Shown: positions 1 to 64,000 of the stretch, in pieces
Layout: every line of letters begins with the position of its first letter
How positions within the stretch are numbered: position 1 is the stretch's first letter
Source: Amphiscolops sp. MND2022
Lineage: Eukaryota
Direction: 5' to 3'
Assembly: GCA_964187785.1 (NCBI GenBank)
Contig: OZ076417.1
Span: 30,318,001 to 30,382,000 of the forward strand
Length of the DNA: 64,000 bases
Position numbers and translations under genes: made by a program
Notes under the pieces: model-generated
Told to the model about the DNA's origin: nothing
Seen by the model: the letters and a program-made list of their open reading frames with translations, nothing else
Database searches by the model: none

Positions 1-1191
1 TCGACTTCAACTCTTCTGCTATGACGTCACGGTTGTAGTTCTTAAACATTTCTTTTTAACGTAACTTTTGTTATCAACAAAAACAACGCGCAATTATTCA
101 TTCTGTGAGAGCCCTTAAAATTGCAACTTATGATCAGGCTGATTATTTCAAATTCAGCACAAGATTGACAAAAATGAAATTGGAAGCAGTTTCAGCAGGA
201 AGATCATTCACAAATCACAGTGTTTTATAGTTTAAAGAATTTTTTGGGTTCACGGGCTTCTAAGATCCTGAAGAGCATAAAATCATTTGTGAAATCGTTT
301 TATGTGCTTTTCATTGTACAAAACGTCAGACTATTTAAATGGCCTTCTACATTTTCGACAATAACCTGAAACTGCCAAGGATAATCAACAAAAACCGCGG
401 GCGATATTTCCGGAAAGTTTCAAATGGTTTCAGCTTACTTCAAAAATTCGATAAACTCTTTTTCAAATGCTATAAACGTGCTAACTTACTTTGATTACTA
501 TAACATCATAAACGTGAGTTGCAATTAGTTAGACAGTTATAATTCATTAGCCAGAAGGCCATTGAAGTGACCCATATTTTGAAAAGAATACGACAGAGAT
601 AAGAAGAGATAAGATGGTTGTTCAAACGAATGCATATATCGAATGCTATGAAAGTCAAACTAGGTTCGTGTTTAGAATATTTCAAAGCAGCTTCTGCAAA
701 CAAAAGAGGCGGTAGTTTCGTGGATTATGCACAAAACTCGATCTCAGAATTTATTTGAAATGAAGAAGAAACCTTTGAAATTGTCCTATTTATAAATGGG
801 TTTGGTTTTGGAATTGAAAAAACAACTCGTCCGAACTCTTCGCAAAAAAATTCAAAAAACCAATTCGGATTTTTTAAAAACTGCTTCACCATAGACACCC
901 AAGCTGGGAACAGACAAAAGAAATCTCTGGTAAAATTTAAAAACTTCGAAAAAAGTCAAAGATTTGAAAAAAAACCTAAACGTTAAAAAGTATATAGTAG
1001 TGTATACGAATAGAAAATAGCAGAGGCTTAATAACAAATATATTGGAAAACATCGAACTATTTGAACTTATGAAAGTGGGCGCTTCAGGATTATCAGAAG
1101 AAATTTAAACTAACTACTGTAAAAGTCGTGCCTTTTTTTTCCGAAATACGCTTGTGTAAAAATTGGGGCCAGTTTTGAATTGCACACTAAC

Positions 1192-1566
1192 CTTGATATT
1201 TTTATCATAATTGCTCAGCAGAAGGTGAACTCGATCCAACTCGTCGTTATGAAGCACGATATCCTCAAGCACTTCATTCGGCACTTCGGTCACATTGTCA
1301 AACTTCGTCAGCCAATGAGAGAAGACGTCCATCTCATCTTGCAGAGCTTCCGACTGGCCGATGAACGAATCGACGCTCTGGATTCGATGGTTTACTTTTT
1401 CGTGGAAGTCGGAGAGCTTTTTGGGCAAAGATTCCAGCAGAAATTTAAGACGTTTGTCCGATTCCGCGCAATCTGTTGACGGGTCTCTTTGAGCAGCTAA
1501 GACACTCACTGTTGCAACTCGCTTGTCCATGTCTCGCATCTTAGCCGCAACTTTCGCGTTAATTTT
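1192..1566 (-). CDS. Exon: spectrin repeats
   Basis: Acceptor ttttttgcag|AAA, donor AAG|gttagt, 375 bp, phase 0-0. LQDEMDVFSHWLTKFD is a spectrin motif. The gene presumably continues left of the window. Confidence 0.8.
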
Positions 1567-4500
1567 CTGCAAAAAAAATGATTTTCAATATTTCTCAAAA
1601 TCTAGCATTCAAAGCTACAGATCATACCGACGCTCGAAGAAAACACAAGACGAGAACGTCTAAAGTCGGCGCCATATCTAAGGCTCAAAAATAGCAAAAG
1701 GACTTCAATGTGTTAAGTATTCTCTTCTGCAGTACCCGTGTGAGGAAAAAATTGAAAAAAAAATTCCGAATTTTTTGAAATTTTTATTCGAATTTTATTT
1801 GAATTTTTTTTGGTATCCGGTAAGCCGCATAGTGCCAAAAAATTTAAAAGGGGGCCTTTGGGAGTTTTTAAACATCCATTCTTTTGCAAATAAGGAAAAA
1901 ATGAAGGGGGGCCCTTTGGAGACAATAAAAAAATTTGCGAAAAAATGTACAACAAAGCCGAAAAAAACCTGCACAAAAAATTTTTGGTCAAGGTTGGGCT
2001 CGAACCCACGTCCTTCTGCTTGGCAGACCTCAAAAATGCAGTAACCTCTATGCCAAGTGCCAGTAGAAGTTACAAGTGTGGCAGTTAGTGGATCATGAAA
2101 ACTGTAAAAAGTGGACCATTCAGAGTGAGATTGTCAGCTGAAAAAAAACTACCCACTGTAATAGTTGGTTTTTTTTCCTTAAGGGAAAAGGCGCCGACTA
2201 AAAACAGTCACTGCTATAGTCGAGCATTTTTCACAAGGCAAATGACTAGAATTGTACTATAAAAATATAAAAATCGCCCAAGTCAAAAAGACTGGGTTAA
2301 AACTGCATTGCCGGGAACATGTCAAAAGGGCCTGAAATTGAACTTAATTGGAAGTTCTCAAGAATCGAGGAGAATGGAACATGTTGAAACAGTTTTTGTT
2401 GTCCGAAGGGGAACAAGTTGAAAATTTATACCAATATCAGTATTAGAGCTCCGAGCGAAAATATTATGCAAGAATAAGGCAAGAGTTTTCAATATTTTTT
2501 AAATCGTTACAATGACTATATTGCAGTATTAATACCAAACGTGTCAGTTTCACTTATACTGATTTGTGATTAAAAACCAGCTAAATTAATCATATTCGAA
2601 CAAAATATTTAAACTTGCTAATTTTTTCACTTTCTATTTAAAAAATAAAAAGGGGACCGTGCGAAGCGAAACTATGTTGTTCTGCAACATGAATGATGGC
2701 CAAGAGTTCAAAGGGGCAATTTTTTAACTGAGGGATGAGATAGTGCCGAATCGCTGCAAGCTGCAGAGCCTCCTTGCAGTGTCAGTAACGGTCCCCGTAT
2801 ATACAAATACTGAAAACCTCATCAAGTGGAGGACAGATTTAAACTTGCTAATGGATCAATTTGTTAAATCATTGTTGTTCTGGAAGATAACTGAAAGGAA
2901 ATAAACAAACTCTGATCATTTTTAATTGTCGGGGAAAACCTATCAAACCCTCAGTTGCCTTTGACTGCTCAAACTAGACGCTTCTCACTGGGGGCGCTTT
3001 TTAAAATATGGCACTTTTTCACATCTGATACTTACTTCCATGAGGGCCTTTGATGACGTCAGATTGTCCACTTCCCCAGTCAAAGGTTTGATGAGACTCA
3101 GTTCCCGTTCCTGCGTGTTCAGCCACAACATTGTGTCACTCAGCATCGTCTCGCATTCACCCAGAACTGCGTTCAGGTCATCCTAAAATCAAGTATTTTC
3201 AGCATTAGCATTCTTCTTAAAACATTGATCATGCAAAATCAAGGATTGTAAAAACGGTTCCTTGCAAAAACAATAGCGCCCGCTCTCAAACGAATAACAG
3301 CTTTCATTTCACTTCCTTCTGAGAGACGCTTTAAAAATATTTTCTTATTCGAATTGCAGTAGCTACTAAAACTCAAAACAAAGAAGACCAGTGATAGTGA
3401 TTTTCCAAAAATTTCATGGGCGTTTGAATTTTTTTTGGAATTCCCGAGTACGTGTTGGAATAATGGCTCTTGCAACATCGAGCAAAGCAAGGGCTAATAT
3501 ACCGCATGGCAGGCGGAACATATAATGTAGAGGCCCGGAAGACCATTTGAAAAAAATGCAAAGTATGTTTCATGAGCTAGTTCACGTAAGATCTGCAGAG
3601 AAGACCAAATTTTGAGTTTTTACTAAGCCAATTCCAAAAAAACATCACTCTCAAATGCATTTTGATGTGAACATGATTTAGATTTACGTCAATCGAAAAT
3701 TGAGTGACTTACATTTTCTTTTTGTCGGTGTTTTTCCTTCTCGATTTCTCCTTGAATGTGCTTGATGTTACTAGCCGAGACATCGTACACTGAGTCGTAA
3801 CCAGCCGAGAGCCGACTGATGGAGTTTCGGATCTGCCGAGTTTGTTCGGGGGTTAGATACTGGCTTCGTTTGTCCAATAGAATTTGCATCTCGCTGACTG
3901 CTTCTGTCATCAACTTTTTGTGCTCAATTATTGATTGGTGCATTTGCTAAAAAGTTAGATTTATTATTTCATAGTTAAAATCAGAAAGCTTATGACTGAA
4001 TTCTATGAGAAAACAAAAGATTCTCAATTTTGAAAAAAATGAGCAAAAATACTGGAAAGAAGTAACATTTAATACAGATCATTACAAGGGAAACTTACTG
4101 AGAAAAAGTTATGGTTAGACGTATGTCTACTTCAAGATAAAAGAAAGATAAATTATCTAATAACTGAAAAAGTTGTAACAAACCCGATGAAACCTCCAAT
4201 GGAGCTTCAATGAAATAAATAGTTGAAAAAGTTAACGAAGCATCATTAAAAAAAAACAAAACAATAAAACCGGCAGCCACTTTTTTCGCTAACATAGACA
4301 CTAATGCGACCAAAAAGATTGGGCAGCCGATATGACAGTTGGCCCTAACTGTTACAGCGTTGGCTTCTGGAGCCAAAGGACAGAGTTCGATTCTCACTTG
4401 GATCCGATTTCTTTTTCGTTTTCACATATGTTCGAGATCAAAAGAGTTTTTCCGACACTGTGCGAATTTTTTCGAATTTTTTTTAAATCGGAAGGACCCC

Positions 4501-7500
4501 TTTGGCTTTAATGGTGTTTCCGACACGAAAAGCCAAACGCGCGCGAAGTATTTTAGTTTACAAGTCCAGTTTCACAATGTTCAACACCCGAAACAAATGT
4601 TACGTATACAATGATTGTAATATTATGTGCACCCCCCCCCAATCATTAATACCAAACACGTCACTTTCACTTATACTAATATGTGATAAATAACCAGCTA
4701 ATTTAGGCATTTTTACAAAATATTTAAACTTGTCAATCAAATTTTTAATTGTTATAATTATCAAATTGTTAATTATTCATCGTTGTGCTAGAAGAGAAGT
4801 GAAAGGAAATGATCTCACCTTTTGCAGTGCAGAGGCGGTGGTCAAGGGCTCCATGCCACTCTTCTCCCTGGGCATGAGGGTCTGGGACAGCTTGTTCTCC
4901 ATGCTCTGCAGCCACGAGTCGTACTCATTGGCCATCGTCATGCACAGTTCGTAGTCCAGCTCTGTGTCTCGCATGTCAGTGGAACACACGGACTGCCAAC
5001 AACAACCATTCACAACATCGACGCACAATGAAAACTAAGACTCCATAAAAACTTTTTCATGGAGTCTCACGGTATCAAAACCTCAAGGTAATCCTAGGTT
5101 GAAAAACATATATAATTCTTGAAAAAATCTTGCAAGTCAATGCATTATTCTTGCAAACTGTCTCGCAAGATTCTTGCAAGCAACGGATTGCAATGGCAAG
5201 ATTCTCGCAAGAACAATGCATTGACTTGCAAGATCTTGCAAGCTTCGACTGAAAATTCGAGTAAAAACTTTTCTCTGTATTCTCTCTATTGAACATCACC
5301 TGATGATCATTCACACTAATTCCTATTCTCACTTACTATCGATATGGCGATTGCAGACTAAAAGTTTTAGTATTCAAGTATTTTAAGATGATGAAAGCAA
5401 ATGTTGATTTGCCGATGTTGAAGAAGATGCGCGTTGGTCAAGTTTTTCGAGAACTTCATCGTAAAATTGAAGAAATTTTGAAACCGAAAATGAGGGGGGT
5501 TGGATTCCGCACTTGGTATTCAAGATGAGTTTTCTATTTTAATTGGCGTTCCAAGTTCCAAAAACAAGGGACCATGGAAAGGTTTGAGACAAACATTGAA
5601 TCAGAGGCAACAGTGGCGATATTTATATTTAAAATGTATGATACTTTATACTGACCTGTAAAGAAGACGCGGGGGTCATTAGTCCGGAAGTCACTGGCCC
5701 TGATCCCAGTTTCTGGACTGCTTCATCCGAAGCAGGAGGTTCCAGGGTCTCTGTAGATGCGGTTGTAGGAGTTACAGATTTCTTCTCTGGCAAAGTGGAA
5801 GAGCCAGTTGTAGAAGGAGTCGGTTTTTTGGTCGCTGTAAAAATGTCAACCACTGAGAAAAAACCAAATCCTTCAAACCCGAGAAGTTAAAGCTTTACGT
5901 TGAAACAAGATTTTGAACCACATTTTGAGGAGCACCGTGTCCATTGAATGGTAAATTTCATTGAAATTGGATGGATGAATTTGTCAAGATATAACACTTC
6001 GTCAACAATTTTGATCAAATTCGACTATTTATGTGGCTCAAAATGTATTTCAAACACAAGAGTTCGAATTGACTTCCGAAAACCGACTGTTCAAAATTCA
6101 TTTTCTCATGAACCCACTCCCTAGGTGATACCAAAACCAAAATGAAATGCATCAAAATCCATAGAGGTGATAGAGGAAGAAAATTGAGAATAAAGTCTGA
6201 ATATGAAAACCCATTAGTGACTGAAGCAGTTGTTGGATGAAATATTTTGCACACAAACCGAACACGCCAATTTATTAGACCTGAAATAGGTTACGTTATT
6301 TTGACTATCAAAAACTCAAAATTAGGCAAATTAAGGTATGCTGTTAATTTTTGATGAGTTATGCAGTTAAAATCTGGTATTACTTTACATACTGGCACAA
6401 TACGGCAAAGAGCATATTATCATTTTTCAATTTCAAGATATTGAAAACGGAGAAACTGTTTTGGAATGCTACGGATATAGGATCTTGTTCCATGCATTTT
6501 GGATAAAAATTTGGGAAACGCAGTGATTTTTGGAGAAAACATGAAACCTGCAATAACTAAGGGACCACGAAGCCGGGATTAGAAAATGAGTCTTTCAATT
6601 GAAAAGGTGAGATACATTTTTTAAAGAAATCGAGCGTGGAAGAATGACCTGAAAAAAAACATTGCTCTTTCACTTCAAATCCAAATCTCGGTGAAAAATT
6701 CCAAAATTTCAACATCCTTCAAAAATCTTTCACATTAGATAACTAACCTTTACGGCCTGGAGTTGTCTTTTGCTGAACAGGGGCTGGTTTTTTATCTGGT
6801 ACCTTTTTCCGAACATCCACTTTTGGGACAGTTGTGGTTGTTGGTGTTGTTTTAGGGCTCCTGTTGGAATTAGATGAATTTGATTCCAGACTAGACCTTC
6901 TGGATTTCAAACTGGCAGGTTTGGTTACGTCAATTTTGGGACTTTTCAATCCGGACTGAGTAGATCCGGAACCTGACCTCAGCGGAGGCGTGGCACTTTC
7001 TGATTTTATAGGTTTTGTTGGTTTTTTGGCAATTGTAGGTTTGGCGATTGTTACTTTGCTTGGTCCCTTTTTCTTCGGTGGTCTCTCTTCAACCTTCGCT
7101 TTCGCTGATCCTTGACTGGCTAAGCTTTCGCTACTAGAGAACAGCTGTTCATAGACTTCCTGGGAAATCAGTTTCTTCTGGATTGCTTCCGAAGGATGAA
7201 TGATTGTTCTGGTCGTTTCGTCGATGATGCCGGCGACTCCAAAAGCGCCTGGCATGGAACCGGCAGGTAATTCGGGAGTTTCAATCAATCCCTTGTTGGC
7301 AGCTGCAGTTGGAGTGACAAAAAGTTTAGTTTTTGGGTCGTAAACAACGGTTTCGGGAGTATCACTGATGTCAGTGGCAGAAGACGCTACAGAAAATATG
7401 TCATCATCAGCAATCCCCGCTTTCTCTTGAGAGTCTGTAATTGATTTGGCGTATGTTTCGGGGTCAAAAGTTGAACAGATTATAGACACAGGTGGCTTGC

Positions 7501-10500
7501 GAATCTCTTTCGATTGGAAATCAATGAAAGCAAAAGAAGTGGAAAATGATTTCGGGTCTTCTCCAACTTTGGAGGCAACAGAAACGAATTCTTCAGGAGT
7601 CAAGAGTCCCATGTTCAAAGCACATTCCAGTGGCATCACCTGGTTTGTACTTGGGTCCAAAATTGTGATTCTAGAAGCACTTTGGGGTGAAAATGCTTCC
7701 GGGTACTCTTGCTGTAGGGCTCTTATCTGTGAAGGCGCGATTACGTTTTTGTTCAAAGCTTCGGAAGGTCGCAACACAACGCCTTCTTTCACAATTAGCA
7801 AGCCAGGTACTTTTGAGGAATCATGTTGGAAGTTTTCATACAAGGCATCAAAAGTGTCCTGAGAGATTTCACCAGCATTTAGTGATGTTTCCACCGGTGT
7901 TACAGTCAACTGATCAGGACTGTACAGGCAAAGGCCAGTGGGTTGTCGATTGTGTTTAAACGTGGATGCATCAGACCTCAGCTTATTCAGAGTCTTTTGA
8001 TCGACTTGTCCTTCTCTGATAGCTGTTTCCAAAGTTTTGCTGAGTCGTGTATCTCGGTCGAACACGACAAGCTTACCTAGTTTAGCCGGACTCGCGGCTA
8101 AATTTTTAGCAACTTGGACAAAATCTTTCATCTTCATCAAACCCCTGGATGGGACTCTATCCAAGGGTATCAGCTGGTTCTGCTCTGTGTCTAGGGTTCG
8201 AATTTCAGAAGGCAGATTCCAGGGTTCAATTGTATCTGGCAAAACCCTGGACAGCTCCAGGCATTTAGGTTCATCGATTAGTCCGTTTTCCAGAGCACGG
8301 CTCAGTGGAATCAAAGGGTTTTGTTCGTCAATGAAAAGCAAGTTTTTGGTAATCTCCTCAGGTTTTTGCACCATTTTTGCAAAAACTTCAGAGACCGCAG
8401 CTTCTGAAACTTTATTCTGTCGTATCAAATCTTTCAATAAGTACTGAGTTTCTGTCTGGATATCAAAAACTTTGAATGTTGGAATGAAAACAGGTTGAGC
8501 AATTCCAGGATGCAAACATTTCAAAGCTTCCAGTTTTGCTTGATCCAAAAATCCTTTGCTCAATGCTTCATGAGCGGGCATGAGGGTATTCATTCGGGGA
8601 TGAACTGTCATGATCTTCGTCACTTTTTCAGGGCAGTTTTGCAAATCACTCATTAGACTGTCATACATGAGTGATGTAATCACCCCCGATTTGAGGGCTT
8701 CGGTTAGCGAGAACAGTTCTCCAGTTACAATGTCTAGCACTTTGAGTTGATTATGTTTAACAGGTTTGAAACCTTCCGGGAATGTTTCTTTAAGTTGGAG
8801 GTAAAATTCTTCATTGATGTACCCAAACTCAACAGCGTCTTCAGGAGAAACCAACTCTCCGTAGTCGTCGATTAGAACTAACTTTTTCCATGCTTCAGGG
8901 AAGTCATTCAGCTCAGCTAGAACTTCCAAGTACTTTTGTGAGCTTATATGACCTCTATGCACTGCTACTTCGATTGCAATGATTTCACCGCTGAAGTTAT
9001 CCAATACAAACACTTCACATGGGCGAATTGATTCCAAACAGTCTGGGTTGTTGTTGATGAAACTGTTATACAAGTCATGAGAAATGATTCCTTCGTCCAG
9101 TCCAGCTTTCAGTGACACCAGACATCCAGTTTCAGGATTGAGAACCATAACTTTGGTAACTTGACTCGGGTCCTCGAGCAATGTTTGGGTGATAGTTTCG
9201 TAAACTCCTGTACTCAATCTTCCAGACATTACAGCGTTTTCCAACATCAATATTTCAGCGCCATTTTCCAGAACCACTGTGATTCCTGTTGGGATGGTTC
9301 CTTCAAACGCGTTTGGGTGCAGATCTCGAAGTTCTTGGAACAGATTCGGACTTAGACATCTACTGATCACGGCTTCTGATGGTGTATACAAGTCGCCTGT
9401 GTTGGGGTCAACAACCATGACTTTTGTCACTGAGTAGGGGTTTTCGGCGGCTCGTTGCGTAACTTTGGTCAACTTCTCCAAGTTTGTGAACTGATCTCGA
9501 ATTGCATCATCCGATGACATAATCTTGCCACTGTCACTGTCGAGTATGAGGAAACTGAATGACAAGAACTGGTCAGCTTCTTTCGGGTGCAGGTCGTAGA
9601 ACCTTTTGTAGTCTTCGGCTGATAGGATTCCGTTTCGCAAGGCTTCGTCGAAGGAACTGATTTGGTTGTTGAGTGAAGAAAACACAACAGTCTTGGTCAA
9701 ACAGTGGGGTTCTTCGACTACTTTGTTTAGCAGTTGTTGGTAAATTGTGTGAGGAATCAATCTCTGTCGCAAAGCTTCTTCCAGAGTTGCGAATCTCTTG
9801 GAAGGCAAAATGAACACATTGAGTCCTGTAGCATTGACTGATTCGAAAGATTCCGGAAAGGCGGTTGCAATCGCGTTGTATCTTTCACTTTCAACGATTT
9901 TCTTTTTGAATGCCTCGTCCAAGGTAAGAACTTCATCTGACAACGGGTTGTACATCATCAATTTACACAGGAACTCAGTTCCTCGTTTGTATCTGTTCAA
10001 GGTCTCGTTGTAAACTTCAGGAGAAAGCATTCCATTTAGAACTGACTTCTCAATAGGAACAACAACGTCAGTGCCAATATGCAGAACCGAGATTCCAGAT
10101 GATCGAATTGGCATCAGCATGTCTGACTGGTTTTCTGCCAGCTCATCGAAAGTTTCTACATCCAAAAGTTCCAGGTCAACTGCGGCTATTGGGGTCAAAA
10201 AGTTCCCAGCTTCACTGTCAAGAACCATCATCTTGGTGACCAGCTCGGGGTCAACTTTCAGCTTTTGCAAGAACTCTCGGAATGTTTCCTCGTCTATCAA
10301 TCCGGTGGCAAAAACATCAAATAAGGGTACAATTTCCTCAGTTTCCGAAACGTATATTACAACACCTGTGTCCTTTAGAGGTTCTCTTATCTTGGGATAG
10401 TTCTGCTGCAACGATTGAAGTTCTATCAAGTCCAAAGCTCCAGATGCCAACGCTTCTTGTGGTGTTATAAGACAGCCCAAACTTTCATCAACTAGTAAGC

Positions 10501-13500
10501 ATTTGGTTAGAATTTCAGGTTCGGTCCTCAGCCTTTCCAAAATGACTGCAGCGTTTTCGAGTGAAACGTAATTGTTGGAAATTGCTTCTTCCAAGTTCAT
10601 TTCAGTGTTGAACTCTTTCGAGTAAACAGATAGACCCGGTGACTCCAAAAAGTGGCCTGCAGATTTTGTGTCACGAAGTAACTTCTTCACTTTCTCAGGA
10701 GTAACAATCTGTCTCCGCACAGATTCGTATAAGTTGAAGATATCTTTGCTCTTTTTATCGTAGACCAAAACTTTCGTCAACACGTGTGGCGTTGTTTCCG
10801 CAACTTCCAAAATTTTGGAATAAACTTTTTCAGATAGCTTTCCAGACTGGAATGCAGATTGCAAAGACTCTAGTTCAAATGTTTCCTCGTTTACAATTTT
10901 AATTTTATATTCCAAACCTGGCAGCAAGGCGAATGATTGTGAGAGCTGTTCAATGCCTTCGGGTGGTATCAAGTGGTTCTGGACCGCATCATCAAACGTC
11001 ATAAACTTCTCCGATACTTTGTCCCAAACCAGAGGACTCTGGCACTCATTATCGGAGTCAGTGAGGTCAAGAACATCACTAAGCTTGAACATTTTCTGCT
11101 CTATTCCTTCTTTCAGTGGATGAATTTTACCGGTATTCAAATCAACAACTGTGGTACTTGAGTTTTTATAACGGAAAACGTCTTTGGGTTTGAAAGAGTC
11201 CAGTGTTTTGATGTCAATCAAATTCGTCTCCAGAGCCTGCTTCAATGAAACAACCGAACCTTCCTCCGGGTTTCTAACAAGAAACGATGCAACATCCGGG
11301 AAGTTTTCTACAAGTTTTGCCAGAGTGTCCGAATAAGCTTCTGGGTGTACAAGGCCCAGGGAGAAAGACTCTTCCAAACTTCTGGAGCAGGCATCTTGGG
11401 TGTCATAAACTGCGATTCCACTGGGTTTTAGAGGATGCAAGAACTCCGCGTGTTCATGGAACAGATTTTTGTAGATTTCTTTGGAGAGCGATCCTTCCAA
11501 GTATCCCACTACGGGTGAGAGAAGTTCACCTTTTTCGGTCAAAACAAGCAAAGACGGAACCCCCTGAGGTACTTCAATTGCAATTTGTGACAAACTGTTG
11601 TATTTTTCGTAAGTCATATAACCCAAATTCATAGCATCCTCAATCGTGAAAATCTCTGCAGTTTTTGGGTTCAATATTTTGATTTTAGAAGACAACACTT
11701 TTTCGAACCCTCGGGTGAAATTTAAAAACAAAGACTCAAATTCTTCAGAGCTAATCAAGTTCGTCTCTAGCGCATTTTCTGGGGTCATCACTGAATTGGT
11801 TCCTCTATCTACCACAGTAAGTTTTGGCATATAAGCCGGTGAAGTTGCGCTCCTTACCAAAACAGATTGCAATTGACTGAAATTGAGCACACCCGACGTG
11901 AATGCTTCTTCCAGTGAACTCACATTCTTCGAATACGGGTCAAAAACTTGCAACGAGCTTAGAAGGGTTTCATCAGGTAGTTTTTGAATCAAAGAGTCGT
12001 AGATGCAGTCACTGATTAGACCTTGAACAAGAGCTTCTGCAGCAGTCAGTAGAAACTCGGAGCTCGCTGTTTTCTTCACAAAAGATTTTTCTCTGTTTTC
12101 AATTTGAGCAATTTTGTAATATCCTTCCACGGTCAAATGTTCGGAGATACAAGCCTTATCTGCTGGGTATAGAGTTTTCTTTTCTGGAATGTAAAGAAGC
12201 AAAAATGAAGCCATTGAATTGTCGAAGTAAAGCGAAGTCAAGTAGTTTTCAACTGCTTGACGCTCTACAACATTGTCAAGAAGTGCATCCACAAGATGCC
12301 AAACGTCGGCACATCCTTTTGAGACAATCGAAATGGGCGGGAAGTTCGGGAACGTGGCAATAAGTTGACGTGTTTTGACAGGCACTTGGTCAACTTGTTG
12401 CGTTTCAGCATTTAGGACATTTATTTCAGCTGATCGCTGAAACAATGCAAAAATACGGTAAGCCGAGATAGTTGCATTAAAACGTGAACGGATGTCGGAT
12501 AGTTGGAACTCTGTAATGATTTTCTTCTCAACTGCGTCGTGAATTGGCATAAACTCAGTTTCTGATTTCTGTAGAACTAAATTGGCAAAGACAAGTAAGC
12601 AAAACTTGTCAACTTCTGATACCAAAGTTGCATCGAGGCCTTCACATTCTTCTTTGCTGATGAGTTTTCTATGTTTTGCTTCTTCTGGGGAAACTTCAAT
12701 GTCTGAGTCATGCACCGGGAATACAAAAATCCCAGGTAATTGTCGAACTTCGGATCCTTTCTCATTCGTTGAAAACTTGCCACTGTTCAAGTTGTAAACA
12801 TTCGGGAGTTGAGAGTTCTCAAGTGTGAAGTGAACAAGCTTAGGTGCGGAAACTTGGACCAAAGACATCGTCGACACTGCTCTTGACGATACTTTTGATT
12901 CTGGGTCGGACATGAGCTCTTGCGAAACACTAAGACCGCTCGTCGCTAGAGTAAGCAAGTCTGATTTCGCAACTGATGCATTTCGCAGCGCCAAGTAACT
13001 TTCCATGTCAAAATATCCCAAACCGAGAGCTTCTTCGAGACTGAACTCCTCATTTGTCACCGGGTCCACAATGGAAACTCGTCCAGGCACGAACACAACT
13101 TTTTCGGGACCAAAATCAACTGGATCTGTTTCTTTTGACTTGAGTACTTTGTACTGGGCATGTGAAATTATTCGCTTCCGGTAGGCCTCAGCAAGCGAGT
13201 AAAGCTGTGAATTGAAGGGATCTTGAATTGTCACGGTTGGAAGTTCGGAACTACTGTCAGAAATGTCGCTACTGAATGCCTTGCTGATAACCCTGTCATA
13301 TGTTTCTTTGTCTATTAATCCATGCTCAAGGGCTTCATCTAATGTGTACGTTTTCCCAGAAGACTTGTCGGTTATGACAATCTTAGTTGGCAATGGTCGT
13401 CTTTGAACGGTTGGAATTTCATCATTTTTGTTGGCTTCTGATCTTAATCTCTGGAACACGCCCAAAGAAATGAGGCCTCTCGCAAAAGCCTCTTCAGGTG

Positions 13501-16500
13501 AAAAAGTTTCGTTGGTTTCAGAATGGCTGATATAAATTCCTCCTTGAATCTGAGATACTTTCAGTTCATGAATGCCCATTCTTTCCTGAGCTTTCAGCTC
13601 CAGGTATTTCAACTCATCAATCAATCCGAAATCCAGAGCTTCGTCCAAGCTTTTTTGTTCCCCGCTTTCAGGATCAGTGATAAGGATCATGCCTTTACTG
13701 GAACTGGTTTCATCAACTTCTTCTTTTTCTGTGTCTAATGACTCGTCCAAATCTAAATGAGACATTTCATGAATCAACTGATACAGTTCGGGGCTGATTA
13801 CATTTAGAGCCAAAGCATCATCCAAAGATATGGATGCCAGATTGGTTTTGTCTATTACTGAGAAATGCAGCATTTGCCAAATCCTAGATGTTCTGGGAAT
13901 CTCTTCCACAATTTTGTCCGTTCGTTCTTCCAAGATTTCGCAAGTATCACTGTTGATCAAACCTGATTCAAAGGCTTTTGCAGGAGAAAGCAGTGCATCG
14001 GTGCCAGGGTACGCAACTTTGATGACAAGCTCGAAGTTGTCTCTCAAAGAAGGACTTTCGATTGGTTCGGGTTCCAACACACTTGTGATTTCAAACAATA
14101 GCTTGTGGTATGTTCTTTTATCAATTAGGCCAATTTTCAGAGCTTCATCCGGCCGGATTACAGATCCACTGTTTGCATCATAGACCATAGGAACATCGGG
14201 CACTTCTTCAAACTTGAATCTGGGTTCCTTCGGTTTCTCGATTCCAGGTCTGGTTGGGGTCACAGGGCTCTCGCGTAATCCCAGATTTGACCTAACAGGA
14301 ACAGTTTGGGTTGTCTGAATTGTGACCAGTTCAATCGAAGTGTCGATTTCTTTCAAATCACAGTAAGTTGAATGGTCAATGAGTCCTCGTTTGAATGCCT
14401 CGTCAGCAGAAACCTTTCCGTCTTTCAGTTGAATTTTGTCAGTCGGCGAGGGTTCGATCATGAACGCATGCTGCACTTCAACTTGTGGGTTCAATTGCTG
14501 CAAGAACTGCATCTTGCCTTCGCCCAGTTCAGCTTCTTCGGTGAAGTACAGAGTTTCAGATGATTTAGAAACAGTCAGTTTGCCACCATTGTCTTTCATT
14601 TGCTGGTATTCCTCATCAGTAATAGGCACCCCAGTGTCAATACGCTCCTTCAGCTTCATCTCCCGGTACGTTGTTTCGTCCAGAAGACCTCTTCTTCTGC
14701 CTTCTTCCAGTGATATTCTTTCCTCAGTTATTGGATCAATCAGGGAGACCCTTTTGACTAAATTAGCCAGAAGTTCTTTCTTCGGATGCATCAAGACAAC
14801 TGGACTGGTGGCCACAACAGACAAGGGAGAATAAAGTTCACTTTGGGCATCTTTTTCCTTTAGCATTGGATCATCTGAGACCAGATTTGTGAGTGCTTTC
14901 TCTTGTTTCTTCTCATTCGTCGTCTCCTCCTTAGGTTTTTCAGCGACAATTGGTTCAACAGCTGTTACTTGAGGTAAAATGATACCAGCATTTTTAACCG
15001 CTTCCACCGACATTTCAGAGTTTGTACTTGGGTCAAAAATTTTAGTCTTTTTAGTTTTGGAACTTCGTTCTTTCAATGTCTTATACATATCTGAGTCGAT
15101 AACGTTGGATCTCAGAGCTTCTTCCAAAGTCATTTTGCTCCCAGTTTCTGGTGAAACAACTCGAAGTATCTTTCGTTTCACTTTCTGGTACTTCTTCTTT
15201 GAGGGCGAGGTAGACCCAAAACTCTCTGGGGTTTGTGATTCGAGAGGAATTGAGAAACCTTCTCCCAAAATGACATCAGAAGAAACGGTTGGTTCTTCTT
15301 TAATTGGCAAGTGTTCTTGACTGATAACCTTTCCGTCGACAAACTTGTACTTGAATCGTCGTCCATCGTCAGTTTCGATATTGATGTTCAAAGTAGTTGT
15401 GCTGGACAATTTCAAGTTTTCATTATCCTCCAACTCAACTGCTGTTTGCGCTGACAATGCAGGTTCTTCAGTAGCATCATATGGAACGACGATCGCATTC
15501 GGGTCTTTCTCAATTTCACCAACAAGGCTCTCGTCGGTAACTGAGAACTTTTTGCGTTGAACTGTTTTCCTTCCACTAGTTGGGTCAGCGATAGTTTTCT
15601 CCAAAATTATGAACTTCTCTTCCACACTTTCAACAGGAACATCGGGAGTTTTTATCTGCTTCACACTTATTCCCACTGATGGGGAGTCACAAACCTCAAG
15701 AATTTCATCGTCCGCAATCTCTTCCTCTCCGAACTTCACAAATTTCTTCTCGGCTTTGCTGGATTTAATTTCAACTGAGTTTATATTTTTGGATCTTACT
15801 TCCAGAACTTCGTCTGGTCGTTTGTTGCTAATTTTAGCGGCTTCGTCTTCAGTTTGAAGAGCTAAATACAGCTTCGAAGCTTTCTTCGGCGATGCCTTCT
15901 TTTTATGTGCCTTCTCCGGACTGATAAGTCCAAAAATGCTTTGGGTCGACAAACTTTTTGTCATTTTGCGAACGAGACATGCCTTTGAGCTGTAATATGA
16001 TGTCATCGTGAATCTTTGGTTGTTTTCTAGACATTCTCTTGAAACTATAAAATATCGACTGGTGCCATCAAAGTGCTCTGAAACAGAAATGGAACCCAAA
16101 TGTCGAATTTGAACACAGACTTCGAAGCCTTTCAAGTCAGGTACCAATTCGTTTCTGTCTAATTTTTCGAACTTTGCGATGTCGATGGCATCCAAGTGCT
16201 GAATGACTTCAGTGGCATTGGGCATCGTTTTCAAGCCCATCAGTAATTTTTGCGCAGATAACTTTTCACTTTCCGGAACATTGAAAAAACACTTGAGCGA
16301 AGACTTTTTCAAAGACACCTTGTGTCGATAAAACTCGGGAATTTCTTTTGCTGTAGAAGGAATCCAAAAAGTGCTTCTCTTAGTCTGGTTTTTGTCGTCG
16401 TCTTTTCTGATGACCGAAAATTCAATGAGTCTTTGAGGGTATGTGGCTGGTGTTCGATTCACCAGCACTTTCAAAATGATCGACCTGTAAGTTCTGGAAA

Positions 16501-19500
16501 CTGCGAAGCTTTCTTTCCTTTTGTCTGATTGACTGATGAGAATCCTCTCACCTTGGCCATTTTTGTCAAATGTTTCATCCAGCGAAAATCTGTTGGTTTC
16601 TGAAAACTTCAACGACATTTCGGGATTTTCAAGCTCCACTTTCGGGCATTCCGCGAGATGGCAAGTATGCAAGAAAAATTCCTTGTCCAAGTGCTCAACA
16701 GACATGATTCTTGGACTTGAAATCTTCCACTTGCTGAGCAAGGTTTTGACAGGCCTTACGTCATCGGAATTGAACACTTCATCGTCAGGATTTATTAGAC
16801 GTGAGGTATTTGTAACTAATCTTCCTTGATCGTCCAACGATGTTTTCTTGACTTCCAACAAAGAACCCAGAGTTTTAGTTTCTCCTTTTTGCTTGAAAAC
16901 GAGAGTTTTCTGGGTCACAGCTACAATTTCAGGAGCCCGAGTGAAGAAAGAGTGCCTAGTCACTTGCGTTTGTTTTCCAGCGCCCATATGTGAGTATACA
17001 TCGACATTTGTTTGCATGAAGCCTTCGTCTGATTTCAATTCTACCTCAGAAACCCTCACTGACTGAACTTCTGAAATCGCAATAAGCACTTGACAAGGTT
17101 CGAACTGAACAAACTCGTGGGGCATGAAATTCGTCAAGAAGTCGTTTTTCACATCAACGTTTCTGGTTTTTTGCAAATTACTTGGAATTCTATCAGCGCT
17201 AGGCTTGATTTCGAACTCCAACGTCAGAAGTGATGCAAAAAGAGCATCGGATTTATCAGTCCAGCGTTTAACATGGAGTGTTTTTCCATTTTTCAAAACG
17301 AACACCAGCGAGGTTTGATAATAAGTGCCCTCAAACGGAACAGCTGCGCTATGGGTATCTTGGATTTCACTTGGATTGAGAACTTTTATTTCAGCATCCG
17401 TAGAAACATAATGACGCATTTCCGCAGACTCGCTGTCTTCGCTATCAGGAGCTGCATATTTCACAAAAACATCATATTCAATGTTGTCATTCAAGTAATA
17501 CTCCAAACTTCCTTTCAAAAAGTTCGAAACATCGAATCTAGTGATCAGTGACCCGGGTTCTTCAATTTCTTTTGAGATACTCGCCAGATCCAAAACGTTC
17601 GTGACTCCAGTTTGTCTTAGATACTTCAAAAGTTCGGGATCATCATGTTTGTAGTATCTCACTGTCTCGAAAACTTCTCCCGTGCTTGTACTGTCTTTCC
17701 TGGTAAGTTCAACGTACTGTTCCGGGTTTTCTAGGAAGTATTCCGGACTTGGTTGTACATTTTGGAGTTCTGGGGCATCAAGACCGTAGCGTCTATATTC
17801 GGTTATAACTTCACCTTGCTGTTTGATACGTTTCACTGATAAGTGGTAAAACTTCTTGTTGATTTCCTTGATGTTTTGCAAAGTGACGTCTTTCAAAGGA
17901 TTGATTTCGAGAGCCGTTTGTTTTAGCTCCTCGCTGTCACCCGATGGATCGACTTCAGTTCTTGGCAAAGATTGCTTGAAAACGTCATCTGACGCAATTA
18001 CTTGAGACTGTCGCTTATTCTTCTCATCATCTTCCTCCTCGATGTCTTCAACTTCTTGAGGTTCACTTTCTTGTGGTTCAACTTTCGTTTCAATAGCAGT
18101 CAAGCCTCTTTTGAAATCTGGAACTTTCTGCAATGTTTCTGTCTCATCTGAAACTACAGCTGGAATCTCATCTGTTTCATGAACTGGCTCGTCATAACCT
18201 TGAACGACACTGGTCTCAACTCGCAAACACCGCGACGTCGTATCATCTTCCGGCTTTTCACCCTCCATAATCAGAGCTTCGTCTTTGGTATATTGCAGCG
18301 ATTCAGGTCCAACCATTGGAATGCTACTAGCAACTAAATGTCGTGTCTGTGATTCGTGAGGCTCTTGTCCTTCTTTTTCAATGCTTTCATCATCGACAGC
18401 GTTTGTATCTTCTTCTGGAGACAATTCTATTTTGTCAGTAGCTAAGAATCGGGAATGTGAATCAGAAGCCGCCACTTCAGAATCAATAGGAGTTTCGCCA
18501 ATTTCTTCTGATGTGATATCTTCGGTAGTCTGCAGTTGCGGAATCTTTTCACCGTGGAGGAAGGTTTTTGAAGTCCCCGATTCTGGAATACTTGCAGTTT
18601 CTTGATCTACTGGCTCTGGCGATTCAGGTTCCAGAAGTTGCTCCAAATTGTCTGTTTGTTTTTGTTCAACATCTTCTTCTAGTTCTGAGTCTACTTTTTC
18701 AGCGGATTCTGGTTCATACATATCTGAAAGAACTGGTTTTTGATCGACCGGATGGGTAATTTTAGGCCAGTCAAAAGCTCCAACTTCTGCTTCTTTTTCA
18801 TTCAAAGCAACTATTTCATCAATGTTTGAAGGAACTGGTGCCGATGAAAATCGATTGGTTACGGCATCAGTATCTGGATCTCCCATTTCTTGTATCAGTT
18901 TTTCAGCGTCATCATTTTCCAATTCAACGTCGTCTATCAAAACTGGCACTAAAGTATCACTCGTTTCCGGCTCCAACTCAGTTTTCAGTTTTTCATTCAA
19001 CACTGGTTTAGTTTCTTGTTCAAAAACAGGTTCATTTAGTTTTTCTTCCGACTCAAGTTTCTCTTGCAAACTTTCCTCCGGTTCTCTTTGCACCTCGGAT
19101 CTTTTCTCAAAGTCTGGTCGAAGTTCGGACTGGCTTTTGTGATAGGGTTGTTCAACAGATTCAGTCAGTATCTCCTCGGAGTCATGTGCAGGTTCTTCAA
19201 CCAAGTCATGGTCGCCTTTCAAGACAATCATTTCTGCTGTCAAAAATCTTGACGCCGAATCTGGTTTTATTTCGTCTGGTAAAGCTTCTTTTTCATCGAC
19301 TGCTTCTAGTTCTTGTCCAACTACTGGAATGCTATCTGTGGCTAAGTGACGTTTCTGTGGATACTCAGCACTATCCGGTTGTTTCTCGAAGTTCCCGTCT
19401 TCGGGAACTAATGCGTCTTCTTCTGGGGACAATTCTACTTTTTCAGCAGCTAAGAACCGGGAATGTGAATCAGAATCCGCCACTTCAGAATCAATAGGAG

Positions 19501-22500
19501 TTTCGCCAATTTCTTCTGATGTGATATCTTCGGTAGTGTGCAGTTGCGGAATCTTTTCACCGTGGAGGAAGGTTTTTGAAGTCTCTGGCTCTGGAATATT
19601 TGCAGTTTCTATTTGTTCCGTTTCTTCCGTCTCGGCATCTGCATCGTGGCACACAGGAAATCGATCGAGAGTTTCGGCTTCTAAACTGGTTAAAAACCGT
19701 TTTCGAGACTCTGTGTTCACTTGATCTACAATCTCATCGTCGTTTTGTTCTTCAATTTCTTCATCGCTTTCTATAAGCGAAGTGTCCACTTTTGTAGAGA
19801 TTCCTCTCTTGGTATCGGGCTGTGCAACTGGACTAGCCATTGCTTTGTCGTCGTCTCTTGTTTCGAAGGCCATTTGAACGACAGGTTCGCTTTGGTACTG
19901 TAGAACGTTTTCATCATCCGCAGTGTCGTCACTTGTTTCAGACACAACATTGACTAGAAGAGTAACAGCTGGTTCTGCGCTACTTTCTTTCTCTGGTTGT
20001 ACAATTACATTCAAGGTCTCGTCGGTAATTAAAAACTTGTCTCCTATTGGAATACTTTCGACGACATCCCGTAAAGTGTCCTCTTCGATCTTTGTTTCAG
20101 GCTGAGCTAGATTCTCTGCTCTTTGAGTTTTTTCTTCGAGGGCTTGGGTAGGTTGAACTTCTGAAGCAATCACTGATTCCTCAATTTGAGAGGGGGTAAC
20201 ATGGTCTGAGGAAAAATTTTCATCCACTTTATCAATGTATGATACACCTGAAACAGAATCCACATCGGTGGGGAAAATCTGATCCTTCGGTTCATCGACG
20301 AACATCGGTCTGTCACTTTTGACGTGGTCAACCTCTTCAATGGCACCAAGTTCCTGGACTTCCTCTATTTCAGGAGCTACAACTGCAGGTTGGCTTGAAT
20401 CCAACATTTCAGCAGAATCCAGTTTGCTTTTGGAAACTTCAAAAGATGCACCTTGTAGGTCGCTTGTTTCGGGATGCTGTTCAAGAGTTTCATTATCATC
20501 ATTAGGTAGTTCGCTGGCAGCGATCTCATTCCGTAGAACAATCACGTCCCCCAGAGAAACTAGCTTTGAGTCGTCCAGTTCCTGAATAGTGTCAGACTTT
20601 GCAAAAGCGACGCCTTCTGCCAGTAAAGCAGGGCTGTATCGATCTTCTGGAATGTTTTCAAATTCTTCGCTCATTAGTTGTAAGTTTCTGCCCATTTGTG
20701 ATATCAGTTCATCAGAAAGCAAGCTATCTTGGTCTACGCCAGTGGTTCTTTGATCCATTAGTCCTGGCGATTCAGGTTCCAGAAGTTGCTCCAAATTGTC
20801 TGTTTGTTTTTGTTCAACATCTTCTTCTAGTTCTGAGTCTACTTTTTCAGCGGATTCTGGTTCATACATATCTGAAAGAACTGGTTTTTGATCGACCGGA
20901 TGGGTAATTTTAGGCCAGTCAAAAGCTCCAACTTCTGCGTCTTTTTCATTCAAAGCAATTATTTCATCAATGTTTGAAGGAACTGGTGCCGATGAAAATC
21001 GATTGGTTACGGCATCAGTATCTGGATCTCCCATTTCTTGTATCAGTTTTTCAGCGTCATCATTTTCCAATTCAACGTCGTCTATCAAAACTGGCACTAA
21101 AGTATCACTCGTTTCCGGCTCCAACTCAGTTTTCAGTTTTTCATTCAACACTGGTTTAGTTTCTTGTTCAAAAACAGGTTCATTTAGTTTTTCTTCCGAC
21201 TCAAGTTTCTCTTGCAAACTTTCCTCCGGTTCTCTTTGCACCTCGGATCTTTTCTCAAAGTCTGGTCGAAGTTCGGACTGGCTTTTGTGATAGGGTTGTT
21301 CAACAGATTCAGTCAGTATCTCCTCGGAGTCATGTGCAGGTTCTTCAACCAAGTCATGGTCGCCTTTCAAGACATTTATTTCTGCTGTCAAAAATCTTGA
21401 CGCCGAATCTGGTTTTATTTCGTCTGGTAAAGCTTCTTTTTCATCGACTGCTTCTAGTTCTTGTCCAACTACTGGAATGCTACCTGCGGCTAAATGACGC
21501 TTCTGTGGATATTCAGCACTATCCGATTGCCTCTCGAAGTTTCCTTCTTCAGGAACTAATGCGTCTTCTTCCGGAGTCAAGTCAACTTTCTCAACTGCAA
21601 GGAACCTCGATTGTTTGTCATCTGGCATTTCAGGCAGTTGTTCATCGGTAACTTCCAATGGGGCATTTTCAGTAACTTCTCCAACGGGAATCTTTTCGCT
21701 ATGCAAGAATGTTTTAGACAATTCAGACTCCAACTGTTCTGTTTCCATGTCTTCCAATCCCTCAATTGGTTCAATTATATCACCACTTGTATCAAGCTGA
21801 TCGACGCTTTCCTGTTTCACACCAGTTAGGAATCTCTTCTGAAGCTCAAATTCCAATTGGTTTCCGGGTTCTTTGTTTTCGACTTCTTCTATCTCTTGAG
21901 GTTCGAAAGGAGAAGACTCAATTGTTGTGAAATTTCCTTTAGGTACATCAGAATTAACCGATAAACTTGGTGAATCTGTGTCAGCGCCTTTGAATTTAGG
22001 CTCAGAATCTTCTTCAATCACTGGTTCAACCTTTTCTTCTGGCTTGAAAGTCTGGTCTTCCGACAGAGGTGTTATCCTTTGCCAATCCAGAGTTCCAATT
22101 TCAGCGTCAACTTCTTCTAGAGGAACTATCTCATCAATTTTCACATGCATAGGAGATGAATGGGCGTCAGTAACTAATAAATCCGGGTCTGGTTCTCCAA
22201 GCTTTTCGATAAGTTTGACCGAATCATCGTTCTCTAATTCGACATCGTCGATCAATACTGGGACTAAAAGGTCACGTGGTTTTTCGTTCAACTCGGACAC
22301 CAATTTCTCATCTAATATTGGTTCCAGTGGCTTTGGAGCCGCTTCTTCAGTTTCTGCCACATCTTCGGCTAGACTTTCTTTTTCGTCAACTTCACGTGTA
22401 ACTTTGCTTAACTGCGAATCTGGGAATTTGATATCTTGTTGGCTAGGATCAACTATAACCAGGTCCACTGCTGGATCTTCAAAAGACTTCGGTTGAGTGT

Positions 22501-25500
22501 CCACAAACGCGAAAGCGACTCCGCCGTGGAGATATGATGGCATGGCTGATTCTTCTGCTTGCTGCAGGAATCGAGCATCGGAGAAAACTATATCCTGGCT
22601 TTGGTCTGTTATTAAAGCTGGCAGAGACTCAACTTCCTTCCCTTCTGCTGCTTGAGCATCTGAAAGGTACTTTCAAACACTGCCCGAAAATGTCCATAAC
22701 GTGAAACCATTCCTTAACTTAGTCATCAAAATATGTTTTCAAAAATGATGCTCAGCCGCTAGTTAGATGAACTACAGTACAACTTTATTCGCATGCATTA
22801 TCAAAATAGTTACTAATCAGAAATCAATTGCCTGCTTCTGAAGGAAGCAAAAACGCAAAATGTTTTGTTAGTCTTGACAATTGGGGTTCACAATTGGAGT
22901 TAGTAGGGACAAACTCTACAGACAACAAACATTCAATCGTCTTATACGTTTGTTCAGAATTACGTCTACGAGTAAAAACTGTAAGTTATCAGGACATTCA
23001 TGCTCAGAAGGATTTACAGGAGACACTTCATGCTAATCGGGCTATTGGCTCTTGTATGTATTAATAAAACAATTTCATTAGTCTTACTAACCTGAATGTC
23101 GTTGGATGGTCTCCAAATCTGAAGGTTCCAAGTCAGATGGAGGTATCGGTGCCACATTTTGGGTGCTAAAAGCCGGAGCTCCGGACCCCACAAAACAAGC
23201 GCCATCTGAAGGCAGCGTTTCCACATCAGCCGCACTTGGCACGGTTTCTACTTCAACAGGCATATCAAGCTCGAGATCAGTCAAAGTCTTTGAAGATTCA
23301 GGCATCGTTTCAGAAACATCAGCATCGAAGGGTATCTCTTTTTCCGGTAGCGTCTCTTGCGTCACTGGCTGTGAGTGCACAACAAGAGGTAATGCTTTGC
23401 TTTCAAATTCTGGTGCCAAATCCACTGCCTCTGCAGTCTCGGTCAGAGGCTCTTTCAAAGCTTGTTCGTCATCTGGTTCGAGCTTCTCCTCAGAGTAATG
23501 GATGTACACCTCCGGAAAAACTTGACTCACTGTTTCTTCGTTTTCTGGTTGGTTCTCAAGAGTAGCGTCTGCTTTCATCTCTGTCTTCTCTCGTTCCAAA
23601 AGTTCCAGTTCTCCAGCGTCGTCTAACGGCAGCGTTTCTGCATCAGACTTACTTGGCACAGCTTCTACTTCAACCGGCACATCCAACTCGAGATCAGTCA
23701 AAGTCTTCGATACTTCAGGCATCGTTTCAGAAATTTCAGCATCGAAAAGTACCTCTTCCTCCGGTAATGTCTCCTGCTTCACTGGCTGTGAGTGCACAAC
23801 AACAGGGGTTGCTTCGCTTTCGAACTCTGGTGCCACATCCGCTGCCTCTACAGTCTGGGTCTGAGGCTCCTTCAAAGCTTGTTCAACATCTAGCTCGAGC
23901 TTCTCCTCAGAGTGCTGGATGTACATCTCCGGAGAAACTTCACTCACTGTTTCTTCGTTTTCTGGTTGGCTCTCAAGTGTATTCTCTGCTTTCATCTCGG
24001 TCTTTTCTGGTTTCAAACGTTCCAGTTCTTCAGCGTCGTCTGAAGGCAGCGTTTCTGCATCAGACTTACTTGGCGCAGTTTCTACTTCAACCGGCACATC
24101 CAACTCGAGATCAGTCAAAGTCTTCGATACTTCAGGCATCGTTTCAGAAATTTCAGCATCGAAAAGTACCTCTTCCTCCGGTAATGTCTCCTGCTTCACT
24201 GGCTGTGAGTGCACAACAACAGGGGTTGCTTCGCTTTCGAACTCTGGTGCCACATCCGCTGCCTCTACAGTCTGGGTCTGAGGCTCCTTCAAAGCTTGTT
24301 CAACATCTGGCTCGAGCTTCTCTTCAGAGTGCTGGATGTACATCTCTGGAGAAACTTCACTCACTGTTTCTTCGTTTTGTGGTTGGTTCTCAAGAGTACC
24401 GTCTGCTTTCATCACGGTCTTCTCTGGTTCCAAAAGTTTCAGTTCTCCAGCGTCTTCGAAAGGCAGCGTTTCTGCATCAGACTTACTCGGCACAGTTTCT
24501 ACTTCAACCGGCACATCCAACTCGAGATCAGTCAAAGTCTTCGATACATCAGGCATCGTTTCAGAAACGTCAGCAGCGAAAAGTATCTCTTTCTCCGGTA
24601 GTGTCTCCTGCTTCACTGGCTGTGTGTGCACAACAACAGGTGTTGCTTCGCTTTCAAACTCTGGTGTAACATCCGCTGCCTCTACAGTCTGGGTCTGAGG
24701 CTCCTTCAAAGCTTGTTCAACATCTGGCTCGAGCTTATCCTCAGAGTGCTGGATGTACATCTCCGGAGAAACTTGACTCGTTGTTTCTTCGTTTTCTGGT
24801 TGGCTCTCAAGTGTATTCTCTGCTTTCATCTCGGTCTTTTCTGGTTTCAAACGTTCCAGTTCTTCAGCGTCGTCTAAAGGCAGCGTTTCTGCATCAAACT
24901 TACTTGGCACAGTTTCTACCTCAACCGGCACATCCAACTCGAGATCAGTCAAAGTTTTCGATACTTCAGGCATCGTTTCAGAAACTTCAGCATCGAAAAG
25001 TATCTCTTCCTCCGGTAGTGTCTCCTGCTTCACTGGCTGTGAGTGCACAACAACAGGGGTTGCTTCGCTTTCGAACTCTGGTGCCACATCCGATGCCTCT
25101 ACAGTCTGGGTCTGAGGCTCCTTCAAAGCTTGTTCAACATCTAGCTCGAGCTTCTCCTCAGAGTGCTGGATGTACATCTCCGGAAAAACTTGACTCGCTG
25201 TTTCTTCGTTTTCTGGTTGGTTCTCAAGAGTACCGTCTGCTTTCATCTCTGTCTTCTCTCGTTCCAAAAGTTCCAGTTCTCCAGCGTCATCTAACGGCAG
25301 CGTTTCTGCATCAGACTTACTTGGCACAGTTTCTACTTCAACCGGCACATCCAACTTGAGATCAGTCAAAGTCTTCGATACTTCAGGCATCGTTTCAGAA
25401 ACTTCAGCATCGAAAAGTATCTCTTCCTCCGGTAGTGTCTCCTGCTTCACTGGCTGTGAGTGCACAACAACAGGGGTTGCTTCGCTTTCGAACTCTGGTG

Positions 25501-28500
25501 CCACATCCGATGCCTCTACAGTCTGGGTCTGAGGCTCCTTCAAAGCTTGTTCAACATCTAGCTCGAGCTTCTCCTCAGAGTGCTGGATGTACATCTCCGG
25601 AAAAACTTGACTCGCTGTTTCTTCGTTTTCTGGTTGGTTCTCAAGAGTACCGTCTGCTTTCATCTCTGTCTTCTCTCGTTCCAAAAGTTCCAGTTCTCCA
25701 GCGTCATCTAACGGCAGCGTTTCTGCATCAGACTTACTTGGCACAGTTTCTACTTCAACCGGCACATCCAACTCGAGATCAATCAAAGTCTTCGATACTT
25801 CAGGCATCGTTTCAGAAACTTCAGCATCGAAAAGTATCTCTTCCTCCGGTAGTGTCTCCTGCTTCACTGGCTGTGAGTGCACAACAACAGGGGTTGCTTC
25901 GCTTTCGAACTCTGGTGCCACATCCGCTGCCTCTACAGTCTGGGTCTGAGGCTCCTTCAAAGCTTGTTCAACATCTGGCTCGAGCTTATCCTCAGAGTGC
26001 TGGATGTACATCTCCGGAGAAACTTGACTCGCTGTTTCTTCGTTTTCTGGTTGGCTCTCAAGTGTATTCTCTGCTTTCATCTCGGTCTTTTCTGGTTTCA
26101 AACGTTCCAGTTCTTCAGCGTCGTCTAAAGGCAGCGTTTCTGCATCAGACTTACTTGGCACAGTTTCTACCTCAACCGGCACATCCAACTCGAGATCAGT
26201 CAAAGTTTTCGATACTTCAGGCATCGTTTCAGAAACTTCAGCATCGAAAAGTATCTCTTCCTCCGGTAGTGTCTCCTGCTTCACTGGCTGTGAGTGCACA
26301 ACAACAGGGGTTGCTTCGCTTTCGAACTCTGGTGCCACATCCGATGCCTCTACAGTCTGGGTCTGAGGCTCCTTCAAAGCTTGTTCAACATCTAGCTCGA
26401 GCTTCTCCTCAGAGTGCTGGATGTACATCTCCGGAGAAACTTCACTCACTGTTTCGTCGTTTTCTGTTTGGTTCTCAAGAGTACCGTCTGCTTTCATCAC
26501 GGTCTTTTCTGGTTTCAAAAGTTCCAGTTCTTCAGCGTCGTCTAAAGGCAGCGTTTCTGCATCAGACTTACTTGGCACAGTTTCTAGTTGAACCGGCACG
26601 TCCAACTCGAGATCAGTCAAAGTCTTCGATACTTCAGGCATCGTTTCAGAAACTTCAGCATCGAAAAGTATCTCTTCCTCCGGTAGTGTCTCCTGCTTCA
26701 CTGGCTGTGAGTGCACAACAAGGGGTGTTGCTTTGCTTTCAAACTCTGGTGCCACATCCGCTGCCTCTGCAGTCTCGATCCGAGTCTCTTTCAAAGCTTG
26801 TTCGTCATCTGGCTCGAGCTTGTCCTCAGAGAGCTGGATAAACATCTCAGGAGAAATTTCCCCCACTGTTTCTTCGTTTTCTGGTTGGCTAGCAAGAGTA
26901 TCGTCTGGTTTCACCTCGGCCTTCTCTGGTTCCAAAATTTCCAGTTCTCCAGCGTCTTCGAAAGGCAGCGTTTCTGCATCAGACTTACTTGGCAAAGTTT
27001 CTACTTCAACCGGCACATCCAACTCGAGATCAATCAAAGTCTTCGTTACTTCAGGGATCGTTTCAGAAACTTCAGCATCGAAAAGTGTCTCTTTCTCCGG
27101 TAGTGTCTCCTGCTTCACTGGCTGTGAGTGCACAACAACAGGTGTTGCTTTGCTTTCAAACTCTGTTGTCACATCAGCTGCCTCTGCAGTCTCGGTCAGA
27201 GGCTCTTTCAAAGCTTGTTCGTCATCTGGTTCGAGCTTCTCCTCATAGTGATGGATGTACATCTCCGGAAAAACTTGACTCGCTGTTTCTTCGTTTTCTG
27301 GTTGGTTCTCAAGAGTACCGTCTGCTTTCATCTCTGTCTTCTCTCGTTCCAAAAGTTCCAGTTCTCCAGCGTCGTCTAACGGCAGCGTTTCTGCATCAGA
27401 CTTACTTGGCACAGTTTCTACTTCAACCGGCACATCCAACTCGAGATCAGTCAAAGTCTTCGATACTTCAGGCATCGTTTCAGAAACTTCAGCATCAAAA
27501 AGTATCTCTTCCTCCGGTAGTGTCTCCTGCTTCACTGGCTGTGAGTGCACAAGAGGTGTTGCTTTGCTTTCAAACTCTGGTGCCACATCCGCTGCCTCTG
27601 CAGTCTCGATCCGAGTCTCTTTCAAAGCTTGTTCGTCATCTGGCTCGAGCTTCTCCTTAGAGAGCTGGATAAACATCTCAGGAGAAACTTCCTCCACTGT
27701 TTCTTCGTTTTCTGGTTGGTTCGCAAGAGTATCGTCTGCTTTCATCTCGGCCTTCTCTGGTTCCAAAAATTCCAGTTCTCCAGCAGCGTCCAATGGCAGC
27801 GTTTCTGCATCAGACTTACTTGGCACAGTTTCTACTTCAACCGGCACATCCAATTCGAGATCAGTCAAAGTCTTCGATACTTCAGGCATCGTTTCAGAAA
27901 CTTCAGCATCGAAAAGTATCTCTTCCTCCGGTAGTGTCTCCTGCTTCACTGGCTGTGAGTGCACAACAAGAGGTGTTGCTTTGCTTTCAAACTCTGGTGC
28001 CACATCCGCTGCCTCTGCAGTCTCGATCCGAGTCTCTTTCAAAGCTTGTTCGTCATCTGGCTCGAGCTTCTCCTCAGAGAGCTGGATAAACATCTCAGGA
28101 GAAACTTCCTCCACTGTTTCTTCGTTTTCTGGTTGGTTCGCAAGAGTATCGTCTGTTTTCATCTCGGCCTTCTCTGGTTCCAAAAATTCCAGTTCTCCAA
28201 CGTCTTCGAAAGGCAGCGTTTCTGCATCAGACTTACTTGGCACAGTTTCTACTTCAACCGGCACATCCAATTCGAGATCAGTCAAAGTCTTCGATACTTC
28301 AGGCATCGTTTCAGAAACTTCAGCATCGAAAAGTATCTCTTCCTCCGGTAGTGTCTCCTGCTTCACTGGCTGTGAGTGCACAACAAGAGGTGTTGCTTTG
28401 CTTTCAAACTCTGGTTCCACATCCGCTGCCTCTGCAGTCTCGATCCGAGTCTCTTTCAAAGCTTGTTCGTCATCTGGCTCGAGCTTCTCCTCAGAGAGCT

Positions 28501-31500
28501 GGATAAACATCTCAGGAGAAACTTCCTCCACTGTTTCTTCGTTTTCTGGTTGGTTCGCAAGAGTATCGTCTGTTTTCATCTCGGCCTTCTCTGGTTCCAA
28601 AAATTCCAGTTCTCCAACGTCTTCGAAAGGCAGCGTTTCTGCATCAGACTTACTTGGCACAGTTTCTACTTCAACCGGCACATCCAATTCGAGATCAGTC
28701 AAAGTCTTCGATACTTCAGGCATCGTTTCAGAAACTTCAGCATCGAAAAGTATCTCTTCCTCCGGTAGTGTCTCCTGCTTCACTGGCTGTGAGTGCACAA
28801 CAAGAGGTGTTGCTTTGCTTTCAAACTCTGGTGCCACATCCGCTGCCTCTGCAGTCTCGATCCGAGTCTCTTTCAAAGCTTGTTCGTCATCTGGCTCGAG
28901 CTTCTCCTCAGAGAGCTGGATAAACATCTCAGGAGAAACTTCCTCCACTGTTTCTTCGTTTTCTGGTTGGTTCGCAAGAGTATCGTCTGTTTTCATCTCG
29001 GCCTTCTCTGGTTCCAAAAATTCCAGTTCTCCAGCGTCTTCGAAAGGCAGCGTTTCTGCATCAGACTTACTTGGCAAAGTTTCTACTTCAACCGGCACAT
29101 CCATCTCGAGCTCATTCAAAGTCTTCGTTACTTCAGGGATCGTTTCAGAAACTTCAGCATCGAAAAGTGTCTCTTTCTCCGGTAGTGTCTCCTGCTTCAC
29201 GGGCTGTGAGTGCACAACAACAGGTGTTGCTTTGCTTTCAAACTCTGTTGTCACATCAGCTGCCTCTGCAGTCTCGGTCAGAGGCTCTTTCAAAGCTTGT
29301 TCGTCATCTGGTTCGAGCTTCTCCTCAGAGTGATGGATGTACATCTCCGGAAAAACTTGACTCGCTGTTTCTTCGTTTTCTGGTTGGTTCTCAAGAGTAT
29401 CGTCTGCTTTCATCTCGGCCTTCTCTGGTTCCAAAAATTCCAGTTCTCCAGCGTCTTCGAAAGGCAGCGTTTCTGTATCAGACTTACTTGGCACAGCTTC
29501 TACTTCAACCGGCACATCCAACTTGAGATCAGTCAAAGTCTTCGATACTTCAGGCATCGTTTCAGAAACTTCAGCATCGAAAAGTATCTCTTCCTCCGGT
29601 AGTGTCTCCTGCTTCACTGGCTGTGAGTGCACAACAAGAGGTGTTGCTTTGCTTTCAAACTCTGGTGCCACATCCGCTGCCTCTGCAGTCTCGATCCGAG
29701 TTTCTTTCAAAGCTTGTTCGTCATCTGGCTCGAGCTTCTCCTCAGAGAGCTGGATAAACATCTCAGGAGAAACTTCCCCAACTGTTTCTTCGTTTTCTGG
29801 TTGGTTCGCAAGAGTATCGTCTGCTTTCATCTCGGCCTTCTCTGGTTCCAAAAATTCCAGTTCTCCAGCGTCTTCGAAAGGCAGCGTTTCTGCATCAGAC
29901 TTACTTGGCAAAGTTTCTACTTCAACCGGTACATCCAACTCGAGATCAGTCAAAGTCTTCGTTACTTCAGGGATCGTCTCGGAAACTTCAGCATCGAAAA
30001 GTGTCTCTTTCTCCGGTAGTGTCTCCTGCTTCACTGGCTGTGAGTGCACAACAAGAGGTGTTGCTTTGCTTTCAAACTCTGGTGCCACATCCGCTGCCTC
30101 TGCAGTCTCGATCCGAGTTTCTTTCAAAGCTTGTTCGTCATCTGGCTCGAGCTTCTCCTCAGAGAGCTGGATAAACATCTCAGGAGAAACTTCCCCAACT
30201 GTTTCTTCGTTTTCTGGTTGGTTCGCAAGAGTATCGTCTGCTTTCATCTCGGCCTTCTCTGGTTCCAAAAATTCCAGTTCTCCAGCGTCTTCGAAAGGCA
30301 GCGTTTCTGCATCAGACTTACTTGGCAAAGTTTCTACTTCAACCGGTACATCCAACTCGAGATCAGTCAAAGTCTTCGTTACTTCAGGGATCGTCTCGGA
30401 AACTTCAGCATCGAAAAGTGTCTCTTTCTCCGGTAGTGTCTCCTGCTTCACTGGCTGTGAGTGCACAACAACAGGTGATGCTTTGCTTTCAAACTCTGTT
30501 CTCACATCAGCTGCCTCTGCAGTCTCGGTCAGAGGCTCTTTCAAATCTTGTTCATCATCTGTTTCGAGCTTCTCCTCAGAGTGATGGATGTACATCTCCG
30601 GAAAAACTTGACTCGCTGTTTCTTCGTTTTCTGGTTGGTTCTCAAGAGTACCGTCTGCTTTCATCTCTGTCTTCTCTCGTTCCAAAAGTTCCAGTTCTCC
30701 AGCGTCATCTAACGGCAGCGTTTCTGCATCAGACTTACTTGGCACAGTTTCTACTTCAACCGGCACATCCAACTCGAGATCAGTCAAAGTCTTCGATACT
30801 TCAGGCATCGTTTCCGAAACTTCAGCATCGAAAAGTATCTCTTTCTCCGGTAGAGTCTCCTGCTTCAGAGGCTGTGAGTGCACAACAAGAGGTGTTGCTT
30901 TGCTTTCAAACTCCGGTGCCACATCCGTTGCCTCTCCAGTCTCGGTCCAAGGCTCTTTCAAAGCTTGTTCGTCATCTGGCTCGAGCTTCTCCTCAGAGAG
31001 CTGGATAAACATCTCAGAAGAAACTTCCTCCACTGTGTCTTTGTTTTCTGGTTGGTTCGCAAGAGTATCGTCTGCTTTCATCTCGGCCTTCTCTGGTTCC
31101 AAAAATTCCAATTCTCCAGCATCTTCGAAAGGCAGCGTTTCTGCATCAGACTTACTTGGCACAGTTTCTACTTCAACCGGCACATCCAACTCGAGATCAG
31201 TCAACGTCTTCGTTACTTCAGGGATCGTTTCAGAAACTTCAGCATCGAAAAGTGTCTCTTTCTCCGGTAGTGTCTCCTGCTTCACTGGCTGTGAGTGCAC
31301 AACAACAGGTGCTGCTTTGCTTTCAAACTCTGTTGTCACATCAGCTGCCTCTGCAGTCTCGGTCAGAGGCTGTTTCAAAGCTTGTTCGTCATCTGGCTCG
31401 AGCTTCTCGTCAGAGAGCTGGATAAACATCTCAGGAGAAACTTCCTCCACTGTTTCTTCGTTTTCTGGTTGGTTCGCAAGAGTATCGTCTGCTTTCATCT

Positions 31501-34500
31501 CGGCCTTCTCTGGTTCCAAAAATTCCAGTTCTCCAGCATCTTCGAAAGGCAGCGTTTCTGCATCAGACTTACTTGGCACAGTTTCTACTTCAACCGGCAC
31601 ATCCAACTCGAGATCAGTCAAAGTCTTCGTTACTTCAGGGATCGTTTCAGAAACTTCAGCATCGAAAAGTGTCTCTTTCTCAGGTAGTGTCTCCTGCTTC
31701 ACTGGCTGTGAGTGAACAACAACAGGTGTTGCTTTGCTTTCAAACTCTGTTGTCACATCAGCTGCCTCTGCAGTCTCGGTCAGAGGCTCTTTCAAAGCTT
31801 GTTCGTCATCTGACTCGAGCTTCTCCTCAGAGAGCTGGATAAACATCTCAGGAGAAATTTCCTCCACTGTTTCTTCGTTTTCTGGTTGGTTCGCAAGAGT
31901 ATCGTCTGCTTTCATCTCGGCCTTCTCTGGTTCCAAAAATTCCAGTTCTCCGGCATCTTCGAAAGGTAGCGTTTCTGCATCAGACTTACTTGGCACAGTT
32001 TCTACTTCAACCGGCACATCCAACTCGAGATCAGTCAAAGTCTTCGTTACTTCAGGTGTCGTTTCAGAAACTTCAGCATCGAAAAGTGTCTCTTCCTCCG
32101 GTAGTGTCTCCTGCTTCACTGGCTGTGAGTGCACAACAACAGGTGTTGCTTTGCTTTCAAACTCTGTTGTCACATCAGCTGCCTCTGCAGTCTCGGTCAG
32201 AGGCTCTTTCAAAGCTTGTTCGTCATCTGGCTCGAGCTTCTCCTCAGAGAGCTGGATAAACATCTCAGGAGAAACTTCCCCCACTGTTTCTCCGTTTTCT
32301 GGTTGGTTCTCAAGTGTATGCTCTGCTTTCATCTCTGTCTTCTCTTGTTCCAAAAAATCAAGTTCTCCAGCGTCTTCGAAAGGCAGCGTTTCTGCATCAG
32401 ACCTATTTGGCAAAATTTCTACTTCAACCGGCACATCCAACTCGAGATCATTCAAAGTCTTCGATACTTCAGGCTTCGTTTCAGAAACTTCAGCATCGAA
32501 AAGTGTCTCTTCCTCCGGTAGTGTCTCCTGCTTCACTGGCTGTGAGTGCACAACAACAGGTGTTGCTTTGCTTTCAAACTCTGTTGTCACATCAGCTGCT
32601 TCTGCAGTCTCGGTCAGAGGCTCTTTCAAAGCTTGTTCGTCACCTGGCTCGAGCTTCTCCTCAGAGAGCTGGATAAACAACTCAGGAGAAACTTCCTCCA
32701 CTGTTTCTTCGTTTTCTGGTTGGTTCGCAAGAGTATCGTCTGCTTTCATCTCGGCCTTCTCTGGTTCCAAAAATTCCAGTTCTCCGGCATCTTCGAAAGG
32801 TAGCGTTTCTGCATCAGACTTACTTGGCACAGTTTCTACTTCAACCGGCACATCCAACTCGAGATCAGTCAAAGTCTTCGTTACTTCAGGTGTCGTTTCA
32901 GAAACTTCAGCATCGAAAAGTGTCTCTTCCTCCGGTAGTGTCTCCTGCTTCACTGGCTGTGAGCGCACAACAACAGGTGTTGCTTTGCTTTCAAACTCTG
33001 TTGTCACATCAGCTGCCTCTGCAGTCTCGGTCAGGGGCTCTTTCAAAGCTTGTTCGTCATCTGGCTCGAGCTTCTCCTCAGAGAGCTGGATAAACATCTC
33101 AGGAGAAACTTCCCCCACTGTTTCTTCGTTTTCTGGTTGGTTCGCAAGAGTATCGTCTGCTTTCATCTCGGCCTTCTCTGGTTCCAAAAATTCCAGTTCT
33201 CCGGCATCTTCGAAAGGTAGCGTTTCTGCATCAGACTTACTTGGCACAGTTTCTACTTCAACCGGCACATCCAACTCGAGATCAGTCAAAGTCTTCGTTA
33301 CTTCAGGTGTCGTTTCAGAAACTTCAGCATCGAAAAGTGTCTCTTCCTCCGGTAGTGTCTCCTGCTTCACTGGCTGTGAGTGCACAACAACAGGTGTTGC
33401 TTTGCTTTCAAACTCTGTTGTCACATCAGCTGCCTCTGCAGTCTCGGTCAGAGGCTCTTTCAAAGCTTGTTCGTCATCTGGCTCGAGCTTCTCCTCAGAG
33501 AGCTGGATAAACATCTCAGGAGAAACTTCCCCCACTGTTTCTCCGTTTTCTGGTTGGTTCTCAAGTGTATGCTCTGCTTTCATCTCTGTCTTCTCTTGTT
33601 CCAAAAAATCAAGTTCTCCAGCGTCTTCGAAAGGCAGCGTTTCTGCATCAGACTTATTTGGCAAAACTTCTACTTCAACCGGCACATCCAACTCGAGATC
33701 ATTCAAAGTCTTCGATACTTCAGGCTTCGTTTCAGAAACTTCAGCATCGAAAAGTGTCTCTTCCTCCGGTAGTGTCTCCTGCTTCACTGGCTGTGAGTGC
33801 ACAACAACAGGTGTTGCTTTGCTTTCAAACTCTGTTGTCACATCAGCTGCTTCTGCAGTCTCGGTCAGAGGCTCTTTCAAAGCTTGTTCGTCACCTGGCT
33901 CGAGCTTCTCCTCAGAGAGCTGGATAAACAACTCAGGAGAAACTTCCTCCACTGTTTCTTCGTTTTCTGGTTGGTTCGCAAGAGTATCGTCTGCTTTCAT
34001 CTCGGCCTTCTCTGGTTCCAAAAATTCCAGTTCTCCGGCATCTTCGAAAGGTAGCGTTTCTGCATCAGACTTACTTGGCACAGTTTCTACTTCAACCGGC
34101 ACATCCAACTCGAGATCAGTCAAAGTCTTCGTTACTTCAGGTGTCGTTTCAGAAACTTCAGCATCGAAAAGTGTCTCTTCCTCCGGTAGTGTCTCCTGCT
34201 TCACTGGCTGTGAGTGCACAACAACAGGTGTTGCTTTGCTTTCAAACTCTGTTGTCACATCAGCTGCCTCTGCAGTCTCGGTCAGAGGCTCTTTCAAAGC
34301 TTGTTCGTCATCTGGCTCGAGCTTCTCCTCAGAGAGCTGGATAAACATCTCAGGAGAAACTTCCCCCACTGTTTCTCCGTTTTCTGGTTGGTTCTCAAGA
34401 GTATCGTCTGCTTTCATCTCGGTCTTCTCTGGTTCTAAAAATTCCAGTTCTCCAGTGTCTTCGAAGGGCAGCGTTTCTGCATCAGACTTACTAGGCACAG

Positions 34501-37500
34501 TTTCTACTTCAACCGGCACATCCAACTCGAGATCAGTCAAAGTCTTCGTTACTTCAGGCAGGAATTCAGAAACTTCACCATCGAAAAGTATTTCTTTCTC
34601 CGGTAGTGTCACCTGCTTCACTGGCTGTGAGTGCACAACAAGAGGTAATGCTTTGCTTTCAAACTCTGTTGTCACATCAGCTGCCTCTGCAGTCTCGGTC
34701 AGAGGCTCTTTCAAAGCTTGTTCGTCATCTGGCTCGAGCTTCTCCTCAGAGAGCTGGATAAACATCTCAGGAGAAACTTCCCCCACTGTTTCTCCGTTTT
34801 CTGGTTGGTTCTCAACAGTATCGTCTGCTTTCATCTCGGTCTTCTCTGGTTCTAAAAATTCCAGTTCTCCAGCGTCTTCGAAAGGCAGCGTTTCGGCATC
34901 AGACTTACTTGGCACAGTTTCTACTTCAACCGGAACATCCAACTCGAGATCAGTCAATGTCTTCGATACTTCAGGCATCGTTTCCGAAACTTCAGCATCG
35001 AAAAGTGTCTCTTTCTCCGGTAGTGTCTCCTGCTTCACTGGCTGTGAGTGCACAACAAGAGGTAATGCTTTGCTTTCAAATTCTGGTGCCAAATCCACTG
35101 CCTCTGCAGTCTCGGACTGAGGCTCCTTCAAAGCTTGTTCAACATCTGGCTCGAGCTTCTCCTCAGAGTGCTGGATGTACATCTCCGGAGAAATTTCACT
35201 CACTGTTTCTTCGTTTTCTGGTTGGTTCTCAAGTGTATGCTCTGCTTTCATCTCTGTCTTCTCTTGTTCCAAAAAATCAAGTTCTCCAGCGTCTTCGAAA
35301 GGCAGCGTTTCTGCATCAGACTTATTTGGCAAAATTTCTACTTCAACCGGCACATCCAACTCGAGATCATTCAAAGTCTTCGATACTTCAGGCTTCGTTT
35401 CAGAAACTTCAGCATCGAAAAGTGTCTCTTTCTCCGGTAGTGTCTCCTGCTTCACTGGCTGTGAGTGCACAACAACTGGTGTTGCTTTGCTTTCAAACTC
35501 TGTTGTCACATCAGCTGCCTCTGCAGTCTCAGTCAGAGGCTCTTTCAAAGCTTGTTCGTCATCCGGCCCGAGCTTCTCCTCAGAGAGCTGGATAAACATC
35601 TCAGGAGAAACTTCCCCCACTCTTTTTTCTTCGTTTTCTGGTTGGCTCTCAAGTGTATCATCTGCTTTCATCTCGGTCTTTTCTGGTTTCAAACGTTCCA
35701 GTTCTCCAGCAGCGTCCAATGGCAGCGTTTCTGCATCAGACTTACTTGGCACAGTTTCTACTTCAACCGGCACATCCAATTCGAGATCAGTCAAAGTCTT
35801 CGATACTTCAGGCATCGTTTCAGAAACGTCAGCCTCGAAAAGTATCTCTCTCTCCGGTAGTGTCTCTTGCTCGGCCGGCTCTGTTTCAAAGTTACAGGCT
35901 CCATTTTCGTGCTCAGACACGTAACTTGATTCTTCAGACAAATCAAGTGCACATATTTGTTGTTCCTCAATCGATAAGTCTGAATGAATACTAGTATATC
36001 TCGAATATTGAAGTGGTTCAACGTTTGGGTCAATTTCGGTTAACGGAACAATTAGGTTGCGTTTTTGAGGAATTCTGGGAGGATATCGGCTCTCAGTTGC
36101 ATCGGGATCCGGGTCACCAAGTTCCTCAAGAATTTCATCGGTAAAGTTCTCCAATTCGACATCCTGAACCAAAATTGGTACCAAGAAATCTTTGTATTCA
36201 AGCTCCAGGTCTTCTGAAACTGGTTCATTTATCCCTGATTGTGAGTTATCATCTGAAACAACTTCACTTTCATCATCTGGCTCTAGTTTTTCTTCTTTCT
36301 GAGGTTGTCTCTCCGAAGCTAAGTAAACTTCAGATTGGCTTCTGAAAAATTTCACCGGCGTTTCACTTACAATTTCCTCTGATTCCTGTTGCTCTACCAT
36401 ATCGTCAGTATCAACTCTCACAACATTCGACTCCGCCCACAAAAATCTTGCAGAGATGTCATCAGGTTTTTCTTCGTCGAACAGTGGTGCGTCCTGGTCG
36501 ACAGCTTCTGGTGACTCTTCCGCCATAATTGCTATGCTACCAGCAGATAAATGTCTTTTCTGGGTGACCTCGGGGGTGTTTCCTTCGTCTTCCACTTTTT
36601 CATATTCAATTAATACAACTTCTACTTCAGGTATTAGTTCGATTTTCTCTGTAGAAAGAAACCTAGAAAGCTTATCAAAAACCACTTCTGTGCCAGTTGT
36701 TACCTCTTCCGTCGTTTCCTCCGCCGGACCGGATTCTTCCACCTCGCACTGTGGAATTTTTTGACCGACTAGAAAATTATTCAAAGCGCCGGATTCTAAA
36801 TTTTTGTCAGGTGAAGTCTCTTCTTTTTCTTCCTCCACCTTGTCTTCTTCGGGATCATCTAATAGCAGTTCAACACTATTGTGTTTAAATGTCGTCAAAC
36901 CCCTGCGCTGAGGTTCGAAGAGTTCTTTTTGGACTCCTGTTTGATCGTCTTCGCCTTCTTGAACTAAAATTGGCACCAACAAATCACGAGAACTTTTTTC
37001 TTCATCAAGTTTGGTCTCCTCTTCTGTTTCGTCTCCGGAACTTGATTCGTTTTCGGATTGACAGATTAACCTAGGCCATTCTAGAGTTCCAGCTTCAACA
37101 GGTACTTCCTTTAGAGGTACTATTTCAGTGAATTTTGAAAGTACTGGAGCCTTATACATTTTGTCTACTTTTGTAGGATCCGGTTCTCCGAGTTCTGTAA
37201 CTATTGTCTCCGAGTCATTTTCTAGTTCAACTTCGCCCAAGATAATAGGCACCACAACATCACTGTCTGTTGTTTCTATGTCGGGATGAAAGTCTTCCTC
37301 TTTGAGCTTGTCACGACTTTCTCCCAAAACTGTATCTTTGTGAACTGATAGAACTTTAGGTCTCTTGTAAACTTGTTCCTCCACTTCTCTGCGTTCTTCC
37401 ACAACTGGGAAATTTTCGACTGGTTTTTCGCTGTCCAGTTTTCGCTTGGGAACCTTATCTAAGATCACCTTTTCGGGTTTGCGTTTGTCTTCCAGCTGAG

Positions 37501-40500
37501 CAACTTCTGATGTTGTCCTCAAGGGTTCGGGTGCTTGATTGCAATCAATGAAATGAATAGAAGAGCCATAACCCGAAATGATATCAGTCGAATGAAACAC
37601 ATGTTCTAAACATGCAACAGTCATGCTGGGAAAGGGATCAGAGGAACAACAGAAATTTATGACAATTCATGGAAAATTCGTTCCTCAGAAAACTGAAGGA
37701 ACAACACCAGTGTAAAATTCAAGAAATCAATCATTATTTACAAACAAAAAAAACAATCCGTGTGCCAATTCCAGGTCAAAAGTGGTGATTTCAATAAGAG
37801 CAATCACTATTTACTGCAATCAATGAAAGGCCGACAGTGGTTTTCATTAAAACATGGATAGAGTCCATTAAAATTGAAGTAATCAAAAGATGCGGTAAAG
37901 AGGGAATCAAAAAACCATGAACAAAAAATTCAAGACAGATGCAGGTTCAAGATATCTAAGATATCCAATTCAGTTTTTCTCTGTACTACCGGGGTTCGAA
38001 CAAAAAATTACAATACCACCCCCCTCCCACTAGCAGGTATATCAAGAAAATCCGATCAAACTCAAACTTCATTCAACCAACAAATTCGCTAGCAAAACCC
38101 AAGTTCAACAGGATTGAGAAGTTTTCACTGTGCATATCATCGCCACTCAATTTAGAACTTTACGCCGTGAACTTGAGAGAAAAAACAAACGGTTCTTCAG
38201 CGAAAGATGGCGCTTTGCCTATTTTCTGCACTAACAAAAATTAGCAGTTTTTGTCAACAAATTTTGTGGGAATTCGAGCCCGAAATAAAGTGACGGGGAA
38301 ATATTTGAGAGTGCAAAAACAGGACCATGGAAGGTTTGAACCTGAAAGTGTTCATTCAAACCACATGTCGTAAATTTTTGAATAAAAGGTCTGGTTCATA
38401 CAAATAATGCGGATTATATTAGAGTGCCTTTTACCAGACAAAATACGACACGCAGTAGCGGAAAAATCAATCGATGTTATAACTTCCGGTTTCCACAATG
38501 ATTAGTTGGGCAGTTCAAACCAATGAATGACATAAGAATTCTTGGTTTTTGTTTTCCTATTTTACACTGATAGCTGAAGTTCCATCTAATTTCCCAAAAC
38601 CATAACACCGAGCGGTTACCCAGACAAGCAAACATGCATGTTCTCATACAAAAACTGGAAAAATTCGTTGAGAGCATTGTTTTCGCAAAAAAGCACAAAT
38701 CTTTCAAAAAAACTATTACTTTCCGTGTGATGAATTCAGAAGAAAATGAACCAAGAATTTTGAAATCAACAAAACTTTGGACATCAATGACACTGCAGAT
38801 AGTATGATTCTCTTTTGAAAAGTATCCTGAAAGACAATTTTCAGAATCATATTATTGAAAAGACAGGATTTTTTCTATTCACGTAACATTTTAAAAGAAT
38901 AAACACCAAATGAGCGCAAGCAGATGAATACATGGCTGCAGAATTGAATATCAGAGCAAAATCATGAAATTTTTGCGCGCAATCGAACGCTCGCATGATT
39001 TCAATGAATATTTCCAGTGATTGTAAATGGGTAAGACACAAAAAAAAACATAGAAGACGGACCCTCGTTAGACAAAACAAAAATTCCACTCCCCAAAAGT
39101 GAAAAAAAAATGAAAAAACAATTCTCACCAGTTTCGTCGATTCCTGATAATTTCATCAACTCAGGTCGTTCTGAAACAAAAATTTTCATTCAACTTCTCA
39201 TTAGCATACATTCTTCGTATGCACACACACTCTTTGTATGTGCAGATACACAAGCGCAAACAAAAATTTGAATCCAAAAAAAACCATGGACTGGTTGAGA
39301 ATAAACGAACCTCTATTTCGTTTGTTTTGCTGATACAATTTTTCTATGAACAAAATAATGAAATTTCCACCCACTTTCACTTCGATTTTTCAGATTTTTT
39401 CTTAAATTCTGAAATCAAAATTTCAGAACATCATTACAACACATTGCACCTTGAAAATCTATGAACTGACCACAAGTAACACATAACTCACCATAAATCC
39501 CAGAACTCATTGGCTCCAGTAAAGACTGTTCAGCAGACATTTTCATGACCTTTTCTTCTTTTTCAGGATCTAAAAATGCCACCCCCTCAGCAAGTAACGA
39601 TGGCTCAACCTTTTCGGGTTTAACACTTTCTTCTCGCGCTACTTCAATATGAGTTAGGGCTGAAAATGCGGGGATTTCGGAACTTTTTTGCAGATCATTT
39701 CCATGTGTCTCATCTAAAAACACCACCCCATCGGCAAGTAACGATGGGTCAACTTTTTCAGGTGCAACACGCTCTTCTCGCGCTGCTTCAATATGAGTTA
39801 GGGCTGAAAATGCAGAAATGTCAGGACTTTTTTCCAACTCATTTCTATGTGTCTCAGGGAGCAACTCTTCCGGGTGGTATTCTGAGATAGCGTCAGCTAA
39901 GGATGTTGGAACTGGATCTTTGTTTTTAGACTCGCCAACATTCAAAATTGGTTGGAACGATTCGAGTTCAGATTGGGTAATTAGGTCGCTAGGGTCTGTT
40001 GAAGAAATGATGGGTTGGAATTTGTTTAGAGAGTCCAGAGAACTTGGTTCAGCCGGTGAGCTTAGGTCCTCTTCAGAAGAACTGACCACATCCATTTGCA
40101 ATGTTGGGAATGTTTGGTACACTATTTGCTTCTCAGGTGACGAGCTCAAAAGTACATCCAGGGTAGTTTCGGGGAGACTATCCATTTTAAGCAAAGGTTC
40201 TTTGCTGTCCTTACAAATTGGATCTTGTTCGATGATAGGTTGACATTCAGTCACCACGCTCATTTTCTCACCAGAATCCAGTTTCTGCAAATCTTCTCGG
40301 GTTTCGAGAATCTTCTGAGACCCAGGTTGAGTTGTCGGGATTTGACCCAGACTGCTCAAGTTTTCTTCTTTGGTTTCTTCATCCAATGGTTTAGCATATT
40401 CAACTGGTAATTCAGATTCTGGTTTCTTTTTAGATTCTTGATTCTCGGCGGATACGGTGTGTTCAGCTTTTTCGGGTTCATCCAATGCCTCCATAGAATC

Positions 40501-43500
40501 GCAAACATCCATGCCAGGCATGGTTTCAGTCACAGGTTTTGCAAACTCAAGAGGCTTATCGCTGGTGGATTCTTCTGGTAGAAGACTAGGGCGACTTTCA
40601 ATGCCATCTCGCAATTGCACAAACATACTATCGTCTACTATTTCTGGGCAGGCATCAAAAGTTTCGGGATCATTTTGAGGCAATGCTCTAGAAACAGCTG
40701 CCTCGATTTTTCTCGCCTTCGTTGGGTCAATATCATCTTCGTCGTAAATTTCCATCGGAGTTTCCTTCTGTGCTTCTTCGACAGAATCATCAACGGCTGC
40801 CTCTTCTGTTAAAATGTCTTCCGTCTCAACTGGTACAGCCCTTTGGGTAGCCAGATCCTCAATTTGAGCAATTTCTTTACACGTGTCCTCATCCAATTGC
40901 GACGGAGCTTGGTTCTCACTTTGACTCGGCAAGTCGTTCAGATTCTCTTCAGCGATCGGAGGTATCGTCCTGAATGTGACATGAGCCACCGGTTGATCTC
41001 GGGTGACATCCTTGTCCAAAGGAGGAGTGGACATGAAAACTGGGGTGACTGACTCATAGCCTGACTCCAAGTCAGTTGTGAACGAATCAGACGGGGATCC
41101 AGTAGGTGGAAGTAATCTAAACCTTGACATGGGTTGTGAGAAAGACGTGCCTCCGATACTCGACATGCTTGAATTGTTATCAGAAAGTGCCTTTATCGGT
41201 GCCAATGCAACTGCTTTTACTTCTCCAATTGACGCCAGCCAATCAACAGCAGGTATTTCAACTTCTTGTTCTTCGTTGAGAGTTGGCTCTGCTTCACCAA
41301 CTTTGAAGAGCTTGCCTTGTTTCACCAGTTCAGAGACGAAAGGCGTTTTCATTGGGTACTGTCTGGATTCAACTGCATCTTGTTCTCCCATTTCGCGCCT
41401 CATCAAAACCAAACCTTCATCCTTATCTTGTAATTTTTCAGCCTGCACTGAATAAATTTCACACGGCATTTCGAAATCACCTGTTTTTGCAAGACTCACT
41501 ATTTCAGCAGACAATGGTGGGATTTCTTCTTCCACGATATCGGATGCAGACTCCCGTCTTTTGCGCGAAATCGCGGTGATTCGATTTGAAATTGATTCCT
41601 GTATTTCTTTCGGAAATTTATCAAACTGAGATGCAAGGTCAGGAAAAACCTCTTTGATCATAGGATCCTGGTAAAACTTTGGGGGTTCCGTTTTTTCTGC
41701 ACTTTCGCCGACAACTTCAGGTTGCAAAGCTTTCGATAAAACAATGGATGACACATCCAATGCAACTGGCTCGTCTTCCATGATTTTAGGTTCACTTTCA
41801 GCTTCAGGTTTGCTTGGTGTTTCAGAGACATCGCTGACCACAAACTTGCGACACTTTCGCATCAGGCTGGATATAAATTTGGAAGGCTCAACTGGTTCTT
41901 CCTCAGAAACTTGCATGAGTTCAGTCTTTGTTTCGCTAGAAGAGCAAATTGTTTGCTCTTCAGTTTTGGGTTCGGTTTTAGCTGTTAGAATAGCAACTTC
42001 TTGAGTGAAGTCTTCGGTATTTGGAATTCGTTCAGAGTCTTTCTCGTCAATTTCTGAGCTTTCAACGAAGCTCAATCTGTTTTTATTCTTTTTGGATTTG
42101 ATGTTGATTTCTGTGATTCTCTGTTGAAGAGAGGAAGGCACTTGTCCTGGAAGCACTTCGTAGACATTCTGTCTCTCTTTTTCATCAGATCCAAGTCTTT
42201 CATGACTTTCTATCGAAATAGCTTCTCCCAACGAATTGTCCCACAAAGACTTTGGAAGCTCTACAAGGTAAGTCGACTTTTCTGAGGGCAAAGGTGTCTG
42301 AAGAGATTTGGGCAACTCATTGTATTTTATCAACTCATCGATGAAAACACATTGAGGTGGGTACCGCCGTATCTCCATGATTTCTCTTTCGAAAGGCAGC
42401 TTTCGAACTTGTAAAATGCTCAAAAACTTATTGCCACTTTCGGCAAACTCCTCATCTAGTTTTGCTCTCAAGATGTCATCCGTTTCAGACACTTTTATAG
42501 GAATGAAGGCTTTGGTCGGTTTAGGAATTCTGGCTTTCGCTTCTTTTGTTTTCACTGTTTCGTAAACAATTTCAGACTTCTCAGACGATTTTCGGTGCTT
42601 CAAATTTTGAGAAACCACTTTCAGAGCTAAAGTAGTTGTAGAAAGTTGCTCATCTTGGATTGATTTTGGAACTCTGCCCATGTTTATTAACTCTGTGACG
42701 TATTTTGAAGTCGGTTGAAACTCCCTGATTTCGTTGAAAACTGTTGATCCTTTTAGATCTTGAAGACTTGATGATATCAAAACTACTTTCTCACAATCGT
42801 CTTTGACCATCTCCACAACACTGGTATTCATTTTCAAGCTGGGCTCGCCTTTGCTTGTCACTTCCCACGAATTCAATCGGAGAAAGTTTTTGGGTACTTT
42901 CGGAAATTTGACAGCTTGACATATCTGGGAAATGGTTCTGTCGTCCACGAATAACAGTCGGCTTTCTTGTTGAGATGAAAGATTTCCAGAAAGCCATTCA
43001 GCGTTGTTGAGTTGTCGGTAAAGATCGTTTTTCACTTCTTTTGATGACAAATATGGTTGGAAATGATTTGCTGCTTTCATCTTTGAGACCAATTTCGCAT
43101 CAGCCAAATTATGCACAGGTACTTTAGCGTCTTTATACTGCTTCAGAGTCGGACTGCTTGCTCGATGTCGAGTTGTGACAGAAACAAAATTACCCTTCGA
43201 GTCAACGCCTTTTCGAGACAAATTGATAACTTTTTGCCCAGTTTTCAGTTTCTCTTCGGCCATTTTGATTTCCTGGATGTTCATTTCAGCTTCAAGGAAG
43301 TCAAACTTGTCTGCGTCAATCTTATTCAACTCTTTCGTTGCTTCAGGGTCTTGAGATGGGTCAGGAATGATAGGAACAAAATCACTGTTGACTCTTTCGT
43401 ATACTCGTTTTACAACCCGCTCTAGGACGTATCCTTCTTGGTTTGGGTCCTCTGATATAACTTCACGGTCTGGTTCCTCTAGCAAAAACGGGGCAGGTAC

Positions 43501-46500
43501 CAAGCCTTGGTCAACAAGGCTCAATAATGTAGGCGACTTGGGTCTGTGTATTTCTTGTGACACTGATTCTTCACCAACTCTGTCAACAAACCTCTCCGTC
43601 AACATCACAAGTCTTTCACTTGAGTCTTCGACAACGTCCTCAACTCGGATGATGTAAACAGCATTGTTATCAGCCTGGACCTCAGATTTGAAAACAGATG
43701 CATTCTCATTTGGGGTTTCCCGTTTTTTGACCAGAAACTTCCGCTGAATTACTTCCTCGGTAGACCTGTCGTGGACAGGCGTTGCGCAGAAAGATTCAGG
43801 CAAGACTCCAGTTTCAACTAAATTGAGTATCGTCGGTGAGTCCGCGCGATGTACAGTTTCGACGTTAACTCCGTCTTCGTTGTTGAATACTCGGATCATT
43901 CGTTCTCCTTTCTCGTCAGTTCCGTCCTCGATTCGGTATGACCATGCGTCGTAAGTCTGCGGAGTCGTGCTGTCTGCAGCTGCTTGTAGGAGATTCAAAG
44001 ACCTTGATCCAGGTGACACTGGTCGATCTTCGATGACCTTTTGTGACACTCTCTTCGATGTTTTGATCTCTTTTTCAGGGGCAAGAGGCAACTCAAATTG
44101 CATGTCAATAGAGTCAATGTAAGTGACGTTTTTGCGTTTTTGATATTCTGGTAACTTGCTCCTCAGTGTCTCCAACCTTTTGCTGTCGACGTCATACTTT
44201 CGTTCAAACTCGACTTCGTCACCGACCTCAGAGAGGTAGGTTTTTGTAACCAAAGAATACTTTCGGCCATTTTTATCTGTTTTGTCTTCAATTTTCACTG
44301 TGTGCAGAGAAACTTTCATGCCCTCGATTTCTTGTTCTGAAACTAGAGATTCGGTGCTAGATGTGGTCTCCATATAGCCACTTGCATCGGAACCAGAAGA
44401 CTTCCGTCTAACGGAAACCATCATTGTGTCAATATGGGGAGTCTTGGGAACGGATTTGACACCAGCTTCGCTGAGAATGTTCAACACTTCTTCCTCATAA
44501 TCAGTTCCCTTCACTTGTTCCAGCAGCTTCGGATCGTCCAATCGGAAGTACAGTTTTTCAGTGTTTTCTCCTTCGCCCACAACAATTTCAATTATTTCAT
44601 CGTTCGCTGACAACTGAGGCTCATCGTCTCTAGCAGGCAATGCGTTTTCCGGAATGATACCAGCATTCACCATGTCTCTAAGTTCAGGGTCGGTCACTTT
44701 GTACTCCCAAACTTTCTCACCATGGCATGTTTGGAACTTCACGTAAACTCGGTTAACTTCGGTCGACTCTTGGTCAGCAATTTGTTCAACAACAACAGCC
44801 ACCTCCGAATCGTTGATCGCGTTCTGTTCAGTCAACATAATTTCTTCGAGACCCGTGCTTGGGATTTCTCCGAATTCAACCAATGCTTTCACAACTATTT
44901 TGAGCATTCTTTCAAAAGTGTTTTTCAAGCTACTGTCTTTCAGAACTCGAGAAAGTTCTGCATCTCTGGGTTTAAATAGCAAAGTTTCAGAGTAAAATTT
45001 ATCCTCATCATCATTTTCGTTCTGCAGCATTTCGACTTCTACGAAAACTTCACTACAAGAGTAAGATTGATTGGGACTCAAATCATTGGGCAAGGAACCC
45101 TCTAATCGAAGTTTAGCAACATCAGCGTCATCTGGTGCGAATACTCGTTGTGAAGTCTCAACTCGCAAATCTTGAGTTACTTTTGCGGTTATGTTAGAAA
45201 CTGTGAAGCTGTTGTTGTCATTTATCCAAATCTCTTCTATTTTTCGGCCTTGTACAACAATAGAGATTGTCTTGTCTTTCGTGGACAAAAGAACTTTAGG
45301 AATATCTGTTTGAACAGAAACTTGCACAGGTGTTGACGACCTTTCCATGGGCATCGATGATATAGGTCCTGATTGTTCGGGATCCAGAAAGTCTTCTTCG
45401 ATTTCCCGATCGATTGTGGTGTGAATTCTAGTTTTAGATGATTCCAGAATCAAATTTGTGGGTCTGTCTGAGTTAGGATCATACTGTGATCTCGTTTCCT
45501 CGATGCTAGTTTTGAGGTATTTTTCTGAAATTGTCTTTGAAGATACAACTGGAAGACCGGCAACAAACTGTTCAATTGCAGGATCTCCCTTTCTGAATTT
45601 TTTCACCTCTTCGACTGTGTTTCCGTCTGGGCCTTTCACAACTCTGGTAATTTCTACAAAATGATCTTTTTCATAGGCCGTTTTAAACTTTCTCTTTGGT
45701 TCTTCAGAATCCAGCGGAATTATCTTCTCAACCAGTACTTCTTGTCCGTTCACCATCTCCGTTTCTACGCAAACTATAAACTTCTCCTCGCTTTCTGGAA
45801 TCGTATCGTCGCCCTTTCTGAATATATGCAACAACTCTGCTGCTTTTGGGTCATCGGGTTTGAAGTACTTAGCTTGGTTATGAGTAATTCCATTCTCGTC
45901 AGTGTACACTCTCGTTATTTCCACCAAACCTTGTCTAGACTGGGTTTCAAAGGACGACAAGCTATTGGGGTCAATTTCTCCTCCTGCTTGCAGAAGTTCT
46001 TGAACCCTAGGGTCATCCACGGGAATTTTTGTAGCCGTTGTTTCTAGTTTGTTACTAATCGGGTTGATCTCTTTGATTACATAATACTCATTTTCCATTT
46101 CCACAGATGTCGTGACTGTTTCTCTTTTTCGTTTGCTGGCCCGAACTCCCCGAGGAGACGAAGGTGTAACCGGCACAACATATGGTTTCAGCTCGATACC
46201 TTGTTGACCGGGGTCAATCTTGATGTCTTTCAATGACTCTCCTTTCACCGCAGCAGCTCTGGCAGCGGCAAAGTCTGGAAGCTGTAGTTTTGGAGCTTTT
46301 ATGGGCGGGGGTGGGTTCTGGATAACACGTGTAGTTGTCTGTCCCTGGTCTCTTTCTGTAACCAAGTCCACAGACTGAGATTCAGTTACAGTTTCTGTGA
46401 ATTGTTTTTCACGCTCCACAAGAGACGAAGTACGGTCTCCCTCCTGTAACAAAAGGATTCAAACATTGACTAGTTGAACTTGATAAAAAATATTTGAGCT

Positions 46501-49500
46501 TCCAGGAGCAACTGTTACAAGTTGCGTTCTGAGCCATCCGCTAGCTTCCAAGTTTGGAAAATATTCACTTGGACGCATTGTATCGTATGACAGAAAATTT
46601 GTCACTTCAAATTACAAAATTTAAATTCTACAGAACTTTAATCCACGATCTGTAAATTCTGAACTGGAGCAGCTCAAATATTCGATGCGTAATCGATTAG
46701 GCTTGTGATCAAAAATACGAATGCTTTTGCAGCTCAAGTTTGTGCAAAATAAAGTATACAAATAAAGTTTTAAATTTTCAATTTTTTTCAGAAACTACTA
46801 AATGCATGCTTATGGATCAAGAAGAGGAAACGTTTTAAGTCGACGCCCCGCTCAATTCTCTAAAGCTTGTCAAAAGGCTGTTTTCAAGAAAAGTTTAAAA
46901 GACCTCACAATGTAAAGAAATTGCCGAAGCGGGCCGTTTCTTGTCTGAAAATACCATAAAAAATCAAAGGGACGCTTTAAAAATCAAAATTTGTACGAAA
47001 ACAATTCCACAGTGCCTAAAAAGCAATTCTTTCAGTGATCGCAACAGAAAATAAGTAACTGCAATAGGTGGGGATTGATTTAATTTTCAAGACTTGTAGA
47101 CGACCTGAACAGAAAGACAAACACTGATAATTGTGATGAATAAGACAGTACTGTAATTACCCAAGTTGACCATTGACTCGTTTCCGACGTTTCATTCAAG
47201 ACCACAGCCTTTCATGGATAACAATGGATGATTTCTCATTACATTCGATTTATGGATAAATACCCATGGTGTTTTTCATATCATTTGATCTTGGATAATC
47301 ATCCATGATCATGGCTATGATGAGAATCCATGATTCTTCAATGAGGATCCAGGAAAGGAAGTTACATGTTTTGTCAACCATTGATGTTTTCAGCAAGTAA
47401 GTAATAAATATAGCATTCCAGCAAAAACCAATCAAGATGAAACAAATAACGTTTATGGAACTTTTTTCTGTGGGAGTATGAAAAAAACTATGCCAACGAA
47501 AATTTCAAAGTGATTGAAAAAATTTGTTGAATCAATTTCATAACGTTATAGTTGAATCAAATAGAAATCATACTACTGTTTTTAGTCGGCGCTTTTCTTA
47601 AGAAAAGAGCCCGACTATTACAGTCACTCGTTTTTTTTTCTTTTTTTTTATTTAAGACAGACTCGAAGCGACGAACGTTAAAATTAACGTTCAACTACTA
47701 AATAAGTACTAAACTACTGGACCGCTAAAGGCAAACGGGGAGCGCATTCATTTACTTTTTGAACGTTACATACAAGCCCGGACGGGACTAAAGTTTTAAC
47801 CCCCCCCCCCTTTCGATTTTTTTTCGGCGCTGTGAGACTTTTTTTCGAAATTTTTTTAATGTCCCCAAAGGGTCCCCCCTTTGAGTTTTTTGTTATTTTG
47901 CTACAGAATGCGTGTTTATAAATCAAAAAGGGTCCCCCCTTTTACATTTTTCGGCACTGTGCGACATTTTCCGAAAGAAATTTTTTTTTCGAAAATTTCA
48001 AGTTTTTTTCCAAAAAAAATGTTTTGCGCTTTTTGAGCCTTAGATATAGCGCCGACTTGAGACGTTCCCGTCTTGTTTACTTTTGGAAGTTTAAAAATTC
48101 CACTGGTACTCAAGATAGTACTATTTTTTCACCATTCCAATTTCAAAAGGACAGAGCGCACTGAAACCGGATTTTGATGGAGAGAGAGAGGAGATTTTGT
48201 ACCTTATTACAAGGAGGGCGTGTCAAATGAAGGAAATTGGGTGTCAGTACACTGCAAGCTGCAGAGCCTCTTACAGTGTCAATAACGGCCCAATAAAATA
48301 AATTTGGAAAACATCGGTAAGTGGAGGGTAATTTATAAATTAGTATGACAATTTTTATTGATCGTCGGAAATTATTTGGTTTGATGGGAAGCACCCGAGG
48401 GATAGCCAGATTCATGACAGCCCTCACTCGTGAACTATATCACTGATAGATGACTCTACGATTGTTTGTGCGCAACATTTTGCTCTGCAGTCTCTGAGAC
48501 AGAGGACGGAACTACGTAGAAGCAAAACTTATCTTGTTTCTAAGTTGCTTATCGCGTAGGCGAAGCTTTCTGAACTTTTTCCGTTGAACTCAATTAGTCG
48601 GGTAATTACTTCTGTGGCTGATGGTCTAGCGCCACCTGTACATGCAAAGACTAGGGGGTTAAAGGTGCTTTTTTCCACATTTGACTATGGACTCGTCTTT
48701 GAGCTTTCGAGATTCATGAAATTTATATACCTCGTTGACATCTCGGGACATGTTCTAGAGAACGGGTTGAAAATCTTGCCGTCGAAAAAAGTTCAACAGA
48801 AACGATAATGCATTGGAGGGAATCCGAGAGATTGAAAATCTCTTCACAGGGACTTATTGTCGGCTACACTGTCGCGGAATTCTGTTCTCGATAAATCAAA
48901 GGGATATCGTTTGAGTGGCAGCGTGTTGAGCCAGCTTGATGCACTTTTTTCAATTGATAGATCTAGTGCGTATCATTGATTTTCATCGAGTTTTCCTTGA
49001 AAATTGATATAGCTTTTCTTTGATTTTCGCGGACTTTTCTGATCTCTTTCACGATTAAAGACTGTCGAGCGTCATCGTCTGACCATGCTGCAATTTTTCT
49101 CGACCAGTTCACTTCTACTCTGTCTTGAGGATGTACTATGTTTCTACGATCAGATAGTACTAATACTGAATACATGAAGGATCCAGCCTTTTCTAACATT
49201 CAGTTTAAAACAGTTCATAACCTAAGGCTCAATACATGGTTCTCATCCATGATCATTCATTGCAGGCATCATTCATGATCATCATAAAGTTGGTCTAGTG
49301 ATAACGCACTAGCGGCGGAGGTCTCCATCTAATAATTCCTTCGACTGTTTTCGCCCAGGGTGGCCACTTTTCAAAAGAACAAAACCTGACCACAATTTTC
49401 TGACAAATTCAAGTAAATTTCTTACTTTTTCTGACCATTTTTATTGTTACAAAGGAAAAAAAGACATTTTATTTCTTGAACATCGAATGTATCACAGATT

Positions 49501-52500
49501 CGGACCCTAGATTTTGTCGAACAAAGAGTCCATTCTTCATAACTTCCAAGTCCTTTTTTCTGACCATTTTTGACTAGTCAGAAGATTCTGACCAAATGAC
49601 CACCCTGTTTTTGCCTTTGAGACTATTGGAGGATCGATTCAACAAAATTTTGACAAAAAACCGTCTAAACATTTTTTCTCATACCAACCTGAATTTTCTT
49701 CAGCAGGTCAGTGATATCTTTCATCAGAGTGGCTGACTGGAATAACAACTGCTGGTATCTATTGATGACTTCGTCCAAATCCTCGCCCAGCTCGGTTCCA
49801 GAGGCTCCAGTCAGTCCACAGATGGTCTGGCCATCTGGCCCGGTCCCTCCTCCAGTCATCTGATGGAGCTGCTTCACGTAAGACGTCAGCAGGCTGTCGA
49901 AGTTAGCGATCTCTTTGATGCATCTGTTGCCTCTCGTGTTCACTTCTTCCAGTCTCGAATGATGACGAGTGACTTCGTCGTAGAAATCCTGCAGAAATTA
50001 CAGAAAACATTTTACCCTACACCGTGAAGTACGAAAAATAAGCGGATTGAGCCCTCATTAGGAATCCTTTGATGGATCGAAATATAATAGACAAATTAGA
50101 GCAATTGTGTCCAGTGATTGAGAAGAATCAATGAACGCCGTACTCAGAGCGTGAAACATCAGTGAAATATAAGACATCAAATTATCAATTCTTTCGCCGT
50201 GTTAATGGTACAAGGAATATACATTCATTTTGATGATATTAGGACAATTATTGCCGACATTGTCGGATTTTATTTCAACCAAATAATGCAGTTTTTGATT
50301 CATTGACGGAAAGGCATGTTTTTGAAAATCGATCGAGACGGCCAAAAATGTCTACGTCTACGTTTTTTTGATCAATATTTTGATCAAACTGTCAAGCCTA
50401 TTTTTAGTCGGCGCTTTAGGAAATAAAACGCGACTGTTATGGTAAAACTTGGTCGTTCATGCCGAATGCCAATTTTTTTTGGAATTCCTGCAAAATAGCC
50501 AACTGTTCGGAAGGGTCCTACTCTTCAGTTATTTGAATACAAAAAAGATTTGAGGGTTATTTTCAGTACTGAGATTTTTTTCAAAATTTCAATTTTTCAA
50601 AAGGGTCATCCCTTTGATTTTTTGGTACTTTTAGTAATAAAAGAGCCTTTTTAAGCCCAAGGGTCCCCTTTGGATTTTTCGGCGTTGTGTGATTTTTTTG
50701 GGAATATTTTCATTTCGCAAAAAGGTTCTCGCTTTCGTTTTATGATGTTTCCAGTGAGAATAAAGCAAAAAAGTCCTTTCAAGCCCACAGGGTCCCCATT
50801 GGTTTTTCGAGTACAGTGAAAATGAGACCCCCAGGTGATTTTCTTCGACTAACTTCAGAGTAACGTTCCGCAAAGAGTAATAGAACAAGCCGTAAAGACT
50901 TAGGGCTCAAACAGAGCAGTCTTTTCCTGCTCGGGCCGTTTTTTTTAAAAGAAAAATCGGAGCCAAAAAATACCCGAACAGCGACCACCAAACAGAACAA
51001 AAAAAAACAAAAAGTGATCTTCTAAAGAACTGAAAATTTTCAAAAGAAAATCGCACAGTTCCGAAAAAACCTTTCAGTCTCATTAACCTTTTTGATCCAA
51101 GTAAAAATTGGGAAACCAAAGTGAACGACACTTTGTACCATTTTGGCCTTCTTCAGATTCAGGAATTGTACACAGAGACGAAGCCGAGCTTCGCAAACAC
51201 TTGCGAGCTTTTGAAGAAAACCAAATAAGCAATATCATAAGGAGAACCAAGGGTAAAAGGACATTAAAATTTCATGAATTTTACAATATACAGTGCCAAA
51301 ATACCCGAAAGGATACGCAGAAAGTCTCGAAAACCATTCTTCCCCAACTGAAAACAGCAAAAAAACCATCTTTCTCAACGGAAAACCTTTAAAAAACAGA
51401 AAATTAAGGAAAAATTTTTTCGACAATATTTTTGATTGTCTCCGGTAAGTCGCATAGTGTCGAAAACCTTGAGGGGTCCTTAACTCTCGCAAAACGTTTC
51501 GTTTCTGGTAAAAAATAGGAGGGGCTTCGGTGAAACAAATTTTTAAAGAAGTCGCATAGAAAAAACACCGGTCTTTTAAAACAAAAATCGGATATAGCGT
51601 GCCGGACCTGAGAAAACCTAATTTTAACACGAAAATTATTCCTTTTGAAAAATGTCACAATGCCGGAAACTGTGAAAGAGGGGACCCTTTGAGATTTTTT
51701 AACATCCATTCTGTTGCAAAATTCCAAAAAAAATTGAAGGGGGACTCTTTGAAGTCTTTAATGAAAAATTTTCGAAAAAAAAACAAAAAATGAAAATTTT
51801 AATGGCAGTCTCATTGTGCCGGAAAATCTGAAAAAAGGGACCCTTTGGGATTTTTTAACATTCGTTCTGTTGCAAGATATCAAACAAAGAGAAGGGTGGA
51901 CCTTTTGTGGACAATAAAAATTTTTTGGGAAAAAAAAAAACAAAAAATAGAAGGGAGTCTTTTAAATTTTTCGAAAAAACAAAAAATGAGAATTTTGAAG
52001 TCTCATAGTGTCGAAAATTCTGAAAAAAGACCCTTTGGGATTTTCAACATTCGTTCTGTTGCAAAATATCAAAAAAATGAAAGGAGGACTCTTTGGGGAC
52101 ATTAAAAAATTTCGGAAAAAAGTCTCACAAAGCCGAAAAGTCTCATAGTGCCGAAAAAAGTGAGAACCTCCTGCTTCGGAATACTTGTAAAAAATAAGCG
52201 CATACCCACGTGTTCGAACACGAAACCTCTGGGTTGAAAAGCAAGCATCTTACCACTAGACCACGAACGCGTGAAACGTGCGACTTGCCGCGTGAAATGA
52301 GAGTTGTCGCGCGGAAAAAAAGCACCAGCAATTTCCCATAACACTTGCTTATCGCAAGTGTAAAAAGGCCATGCTTATCATCATTTCTTATCATCAAGTC
52401 TGATTCGCCCTCAATTACTGAGTTATTTGTAGTCTCTGACATGAACCCCTTAAATATTTTTCAATCTTTTAATGAGGCCTTTAATATGTTTCCTCCAATA

Positions 52501-55500
52501 AAATATAAGGTTCAAAGCTTCATCTAAAGAAAAACAAGACGGGAACGTCTAAAGTCGACGCTATATCTAAGGCTCAAAAAGCGCAAAACATTTTTTGGAA
52601 AAAAACTTGAAATTTTCAAAATTTTTTTTTCTTTCGGAAAATGTCACACAGTGCCGAAAAATGTAAAAGAGGGGACCCTTTTTGATTTCCAAACATGCAT
52701 TCTGTTGCAAAATAACAAAAAAACTCAAAGGGGGGACATTAAAAAATTTTCGAAAAAAAGTCGCACAGTGCCGAAAAAAATCAAAAGGGGGGACCCTTTG
52801 GGTAGCATATTTGAGGCCCAAAAAATCGAGGCCCGATGCTAGTGTAATTTGAGGCCCGATCATTTTGGTGACTATTAGAGTCAGATATTATATCAGCCAA
52901 TATGTATTTAACTTGATTTATTTCAGGTTAGCATATTTGTTGTATGGCTCGGTCGCATCGCTCCCTTCGCCAAGTAGCAACATTGACGCATGGCCATATG
53001 GCACGTCGCTCCGCTTCGCTCCAGCATTTAGGGCACTAGGGGTATGTGAATATAGCTGACTACGTTATAATAATGATTTCGATGAACAAATTTTCGGGCC
53101 TCAGATAACATTTCATTATCGGGCCTCAGTTTTTCGGGCCTAAATAAACGTTCCCGACCCTTTAGCCTCGGCCGGTTTTGTAGGTTACCTTGAAAAAGTA
53201 AAAAATTAAAGGGGGGGGCGCTTTGCACTACGTTTGCCTTGGCCCCTTTGCCGGACTGGGCACCTTAGGTCCTTAGGTGGTTTCAGGATTGTTTCTAAAA
53301 AGTAGGCCGATCAGTGTGAGGATTGTAGTCTGAAGAAAAAAAACAGTCACTGCTATAGTCGGGCATTTTTCCCTTAATGGAAAAGCGCCGACTAAAAAAC
53401 ACCTGCCCCAGTCAGAATTTGGGGGTGGCTTTTGTTCGAGTCTCTTGCATAGATTTCCAGACAGATTGCTGTTCACTGTGTCAGTAGACAGGCTTACCTT
53501 GGCATCGTCCCATTTGCGAGCCAGCTGGCTCACGTAGAGTGCATCTGTGCGGTCCGCTTCCAGGGGTTTCTGACCCCGATACGGCGCCTTCTCTTCCATT
53601 CTGTCGAGCCACTTGCTCATGTGCTCGTAATCTGACAGGTAGTTTTTCAAGAGCCCCACTTGCTGGTTGCAAAGTTTCACTCTGAAAGAAAATTATCATC
53701 TTAATTGAAGGTGCCAAATATAAGTGGTACACCGAATTAAGTAGTACGCTCATTTTGAATTTATCAGTTTTGTTCATGCAAGTCCAGACATTGTCGTGGT
53801 TTCATGGATTCGACGAGATTTATTTGTTCATCAACGAGAACCGCTAAGGTTCAATTAAAATTCACGAAAAGGACTAACTAGAAAAGGAAGAATTCAGCTA
53901 AAAATAGTCAAAAATGCTTTCGTTACCTATCGTTTTCAATTTCTGCACAACGCTAGCTTTTGGCGAGGAAAAAGTGAAAGCAGCGTCATAAATCTAAGGT
54001 ATCCGATAATTATGCCATCAGTTTTATCAGGATCGTGATTTTTTGCCGACTCCGAGTCTAGAACTCATATTATTGGTTTCTACTCCCGGAATGGGCCATA
54101 TATGTGACTATACTTCGTAGCTGTTAAAGAACTAAAAAAATTTTGAACTTTGGAGAATCGAAATCATTTTTGTGGTTCTGAACAATGAACAAAAATAATA
54201 AGAATTGAACTTGGAACTTAACTAGCCTTTCATTGCACTGGTACTGTATGTTATTCCACCTCTCAACAATTTCCTGCACTGTCTCAACCACCTCATTTAG
54301 CAAATCATTACAAGCCGGATACTTCACAAGCTGAAGCCTCGAGTTCGATTCCTTGAAGAGCATGTCTGTCATTTTTTCACTCAGTTCCACCATTGCATCT
54401 ACTTGAGGCTGAATCGCAGCCAATGAGATATTCAGGTCTTCGCACTTCTCTCTCGTCTCCAGTAGAGCTCGTTCCTTATTGGGCAACGAGTCTTGCATCT
54501 TCAAGGTTCGTTCGAGTCTGGTTACGTAATCGCATGTTATAACGGTCATATGAGAGTGTAACTTGGTGAAAAGTTTCATTTTGCTAAACTGCGACTGAGA
54601 AGTTGTCCACGTTCTGTCCCACTCGAAGCACAGAGTTTTCAGCATTTCTGATGTGGGTGCATCTTCACACGGTGTGAACCTCAAGCTATTGTATTCACCC
54701 TGGATGGCCGATAAACTCGTCATAATCTTTTCCAGGTACTCAATAACTTCCGCAACTTCTTCCATGCTTTTCGGCGCTATCGAAAGCGCTTCTCCCAAAT
54801 GGTTCTGCGCATTGTCAATTCTGGCAAGAAAATCGGCAATTCTTGAGCGCAAGTCTGATGAGCTTGACAAAGGCACGCTTGATCTAGGATCCTGTTGTTT
54901 CTGTCTCGAACTGAGTTCGTGGTAAATTCGGTTGCAGGCTTCCACGTCGCTACTCAACTGCTGCAATTCGAAGGAGGCAATCTGATCAGGGGTTATTTCT
55001 TTTGCTGTTTCCAAAAGAGCCCTCGTTTCTTCATTCAAACTCCGAATCATCGCTTCGCGTTCAACTTTTTGCATTTCTCTGAACTTTTTGGGAGTCCAGC
55101 TTTTCACAGATGTCACTTTCTTCATTATGATCAGACGCTGACTGGCCATCTGGACTCTCATGCATTGTTCCACGCACAGTTCCAGCACTGATTGATATCT
55201 GGCTTCTAATCTAAAACAGGAGGCAAAGGGGTTAACAGACTACCTCAATGTACTCAATGTAAAACGGCTTCACAGACCCAGGTAACGAAGTTTATTGTGG
55301 TAGAATACGAGATTTTTTTAAATTCGAAACGGAATTGCTAAAATTTCCGTTTTTTTGCAGAAACGAATAGAAAACCGCAAGAGAACCACACAAACTTCGA
55401 TCACAAAGGTCAAAAATTCACAAAAAATTCAGATAGTATAGGACACAGTACTTTTCTAAACTTTACTTTTCTTTTCTTTTTAAAAAAATATATAATACAG

Positions 55501-58500
55501 GACTGTGCGTAATAAAACCACAAATTAGTTTTGTTGATGCTTGTATTTGCCCATGGTACATAGGGGACGTGTCGGTAAAGATAAGTGATTTAAAGAAGTA
55601 AGATCATCAGGTGTCAAAACGCTGCAAGCTGCAGAGCCTCCTTACAGTGTCAGTAACGGTCCCATAAAAACAGAATCTGAAAGCATCGGCAATGGAGGAA
55701 GATTTATAGAACAGCTTTCCGTATCTCAATTTTATTGATCGTCCAAAGAAAGAAAAAGGGGTTGATTCTAGGATTAGTTGCATACGAAGTGACAGCCCTC
55801 CCTCGTGGACAATGGCGCTAACCCTTGGACCGAGGACGCAGCTGCGGAGTATGGCGAAACTGATTTTCAGTTCGTATATGGCTATTGGCTTCAGAGTATA
55901 TTTCAGTACTTTTTCATTGACTTTTGATACAAGTCTGGTTATGACTTTTGTACCTGATGGCCCAGCTCCACCTGTGCAGACTAAGACGAGCGTGCTGAAC
56001 GTGCTCTTTTCAACGTTGATAATTATCGACTCATATTTCATCTTCTGTGTCGAAAAAAGTCGGACAGTTCTAAAAAACCTCAAAGAAACCATTCAAGCTC
56101 TTGAACGTATTGCCCAAACTGAAAATATTAAAAAAAAATCGACACAGAGGCGAAGCGGTGCTTCGCAACACATGACGAAGACAACGATTATTTTAATATG
56201 CGTATATATATTATTTTAATAGCATGCGTATATATTCAACAGTTCAACTTTATTCAATAACGTCCTTATGGCACAGTGGTTAACACTTATGCCGCGCAAT
56301 CGGGAGGCTGCAGGTTCGAATCTCTCTGGGGTTTTGGCTTTTCTCTAAAAGGGGCTTATTATGAAGTTGGCTATTGTGGAAAAAAAACTTTCTTAGCTGG
56401 ACTGCAATGCACATTGACTTCGTCATGTGCAAAAAGAGACCCTTTGTGGAATATCAAGAAGTCCGAAAAAACCTTACATGGGGCCGAAAACCTTTGGGGG
56501 GACACTTCGGTCCCAAACAGTTTCGAGGAATCGATACAATTCCAGGTGGTCTTCTCAAGGAACATTGATAAGTTTGAGTTCTGCAGAAAAGAAAAAGCAT
56601 TACTCCAACCCGGTCATTTCAATATCGTTTGTTACTTGAAGTCAGCACTTGAACTGAGATTTTAACTTGAAAAGGGGAAAATAGTAGGCCATAAAGACTT
56701 CTGAAATTCATCACTTTGAGACTTATCAGCGCTCAGAGCAATGATATCAAGTTCATAAAAGTCATTATTCACCTTATGTTTGTTATCAATCTCAATAGCT
56801 GTTAGCGTCAGTCAAACAAAACAGAAAATTAGACCGACCTTTTTAGTCGGCGCATTTTAGTAGAAAACGAGCCCGACTCTTACAGTGGGTAGTTTTTTTG
56901 TTGGACGCGTAAAGTCCACTTTTCTTTTCGTCAGATAACAGAATGTATGCGTAGTGGACACTCTTTACAGAACTACTAAAATACTGGACCGGCCAGTGGA
57001 AACGTATCTAAGTTAGTGCAAAGGGTCCCCCCTTTCAGTCATTTCATTTTTAACGTATGATACAAAACCAGACGAGACTATAGGGTGCCCCTTTGCATTT
57101 TTTTTGGCACTGTGCGATTCTTTCTCGAAATTTTTTGTAGCCAAAAGGTCCCCCTTCAAGTGTTTTGATATTTTGCAACAAACTGGAGTTCCAAAAAGCC
57201 TAAAGGGTGTCCCTTTTAAATTTTTCGGCACTATGAGACTGTTTCAATTTTTTGTAGTTTTCTCAAGATCGCCCACAAACAACTTTTTTTTCAATACTTT
57301 CGGAAATTTCGATGTAATATCCGGAGTAAAGCGCTATATCCGAACTTTGACGTTATATCCGAAGTTTTACTGAGGAGGCGTAGGATCGAAAAAAGCGCTC
57401 GCATTTGTTTCAGTACATTATATCCGAACTTCTAAAGCGTTTTTCGAGCACGAAAGGCACCCTACGGTGTTTAGAAACAAAACTTCATTTAAAAATTGTC
57501 CTGAGCACATCTTTTTGCGCTTTTTGAGACTTAGATATACCGCCGACTTTAGACGTTCCCGTCTTGTTAACTAATATTATAGCTTACACAGAAATGCTCA
57601 ACATAGGTGACCGTGGCGCAAAAGGTTCCAAAAAAATGAACGCGCTGATGGTTCCTACCACCGAACGGTATCACAAAATATGTCACTTCGAATCTTTTGG
57701 CCACTGAGGGGCAAAATTATATTTCTGCTTTAATAATCATTAACTCCAAAATTCAATATTAAACACATACAAGGCGCGAAATAACTATACACTCCTGTAA
57801 GTTCATAAGCGCAAAATTAGGCATGGTACCAGATTACACCGCCTTTAATTCTTCTCGGATGATAAGCTTTATTACTTGAAATAAAGAGTACAAATACTGA
57901 GCGTATTTGATGCTTCACATTCGTATCTGAGTGCGGGAGAAGCTGTCGATGTACGAATATTTAACACTTTCGCTTCATCTCGATGAACCGGGCGTACGAA
58001 TAATTAACAAGAGTTCGCTTCTCAAATCAACAAGGCACTGATCCGCAGCTACTAGAATTGAATGAATTTCTCAAGACGTTGAGTAGTCAACCAAAATTGG
58101 CGAACGAAAAATGTCAAAAATTGGGTTTAAAAATCACAACAAGCCGCGAACGGCCCAAGTCGGCGCCATATCTAAGGCTCAAAAATAGCAGAAGGACTTC
58201 AAAATGTCAAAGTATTGGTGAATTGGGGACCCTTTTAAGAAAAAACAACAAAAGCTCTCAAAAAACTAAAAATTGAGAAAATTTTTTTTTGAAATTTTTT
58301 TTCGAAGTTTCCGGTAAGTCGCATAGTGCCGAAAAATGTAAAAGGGGGGACGCTTTTTACCTCATGTTTGACGCTTTGGATGCGTTGAAAATGAAGTACT
58401 AAGTACATATGGTAAAAGTTGGTAAATGTGCATTAATTGGATTAATGCACAAAAAGTGGACGTACGCGTTGAACTGACGAAAAAAAAACTAGCCACTGTA

Positions 58501-61193
58501 AGAGTCGGGATTTTCTTCGAAAACGCCGACTAATAAGGCCTTTTATAACCCTTAGCTTACGCAGAATAATTAAAAATTGGAAATATAGTTCAAAATTTGC
58601 AGACGGTGGGAAACTCAGCACAGCATGATATAGCAAGCCCCGGGTGCCAGTCTGATGTCTTGCTGGACATTTGGGCCGAAACTGTACAAGCGGAACATTA
58701 TAAAGGTAAAGTATGTCGCATCAACAACACTATGTCGAGCTGGAAAACTTATACGACGCGCTGGTTCCAGCCAAGTGCATGTTCGAGAAGAACCAGTAAC
58801 CACCACCATAGTACGACCCCAAAATCGAGAGTGCAATCAGAGAATGCCTAGGCAAGAGGAGCGAACAGTCCGCTGATACGAAACGTGAAGAGAAGAAGCT
58901 ACGTCCCATTCTGGTCACGAAATATACAGGATACATTTCCGTCCGATTCAGCAGAAGTATCACGAAGATCACACACGCCTGTTGTTTACTACACGAAAAG
59001 AAAAACTGTTTTAGCTTCCCTGAAGAGCAAGATGTTACATGATCTGAAAAGTCATTTACGAAATTACCTGGTCTGAATACAAGTCCAGCTATACGGTCAG
59101 ACGGAACGGCATTTGATGAGCCTACTAACAGAGCATGTATATACCAGCTCACCCGTGGAAAGTCATCTGGGAAAATCTACCGGGAACGCTTCACAAAATA
59201 AATCCAGGATTCTGGAACATTGTGAAGATCCAGGACAGCTACTAACATTTGATGCTCTATATATCACAAAAAGACAACTGACCTTGAAACAACGCGACGA
59301 AAACAGGCACCCTCAAGTTGTGATGAAAACTCATCTTTGTCCCGGTTTATATCAATGAGATTTGCACATAAACTACTGCAGTCGGTACTTTTTTTCACGC
59401 GTGACATATGCCCTTTTTTCAAACGCGTGAGGCAACATCCTCAAAACCCACAACAGATATGGATACTATGTTTACGCTAAGAACAGACATCACGATTTTT
59501 GAAAAAGGCAATTTGACAGTTTCTTAAATTTCATCTCGATCTCAGAACCAAGACCGAATACAGAGTCCATGGTTTTGTGAAATGTACAAGTTTAGGCTAC
59601 AATTCAGCTTAAAACTGACGTCAAAATTTTTCATTGTTAGTTTTTTTTGGGCAATTTTTTTCCAATTCGTCGCTCATATTTCTCAAAAAAAATACGGAAA
59701 CCATTCTCCCTCACAAAGTAAGGCAAAGATGTAGGCTAGTTTTCGCACCATCAAAGTTTCCGGCATCAAAAATGACGCCTTCGTTTTTCTGCGAAAGAAT
59801 TGACTTATTTTCATTTTTTAATTGTTCTCTGAGACTTAAGCTCTTATATCTCAGAACTGAGACCAAATACAGAGTCCATGGTTTCGTAAATTGTACAAGG
59901 ATTCCAAGGCTAAAACTGACGTCAAAATGTTTTGTTTTTAATTTCTGGGCAAAAACGGTTTTAAAAAAGTTGTCCAATTTGAAGAGTTTTCCAACAATTC
60001 TCAGAATTGAAAATAGATACAGAAACCATTCTCTCGGAAAGTACGTCAAAAATATAGGCTAGTTTTTATCATCGAAGTGTTTGTCATCACGCCATTGGAC
60101 GTTTGTTTCTGCTCGAAGCCAAGCACGACACACCGTCGCGCCTATGTTTTCGAATTGGTTTGCAATGATAACAAGCATTTCGAATGTATTGTTCTCTGAT
60201 GATGCACATATTGCGCGAAAGTGCTCAATAAACAATGATTGTCCTCTGTTTTCATTTCAATTGTAGGTAGATTTCTCGAAACAAAAATATTTTTGATACG
60301 CTTGCATCTACATCTTCAAAACCCTTCACATACGATTAATTACTAAGCCAACACATGATTGGCCATCGCCTACTGCTAAAAAGGAAAAGACGGCAATGCT
60401 TTTTTGGTGAATCAACAAAATAAGGGAAAACGGTGCCCTTGACAACGTCGCAATAAAATTACAGCTTATGCAGAAATATCATTAAAGGGAGAGAACGTGG
60501 AACTTTCCCTCAATGATTTTTCAGAAAAATGAAACAAAAATTGTCGTGGGTGCTTCTTCCATGGTTGAAATGTTCCCAAGTGAACCTTATACAAACGAGG
60601 TACAATTTTCAAAATCGCCAGTTCGAAATTATGAAAATATTCCAAGTCACAAATACGTATCACGAAAAAATTCATTCGCAGAATGGGAACATTTAGCATA
60701 CCCCTTGATTCTACTTTGCCTGTATACCTGTACACTCTTGAAAATTTCTTTTCAACCTTCAAAAGTATCAGTTAGATGTAGGAAAAGGTGTTTTTGATGG
60801 AAAAACGGCAATTCGCATAAATCGCAAATATATACGAACAAATTTTTATCGGTTCCAATAAACAAGCACATAGAAGACATCTACCGACCTCTCGGCAAAT
60901 TCCATAGCGTCTCTCGAAGTAGGTTGAATGGTTAGAATAATGGAAGGCGTTTTGCCACTTTTGCCATTGGTGGTTTTAACTATCCAATCATGTTCCAGTT
61001 TCGTTATGATTGACACTTTCTCGCCCCGGTTCACTTTCATCTGGTAGGAGAGGGGTGAGCTGCACAAAGCCATGGCTTCAATTTGTTGCTCCACTGATGA
61101 CATGGCTCGAAGTTCCATCGGGTAAACTTGTTTGCCTTTCTTGATGATGTTTCGCAGAATTTCTTTGTGCTCCACAAGTAGCTCCCGCATATC
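1192..61193 (-). CDS. DST: Multi-exon spectraplakin (dystonin/MACF1/Shot/VAB-10-like), partial at both ends; 12 exons, ~13,400 codons in window
   Basis: Exons join in frame: 61193-60889, 55210-54227, 53681-53498, 49988-49689, 46443-39492, 37533-23092, 22659-6748, 5852(or 5834)-5656, 4992-4819, 3946-3713, 3182-3036, 1566-1192. Domain order is plakin SH3 + spectrin repeats, then a plectin-repeat giant exon, then spectrin rod, the hallmark of spectraplakins. The symbol denotes the family; orthology to DST versus MACF1 is not resolved. Confidence 0.85.
1645..2204 (-). mobile_element. Helentron/HINE(DINE-1)-like non-autonomous element, copy A (contains a tRNA-like insert)
   Basis: One end (reverse complement) reads ttttt-AGTCGGCGC plus a partial inverted repeat; the other reads GCGCCGACT followed by hairpin AGACG-ttct-CGTCT-tgt. 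Internal cgcatagtgcc/ggggccctttg units. Confidence 0.6.
1986..2060 (-). pseudogene. tRNA-derived segment inside HINE-like copy A
   Basis: The minus strand has an A-box TGGCATAGAGGTT and a B-box GGTTCGAGCCC, with a CTGCCAA loop reminiscent of Gly(GCC). The stems are imperfect. Confidence 0.55.
2528..2620. repeat. ~90-bp dispersed intronic repeat (second copy at 4645-4735)
   Basis: attaataccaaac..gtca.tttcacttatact.at.tgtgat.aa.aaccagctaa.tta...at....acaaaatatttaaacttg is shared between two introns. Confidence 0.8.
2752..2795 (-). mobile_element. Isolated ~44-bp 3' motif of the CRE-like family
   Basis: cgctgcaagctgcagagcctccttgcagtgtcagtaacggtccc matches 55620-55663 with one mismatch. Confidence 0.7.
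3036..3182 (-). CDS. Exon: spectrin repeat (not in the ORF track)
   Basis: Acceptor gattttag|GAT, donor GAA|gtaagt, 147 bp. Read by hand as DDLNAVLGECETMLSDTMLWLNTQERELSLIKPLTGEVDNLTSSKALME. Confidence 0.8.
3713..3946 (-). CDS. Exon: spectrin repeat (helices B/C)
   Basis: Acceptor tttttag|CAA, donor AAT|gtaagt, 234 bp, phase 0-0. QMHQSIIEHKKLMTEAV...LSAGYDSVYD. Confidence 0.8.
4333..4403 (+). pseudogene. tRNA-Gln(CTG)-like degenerate segment (pseudo-tRNA or SINE head)
   Basis: Anticodon arm TTGGC-TTCTGGA-GCCAA and T arm GAG-TTCGATT-CTC. The A-box and acceptor stem are degenerate. It is followed by HINE-type internal units. Confidence 0.5.
4819..4992 (-). CDS. Exon: first spectrin repeat of the rod
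   Basis: Acceptor ttggcag|TCC, donor AAG|gtgaga, 174 bp. ANEYDSWLQSMENKL is a spectrin helix-A signature. Confidence 0.8.
5127..5234. repeat. Foldback/hairpin element built from cttgcaag units
   Basis: Left arm atcttgcaagtcaatgcattattcttgc pairs with right arm gcaagaacaatgcattgacttgcaagat (28 bp, 1 mismatch). Confidence 0.85.
5656..5852 (-). CDS. Small S/T/P/K-rich linker exon (phase 1 to 0)
   Basis: Acceptor ttttttctcag|TG (5852) or tttttacag|CG (5834); donor TTA CAG|gtcagt. It restores phase 0 after the giant exons. Confidence 0.7.
6748..22659 (-). CDS. Giant exon 3 (15,912 bp, ~5,304 aa): duplicated acidic modules, plectin-like repeat region, basic K/P/S/T tail
   Basis: ORF 6743-22543 extends upstream without a stop to acceptor ctttcag|AT (22659, phase 1); donor AAA G|gttagt (phase 1). 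Many DP.TG..hSL.EAh..GLID.E.Y..L motifs. Length is divisible by 3. Confidence 0.85.
7140..15170 (-). repeat. Plectin-like repeat region (roughly 45-50 degenerate repeats)
   Basis: Examples: LIDPITEERISLEEGRRRGLLDETTYREMK, ITDPESGEQKSLDEALDFGLIDELKYLELK, IVDPVTNEEFSLEEALGLGYFD, VVDPNTGDLYTPSEAV. The count is approximate. Confidence 0.85.
18441..19610 (-). repeat. Intra-exonic direct duplication, offset 1,008 bp (18441-18602 versus 19449-19610)
   Basis: The block gctaagaa..gggaatgtgaatcagaa...accgtggaggaaggtttttgaagtc is shared (KTFLHGEKIPQL.TTEDITSEEIGETPIDSEVA.SDSHSRFLA). Confidence 0.92.
18616..21605 (-). repeat. Intra-exonic direct duplication, offset 2,148 bp (18616-19457 versus 20764-21605)
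   Basis: Identical shadow ORFs at 18822/20970 and 18826/20974. About 720 bp are near-identical, followed by a more diverged ~120 bp. Confidence 0.95.
23092..37533 (-). CDS. Giant exon 2 (14,442 bp, ~4,814 aa): 139-aa acidic tandem repeat array
   Basis: Continuous ORF 23087-37624. Probable acceptor ttcatttcattgattgcaatcaag|CA (phase 1; an alternative in-frame ag lies ~27 nt downstream), donor TCA G|gttagt (phase 1). Length is divisible by 3. Confidence 0.75.
23205..35870 (-). repeat. Coding tandem repeat, 417-bp (139-aa) unit, ~30.4 copies
   Basis: The tgcacaa / HSQP anchor recurs at 23375, 23792, 24209 ... 35465 (30 times) with 417-bp spacing, except one 414-bp step (27545 to 27959, PLVHSQ lacks one Val). 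Confidence 0.97.
39492..46443 (-). CDS. Giant exon 1 (6,952 bp, ~2,317 aa): degenerate repeats plus acidic low-complexity region
   Basis: Continuous ORF 39415-46452. Acceptor ttgttacag|GAG (phase 0), donor TAT G|gtgagt (phase 1). Confidence 0.8.
39575..39830 (-). repeat. 144-bp (48-aa) tandem duplication near the 3' end of giant exon 1
   Basis: AFSALTHIE.AREE.V.PEKV.PSLLA.GV.FLD occurs twice; caagtaacga at 39591 and 39735. Confidence 0.9.
47579..48077 (+). mobile_element. HINE-like element, copy B (both ends intact)
   Basis: tttttAGTCGGcgcttttcttaagaaaagagcCCGACTatt ... gagccttagatataGCGCCGACTtgAGACGttccCGTCTtgttt. Confidence 0.65.
48240..49100 (-). mobile_element. Degenerate 3' fragment of a CRE-clade non-LTR retrotransposon
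   Basis: Frameshifted minus-strand peptides: ALDLSIEKSASSWLNTLPLKRYPFDLSRTEFRDSV, FDGKIFNPFSRTC, NVEKSTFNPLVFACTGGARPSATEVITRL, RNKISFA.LRSSVLCLRDCR. These match the CRE C-terminal restriction-like endonuclease region as I recall it. Confidence 0.75.
49689..49988 (-). CDS. Exon: last spectrin repeat of the plakin domain
   Basis: Acceptor ctgcag|GAT, donor CAG|gttggt, 300 bp, phase 0-0. DFYDEVTRHHSRLEEVN...FDSLLTSY...EDLDEVINRYQQLL...DLLKKIQ resembles the plakin-domain C-terminus (EI..K..E...DYELQL.TY ... E..L..RY..L......LK.LE). Confidence 0.8.
50401..50830 (+). mobile_element. HINE-like element, copy C (5' end and internal units; 3' end not seen)
   Basis: tttttagtcggcgctttaggaaataaaacgcgact followed by gggtcccctttggatttttcggc units. 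Confidence 0.45.
50884..52270 (-). mobile_element. HINE-like element, copy G (degenerate 3' end, expanded internal minisatellite, tRNA-like segment)
   Basis: aacaagccg...cttagggctcaaa..agcag resembles the family 3' end. Multiple catagtg(t/c)cgaaaa...gggaccctttgggattttt.aacat(c/t)c.ttctgttgcaaa units follow. Confidence 0.45.
52198..52270 (-). pseudogene. tRNA-Glu(TTC)-like degenerate segment
   Basis: Minus strand tggtctagtggtaagatgcttgcTTTTCAAcccagaggtttcgtGTTCGAACac. A and B boxes are present but the anticodon stem is broken. Confidence 0.55.
52533..53400 (-). mobile_element. HINE-like element, copy D, with an internal gaggcccga/tcgggcctc module
   Basis: aacaAGACGggaaCGTCTaaagtcgacgctatatctaaggctcaaaaa at 52533 and agtcgggcatttttcccttaatggaaaagcgccgactaaaaa at 53358-53400. 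Confidence 0.55.
53498..53681 (-). CDS. Exon: spectrin repeat (late plakin domain)
   Basis: Acceptor ttctttcag|A, donor AAG|gtaagc. VKLCNQQVGLLKNYLSDYEHMSKWLDRMEEK...WDDAK has a spectrin helix-A Trp. Confidence 0.8.
54227..55210 (-). CDS. Exon: plakin-domain spectrin repeats
   Basis: Acceptor ctgttttag|A completes the Arg codon begun by the previous exon (EFAER-LEARYQSVLEL). 984 bp, helical heptads with spectrin-type Trp (FEWDRTW, VERWNNI). The 3' boundary is inferred from a GC donor (see findings). Confidence 0.75.
55610..56100 (-). mobile_element. Second CRE-clade 3' fragment
   Basis: ORF 55607-56092 gives KYESIIINVEKSTFSTLVLVCTGGAGPSGTKVITRLVSKVNEK...KISFAILRSCVLGPR. It is homologous to 48240-48760 and shares the 3' motif ctgcaagctgcagagcctc.ttacagtgtca.taacgg.cc. 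Confidence 0.72.
56262..56332 (+). pseudogene. tRNA-derived segment (SINE head or pseudo-tRNA)
   Basis: A-box TGGCACAGTGGTT and B-box GGTTCGAATC; no clean cloverleaf. Confidence 0.5.
56840..57568 (+). mobile_element. HINE-like element, copy E (both ends intact)
   Basis: tttttAGTCGGcgcattttagtagaaaacgagcCCGACTcttacagtgggtag ... cttagatataccGCCGACTttAGACGttccCGTCTtgtt. Confidence 0.65.
58139..58536 (-). mobile_element. HINE-like element, copy F (compensatory hairpin variant)
   Basis: acaaGCCGcgaaCGGCccaAGTCGGCGCcatatctaaggctcaaaaatagc ... actagccactgtaagAGTCGGgattttcttcgaaaacgCCGACTaa. Confidence 0.6.
58600..59360 (+). mobile_element. Degenerate Penelope-like element 3' fragment (RT thumb/linker plus GIY-YIG endonuclease)
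   Basis: Frameshifted peptides: YKRNII..GKVCRINNTMSSW, AKCMFEKNQ*PP..YDPKI, TPVVYYTKRKTVLASLKS...DLKSH, YGQTERHLMSLLTEH...SPVESHL...ILEHCEDPGQLLTFDALYI....TLKQRDE. Confidence 0.8.
59520..60085. repeat. Diverged direct tandem duplication, ~310-320-bp unit, 2 copies
   Basis: tctcagaac..agacc.aatacagagtccatggttt.gt.aa.tgtacaag...aaaactgacgtcaaaat at ~59540 and ~59849; gaaaccattctc...taggctagtttt at ~59698 and ~60020. Confidence 0.85.
60889..61193 (-). CDS. Exon: plakin-domain SH3 region
   Basis: Acceptor ttgacag|GAT, donor AG|gtcggt. Translation ...VYPMELR...IEAMALCSSPLSYQMKVNRGEKVSIITKLEHDWIVKTTNGKSGKTPSIILTIQPTSRDAMEFAER fits the plakin SH3 pattern (ALC, W.V...G..G.VPS....P...A...A.RL). Confidence 0.8.
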
Positions 61194-61454
61194 CTGTCAA
61201 CAGATACAAATGCAAACTTTAGCCACGTGTTTTTTATTTTCCGCCCATATTTCATATGGGAAAGGAAAATATTTAAATCAAACGGTTTTTTTTTTACAAA
61301 ATTTGCCAAGAATTATTGTTTACGTAATATGAAGAAATACATTCACAGAATTCAACTGACATAAATTTAGTTCCATGCGATATGTATTTGTAAAGATTTT
61401 TGGACATTTTTGGGAATGACGGAAATGACCCCATAATGACCCAAAAATGACCCC

Positions 61455-62140
61455 GAAAATGACAAAAATTCAAAACTTTCCCAATTTTCACCGTTTTCAT
61501 GCATTTTTTGCCATTTTTTCGATAAACATCGTCGATTAGAATGTTGAAAACGTTCAACAAGGCACGAATTCGTTGTCCAATAGTATTCTGAAGAGATAAA
61601 TGCGGTTTTTTAAAAGAAAAATTACCAAAAAAAATGACAAAAATTCCAAAATTTTTCGACTTTTAACGTTTTAATACAATTTTTGTCATTTTTTCGATAA
61701 ACATCGTGGATTAGAATGTTGAAAACGTTCAAAAAGGCACGAATTCGTTGTCCAATAGTATTCTGAAGAGATAAATGCTGTTTTTTAAAAGAAAAATAAC
61801 CAAAAAAATGATTAAAAAATTCCAAAATTTTTCGATTTTTAACGTTTTTATGCAATTTTTTTCAAATTTTCGATAGACTTCGTGGATTAGAATGTTGAAA
61901 ACGCTTAACGTGACAGGAATGGCAGGAATTCGTTGTCCAGTATGCTTTTCCGAAGAGATAACGACTGTTTTCTAAATGAAAAATATATCAAATTGAAACC
62001 GAAAATGACAAAAAACCCAAAATTTTCCAATTTTCAAAGTTTTTTATGCAATTTTTGTCAAATTTTCGACAGACTTCGTAGATTGGAATGTTGAAAAGAG
62101 TCAACAAGGAACAAATTTGTTGTCCAGTAGTCTTTTTCGA
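61455..62140. repeat. Short satellite, ~175-196-bp unit, ~4 copies
   Basis: tt(a/g)gaatgttgaaaa at 61536, 61711, 61887 and 62083; gaattcgttgtcc at 61566, 61741 and 61926. Confidence 0.9.
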
Positions 62141-64000
62141 AGAGATTTGGGGCGGAAAATATCCCGCTGGTCCGCGGGCGTCTTGTTTTATTCTAGGTTC
62201 CATTTGCTTTTTGAATAAAAAACAGTTATGAATCAATCACTAACCTTTATTTTCTTCAATTTTGTCAATTCAAAATTCCTCCAAATAAAATTATCAAACT
62301 ACAAAAACAGATCTCTTCCAAACACAATCTGAAAATTTTTTAAAAAATGGTGTTGAGCCAGGGCAATAGAACTGATTATAGTGTTTTACTTCGGCTTAAA
62401 ATTGAAGTCAGAGAAATTAAGCAGTGCACATTTCTAGAGCAGTAAGCTCTAGTTGTTTTGATATACTTTCGGAATCTTATAAATCCACATCAGATGTGAC
62501 TGCGCCATTGCATTCTACAGTAGAAGGTTGAAATTCTTCTTGAAGTTGGATTTGGTATTAGGCCCCTATACAACCCAAGAAAAATTTAGGCCCTGGCAGA
62601 CAACAGTGTCTCTGTGCTGATAATAAAACAGTAGTCGATCATTTGACATCAGCAGTTCTCACTCACATTGGAAGGAAGGTACAAAAGGACAGTGTTTGAT
62701 GAAACGCAGTCTCATTGGCACAATTTACAATAAAGCTCAATACAAAATTCAGTAAAAAATAGTAACTCGACAGATTTGAAACTTACGATCACCTTTAGAG
62801 AAAATTGAGAGCTGAAAAACAGAAAGACACGACAAGCATTTGTTTTTACAAACACACCACTTGAGAATCAAACCCAGCGATAAAGTAACAGTTAAAGAAA
62901 TAATTAACGTTATATCAGGGTTGGTAATTTGCATGTTATTTTTGAAATAAACAGTATTTGATCGAAGAAAAAACTTTATTTATTTCGTAGCTGGTACAAA
63001 AGACAAAACATTCAGTTTTTGTTCAATTCTTTGAACAGAAAAGCTAGTTCCCAGCCTTTTCATGACACGACTGCGACCGTAGTTTCTCATAGGTGAGACC
63101 TAGGGTTGGGAAATTTCTCTCCACACTCGCCGTTACTGGAGACGATGCGACATTTCCGTTTTGCTAAATTTGAGTCATTGAATCATGAATAGCGTCTCAC
63201 GAGCTTCAAAATCATATATTGGGAAACATTTGAAAAATCTTGTAAAACTCAAATACATACGCTACAAACATCTGTTCCTAAAACGAAAAAAAAGTTGAAT
63301 GGCATGCCAACCCTGCGTTATATCCGAAACATGTGATTGAAAAAAGAAGGACTCTATGCTCCTGATATATCGCGGCGGAGACATTAAAGACGTTAAAAGC
63401 GGCTTGACGTTATAACCGGCTTTCAGCATATTTGGTTTTAGCTAGAATTTAGCAGACAACATGTGAGAACTGCAATACACTTTTAATCACATGCTTCCAG
63501 TAAAAGGAAGACAGAAGAAAAAACAAACTTCCTCACTTTCACTATATCTTTCTACTGCTCACCTACTCTTCACACAATTCTTGTTTTTAAAGAGAGATCA
63601 AAAGGATCATGCATGCCGAAACGTTTGTTAAACATGGGCAATGTTAGCCCTTGATTGAAAGAGGGGGAGGGGGGTCAACTCATCTTCGAGGTTGAGGCGG
63701 TGTCATTCGATTTTAAATTCACTTTGGAGACTTTAAATTGAGCTCTGTAAACTTGAGAATATATGCTATGATATCTGAAACGCCAAGTGTTACTACGACA
63801 TGCACGAGTGAAGGCATTCGACTTCCGTAAAGTCAAATACTACAATTACAAACAACCTCCGGCAAATGTGGTTTCTTACCACTAATAGCATTCGTTCATT
63901 GATTTTCACATAAACACACTAGCCAGTACATGAGATATGTAACAGTAGCCAGTTAGTGACGGGATTGTAGTTCCATTTAAATAGGTCAATGACCCTTGAA

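Follow-up and report, generated by a model that had tools for sequence, protein, structure and literature searches.

The window is a 64,000-nt stretch of Amphiscolops sp. DNA whose minus strand carries, in order of transcription, plakin-domain exons, three giant exons (E1, E2, and E3), a small linker exon (L), and the first exons of a spectrin rod (Table 1). The plakin-domain exons comprise spectrin-like repeats and an embedded plakin-type SH3. Their Spectrin_2 and Spectrin matches (54127-55239) are weak and below the curated cutoffs, and the orthologous Symsagittifera roscoffensis exons return the same SH3_10 and Spectrin-type matches. The S. roscoffensis orthologue of the last plakin-domain exon ends in ...ITDVLSKIQ/gtttgt (the slash marks the exon boundary), in identical phase. 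On the downstream side, the first four rod exons within the window match aa 2862-3169 of the S. roscoffensis MACF1-like protein X1. This protein contains Spectrin, EF-hand, and GAS2 Pfam domains, and the corresponding downstream part of the Amphiscolops gene lies outside the window. No calponin-homology actin-binding domain was seen in the 64 kb, its expected position being beyond the window's upstream end. The gene is an acoel spectraplakin of the MACF1/Shot/dystonin type, with the S. roscoffensis MACF1-like gene as its nearest relative (56-61% identity over E3). A sequence-only reading had assigned the giant exons to the plakin/rod boundary of a spectraplakin; orthology and Pfam matches of the flanks, together with plectin repeats in E3, place them there.

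Table 1. Features of the spectraplakin locus in the window, from upstream to downstream
Feature	Position	Strand	Length and phase	Remarks
Plakin-domain exon with plakin-type SH3	60888..61193	-		Pfam SH3_10 PF17902, E 3.4e-8, 33.9 bits (cutoff 22.8); syntenic with S. roscoffensis L002 5837-6150
Plakin-domain exon, spectrin-like repeats	54217..55215	-		Weak Spectrin_2/Spectrin matches; tblastx 65-78% identity to S. roscoffensis L002 6514-7524
Last plakin-domain exon	49689..49997	-		Ends ...DITDLLKKIQ; phase-0 donor CAG/gttggt
Giant exon 1 (E1)	39492..46443	-	6952 nt (mod 3 = 1), phase 0 to 1	Stop-to-stop frame 46458-39418, 2347 aa
E1 conserved repeat region	46311-40909	-		No known family
E1 acidic tail	40908-39492	-		Non-conserved
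E1-E2 intron	37534..39491	-		GC 0.35; indel variants of 1, 5, 5, 1, 1, 1 nt
Giant exon 2 (E2)	23092..37533	-	14442 nt (mod 3 = 0; 37533 acceptor), phase 1 to 1	Frame 37666-23090, 4859 aa
Tandem acidic array in E2	23209..35871	-	417-nt (139-aa) unit	30 full copies and one partial
E2-E3 intron	22660..23091	-		12 in-frame stops; GC 0.354; donor G/gttagt, acceptor ttcag/
Giant exon 3 (E3)	6748..22659	-	15912 nt (mod 3 = 0), phase 1 to 1	Frame 22672-6746, 5309 aa; donor AAAG/gttagt
E3 acidic head	18002..22659	-	About 1550 aa	Non-conserved; internal 73% duplication; D+E 26.7%, net charge -290
E3 conserved pre-plectin region	15161..18001	-		Aligns with paralogue P0024 from aa 3974; includes an exon-1-type motif
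E3 plectin (plakin) repeat region	7142..15160	-		At least 34 repeats; Pfam Plectin PF00681, E 2.4e-80
E3 basic tail	6748..7141	-		Ser/Thr/Lys/Pro-rich, runs to the phase-1 donor; tail plus linker K+R 18%
Small linker exon (L)	5656..5852	-	197 nt (mod 3 = 2), phase 1 to 0	Canonical sites; ends ...TPASSLQ
First spectrin-rod exon	4819..4992	-	Phase 0	Starts SVCSTDMRDT; acceptor ttggcag/; tblastn of RefSeq X1 aa 2862-2920

All proposed exon ends of the block are canonical G/gt donors or ag/ acceptors, and the gaps between exons have a GC content of 0.34-0.37, compared with 0.42-0.48 in the exons; low GC and in-frame stops make these gaps look like introns. At 37533, the E2 acceptor is weak ('aag') and has in-phase alternatives at 37605, 37506, 37503, and 37488, so the exact 5' end of E2, and hence its exact length, is not fixed; the best polypyrimidine acceptor nearby (37625) is out of phase. 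The E2 phase holds for every in-phase candidate. In-silico joining of KKIQ to SVCSTDMRDT is stop-free only with no insert, E1+L, E1+E2+L, E1+E3+L, or E1+E2+E3+L, giving inserts of 0, 2383, 7197, 7687, and 12501 aa, respectively, while E2, E3, E1, or L alone gives no open read-through. The whole block is phase 0-0, permitting its entire skipping; the phase-symmetric E2 and E3 can each be skipped singly, and the asymmetric E1 and L must go together. The sequence-only reading had described three consecutive giant exons, 1-1 phases and lengths divisible by 3 for E2 and E3, a direct KKIQ-to-SVCSTD join, and exactly these five combinations; each is recovered here, with the weak E2 acceptor as the one soft site.

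Sequence content of the giant exons

E1 has no Pfam match even at E 10. Its frame stays open over 1948-2436 codons in three or more further acoel assemblies, with identities of 33-52% (46-52% for orthologues and 33-38% for more distant homologues). In an AF2 model, each ~50-aa repeat comprises three strands and a helix, with pLDDT about 75 in the cores. The conserved repeat region of ~1,800 aa appears to be acoel-restricted and is not described in the spectraplakin family.

E2 comprises a unique 5' part of ~600 aa followed by the tandem array, for which TRF reports a period of 417 and 30.4 copies with 93% matches; 28 units measure 139 aa, one 140 aa, and one 138 aa. The array is acid-rich (D+E 28%, P 8.4%), and its unit is modeled by AF2 as all coil (pTM 0.13). 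The same composition leaves long open frames on the antisense strand too. Pfam gives only an aggregate DUF7357 score, with no single stretch passing, and no sequence counterpart of E2 was found in the relatives compared. The 5' part is paralogous to that of E3 (E2 aa 136-558 versus E3 aa 134-590, 36-37% identity, E 1e-47 to 1e-50). These alignments show E2 to be an old duplicate of the E3 5' part joined to a tandem-amplified unit.

Lineage-specific units that are 93% alike, a pN/pS of 0.67 between units, the weak acceptor, and the antisense open frames would also suit a tandem satellite in a long E1-E3 intron, open in one frame because it is young and coding-derived. We regard this as very improbable. 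The array frame is free of stops, against an expectation of 7.8 from at least 184 distinct, independent variants (P about 4e-4), and 23-367 stops occur in the remaining five frames. Every change in unit length and each of the four heterozygous E2 indels (3 nt) amounts to whole codons, whereas the six indels in the E1-E2 intron are 1 or 5 nt. Together, these observations argue that the E2 frame is kept under selection, even though constraint on its amino acids is weak, with 6 synonymous to 19 non-synonymous variants listed in the unique part. Also against a satellite, a strong G/gttagt donor lies two bases before the frame closes, the unique part has kept its frame open while being just 36% identical to its E3 paralogue, and S. 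roscoffensis has an acidic exon at the same place.

E3 begins with an acidic head, for which no counterpart is present in E3 of S. roscoffensis or species B. The conserved region that follows includes the motif VELTR...YYKHDDPELLKYL (E3 aa 1654-1685), which fits the profile of the exon-1 motif (E 1.7e-11), and the acidic tract is flanked on either side by an exon-1-type motif. This tract, composed of the E1 tail, all of E2, and the E3 head, spans about 6,800 aa with a net charge of about -1,400. The plectin region yields 34 profile matches (E3 aa 2505-5177), matches periplakin 4Q28 (E 2e-10), and is 60-61% identical to S. roscoffensis XP_063718483; E3 carries the plectin repeats of an internal plakin-repeat insert. 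The linker end matches ...SPASSLQ/SISSTDMRET of S. roscoffensis RefSeq X1.

Related loci and the probable unity of the block

The S. roscoffensis orthologue (MACF1-like, XP_063718483-498, X1-X14) shares the linker-to-rod junction SSLQ/S..STDMR as well as the plectin region. Its locus runs from plakin exons through E1, an acidic 1118-aa open frame, and about 6.5 kb to E3, so that the comparison of orthologous loci proposed by the earlier reading finds the order kept and the phase (0) of the plakin-to-E1 junction unchanged. The middle acidic exon is unrelated in sequence to Amphiscolops E2 and lacks its 139-aa array, and E3 measures about 4,140-4,170 codons versus 5,309 in Amphiscolops. A second spectraplakin-like S. 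roscoffensis locus (P0024/P0027; L005), with a plakin SH3 exon upstream, contains E1-like (33% identity), acidic, and E3-like plectin (29%) parts in the same order but within one exon of about 22.7 kb, as an uninterrupted open frame of 7,577-7,591 codons. Its acidic middle is Glu/Ser-rich, about 2,100 aa long, and free of the 139-aa tandem array. The presence of all three parts in one paralogue frame argues that such parts form one polypeptide. Conservation, synteny, and the single-frame paralogue identify the three exons as coding sequence of one protein region.

The annotation of the orthologue could be read differently, as a pair of transcription units, one encoding the N-terminal part (CH, plakin, and perhaps E1) and the other starting in or just upstream of E3 (plectin, rod, EF-hand, and GAS2), with no protein containing all three giant exons. 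All 14 S. roscoffensis RefSeq isoforms share one start Met, located in the E3 frame at aa 1281 of P0003, and lack CH, plakin, E1, and acidic sequence; no NCBI model of 3,900-12,300 aa linking plakin exons with the rod was found, and in Amphiscolops an ATG at 37624 lies one base past the strongest acceptor-like site near E2. However, the RefSeq start Met is not conserved in Amphiscolops E3 (aa ~2480-2500), and the open frame extends 1,280-2,490 codons upstream of that position in all three species. The E1-E2 intron contains no AATAAA or ATTAAA poly(A) signal, and the 7,577-codon paralogue frame spans all parts uninterrupted. Automatic gene models of giant exons often have truncated 5' ends, and a large 5' part is probably missing from the RefSeq models of this S. 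roscoffensis gene. We judge two units to be quite unlikely.

One protein region is the reading we favor, at a probability of about 70%: the three giant frames are successive coding exons of a single acoel spectraplakin gene, filling with the linker its internal plakin-repeat slot. The insert would then run from the ~1,800-aa E1 repeat region through the disordered acidic tract to a second conserved region, at least 34 plectin repeats, and the short basic tail. Ancestrally, the block was most likely one giant exon, a state that the S. roscoffensis paralogue retains. In the Amphiscolops lineage, two phase-1 introns probably split the block inside the fast-evolving acidic tract, after which E2 grew by duplication of the E3 5' part and 30-fold tandem amplification of the 139-aa unit. 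We infer that all three giant exons occur together in at least one mRNA, encoding a protein of about 18,000 aa. By analogy with Shot, MACF1, and dystonin, the acidic tract may serve as an extended, flexible spacer or entropic spring that separates the actin/junction-binding end of the protein from its plectin repeats and rod.

Possible modular splicing of the block

Matching phases permit, but do not demand, modular splicing, and the public sequencing runs found for Amphiscolops sp. are genomic DNA or Hi-C (X1-X5 genomic). That the slot works as a combinatorial cassette set, with E2 and E3 individually skipped or included and the linker tuned from 0 to 12,501 aa, seems unlikely to us. The match between the stop-free and the proposed combinations and the 1-1 phases of E2 and E3 are consistent with it. 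The plausible S. roscoffensis block splice sites are also all phase 1, though this is weak support, and internal plakin-repeat regions are alternatively spliced across all studied spectraplakins (10.1101/122010; PMC2173965). Against it, three phase-1 introns in a row are expected by chance about one time in ten, making phase symmetry weak evidence of design. Among the 14 S. roscoffensis RefSeq isoforms, no differences in the block and no plakin-to-rod skip are seen. The single-exon block of the paralogue makes modular use impossible there and argues for all-or-none use ancestrally, and isoforms with E1+L or E1+E2+L would be missing the plectin repeats, the one block component whose role is known. 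Less probable still is the extended form of this idea, an ~18,000-aa spectraplakin in which the novel, junction-side E1 repeats and the at least 34 plectin repeats are parted by a polyanionic, disordered ~6,800-aa tether whose length is set cell by cell through E2/E3 skipping; if true, it would bring titin-like length tuning to a cytolinker rather than a sarcomeric protein. For the favored single-protein reading, comparison with Shot, MACF1, and dystonin suggests that the entire block may be alternatively included.

Significance and comparison with known systems

In animals, actin, microtubules, and intermediate filaments are cross-linked mainly by spectraplakins, whose internal plakin-repeat insert has a poorly understood role. 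The Amphiscolops insert (12,501 aa) is the largest found in this comparison and has two features so far not described for spectraplakins, a conserved acoel-specific repeat region and a ~6,800-aa disordered acidic tract including thirty 139-aa units. If translated whole, the block would place this protein among the largest known in animals and offer a natural experiment on stretching a cytolinker by a disordered spacer. The single 22.7-kb exon beside an intron-split, tandem-inflated homologue is a useful case for giant-exon evolution.

The closest known architecture is that of Drosophila Short stop (Shot-PH), whose 'gigantic' isoforms carry a giant exon of dispersed plectin repeats between the plakin domain and the rod (Roper and Brown 2003, PMC2173965). 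Shot has 33-40 plectin repeats versus at least 34 here, in both cases separated by spacers rather than packed in 4.5-repeat globules. The Shot insert is one 10,497-nt exon (~3,000-3,500 aa; largest isoform 8,846 aa), whereas the Amphiscolops block covers 37.5 kb in three giant exons and a linker. Shot has neither the E1-type repeat nor the polyanionic disordered tract, and alternative inclusion is demonstrated for Shot and putative in Amphiscolops. Mammalian MACF1b and dystonin/BPAG1b likewise carry plectin repeats at the plakin/rod boundary, in an isoform-specific insert (10.1101/122010). There, ~20 repeats in MACF1 and 9-11 in dystonin form plakin repeat domains over several ordinary exons, without a giant acidic tract or exon-1-type repeats.

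Outside the family, the E2 array resembles the titin PEVK segment in being an extended low-complexity stretch with abundant Glu, Pro, Val, and Lys inside a giant cytoskeletal protein; both consist of tandem low-complexity units predicted to be unstructured. P+E+V+K amounts to about 70% in PEVK and about 45% in the E2 array. The two show no apparent sequence relation, their units differ in length (~28 aa versus 139 aa), and the E2 array is strongly net-negative. The earlier description of a 'titin-scale' cytolinker is generous, the expected length being roughly half that of titin. PEVK is encoded by about a hundred small, differentially spliced exons, whereas the E2 array lies in one.

Slot and exon boundaries of the giant-exon block

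The minus-strand block of three giant exons (E1, E2 and E3) and a small linker exon (L) fills the internal plakin-repeat slot of its gene, as the sequence-only reading had proposed. Spectrin-like plakin-domain exons and a plakin-type SH3 exon (PF17902, E 3.4e-8) lie upstream, and plectin repeats occur in E3 (PF00681, E 2.4e-80), where a profile built from E3 itself detects no fewer than 34, at residues 2505-5177. This combination identifies the gene as an acoel spectraplakin. An internal plakin-repeat region is spliced in at the same slot in Drosophila Short stop (Shot), MACF1 and dystonin (PMC2173965; 10.1101/122010).

All proposed exon boundaries fall at canonical splice sites, with a weak acceptor at E2, and the exon lengths come to 6952 nt (E1), 14442 nt (E2, with the proposed acceptor), 15912 nt (E3) and 197 nt (L). 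In-silico joining of the last plakin-domain exon (...LLKKIQ) to the first spectrin-rod exon (SVCSTDMRDT) yields only the five stop-free joins anticipated, namely none, E1+L, E1+E2+L, E1+E3+L and E1+E2+E3+L, with inserts of 0, 2383, 7197, 7687 and 12501 aa, respectively. The gaps between the giant exons resemble introns, with a GC content of 0.34-0.37 versus 0.42-0.48 in the exons and 12 in-frame stops in the 432-nt E2-E3 gap.

Open frames and splice sites of the block (slash, exon-intron boundary)
Feature	Position	Strand	Boundary	Length
E1 open frame, stop to stop	46458-39418	minus		2347 aa
E2 open frame, stop to stop	37666-23090	minus		4859 aa
E3 open frame, stop to stop	22672-6746	minus		5309 aa
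Donor, last plakin-domain exon	49689	minus	CAG/gttggt	
Donor, E1	39492	minus	ATG/gtgagt	
Donor, E2	23092	minus	CAG/gttagt	
Donor, E3	6748	minus	AAG/gttagt	
Donor, L	5656	minus	CAG/gtcagt	
Acceptor, E1	46443	minus	ttacag/	
Acceptor, E3	22659	minus	tttcag/	
Acceptor, L	5852	minus	tctcag/	
Acceptor, first spectrin-rod exon	4992	minus	ttggcag/	

The E2 acceptor (37533) is a weak 'aag', with in-phase alternatives at 37605, 37506, 37503 and 37488. The strongest polypyrimidine acceptor nearby, at 37625 (cccag/C), is out of phase with the E1 donor and has an in-frame ATG one base on, at 37624. This site may be a decoy, or it may open an alternative first coding exon. Within the E1-E2 intron, word depth in run X3 (sample S2) reaches ~226-282 at 38000-38800 versus ~60-90 in the flanks, which suggests a repeated element. 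An isoform ending after E1 was considered and set aside, as this intron contains no poly(A) hexamer, a point that is not decisive.

Composition of the three giant exons

E1 is conserved over residues ~50-1850 and ends in ~470 acidic, unconserved residues. Its repeats follow the pattern exemplified by ...GER.IR.F.N..G...ETVHRADSPTILNL...G.LP, and each is predicted by AlphaFold (AF2) to form three strands and a helix with moderate confidence (pLDDT ~75 in cores, 57 overall). Foldseek comparison of the repeat model with the PDB and AFDB clusters returned no structural relative (TM <0.3), and an ESM Atlas search reached a top score of 0.53 with no relative assigned. No Pfam family matches E1, even at E 10; together with the blank result from the E3-built plectin profile and an hhalign probability of 0.55%, this led us to reject, for now, an identity as divergent plectin repeats.

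E2 opens with ~550 unique residues, followed by an array in which a 139-aa unit, predicted to be coil (AF2, pTM 0.13), occurs in 30 full copies and once in partial form. Asp and Glu make up 28% of the exon product, which carries a net charge of ~-1,025. E2 residues 136-558 align with E3 residues 134-590 at 36-37% identity (E 1e-47 to 1e-50), so the 5' part of E2 is read as an old duplicate of the E3 head; similarity to the E3 acceptor and upstream intron, sought as part of this duplication, was absent (z -0.9, 0.3). Identity between units falls from 94% for neighbors to 89% for distant pairs, a gradient expected of a real array, not of an assembly artefact.

The array frame contains no stop among at least 184 distinct variant alleles, where 7.8 are expected given that ~4.2% of possible single changes would create one (P ~4e-4); the remaining five frames hold 23-367 stops. 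Units measure 139 aa (28 copies), 140 or 138 aa, so array length changes by whole codons only. All four indels observed by genomic runs in the unique part of E2 are 3 nt long (36290, 36390, 37312 and 37314), versus 1, 5, 5, 1, 1 and 1 nt in the E1-E2 intron (37746, 38546, 38551, 39040, 39275 and 39276, respectively), and these sizes mark the E2 coding boundary at the population level. The missing stops and the whole-codon length changes make it very improbable that E2 is a non-exonic satellite. Amino-acid constraint on E2 appears weak, with a pN/pS of 0.67 between units and 6 synonymous and 19 non-synonymous variants listed in the unique part, consistent with a disordered spacer in which length, charge and frame are preserved and the sequence is not.

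On the plus strand, antisense to the array (23566-35921), open frames extend up to 1134 aa, a consequence of Glu-rich codon composition; over the array, each of these frames carries 23-87 stops. The whole E2 protein (23090-37666) scores 1e-21 against DUF7357 (PF24054), with no single stretch passing alone; this seems to reflect many weak hits to the repeated acidic unit adding up and provides no domain assignment.

E3 runs from an acidic head of ~1,550 aa, through a conserved region of ~920 aa bearing an E1-type motif, into the plectin repeats, and ends in a basic tail. The head harbors a recent internal duplication of ~430 aa with 73% identity (residues 216-646 versus 921-1362; window 18580-22025), whose counterpart is absent from E3 of Symsagittifera roscoffensis and species B. 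From the E1 tail to the E3 head, the acidic tract spans 6,838 aa with a net charge of -1,384. The motif PS(L/M)L(A/S)EGVAF recurs along the tract, in the E1 tail (twice at the E1 end, in a 144-nt x 2 tandem repeat at 39568-39856) and the E3 head (residues ~50 and ~690), and also at residues 232-245 of the acidic open frame at S. roscoffensis locus L002; the recurrence may reflect a conserved short linear motif.

Relatives, transcript models and exon usage

E1 homologues in other acoel assemblies form open frames of 1948-2436 codons, with identities of 52% and 46% in close relatives and 33-38% further out. Two overlapping S. roscoffensis loci, L002 and L004 (99% identity), together give the order plakin exons, E1 homologue, 2.7 kb, an acidic open frame of 1118 aa that contains an internal duplication, ~6.5 kb and E3 homologue, the frame of the last (P0003) being 99.9% identical to RefSeq isoform X1. 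The plakin-E1 junction (...SKIQ/gtttgt ... ttccag/GAAAGT) is in phase 0, as in the window. Comparison of E2 with the S. roscoffensis acidic exon revealed no homology beyond a short LSEGVAFA-like motif, and the acidic middle is the evolutionarily plastic part.

A second S. roscoffensis spectraplakin-like locus, L005 (ERZ25071366 ctg21093l, 10001-30335; proteins P0024, P0027, P0025 and P0026), carries a plakin SH3 exon upstream of a single ~22.7-kb exon whose one open frame spans 7577-7591 codons. The E1-like part (33%) covers residues 214-1840 and the E3-like part with plectin repeats (29%) covers residues 3974-7504; the stretch between them (1840-3970) is acidic and rich in Glu and Ser. In the L005 copy, a 36-nt-wide frame change, which may be an assembly error, separates the frame into pieces of 3444 and 4120 aa. 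This single exon acts as a natural fusion, placing the E1-type region, acidic tract and plectin region in one polypeptide, and the ancestral block was probably one giant exon. We assign a probability of roughly 0.7 to E1, E2 and E3 being consecutive coding exons of one polypeptide.

The public sequencing runs for the organism, whose kind is only 'guessed', contain a ~85%-intron stretch at 0.72-0.78. In four runs mapped to 36000-41999, depth is flat through the intron, splice joints are absent and GATC ligation ends occur in run X3, which identifies the runs as genomic DNA or Hi-C. RNA-informed models for comparison come from RefSeq, whose 14 MACF1-like isoforms in S. roscoffensis (XP_063718483-498) share one start Met, residue 1281 of the 4138-codon E3 frame (L004 10001-22417). 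Each comprises the plectin part, linker and rod, varies only in the rod and C-terminal tail, and is devoid of CH, plakin, E1 and acidic sequence; no NCBI or RefSeq model was found with a direct plakin-to-rod join or with E1. An internal promoter in E3 is conceivable at this Met, which would split the block into separate transcription units, but the Met is not conserved in the E3 of the window and the frame is open far upstream in every species. The start is thus read as a probable 5' truncation of the RefSeq models, and separate units are considered unlikely.

Combinatorial use, with E2 or E3 individually skipped, is permitted by the five stop-free joins and is doubtful. As a sign of design, phase symmetry counts for little: by chance alone, two additional introns would share the phase of a third in roughly one case out of ten. 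Splice-site candidates around the S. roscoffensis acidic exon are weak and all in phase 1, so the matching phases may simply be inherited.

Proposed protein and comparison with known systems

The four exons belong to one gene with one reading frame throughout. The encoded order runs from the plakin domain through the novel repeats, a polyanionic coil of ~6,800 aa and the second conserved region to the plectin repeats (no fewer than 34), the basic tail and the rod. At least one mRNA would carry all three giant exons, giving a protein of roughly 18,000 aa if the rod and tail contribute ~4,160 aa (from isoform X1) and the N-terminus an assumed ~1,400-1,500 aa. Analogy with Shot, MACF1 and dystonin suggests that the entire block is probably an optional insert. 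On the same analogy, its plectin repeats would dock onto intermediate filaments or junctions, and its acidic tract would serve as a long, flexible, self-repelling spacer.

Our literature search found no paper linking acoels and spectraplakins. The acidic tract is similar in character to titin PEVK and unrelated in sequence. The closest described system is the plakin-repeat exon of Shot, which spans 10,497 nt, encodes 33 dispersed repeats and yields isoforms of up to 8,846 aa (PMC2173965). The acoel gene resembles it in slot, in the dispersal of its plectin repeats and in its giant-exon format, but differs in possessing three giant exons with a 3.5 times larger total, together with the acidic tract and a conserved repeat region specific to acoels.

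What the first reader, a model, noticed from the sequence alone, without database searches (positions are those of the whole stretch)
7560..11950. Plectin-like repeats arranged as an uninterrupted run of ~16 alternating ~90-aa A/B dimers rather than 38-aa PRD globules
Seen: the anchor (L/V)TK(V/L)hhhD recurs at a ~90-aa period (LTKVLVYD to LTKCLLVD to VTKMMVLD are each 90 aa by count). Each period holds two DP.TG..h(T/S)..EAh..Ghh..E.Y..L-type halves joined by extended helical linkers (...HP..F.P...(T/S)Gh.Vh and ...L...PE.hTK). Known: canonical plectin repeats are 38 aa and fold as 4.5-repeat globular domains that bind intermediate filaments. Inference: a non-canonical, possibly rod-like or solenoid plectin-repeat superstructure with perhaps a different ligand.
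Basis: partly seen in the sequence, partly recalled or inferred. Interest (0 to 1): 0.7.

Follow-up and report, generated by a model that had tools for sequence, protein, structure and literature searches.

The report
Regular 90-residue plakin-repeat array in spectraplakin
A giant exon of an acoel worm's cytoskeletal linker gene (MACF1/Shot type) ends in 17-18 back-to-back copies of a 90-residue unit made of two different plakin repeats, a strictly regular layout that differs from the globular plakin domains of vertebrates and from the repeat regions of the 16 named other invertebrates checked.

Summary
On the minus strand, codons 3485-5001 of a 5266-codon open frame (window 7541-12091) form 17 clear units of about 90 residues, plus one degenerate unit. 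The similarity peak at a shift of 90 residues has z = 16.7. Each unit holds an A-type and a B-type plakin repeat of 44-46 residues. Pfam Plectin scores 130 bits.

The exon is the internal plakin-repeat region of a spectraplakin. The Symsagittifera MACF1-like protein is 64% identical. Exons for the actin-binding and plakin domains lie upstream, and spectrin-repeat exons lie downstream.

Number, order and spacing of the units are kept in relatives only 26-29% identical. Symmetry every 90 residues does not fit closed 4.5-repeat globules. AlphaFold models (pLDDT 85 and 77, pTM 0.61 and 0.41) give a hairpin plus two helices per repeat. Only one repeat at a time superposes on solved plakin structures. 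The array is acidic (net -86).

Röper and Brown (2003) already reported that spectraplakin plakin repeats are not grouped into such globules. Sixteen named protostome relatives show a 27-residue period instead, with a 99-residue super-period in most arthropods. I rate this a new variant of a known kind. Rod shape, ligand and expression remain unshown. The scan had already identified this gene as a spectraplakin from its neighbouring exon.

The parts
6743..22543 (-). Giant open frame (5266 codons plus stop), the third giant exon of a MACF1/Shot-type spectraplakin gene. The N-terminal half is acidic and carries no Pfam domain. The C-terminal half is the plakin-repeat region.
   Evidence: residues 3500-5000 are 64% identical to Symsagittifera roscoffensis MACF1-like isoform X8.
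12344..15181 (-). Irregular first part of the plakin-repeat region (residues 2455-3400). Plakin repeats occur at variable spacing and there is no 90-residue lattice.
   Evidence: Pfam Plectin; no peak at shift 90; shift 101 has z = 4; profile hits at spacings of 49-169.
12092..12343 (-). Degenerate unit 0 of the array (residues 3401-3484).
   Evidence: 1.6 bits only, but in register and also present in the relatives.
7541..12091 (-). Seventeen well-formed 90-residue A/B double plakin repeats (residues 3485-5001). This is the finding itself.
   Evidence: periodicity, profile, A/B classes. (AlphaFold secondary structure).
7130..7351 (-). Two further single plakin-repeat motifs after the array (residues 5065-5138), off the lattice.
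   Evidence: profile hits at 5065-5091 and 5107-5138.
6746..7129 (-). Tail rich in Lys, Pro, Ser and Thr (residues 5139-5266), ending in the stop codon. In the Symsagittifera isoform the corresponding tail is spliced on to the spectrin repeats.
   Evidence: sequence; residues 5002-5266 have net charge +13.
1192..4998 (-). Downstream spectrin-repeat exons of the same gene, at window 4717-4998, 3707-3973, 3024-3179 and 1192-1575. They are colinear with residues 2861-3170 of the Symsagittifera protein.
54217..55203 (-). Upstream exon matching the plakin domain of an arthropod spectraplakin. A calponin-homology exon lies about 8 kb beyond the window end on the same strand.

Best explanation
The stretch is the second, regular half of the internal plakin-repeat region of an acoel spectraplakin (MACF1/Shot/dystonin type). 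It lies in a giant exon between the actin-binding and plakin-domain exons and the spectrin-repeat rod.

It consists of 17-18 units of about 90 residues. Each unit pairs an A-type and a B-type plakin repeat. Each repeat is a beta-hairpin, a short helix and a longer helix, followed by a linker of about 7 residues that usually contains a proline. This makes each repeat 44-46 residues long, not 38.

Because the sequence repeats every 90 residues, with no longer super-period, the chain cannot close into 4.5-repeat globules. It must be an open array whose repeating structural unit is one A/B pair.

Inferred: both junctions are structured, so the array is a continuous, fairly stiff, elongated segment of fixed length. 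It would act as a spacer or docking scaffold within the giant cross-linker.

Inferred: its acidic surface makes the known way of binding intermediate filaments, through a basic groove, unlikely.
For: Identity and context:
- Pfam Plectin scores 130 bits on the stretch and 265 bits on the C-terminal half of the open frame.
- The stretch is 64% identical to a named MACF1-like protein that also carries spectrin, EF-hand and GAS2 domains.
- Spectrin-repeat exons lie downstream, and calponin-homology and plakin-domain exons lie upstream, all on the same strand.

Lattice:
- Self-similarity has z = 16.7 at shift 90, equal peaks at 180 and 270, and nothing at 38.
- Of 107 units in six proteins, 53 are exactly 90 residues long and 75 are 89-91.
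- The A and B classes separate in 30 of 34 tests.

Constraint:
- Relatives only 26-29% identical keep 17-18 units in the same order. In 12-14 of 17-18 cases the best match of a unit sits at the same ordinal position.
- The linker proline at column 88 is kept in 86% of units and the lysine at column 3 in 79%.

Fold:
- The four-unit AlphaFold model has pLDDT 85.4 and pTM 0.61, with hairpin-helix-helix in every half. The eight-unit model has pLDDT 76.8 and pTM 0.41.
- Foldseek ranks plakin structures first (5DZZ, E = 4.5e-6), but TM-scores are only 0.10-0.14.
- Rigid superposition covers one repeat only: 43 residues at 2.9 A on 4QMD and 38 residues at 1.7 A on 4Q28. Two-repeat alignments give 7.7-10.8 A.

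Charge: the array has net charge -86 over 1601 residues. Nineteen columns are at least 30% acidic and three are at least 30% basic.
Against: - No coordinates or error maps were available, so the elongated shape and the packing between units are indirect inferences.
- The alignments behind the models are shallow (24 and 12 rows) and partly made of paralogous windows.
- pTM drops when the modelled length doubles, and pLDDT dips at some A-to-B linkers. This would also fit hinges.
- No RNA data exist for this genome. The four runs that hold the stretch are genomic contigs.
- The function is pure inference. For the corresponding region of Drosophila Shot, the literature reports only localisation to adherens junctions (PMC2173965).
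- A conserved lysine just before each A hairpin lies within one or two residues of the periplakin arginines needed for vimentin binding (PMC7035337). Filament binding is therefore not excluded.
Confidence: 0.6

Rival explanations
1. Beads on a string. Each A/B pair folds on its own as a small two-lobed module like the plakin linker domain, and the 18 modules are joined by flexible hinges. The array would be a compliant tether, not a stiff segment.
For: - The only solved plakin chain found by sequence covers one A/B pair: the periplakin linker 4Q28, E = 0.03, 77 residues aligned.
- pTM falls from 0.61 for four units to 0.41 for eight units, and pLDDT drops below 50 at some linkers.
Against: - Both junction types keep their length almost without insertions or deletions across proteins 26% identical, and the inter-unit linker proline is kept in 86% of units. 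Hinges normally drift in length, as in Shot, where gaps are 7-128 residues (PMC2173965).
- Only 38 residues superpose on 4Q28. A forced two-motif alignment gives 10.8 A.
- Pfam's periplakin-type model PF26346 is not hit at E up to 1.
Confidence: 0.25
2. Ordinary plakin repeat domains. The array folds into a series of globular 4.5-repeat domains that bind intermediate filaments, and the 90-residue period is only a by-product of sequence history.
For: - Pfam Plectin hits.
- Foldseek's best hits are plakin repeat domains.
Against: - There is no 38-residue period and no super-period of about 170-230 residues. Peaks at 90, 180 and 270 are of similar size.
- Half repeats and variable inter-domain linkers are absent.
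- TM-scores to these domains are 0.10-0.14, and only one repeat superposes.
- The net charge is -86, where a basic groove would be expected.
Confidence: 0.05
3. A periodic filament-binding platform. The conserved lysine before each A hairpin and the partly basic column before each B hairpin form one weak site per unit. Eighteen such sites would bind a periodic polymer (intermediate filament, microtubule or actin) by avidity.
For: - Column 3 is basic in 79% of units and columns 46 and 83 in about 40%.
- The structural alignment puts the column-3 lysine next to periplakin R1655/R1656, which are needed for vimentin binding (PMC7035337).
- The unit number is fixed across relatives.
Against: - Every unit but two is net acidic.
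- Units keep position-specific sequences and no common surface.
- Only one intermediate-filament rod locus was found in the genome, and its type could not be settled.
Confidence: 0.15

Closest known systems
Internal plakin-repeat region of Drosophila Shot and other protostome spectraplakins
   Same: - The position in the gene is the same: between the plakin domain and the spectrin rod.
- It is encoded by one giant exon.
- The repeats are not grouped into 4.5-repeat domains (PMC2173965; review 10.1101/122010).
- The gene family is the same.
   Different: - In the 16 named protostome proteins tested, the basic period was 27 residues in 15 (z = 9-27). That is a short repeat, apparently a hairpin plus helix 1. 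Most arthropods add a 99-residue super-period.
- Helix 2 is reported as poorly conserved in Shot, with gaps of 7-128 residues.
- The acoel array has full repeats with a clear helix 2, units of 44-46 residues, strict A/B alternation and a 90-residue period. It has no 27-residue signal.
Vertebrate plakin repeat domains (desmoplakin B and C, envoplakin, plectin; PDB 1LM5, 1LM7, 4QMD, 5DZZ, 2N03)
   Same: The repeat motif is the same: a beta-hairpin and two antiparallel helices. One acoel repeat superposes on envoplakin over 43 residues at 2.9 A. The Pfam family is the same.
   Different: - Those domains are closed globules of 4.5 contiguous 38-residue repeats with a basic groove that binds intermediate filaments (PMC4782060, PMC2173965).
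- Here the unit is 44-46 residues, the symmetry is 90 residues, the packing of neighbouring repeats differs in the models, and the charge is acidic.
Plakin linker module (periplakin and desmoplakin linker; PDB 4Q28)
   Same: It is a pair of plakin-repeat-like motifs in about 100 residues with an elongated shape. It is the only solved plakin chain whose sequence aligns across a whole A/B pair.
   Different: - It is a single module with a basic groove needed for vimentin binding (PMC7035337).
- Here the pair is repeated 18 times head to tail and is acidic.
- Pfam PF26346 is not hit.
- Only one motif superposes.
Epiplakin (from my own knowledge, not tested here)
   Same: It is a very long run of plakin repeats encoded by a single exon.
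   Different: Epiplakin is built from 13-16 canonical plakin repeat domains with linkers and has no other domains. The acoel array has no such domains and sits inside a spectraplakin.

Membership tests
Plakin/plectin repeat (Pfam PF00681) | Profile score above the curated cut-off of 20.5 bits | tested here: met
   129.9 bits on the stretch. 264.7 bits on residues 2634-5266. 20 of 24 four-unit windows hit the family.
Plakin/plectin repeat (Pfam PF00681) | [quoted passage not shown] | tested here: met
   The AlphaFold secondary structure shows it in every half-unit. One motif superposes on 4QMD (43 residues, 2.9 A) and on 4Q28 (38 residues, 1.7 A). These are predicted models, not solved structures.
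Plakin/plectin repeat (Pfam PF00681) | Repeat length of 38 residues | tested here: not met
   There is no signal at shift 38. The signals are at 44, 46 and 90.
Plakin repeat domain (globule of 4.5 repeats) | 4.5 contiguous repeats folding into one closed globule | tested here: not met
   Sequence symmetry is 90 residues, with equal peaks at 180 and 270. TM-scores are 0.10-0.14. Only one motif superposes, and two-motif alignments give 7.7 A.
Plakin repeat domain (globule of 4.5 repeats) | Conserved basic groove | tested here: inconclusive
   Net charge is -86 over 1601 residues, and only 3 of 90 columns are at least 30% basic. No surface could be mapped without coordinates.
Plakin repeat domain (globule of 4.5 repeats) | Binding to intermediate filaments | not testable with these tools
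   This needs co-sedimentation or co-localisation experiments. The genome shows one filament-rod locus of unsettled type.
Plakin linker module | A pair of repeat-like motifs forming a two-lobed module with a basic groove | tested here: not met
   The pair is present and aligns weakly (E = 0.03). However, PF26346 is not hit, the two-motif superposition gives 10.8 A, and the charge is acidic.
Spectraplakin (MACF1/Shot/dystonin) internal plakin-repeat region | Part of a gene that also encodes calponin-homology, plakin, spectrin-repeat, EF-hand and GAS2 domains | tested here: met
   The ortholog P0003 carries spectrin, EF-hand and GAS2 domains. Spectrin-repeat exons lie downstream and calponin-homology and plakin-domain exons upstream, on the same strand of the same contig. 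EF-hand and GAS2 exons were not searched for in this genome.
Spectraplakin (MACF1/Shot/dystonin) internal plakin-repeat region | Included in mature transcripts | not testable with these tools
   No RNA run holds the stretch. The four runs laid on it are genomic contigs without joints.

The most novel reading that the evidence does not exclude
Plakin repeats may build lineage-specific periodic super-structures, not only the 4.5-repeat globule. Candidates are a 90-residue A/B heteropair lattice in acoels, a 27-residue short-repeat lattice in protostomes and a 99-residue super-lattice in arthropods.

On this reading the acoel array is a stiff filament of fixed length, with 18 units kept since the split of lineages now 26% identical. 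It would work as a molecular ruler or as a periodic docking rail for a ligand that is not an intermediate filament.
Probability: 0.3. Interest if true: 0.6.

Novelty: new variant of a known kind. Interest (0 to 1): 0.45.

Why it matters
How the internal plakin-repeat regions of spectraplakins fold, and what they bind, has been open since they were found in Shot in 2003. The paper could only say that a globular domain was unlikely.

The acoel array is the most regular example seen here:
- full-length repeats
- two alternating classes
- almost no length variation
- a unit count conserved across deep divergence

That makes it a convenient object for solving the first structure of a plakin-repeat array that is not a globular domain, and for asking whether such arrays set a length or bind a periodic partner.

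The comparison across phyla (27, 99 and 90-residue lattices) suggests that these regions are ordered structures and not loose strings of motifs.

Tried and rejected
- **Overlapping windows for the alignment.** MAFFT staggered them by true identity, giving 1455 columns. I replaced them with non-overlapping windows.
- **Expression evidence.** No RNA run holds the stretch. The four runs laid on it are genomic contigs of one sample. They show 5 single-base differences and no insertion or deletion inside the array.
- **Relatives of the regular array itself.** A sequence search of the 1.84-billion-protein library returned only four proteins, all acoel-like.
- **Source organisms of the distant relatives P0005, P0006 and P0008.** Only unnamed ENA assemblies were returned. 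P0006 was too long for the contig look-up.
- **Type of the single filament-rod locus.** A search for the lamin tail domain (PF00932) found nothing, so lamin versus cytoplasmic filament stays open.
- **Periplakin-type Pfam model PF26346.** No hit at E up to 1.
- **The unit profile against the two upstream giant open frames.** No hit.
- **DNA tandem repeats in the array.** None.
- **An unnamed protein, P0024, with a 90-residue period.** It turned out to be 27+27+36 short repeats, which is a different lattice.
Full report
**What is there.** The finding lies on the minus strand inside an open frame of 5266 codons, window 6743-22543. Two more giant open frames lie upstream on the same strand: 23087-37624 and 39415-46452. 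Pfam Plectin (PF00681) scores 129.9 bits on the stretch and 264.7 bits on the C-terminal half of the frame. The N-terminal half has almost no Pfam signal.

- The anchors LTKVLVYD, LTKCLLVD and VTKMMVLD sit at residues 3922, 4012 and 4102. Six more anchors fall on the same lattice.
- Self-similarity of residues 3532-4995, compared with shuffles, has z = 16.7 at a shift of 90 residues, 10.8 at 180 and 11.0 at 270. It has z = 4-5 at shifts 44 and 46 and nothing at 38.
- A profile built from the units finds a chain of 18 units starting at residue 3401. The first is degenerate. The other 17 (residues 3485-5001, window 7541-12091) score 62-91 bits and are spaced 83-91 residues apart, mostly exactly 90.
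- With the tested position left out of training, profiles for A halves and B halves assign 30 of 34 half-units to the class expected from alternation.
- The column profile is hTKLLVh......Lh.P.EAL...hI for the start of A and ...I.VhD.....hh.LE-Ah..G.I....Y for the core of B. A proline sits in each linker: column 39 in 52% of units and column 88 in 86%.
- There is no DNA-level tandem repeat, so the array is old and diverged.
- The first part of the plakin-repeat region (residues 2455-3400) is not on this lattice.

**What gene it is.**
[quoted passage not shown] That protein continues into spectrin repeats, EF-hands and a GAS2 domain.
- In the window's own genome, exons matching the spectrin repeats of that protein lie directly downstream on the same strand, at window 4717-4998, 3707-3973, 3024-3179 and 1192-1575.
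- Exons matching the calponin-homology and plakin domains of an arthropod spectraplakin lie upstream, at window 54217-55203 and about 8 kb beyond the window end.
- The stretch is single-copy in the 1.07-Gb genome.
- It is therefore the internal plakin-repeat region of a spectraplakin, in the same position as in Shot, MACF1b and dystonin-b (review 10.1101/122010). An earlier agent of this scan reached the same gene identity from the neighbouring exon.

**Conservation.**
- Only a few relatives of the array exist in the large protein libraries. Three of them (P0005, P0006, P0008, from unnamed assemblies) are only 26-29% identical.
- These still show the 90-residue peak (z = 8-9) and the same 17-18 units in the same order.
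- In 12-14 of 17-18 cases, the best match of a unit in such a relative is the unit at the same ordinal position.
- Of 107 units in six proteins, 53 are exactly 90 residues long and 75 are 89-91.
- So number, order and spacing are under constraint, and the units have not been homogenised.

**Structure.**
- A four-unit AlphaFold model was built from 24 rows of orthologous and non-overlapping paralogous windows. It has mean pLDDT 85.4 and pTM 0.61. Every half-unit is a beta-hairpin, a 6-residue helix, a 10-13-residue helix and often a one-turn linker helix.
- An eight-unit model from 12 rows repeats this pattern with pLDDT 76.8 and pTM 0.41. It has dips at some A-to-B linkers.
- Foldseek ranks plakin structures first (5DZZ at E = 4.5e-6, then 4QMD, 1LM7, 1LM5, 2N03 and 4Q28). 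TM-scores are only 0.10-0.14, with rmsd of 13-26 A.
- I had no access to coordinates or error maps, so the overall shape is inferred, not seen.

**Why not ordinary globular domains.** Apart from the models, the sequence itself repeats every 90 residues with no longer period. A chain of closed 4.5-repeat globules would show a period near 170-230 residues, half repeats and variable inter-domain linkers. None of these is present. Two readings remain: a continuous open array, or a string of two-motif beads. I favour the first, because both kinds of junction keep their length and their proline across deep divergence. The drop in pTM with length keeps the second reading alive.

**Charge and ligand.**
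- The array has net charge -86 over 1601 residues. All units but two are acidic. Nineteen profile columns are at least 30% acidic and three are at least 30% basic.
- Known plakin domains and linkers bind vimentin through a basic groove (PMC4782060, PMC7035337).
- The one well-conserved basic residue is the lysine of the TK anchor. By structural alignment it lies next to the periplakin arginines needed for vimentin binding, so filament binding is not excluded.
- The genome shows one filament-rod locus whose type I could not settle.

**Comparison with what is known.**
- Röper and Brown (2003, PMC2173965) described the giant plakin-repeat exon of Shot. Its 33 repeats are not clustered into 4.5-repeat domains, gaps are 7-128 residues, helix 2 is poorly conserved, and a globular fold was judged unlikely. 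The general idea behind the finding is therefore not new.
- The specific lattice is new as far as I could test. Fifteen have a basic period of 27 residues (z = 9-27); the flatworm protein, with only six profile hits, shows no clear period. Most of the arthropods add a 99-residue super-period. None has the 44/46/90 pattern.
- One unnamed protein has a 90-residue period, but it is built as 27+27+36 short repeats.
- The acoel array differs in having full repeats with a clear helix 2, two alternating classes and strict spacing.

**Verdict.** The stretch is a new variant of a known kind, of moderate interest. Its main value is as a very regular object for solving how non-globular plakin-repeat arrays fold. 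Expression in this species could not be tested.

Noticed in passing
Proteins P0010, P0020, P0034, P0036, P0078, P0112 (arthropods); P0019 (annelid); P0129-P0134 (molluscs); P0135 (nematode): The internal plakin-repeat regions of protostome spectraplakins show a strong 27-residue period (z = 9-27). This looks like a short repeat of a hairpin plus helix 1. Most arthropods add a 99-residue super-period, with z up to 23 in Darwinula. I did not find this lattice described in the papers read.
   Followed up: partly
Protein P0024 (unnamed, Logan source), residues about 2625-3530: About ten well-conserved 90-residue units, each built as 27+27+36 short plakin repeats. The period length matches the acoel array but the substructure is different.
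   Followed up: partly
window 18293-22483 (-), residues 21-688 and 748-1417 of the same open frame: The acidic N-terminal part holds an internal duplication of about 670 residues. Overall identity is 53%, and by eye a core of about 260 residues is nearly identical.
   Followed up: partly
window 15182-17866 (-), residues about 1560-2450: About 890 residues between the acidic part and the plakin repeats have near-neutral charge and no Pfam match. Nature unknown.
   Followed up: no
window 6746-7540 (-), residues 5002-5266: After the array come two off-lattice plakin repeats and a basic tail rich in Lys, Pro, Ser and Thr. Residues 5002-5266 together have net charge +13. The frame ends in a stop here, whereas the Symsagittifera isoform splices on to spectrin repeats. 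Both a short isoform ending here and a long one may therefore exist.
   Followed up: no
window 6400-12300: Four genomic runs of one sample cover the stretch in single contigs. Inside the array there are 5 single-base differences (7580, 8724, 10847, 11765, 11996) and no insertion or deletion, so the frame is kept in the other allele or individual.
   Followed up: yes
G000:C9:43906614-43912727: This is the only locus in the genome that matched the intermediate-filament rod profile. No lamin tail domain was detected anywhere, so it is unclear whether this worm has cytoplasmic intermediate filaments.
   Followed up: partly

What the first reader, a model, noticed from the sequence alone, without database searches (positions are those of the whole stretch)
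23205..35870. About 30 copies of a 139-aa ultra-acidic PEVK-like repeat: a candidate entropic spring or spacer in a spectraplakin
Seen: one representative unit counted by hand has 32 E, 9 D, 8 K, 0 R, 12 P, 13 V, 16 T and no C, W or Y. That is about -33 net charge per unit and about -1,000 over the array, with P+E+V+K near 47%. The frame is intact over 12.7 kb, and the only indels I noticed are 3-bp. Known: titin PEVK/polyE segments are disordered elastic, Ca2+-sensitive elements; I know of no spectraplakin with such an array. Inference: about 4,200 disordered residues (contour length near 1.5 micrometres at 0.36 nm per residue) could act as an elastic or charge-repulsive tether, for example in muscle attachment or epidermis.
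Basis: partly seen in the sequence, partly recalled or inferred. Interest (0 to 1): 0.8.

Follow-up and report, generated by a model that had tools for sequence, protein, structure and literature searches.

The report
Hypervariable acidic repeat array in spectraplakin
A giant exon of a worm's cytoskeletal linker gene (MACF1/Shot type) carries about 30 in-frame copies of a 139-residue, very acidic, apparently unfolded repeat found in no other species searched, and the two gene copies in one sample differ greatly in repeat number and sequence.

Summary

**Gene context.** The array lies in an inferred 14,514-nt exon that starts and ends in codon phase 1. This exon sits between a 6,952-nt exon and a 15,912-nt plakin-repeat exon. 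The plakin-repeat part is 60-63% identical to Symsagittifera roscoffensis MACF1-like protein, so the spectraplakin context holds.

**Coding evidence.** The frame is under selection: no stops where about 11 are expected, and all indels are multiples of three. Residue identity is barely constrained (omega about 0.7-0.85).

**Structure and relatives.**
- No Pfam family fits the unit, and there is no titin PPAK motif.
- AlphaFold gives pLDDT 44 and no secondary structure.
- An exhaustive search of 1.84 billion proteins found only this species' own second allele.

**New finding.** That second allele has 24.0 units, and no unit is more than 94.7% identical across alleles, although the flanks are about 99.3% identical. 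Its diagnostic variants appear at roughly equal depth in the window's own sample.

**Reading.** This is a young, hypervariable coding minisatellite encoding a disordered polyanionic spacer. It resembles titin PEVK loosely in composition only. No RNA data exist, so expression and any spring function are untested. The scan has not reported it on other DNA.

The parts
23205..35878 (-). Array of 30 full 139-aa units (one of them 138 aa) plus a 56-residue partial last unit. Units are numbered u00 at 35462-35878 to u29 at 23372-23788; the partial u30 starts at 23371.
   Evidence: TRF; unit boundaries and composition; alignment of units.
23092..37605 (-). Inferred giant exon 2: 14,514 nt = 3 x 4838, codon phase 1 at both ends. 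It holds a 5' unique part, the array and a short tail.
   Evidence: Acceptor tttag|A at 37607-37606 and donor CAG|GTTAGT at 23091-23090 read. The in-frame stop lies inside the donor. No RNA evidence.
35993..37261 (-). Module in the 5' unique part of exon 2 (exon residues 136-558) that is paralogous to residues 134-590 of exon 3.
   Evidence: 37% identity, E 2e-49; E 2.5e-76 to the other allele's exon 3.
23092..23204 (-). Non-repeat tail of exon 2 after the last partial unit, ending at the splice donor.
   Evidence: Translation; sequence.
31709..34210 (-). Recent three-unit (1251-bp) higher-order duplication: units u04-u06 match u07-u09 at 99-100% identity.
   Evidence: Identity matrix.
39492..46443 (-). 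Inferred giant exon 1 (6,952 nt, phase 0 to phase 1). Acidic, with no Pfam family.
   Evidence: Acceptor ttacag|G, donor ATG|GTGAGT, no Pfam hit. The previous exon ends in phase 0 at 49689.
39129..39170 (-). Candidate 42-nt micro-exon in the intron between exons 1 and 2. It is open in phase 1 and phase-neutral.
   Evidence: tttcag| ... |gtgaga read. Inference only.
6748..22659 (-). Inferred giant exon 3 (15,912 nt = 3 x 5304, phase 1 at both ends). It has an acidic N-terminal part followed by the plakin-repeat region, which aligns at 7013-15169.
   Evidence: Acceptor tttcag|A, donor AAG|GTTAGT, Plectin PF00681 at 266 bits, 61% identity to S. roscoffensis isoform X1 residues 20-2745.

Best explanation
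The array is a young, lineage-restricted, in-frame coding minisatellite with a 417-bp period. It grew inside a duplicated giant exon of an acoel-type MACF1/Shot spectraplakin. If the exon is included, it adds about 4,200 residues (about 3,340 in the other allele) of intrinsically disordered polyanion, with about -0.22 net charge per residue. This stretch would lie between the N-terminal plakin domain and the plakin-repeat region.

Shown here:
- The repeat structure.
- Selection keeps the frame open while residues drift.
- Splice sites are compatible in phase.
- There is no recognisable fold and no homologue in another species.
- Unit turnover is rapid, by local duplication and deletion.
- The two alleles in one sample are very different.

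Inferred: it works as a length-tolerant, self-repelling flexible spacer or entropic tether. Such a tether would set reach and compliance between the two ends of the linker. It works by bulk composition, not by a precise sequence or length. It is analogous to titin PEVK/polyE and to the acidic tandem repeats of Drosophila Msp300-PE, but homologous to neither.
For: Repeat and composition.

Coding constraint:
- 282 distinct variants across the two alleles produce no real stop where about 10.7 are expected (P about 2e-5).
- The opposite-strand frame that is open in the unit consensus has collected 23 stops.
- Every length difference is a multiple of three: 3, 9 and 12 nt in the arrays and three 3-bp indels in the 5' unique part.
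- Omega is 0.66 pairwise and about 0.85 by distinct variants.

Gene context:
- Plectin repeats and MACF1-like homology.
- GT-AG sites give phase 1 at both ends of exons 2 and 3.
- The same phase-1 junction is present in S. roscoffensis.

Disorder and orphan status:
- No Pfam family for one unit at E up to 10.
- AlphaFold2 gives pLDDT 44.3, pTM 0.10 and no secondary structure.
- The charge-hydropathy plot places it on the disordered side.
- The Atlas best score is 0.79.
- One hit among 1.84 billion representatives, and it is this species' own allele.

Allelic variation:
- Flanks are 99.2-99.4% identical, against 30.4 and 24.0 units.
- All 52 full units have their nearest neighbour in their own allele, and the best cross-allele identity is 94.7%.
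- All 28 variants seen in sample S1's runs X2/X3 are those of the second allele; in the three bubbles where both forms were assembled the two have near-equal depth.

Precedent: Msp300-PE (PMC11230431) and the optional Shot plakin-repeat exon (PMC2173965).
Against: - There is no RNA evidence at all. No RNA run exists even for the conserved plakin exon, so inclusion of exon 2 and its splice sites are inferred.
- An upstream acceptor at 37627-37626 looks stronger by its pyrimidine tract but would be out of phase.
- The AlphaFold alignment had only 26 near-identical rows, so low confidence is weak proof of disorder.
- An open frame shows that truncation is harmful. It does not show that the array itself is useful.
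- Depletion of charge-changing variants is marginal (P = 0.03).
- A 20% length difference between alleles fits a neutral passenger as well as a tolerant spacer.
- RefSeq models of the S. roscoffensis gene start inside the exon-3 orthologue.
Confidence: 0.55

Rival explanations
1. Tolerated passenger. The array is an unstable minisatellite that expanded inside a cassette-competent exon. Its frame stays open only because stops would truncate the protein or trigger decay of an mRNA whose downstream domains matter. The acidic stretch has no function of its own.
For: - Omega is close to 1 (0.66-0.85).
- Alleles differ by 889 residues.
- No orthologous array in S. roscoffensis, whose upstream exon is acidic but unrelated.
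- Charge conservation is only marginal.
Against: - The neighbouring non-repeat parts of exons 1-3 are also acidic and open in both genera. This suggests the region's bulk character is kept.
- An array of 3,300-4,200 residues is costly to make.
- The first 60 residues of the unit vary less than the middle.
Confidence: 0.28
2. Multivalent docking platform. Each unit carries short linear motifs, or simply negative charge, that bind cations such as Ca2+ or basic proteins such as microtubule-associated factors. This is what has been proposed for the acidic repeats of Msp300-PE. The array would then concentrate partners rather than act mechanically.
For: - The N-terminal 60 residues of the unit are more conserved than the middle.
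- Proline-centred motifs recur in every unit.
- Precedent and proposal in PMC11230431.
Against: - No known motif family or domain matched.
- Sequence drift is high.
- No partner is known.
- Nothing here tests binding.
Confidence: 0.12
3. Not coding. The array is an intronic satellite whose open frame is an accident of a stop-free unit.
For: - Tandem copies of a stop-free unit are open by construction.
- Long open frames also occur on the opposite strand.
- There is no RNA evidence.
Against: - No stops where about 10.7 are expected over two alleles, while the control frame gained 23.
- All indels are in frame in both alleles and in a third allele.
- The open frame extends 1.7 kb beyond the array and ends exactly in a consensus donor that joins exon 3 in frame.
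- The 5' part is paralogous to coding sequence of exon 3.
Confidence: 0.04
4. A true homologue of titin/sallimus PEVK, or a folded repeat domain too divergent to recognise.
For: The unit is rich in P, E, V and T, lacks C and W, and is acidic like the polyE segments.
Against: - No PPAK hit or any other Pfam hit.
- P+E+V+K is 47% and lysine 6%.
- The unit is 139 aa, not about 28.
- The exhaustive HMMER search found no other protein.
- AlphaFold shows no structure.
Confidence: 0.02

Closest known systems
Drosophila Msp300-PE (nesprin) tandem repeats: a 108-aa unit repeated about 20 times and a 101-aa unit repeated about 19 times (PMC11230431)
   Same: Both are arrays of roughly 100-140-aa units, about 20-30 copies, highly similar to each other. 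Both are negatively charged, restricted to a narrow lineage, and sit inside a giant isoform of a spectrin-superfamily cytoskeletal linker.
   Different: The gene family differs (nesprin, not spectraplakin). There is no sequence similarity: the exhaustive search found nothing outside this species. According to that paper, AlphaFold 3 assigns structures to the Msp300 repeats, whereas this unit gets none. Allelic hypervariability was not reported there.
Titin PEVK and polyE segments
   Same: Both are proline- and glutamate-rich, lack cysteine and tryptophan, appear disordered, and are long enough to act as an entropic spring. Both sit inside a giant cytoskeletal protein.
   Different: There is no PPAK motif and no 28-aa period. 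P+E+V+K is 47% against about 70%. The unit is lysine-poor and strongly anionic throughout. The units are 93% alike and young rather than ancient and exon-by-exon. It is not homologous.
Shot plakin-repeat isoforms (Roper and Brown 2003, PMC2173965) and MACF1b
   Same: The insertion point is the same: optional giant exon(s) between the plakin domain and the spectrin rod. The downstream exon 3 carries the orthologous plakin repeats.
   Different: Shot has one 10,497-nt exon and isoforms up to 8,846 residues. Here three giant exons total 37.4 kb (12,459 codons), and one of them carries an acidic tandem array not described for Shot, MACF1, dystonin or VAB-10.
Coding minisatellites (VNTRs), for example in mucin genes (from general knowledge)
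   Same: Long-period tandem repeats in a single large exon, with copy-number alleles, local duplications, concerted evolution, and the frame preserved.
   Different: This is an intracellular cytoskeletal linker, not a secreted glycoprotein. The alleles differ in sequence as well as in number, far beyond their flanks.

Membership tests
Spectraplakin (MACF1/Shot/dystonin/VAB-10) - host gene | Plakin (plectin) repeats | tested here: met
   PF00681 scores 266 bits, E 6e-81, in exon 3. The region is 61% identical to S. roscoffensis MACF1-like X1 over 2750 aa.
Spectraplakin (MACF1/Shot/dystonin/VAB-10) - host gene | Plakin domain (spectrin-like repeats) upstream of the giant exons | tested here: inconclusive
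   Exon at 54127-55239 gives Spectrin_2 at 21.3 bits and Spectrin at 19 bits, both below their cut-offs.
Spectraplakin (MACF1/Shot/dystonin/VAB-10) - host gene | Spectrin-repeat rod, EF hands and GAS2 domain downstream; calponin-homology domains at the N-terminus | tested here: inconclusive
   Exons at 1192-4995 align to rod residues 2862-3169 of X1. The S. roscoffensis orthologue carries Spectrin, EF-hand and GAS2 families. The rest of the rod and the EF, GAS2 and CH parts lie outside the window and were not fetched.
Titin-type PEVK | PPAK-type motif of about 28 aa | tested here: not met
   No PPAK family among Pfam hits at E up to 1 for six units, or at E up to 10 for one and two units. The period is 139 aa.
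Titin-type PEVK | P+E+V+K about 70% of residues | tested here: not met
   46.8% in the unit and 45.5% in the array; lysine is 6%.
Titin-type PEVK | Disordered chain with entropic elasticity, Ca2+-sensitive | not testable with these tools
   Only proxies are available: pLDDT 44 with no secondary structure and charge-hydropathy on the disordered side.
Coding minisatellite / VNTR | Head-to-tail units with copy-number alleles in one species | tested here: met
   30.4 against 24.0 units. All 28 variants in sample S1's runs X2/X3 are those of the second allele, at about equal depth where both forms were assembled.
Coding minisatellite / VNTR | Frame preserved across units and alleles | tested here: met
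   No stops where about 10.7 are expected, and indels of 3, 9 and 12 nt only.
Pfam DUF7357 (PF24054) | Score above the gathering threshold from a real domain match | tested here: not met
   34 bits for six units with no single stretch passing. Two units give 19 bits against a 27-bit cut-off, and one unit gives nothing. The score is additive and compositional.
Msp300-PE-type repeats | Sequence homology to the 108-aa or 101-aa units | tested here: not met
   The exhaustive phmmer search of 1.84 billion representatives returned only this species' allele. The resemblance is architectural only.

The most novel reading that the evidence does not exclude
Two linked possibilities remain open.

First, all three giant exons may be included together. 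From the exon lengths plus the orthologue's C-terminal part, I estimate the product at about 17,000-18,000 residues. That would be a titin-scale spectraplakin whose 1.2-1.5-micrometre polyanionic segment is a real elastic or repulsive element of acoel epidermis or muscle attachment.

Second, the two array haplotypes are far more diverged than their flanks, which could mean they are old alleles kept by selection or by suppressed recombination. That would make this a natural length series for testing how linker length sets tissue mechanics.
Probability: 0.15. Interest if true: 0.7.

Novelty: new variant of a known kind. Interest (0 to 1): 0.45.

Why it matters
Giant cytoskeletal linkers often carry lineage-specific disordered arrays, but none has been described in a spectraplakin. 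Here two natural alleles, of 24 and 30 units, coexist in one sample. This offers a ready-made test of whether linker length and charge matter for a cytolinker.

It is also a clean example of a protein segment where selection keeps only the reading frame and the bulk character. The divergence peak centred on the array raises a further question: do long coding minisatellites raise the local mutation rate, or do they preserve old haplotypes? The finding also shows that the current S. roscoffensis gene models probably miss a large N-terminal coding region.

Tried and rejected
- **Pfam, six units:** only an additive sub-threshold DUF7357 signal. For one unit, two units and the 5' unique part there was nothing at or above cut-off.
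- **ESM Atlas by features:** best score 0.79 to an unrelated bacterial cluster, treated as no lead.
- **Unit profile against exons 1 and 3, the 5' part of exon 2 and the upstream spectrin exon:** all E values above 0.2, so the unit does not derive recognisably from neighbouring sequence.
- **BLASTP of exons 1 and 2 against S. roscoffensis isoform X8:** nothing significant.
- **tblastn of exon 1, the exon 2 unique part and the unit against the S. roscoffensis and third-species loci:** nothing.
- **RNA runs:** none on record for exon 2 or for the conserved plakin exon. Expression could not be tested, and the absence of runs says nothing about silencing.
- **Frame errors:** searches failed on frame and were repeated. 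One search failed partway on a frame error and was completed.
- **Direct exon 1 to exon 2 splice using the acceptor at 37627-37626:** rejected because the phases do not add up. The acceptor at 37607-37606 restores the frame.
- **Per-variant classification flags 1-2 'stops' in the second allele:** this is an artefact of scoring single changes against consensus codons. The real translation has none.
Full report

Yes. Tandem Repeats Finder reports one array at 23209-35871 with period 417, 30.4 copies, 93% matches and no indels. On the minus strand a single frame is free of stops from 23090 to 37666, which is 4859 codons. A short anchor motif recurs every 139 residues, with one 138-residue exception caused by one 3-bp deletion.

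Over the 30 full units (4169 residues) the net charge is -919 and the contour length is 1.50 micrometres at 0.36 nm per residue. The unit occurs nowhere else in the 1.07-Gb genome.

**2. What gene is it in?**

The next open exon downstream (6746-22672) carries Plectin repeats at 266 bits. It is 60-63% identical to 'microtubule-actin cross-linking factor 1-like' proteins of the acoel Symsagittifera roscoffensis. Four small exons further downstream align to that protein's rod. Upstream exons give weak spectrin-like hits. The host is therefore a MACF1/Shot-type spectraplakin of an animal whose nearest named relative in the databases is an acoel.

Reading the splice sites gives a coherent model:

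| Element | Coordinates | Length | Codon phase |
|---|---|---|---|
| Previous exon | ends 49689 | - | ends in phase 0 |
| Exon 1 | 46443-39492 | 6,952 nt | 0 to 1 |
| Exon 2 | 37605-23092 | 14,514 nt (3 x 4838) | 1 to 1 |
| Exon 3 | 22659-6748 | 15,912 nt (3 x 5304) | 1 to 1 |

- The stop that ends the exon-2 frame lies inside its consensus donor (CAG|GTTAGT). Joining that donor to exon 3 recreates an in-frame codon.
- Exons 2 and 3 can each be included or skipped without breaking the frame. This matches the optional 10,497-nt plakin-repeat exon of Drosophila shot (PMC2173965).
- The same phase-1 donor and acceptor pair flanks the orthologous junction in S. roscoffensis.
- All of this is inference from sequence. 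No RNA run exists for this organism in the index, not even for the conserved plakin exon.

**3. Is it coding?**

Tandem copies of a stop-free unit are open by construction, so I tested mutations rather than frame length.

- The window's array has 170 distinct variants relative to its consensus. About 6.0 should create stops under the observed transition/transversion ratio, and none does (P = 0.002).
- Adding the second allele gives 282 variants, about 10.7 expected stops and none real (P about 2e-5).
- As an internal control, the opposite-strand frame that is also stop-free in the consensus has accumulated 23 stops across the array.
- Every length difference within and between alleles is a multiple of three.
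- Amino-acid identity, by contrast, is barely constrained. Pooled pN/pS between units is 0.66. Distinct variants are 82 synonymous and 198 non-synonymous against 70.9 and 200.4 expected.
- Charge-changing substitutions are only marginally depleted (P = 0.03). The first 60 residues of the unit vary somewhat less than the middle.

**4. Fold and relatives**

- One unit matches no Pfam family at E up to 10. The DUF7357 score seen for six units is an additive artefact: 19 bits for two units against a 27-bit cut-off. No PPAK (titin PEVK) hit appears.
- The ESM Atlas gives nothing useful.
- AlphaFold2 on two units with a 26-row alignment gives mean pLDDT 44.3, pTM 0.10 and no secondary structure. The alignment is shallow, so this is supporting evidence only.
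- Mean hydropathy of 0.42 lies well below the charge-hydropathy boundary of 0.49. The fraction of charged residues is 0.35 and net charge per residue is -0.22.
- A profile of the unit finds nothing in the rest of the gene.
- An exhaustive HMMER search of 1.84 billion representative proteins returned a single protein.

**5. The single hit is the other allele, and it is very different**

The hit, P0001, is a 3956-residue open frame on a 596-kb contig of another assembly.

- Its flanks are 99.2-99.4% identical to the window (exon 1, intron, exon 3). The 5' unique part of exon 2 is only 97.2% identical, and the partial last unit plus tail 94.9%.
- Its array has 24.0 units instead of 30.4.
- All 52 full units have their nearest neighbour within their own allele (95-100%). 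The best cross-allele identity is 94.7%. Mean identity is 92.5% within alleles and 91.1% between them.
- Units near the 5' end of one array best match 5' units of the other, and likewise at the 3' end, so the arrays are collinear in outline.

Public contigs of four runs were laid on 35880-38400. In sample S1, runs X2 and X3 carry alternative contigs at three places, each form at roughly half the depth of the homozygous stretches. All 28 variant letters in those two runs are exactly those of P0001's allele. So both alleles sit in the same sample as the window's assembly. Sample S2 carries a third allele that shares 5 of its 14 variant letters with P0001's allele and, like it, has an in-frame 3-bp insertion at about 37312-37314.

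Within the window's allele, very recent events are visible. There is a three-unit duplication (u04-u06 against u07-u09, 99-100%) and there are identical neighbours (u13/u14, u17/u18, u24/u25).

Divergence between the alleles is 0-1% in most 400-bp windows. It rises to 1.5-4.8% in the 1.7 kb before the array and 3.2% just after it. Synonymous divergence is also raised in the 5' unique part: 3.2% against 0.8-1.6% in exons 1 and 3. I cannot tell whether this reflects array-associated hypermutation or two old haplotypes.

**6. Origin**

Residues 136-558 of exon 2 are 37% identical (E 2e-49) to residues 134-590 of exon 3, at almost the same offset from the acceptor.

Exon 2 therefore looks like a duplicate of the 5' end of exon 3, in which an unrelated 139-aa unit later amplified.

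In S. roscoffensis the exon upstream of the plakin repeats is also acidic (E 16%, D 9%) and open for 1116 codons. It is not recognisably related and has no 417-bp array. Conservation between the genera begins only at about residue 1372 of exon 3, at 46% identity. The acidic, fast-evolving character of this region is therefore shared. The array itself was found only in this species among those available.

**7. How it most likely works**

Shown:
- An in-frame, selection-maintained open frame.
- Near-free residue drift.
- Strong uniform negative charge.
- No detectable fold.
- Tolerance of an 889-residue length difference between alleles.

Inferred: when exon 2 is included, the array forms an expanded, self-repelling flexible segment between the actin/junction-binding N-terminus and the plakin-repeat and microtubule-binding parts. 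It would set reach and compliance by bulk length and charge.

This is what a PEVK or polyE segment does in titin, but the unit is not a PEVK by any defining feature tested. The closest architectural precedent is the pair of acidic, genus-restricted arrays of about 100 aa in Drosophila Msp300-PE (PMC11230431).

The main rival is that the array is a tolerated passenger, kept open only because truncation of the downstream domains is harmful. The data cannot exclude this.

**8. Novelty and score**

Lineage-specific disordered arrays in giant cytolinkers are a known kind. I found no report of one in a spectraplakin, and the allelic divergence is unusual. I rate it a new variant of a known kind, of moderate interest, limited by the complete lack of expression data. 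The scan has not reported this array on other DNA; the only overlapping notes are on this same stretch.

Noticed in passing
window 35974-37576 and 22963-23371, against L009: Allelic divergence peaks around the array: 1.5-4.8% before it and 3.2% after it. The adjoining intron (37577-39178) is 0-0.2% diverged and most other 400-bp windows 0-1%. Synonymous divergence is raised too. The cause could be hypermutation near the minisatellite or old haplotypes; this is unresolved.
   Followed up: partly
window 20764-21606 and 18616-19458 (minus strand, exon 3): An 843-bp segment is duplicated at 97% identity about 2.1 kb apart inside the acidic N-terminal part of exon 3. A further 195-bp pair is 94% identical (19416-19610 and 18408-18602).
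   Followed up: partly
L010:9941-22414 (S. roscoffensis) and proteins P0003, P0008: RefSeq MACF1-like isoform X1 starts at residue 1281 of the open giant exon. The 1,100 residues before that point are 46% identical to this window's exon 3 and open in both genera. The annotated models are therefore probably truncated at the N-terminus.
   Followed up: partly
window 39129-39170 (minus strand): Candidate 42-nt micro-exon with consensus acceptor and donor in the intron between giant exons 1 and 2. It is open in phase 1 and phase-neutral.
   Followed up: no
window 39568-39856: A 144-bp unit is repeated twice (84% match) at the 3' end of giant exon 1.
   Followed up: no
window 37873-37880: In run X4 (sample S2) a contig replaces 6 intronic letters with 106 others, an insertion/deletion polymorphism in the intron upstream of exon 2.
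   Followed up: no
L010:78-3425: The S. roscoffensis acidic exon upstream of the plakin repeats contains its own two-copy long repeat of roughly 200 residues, unrelated to the 139-aa unit.
   Followed up: no
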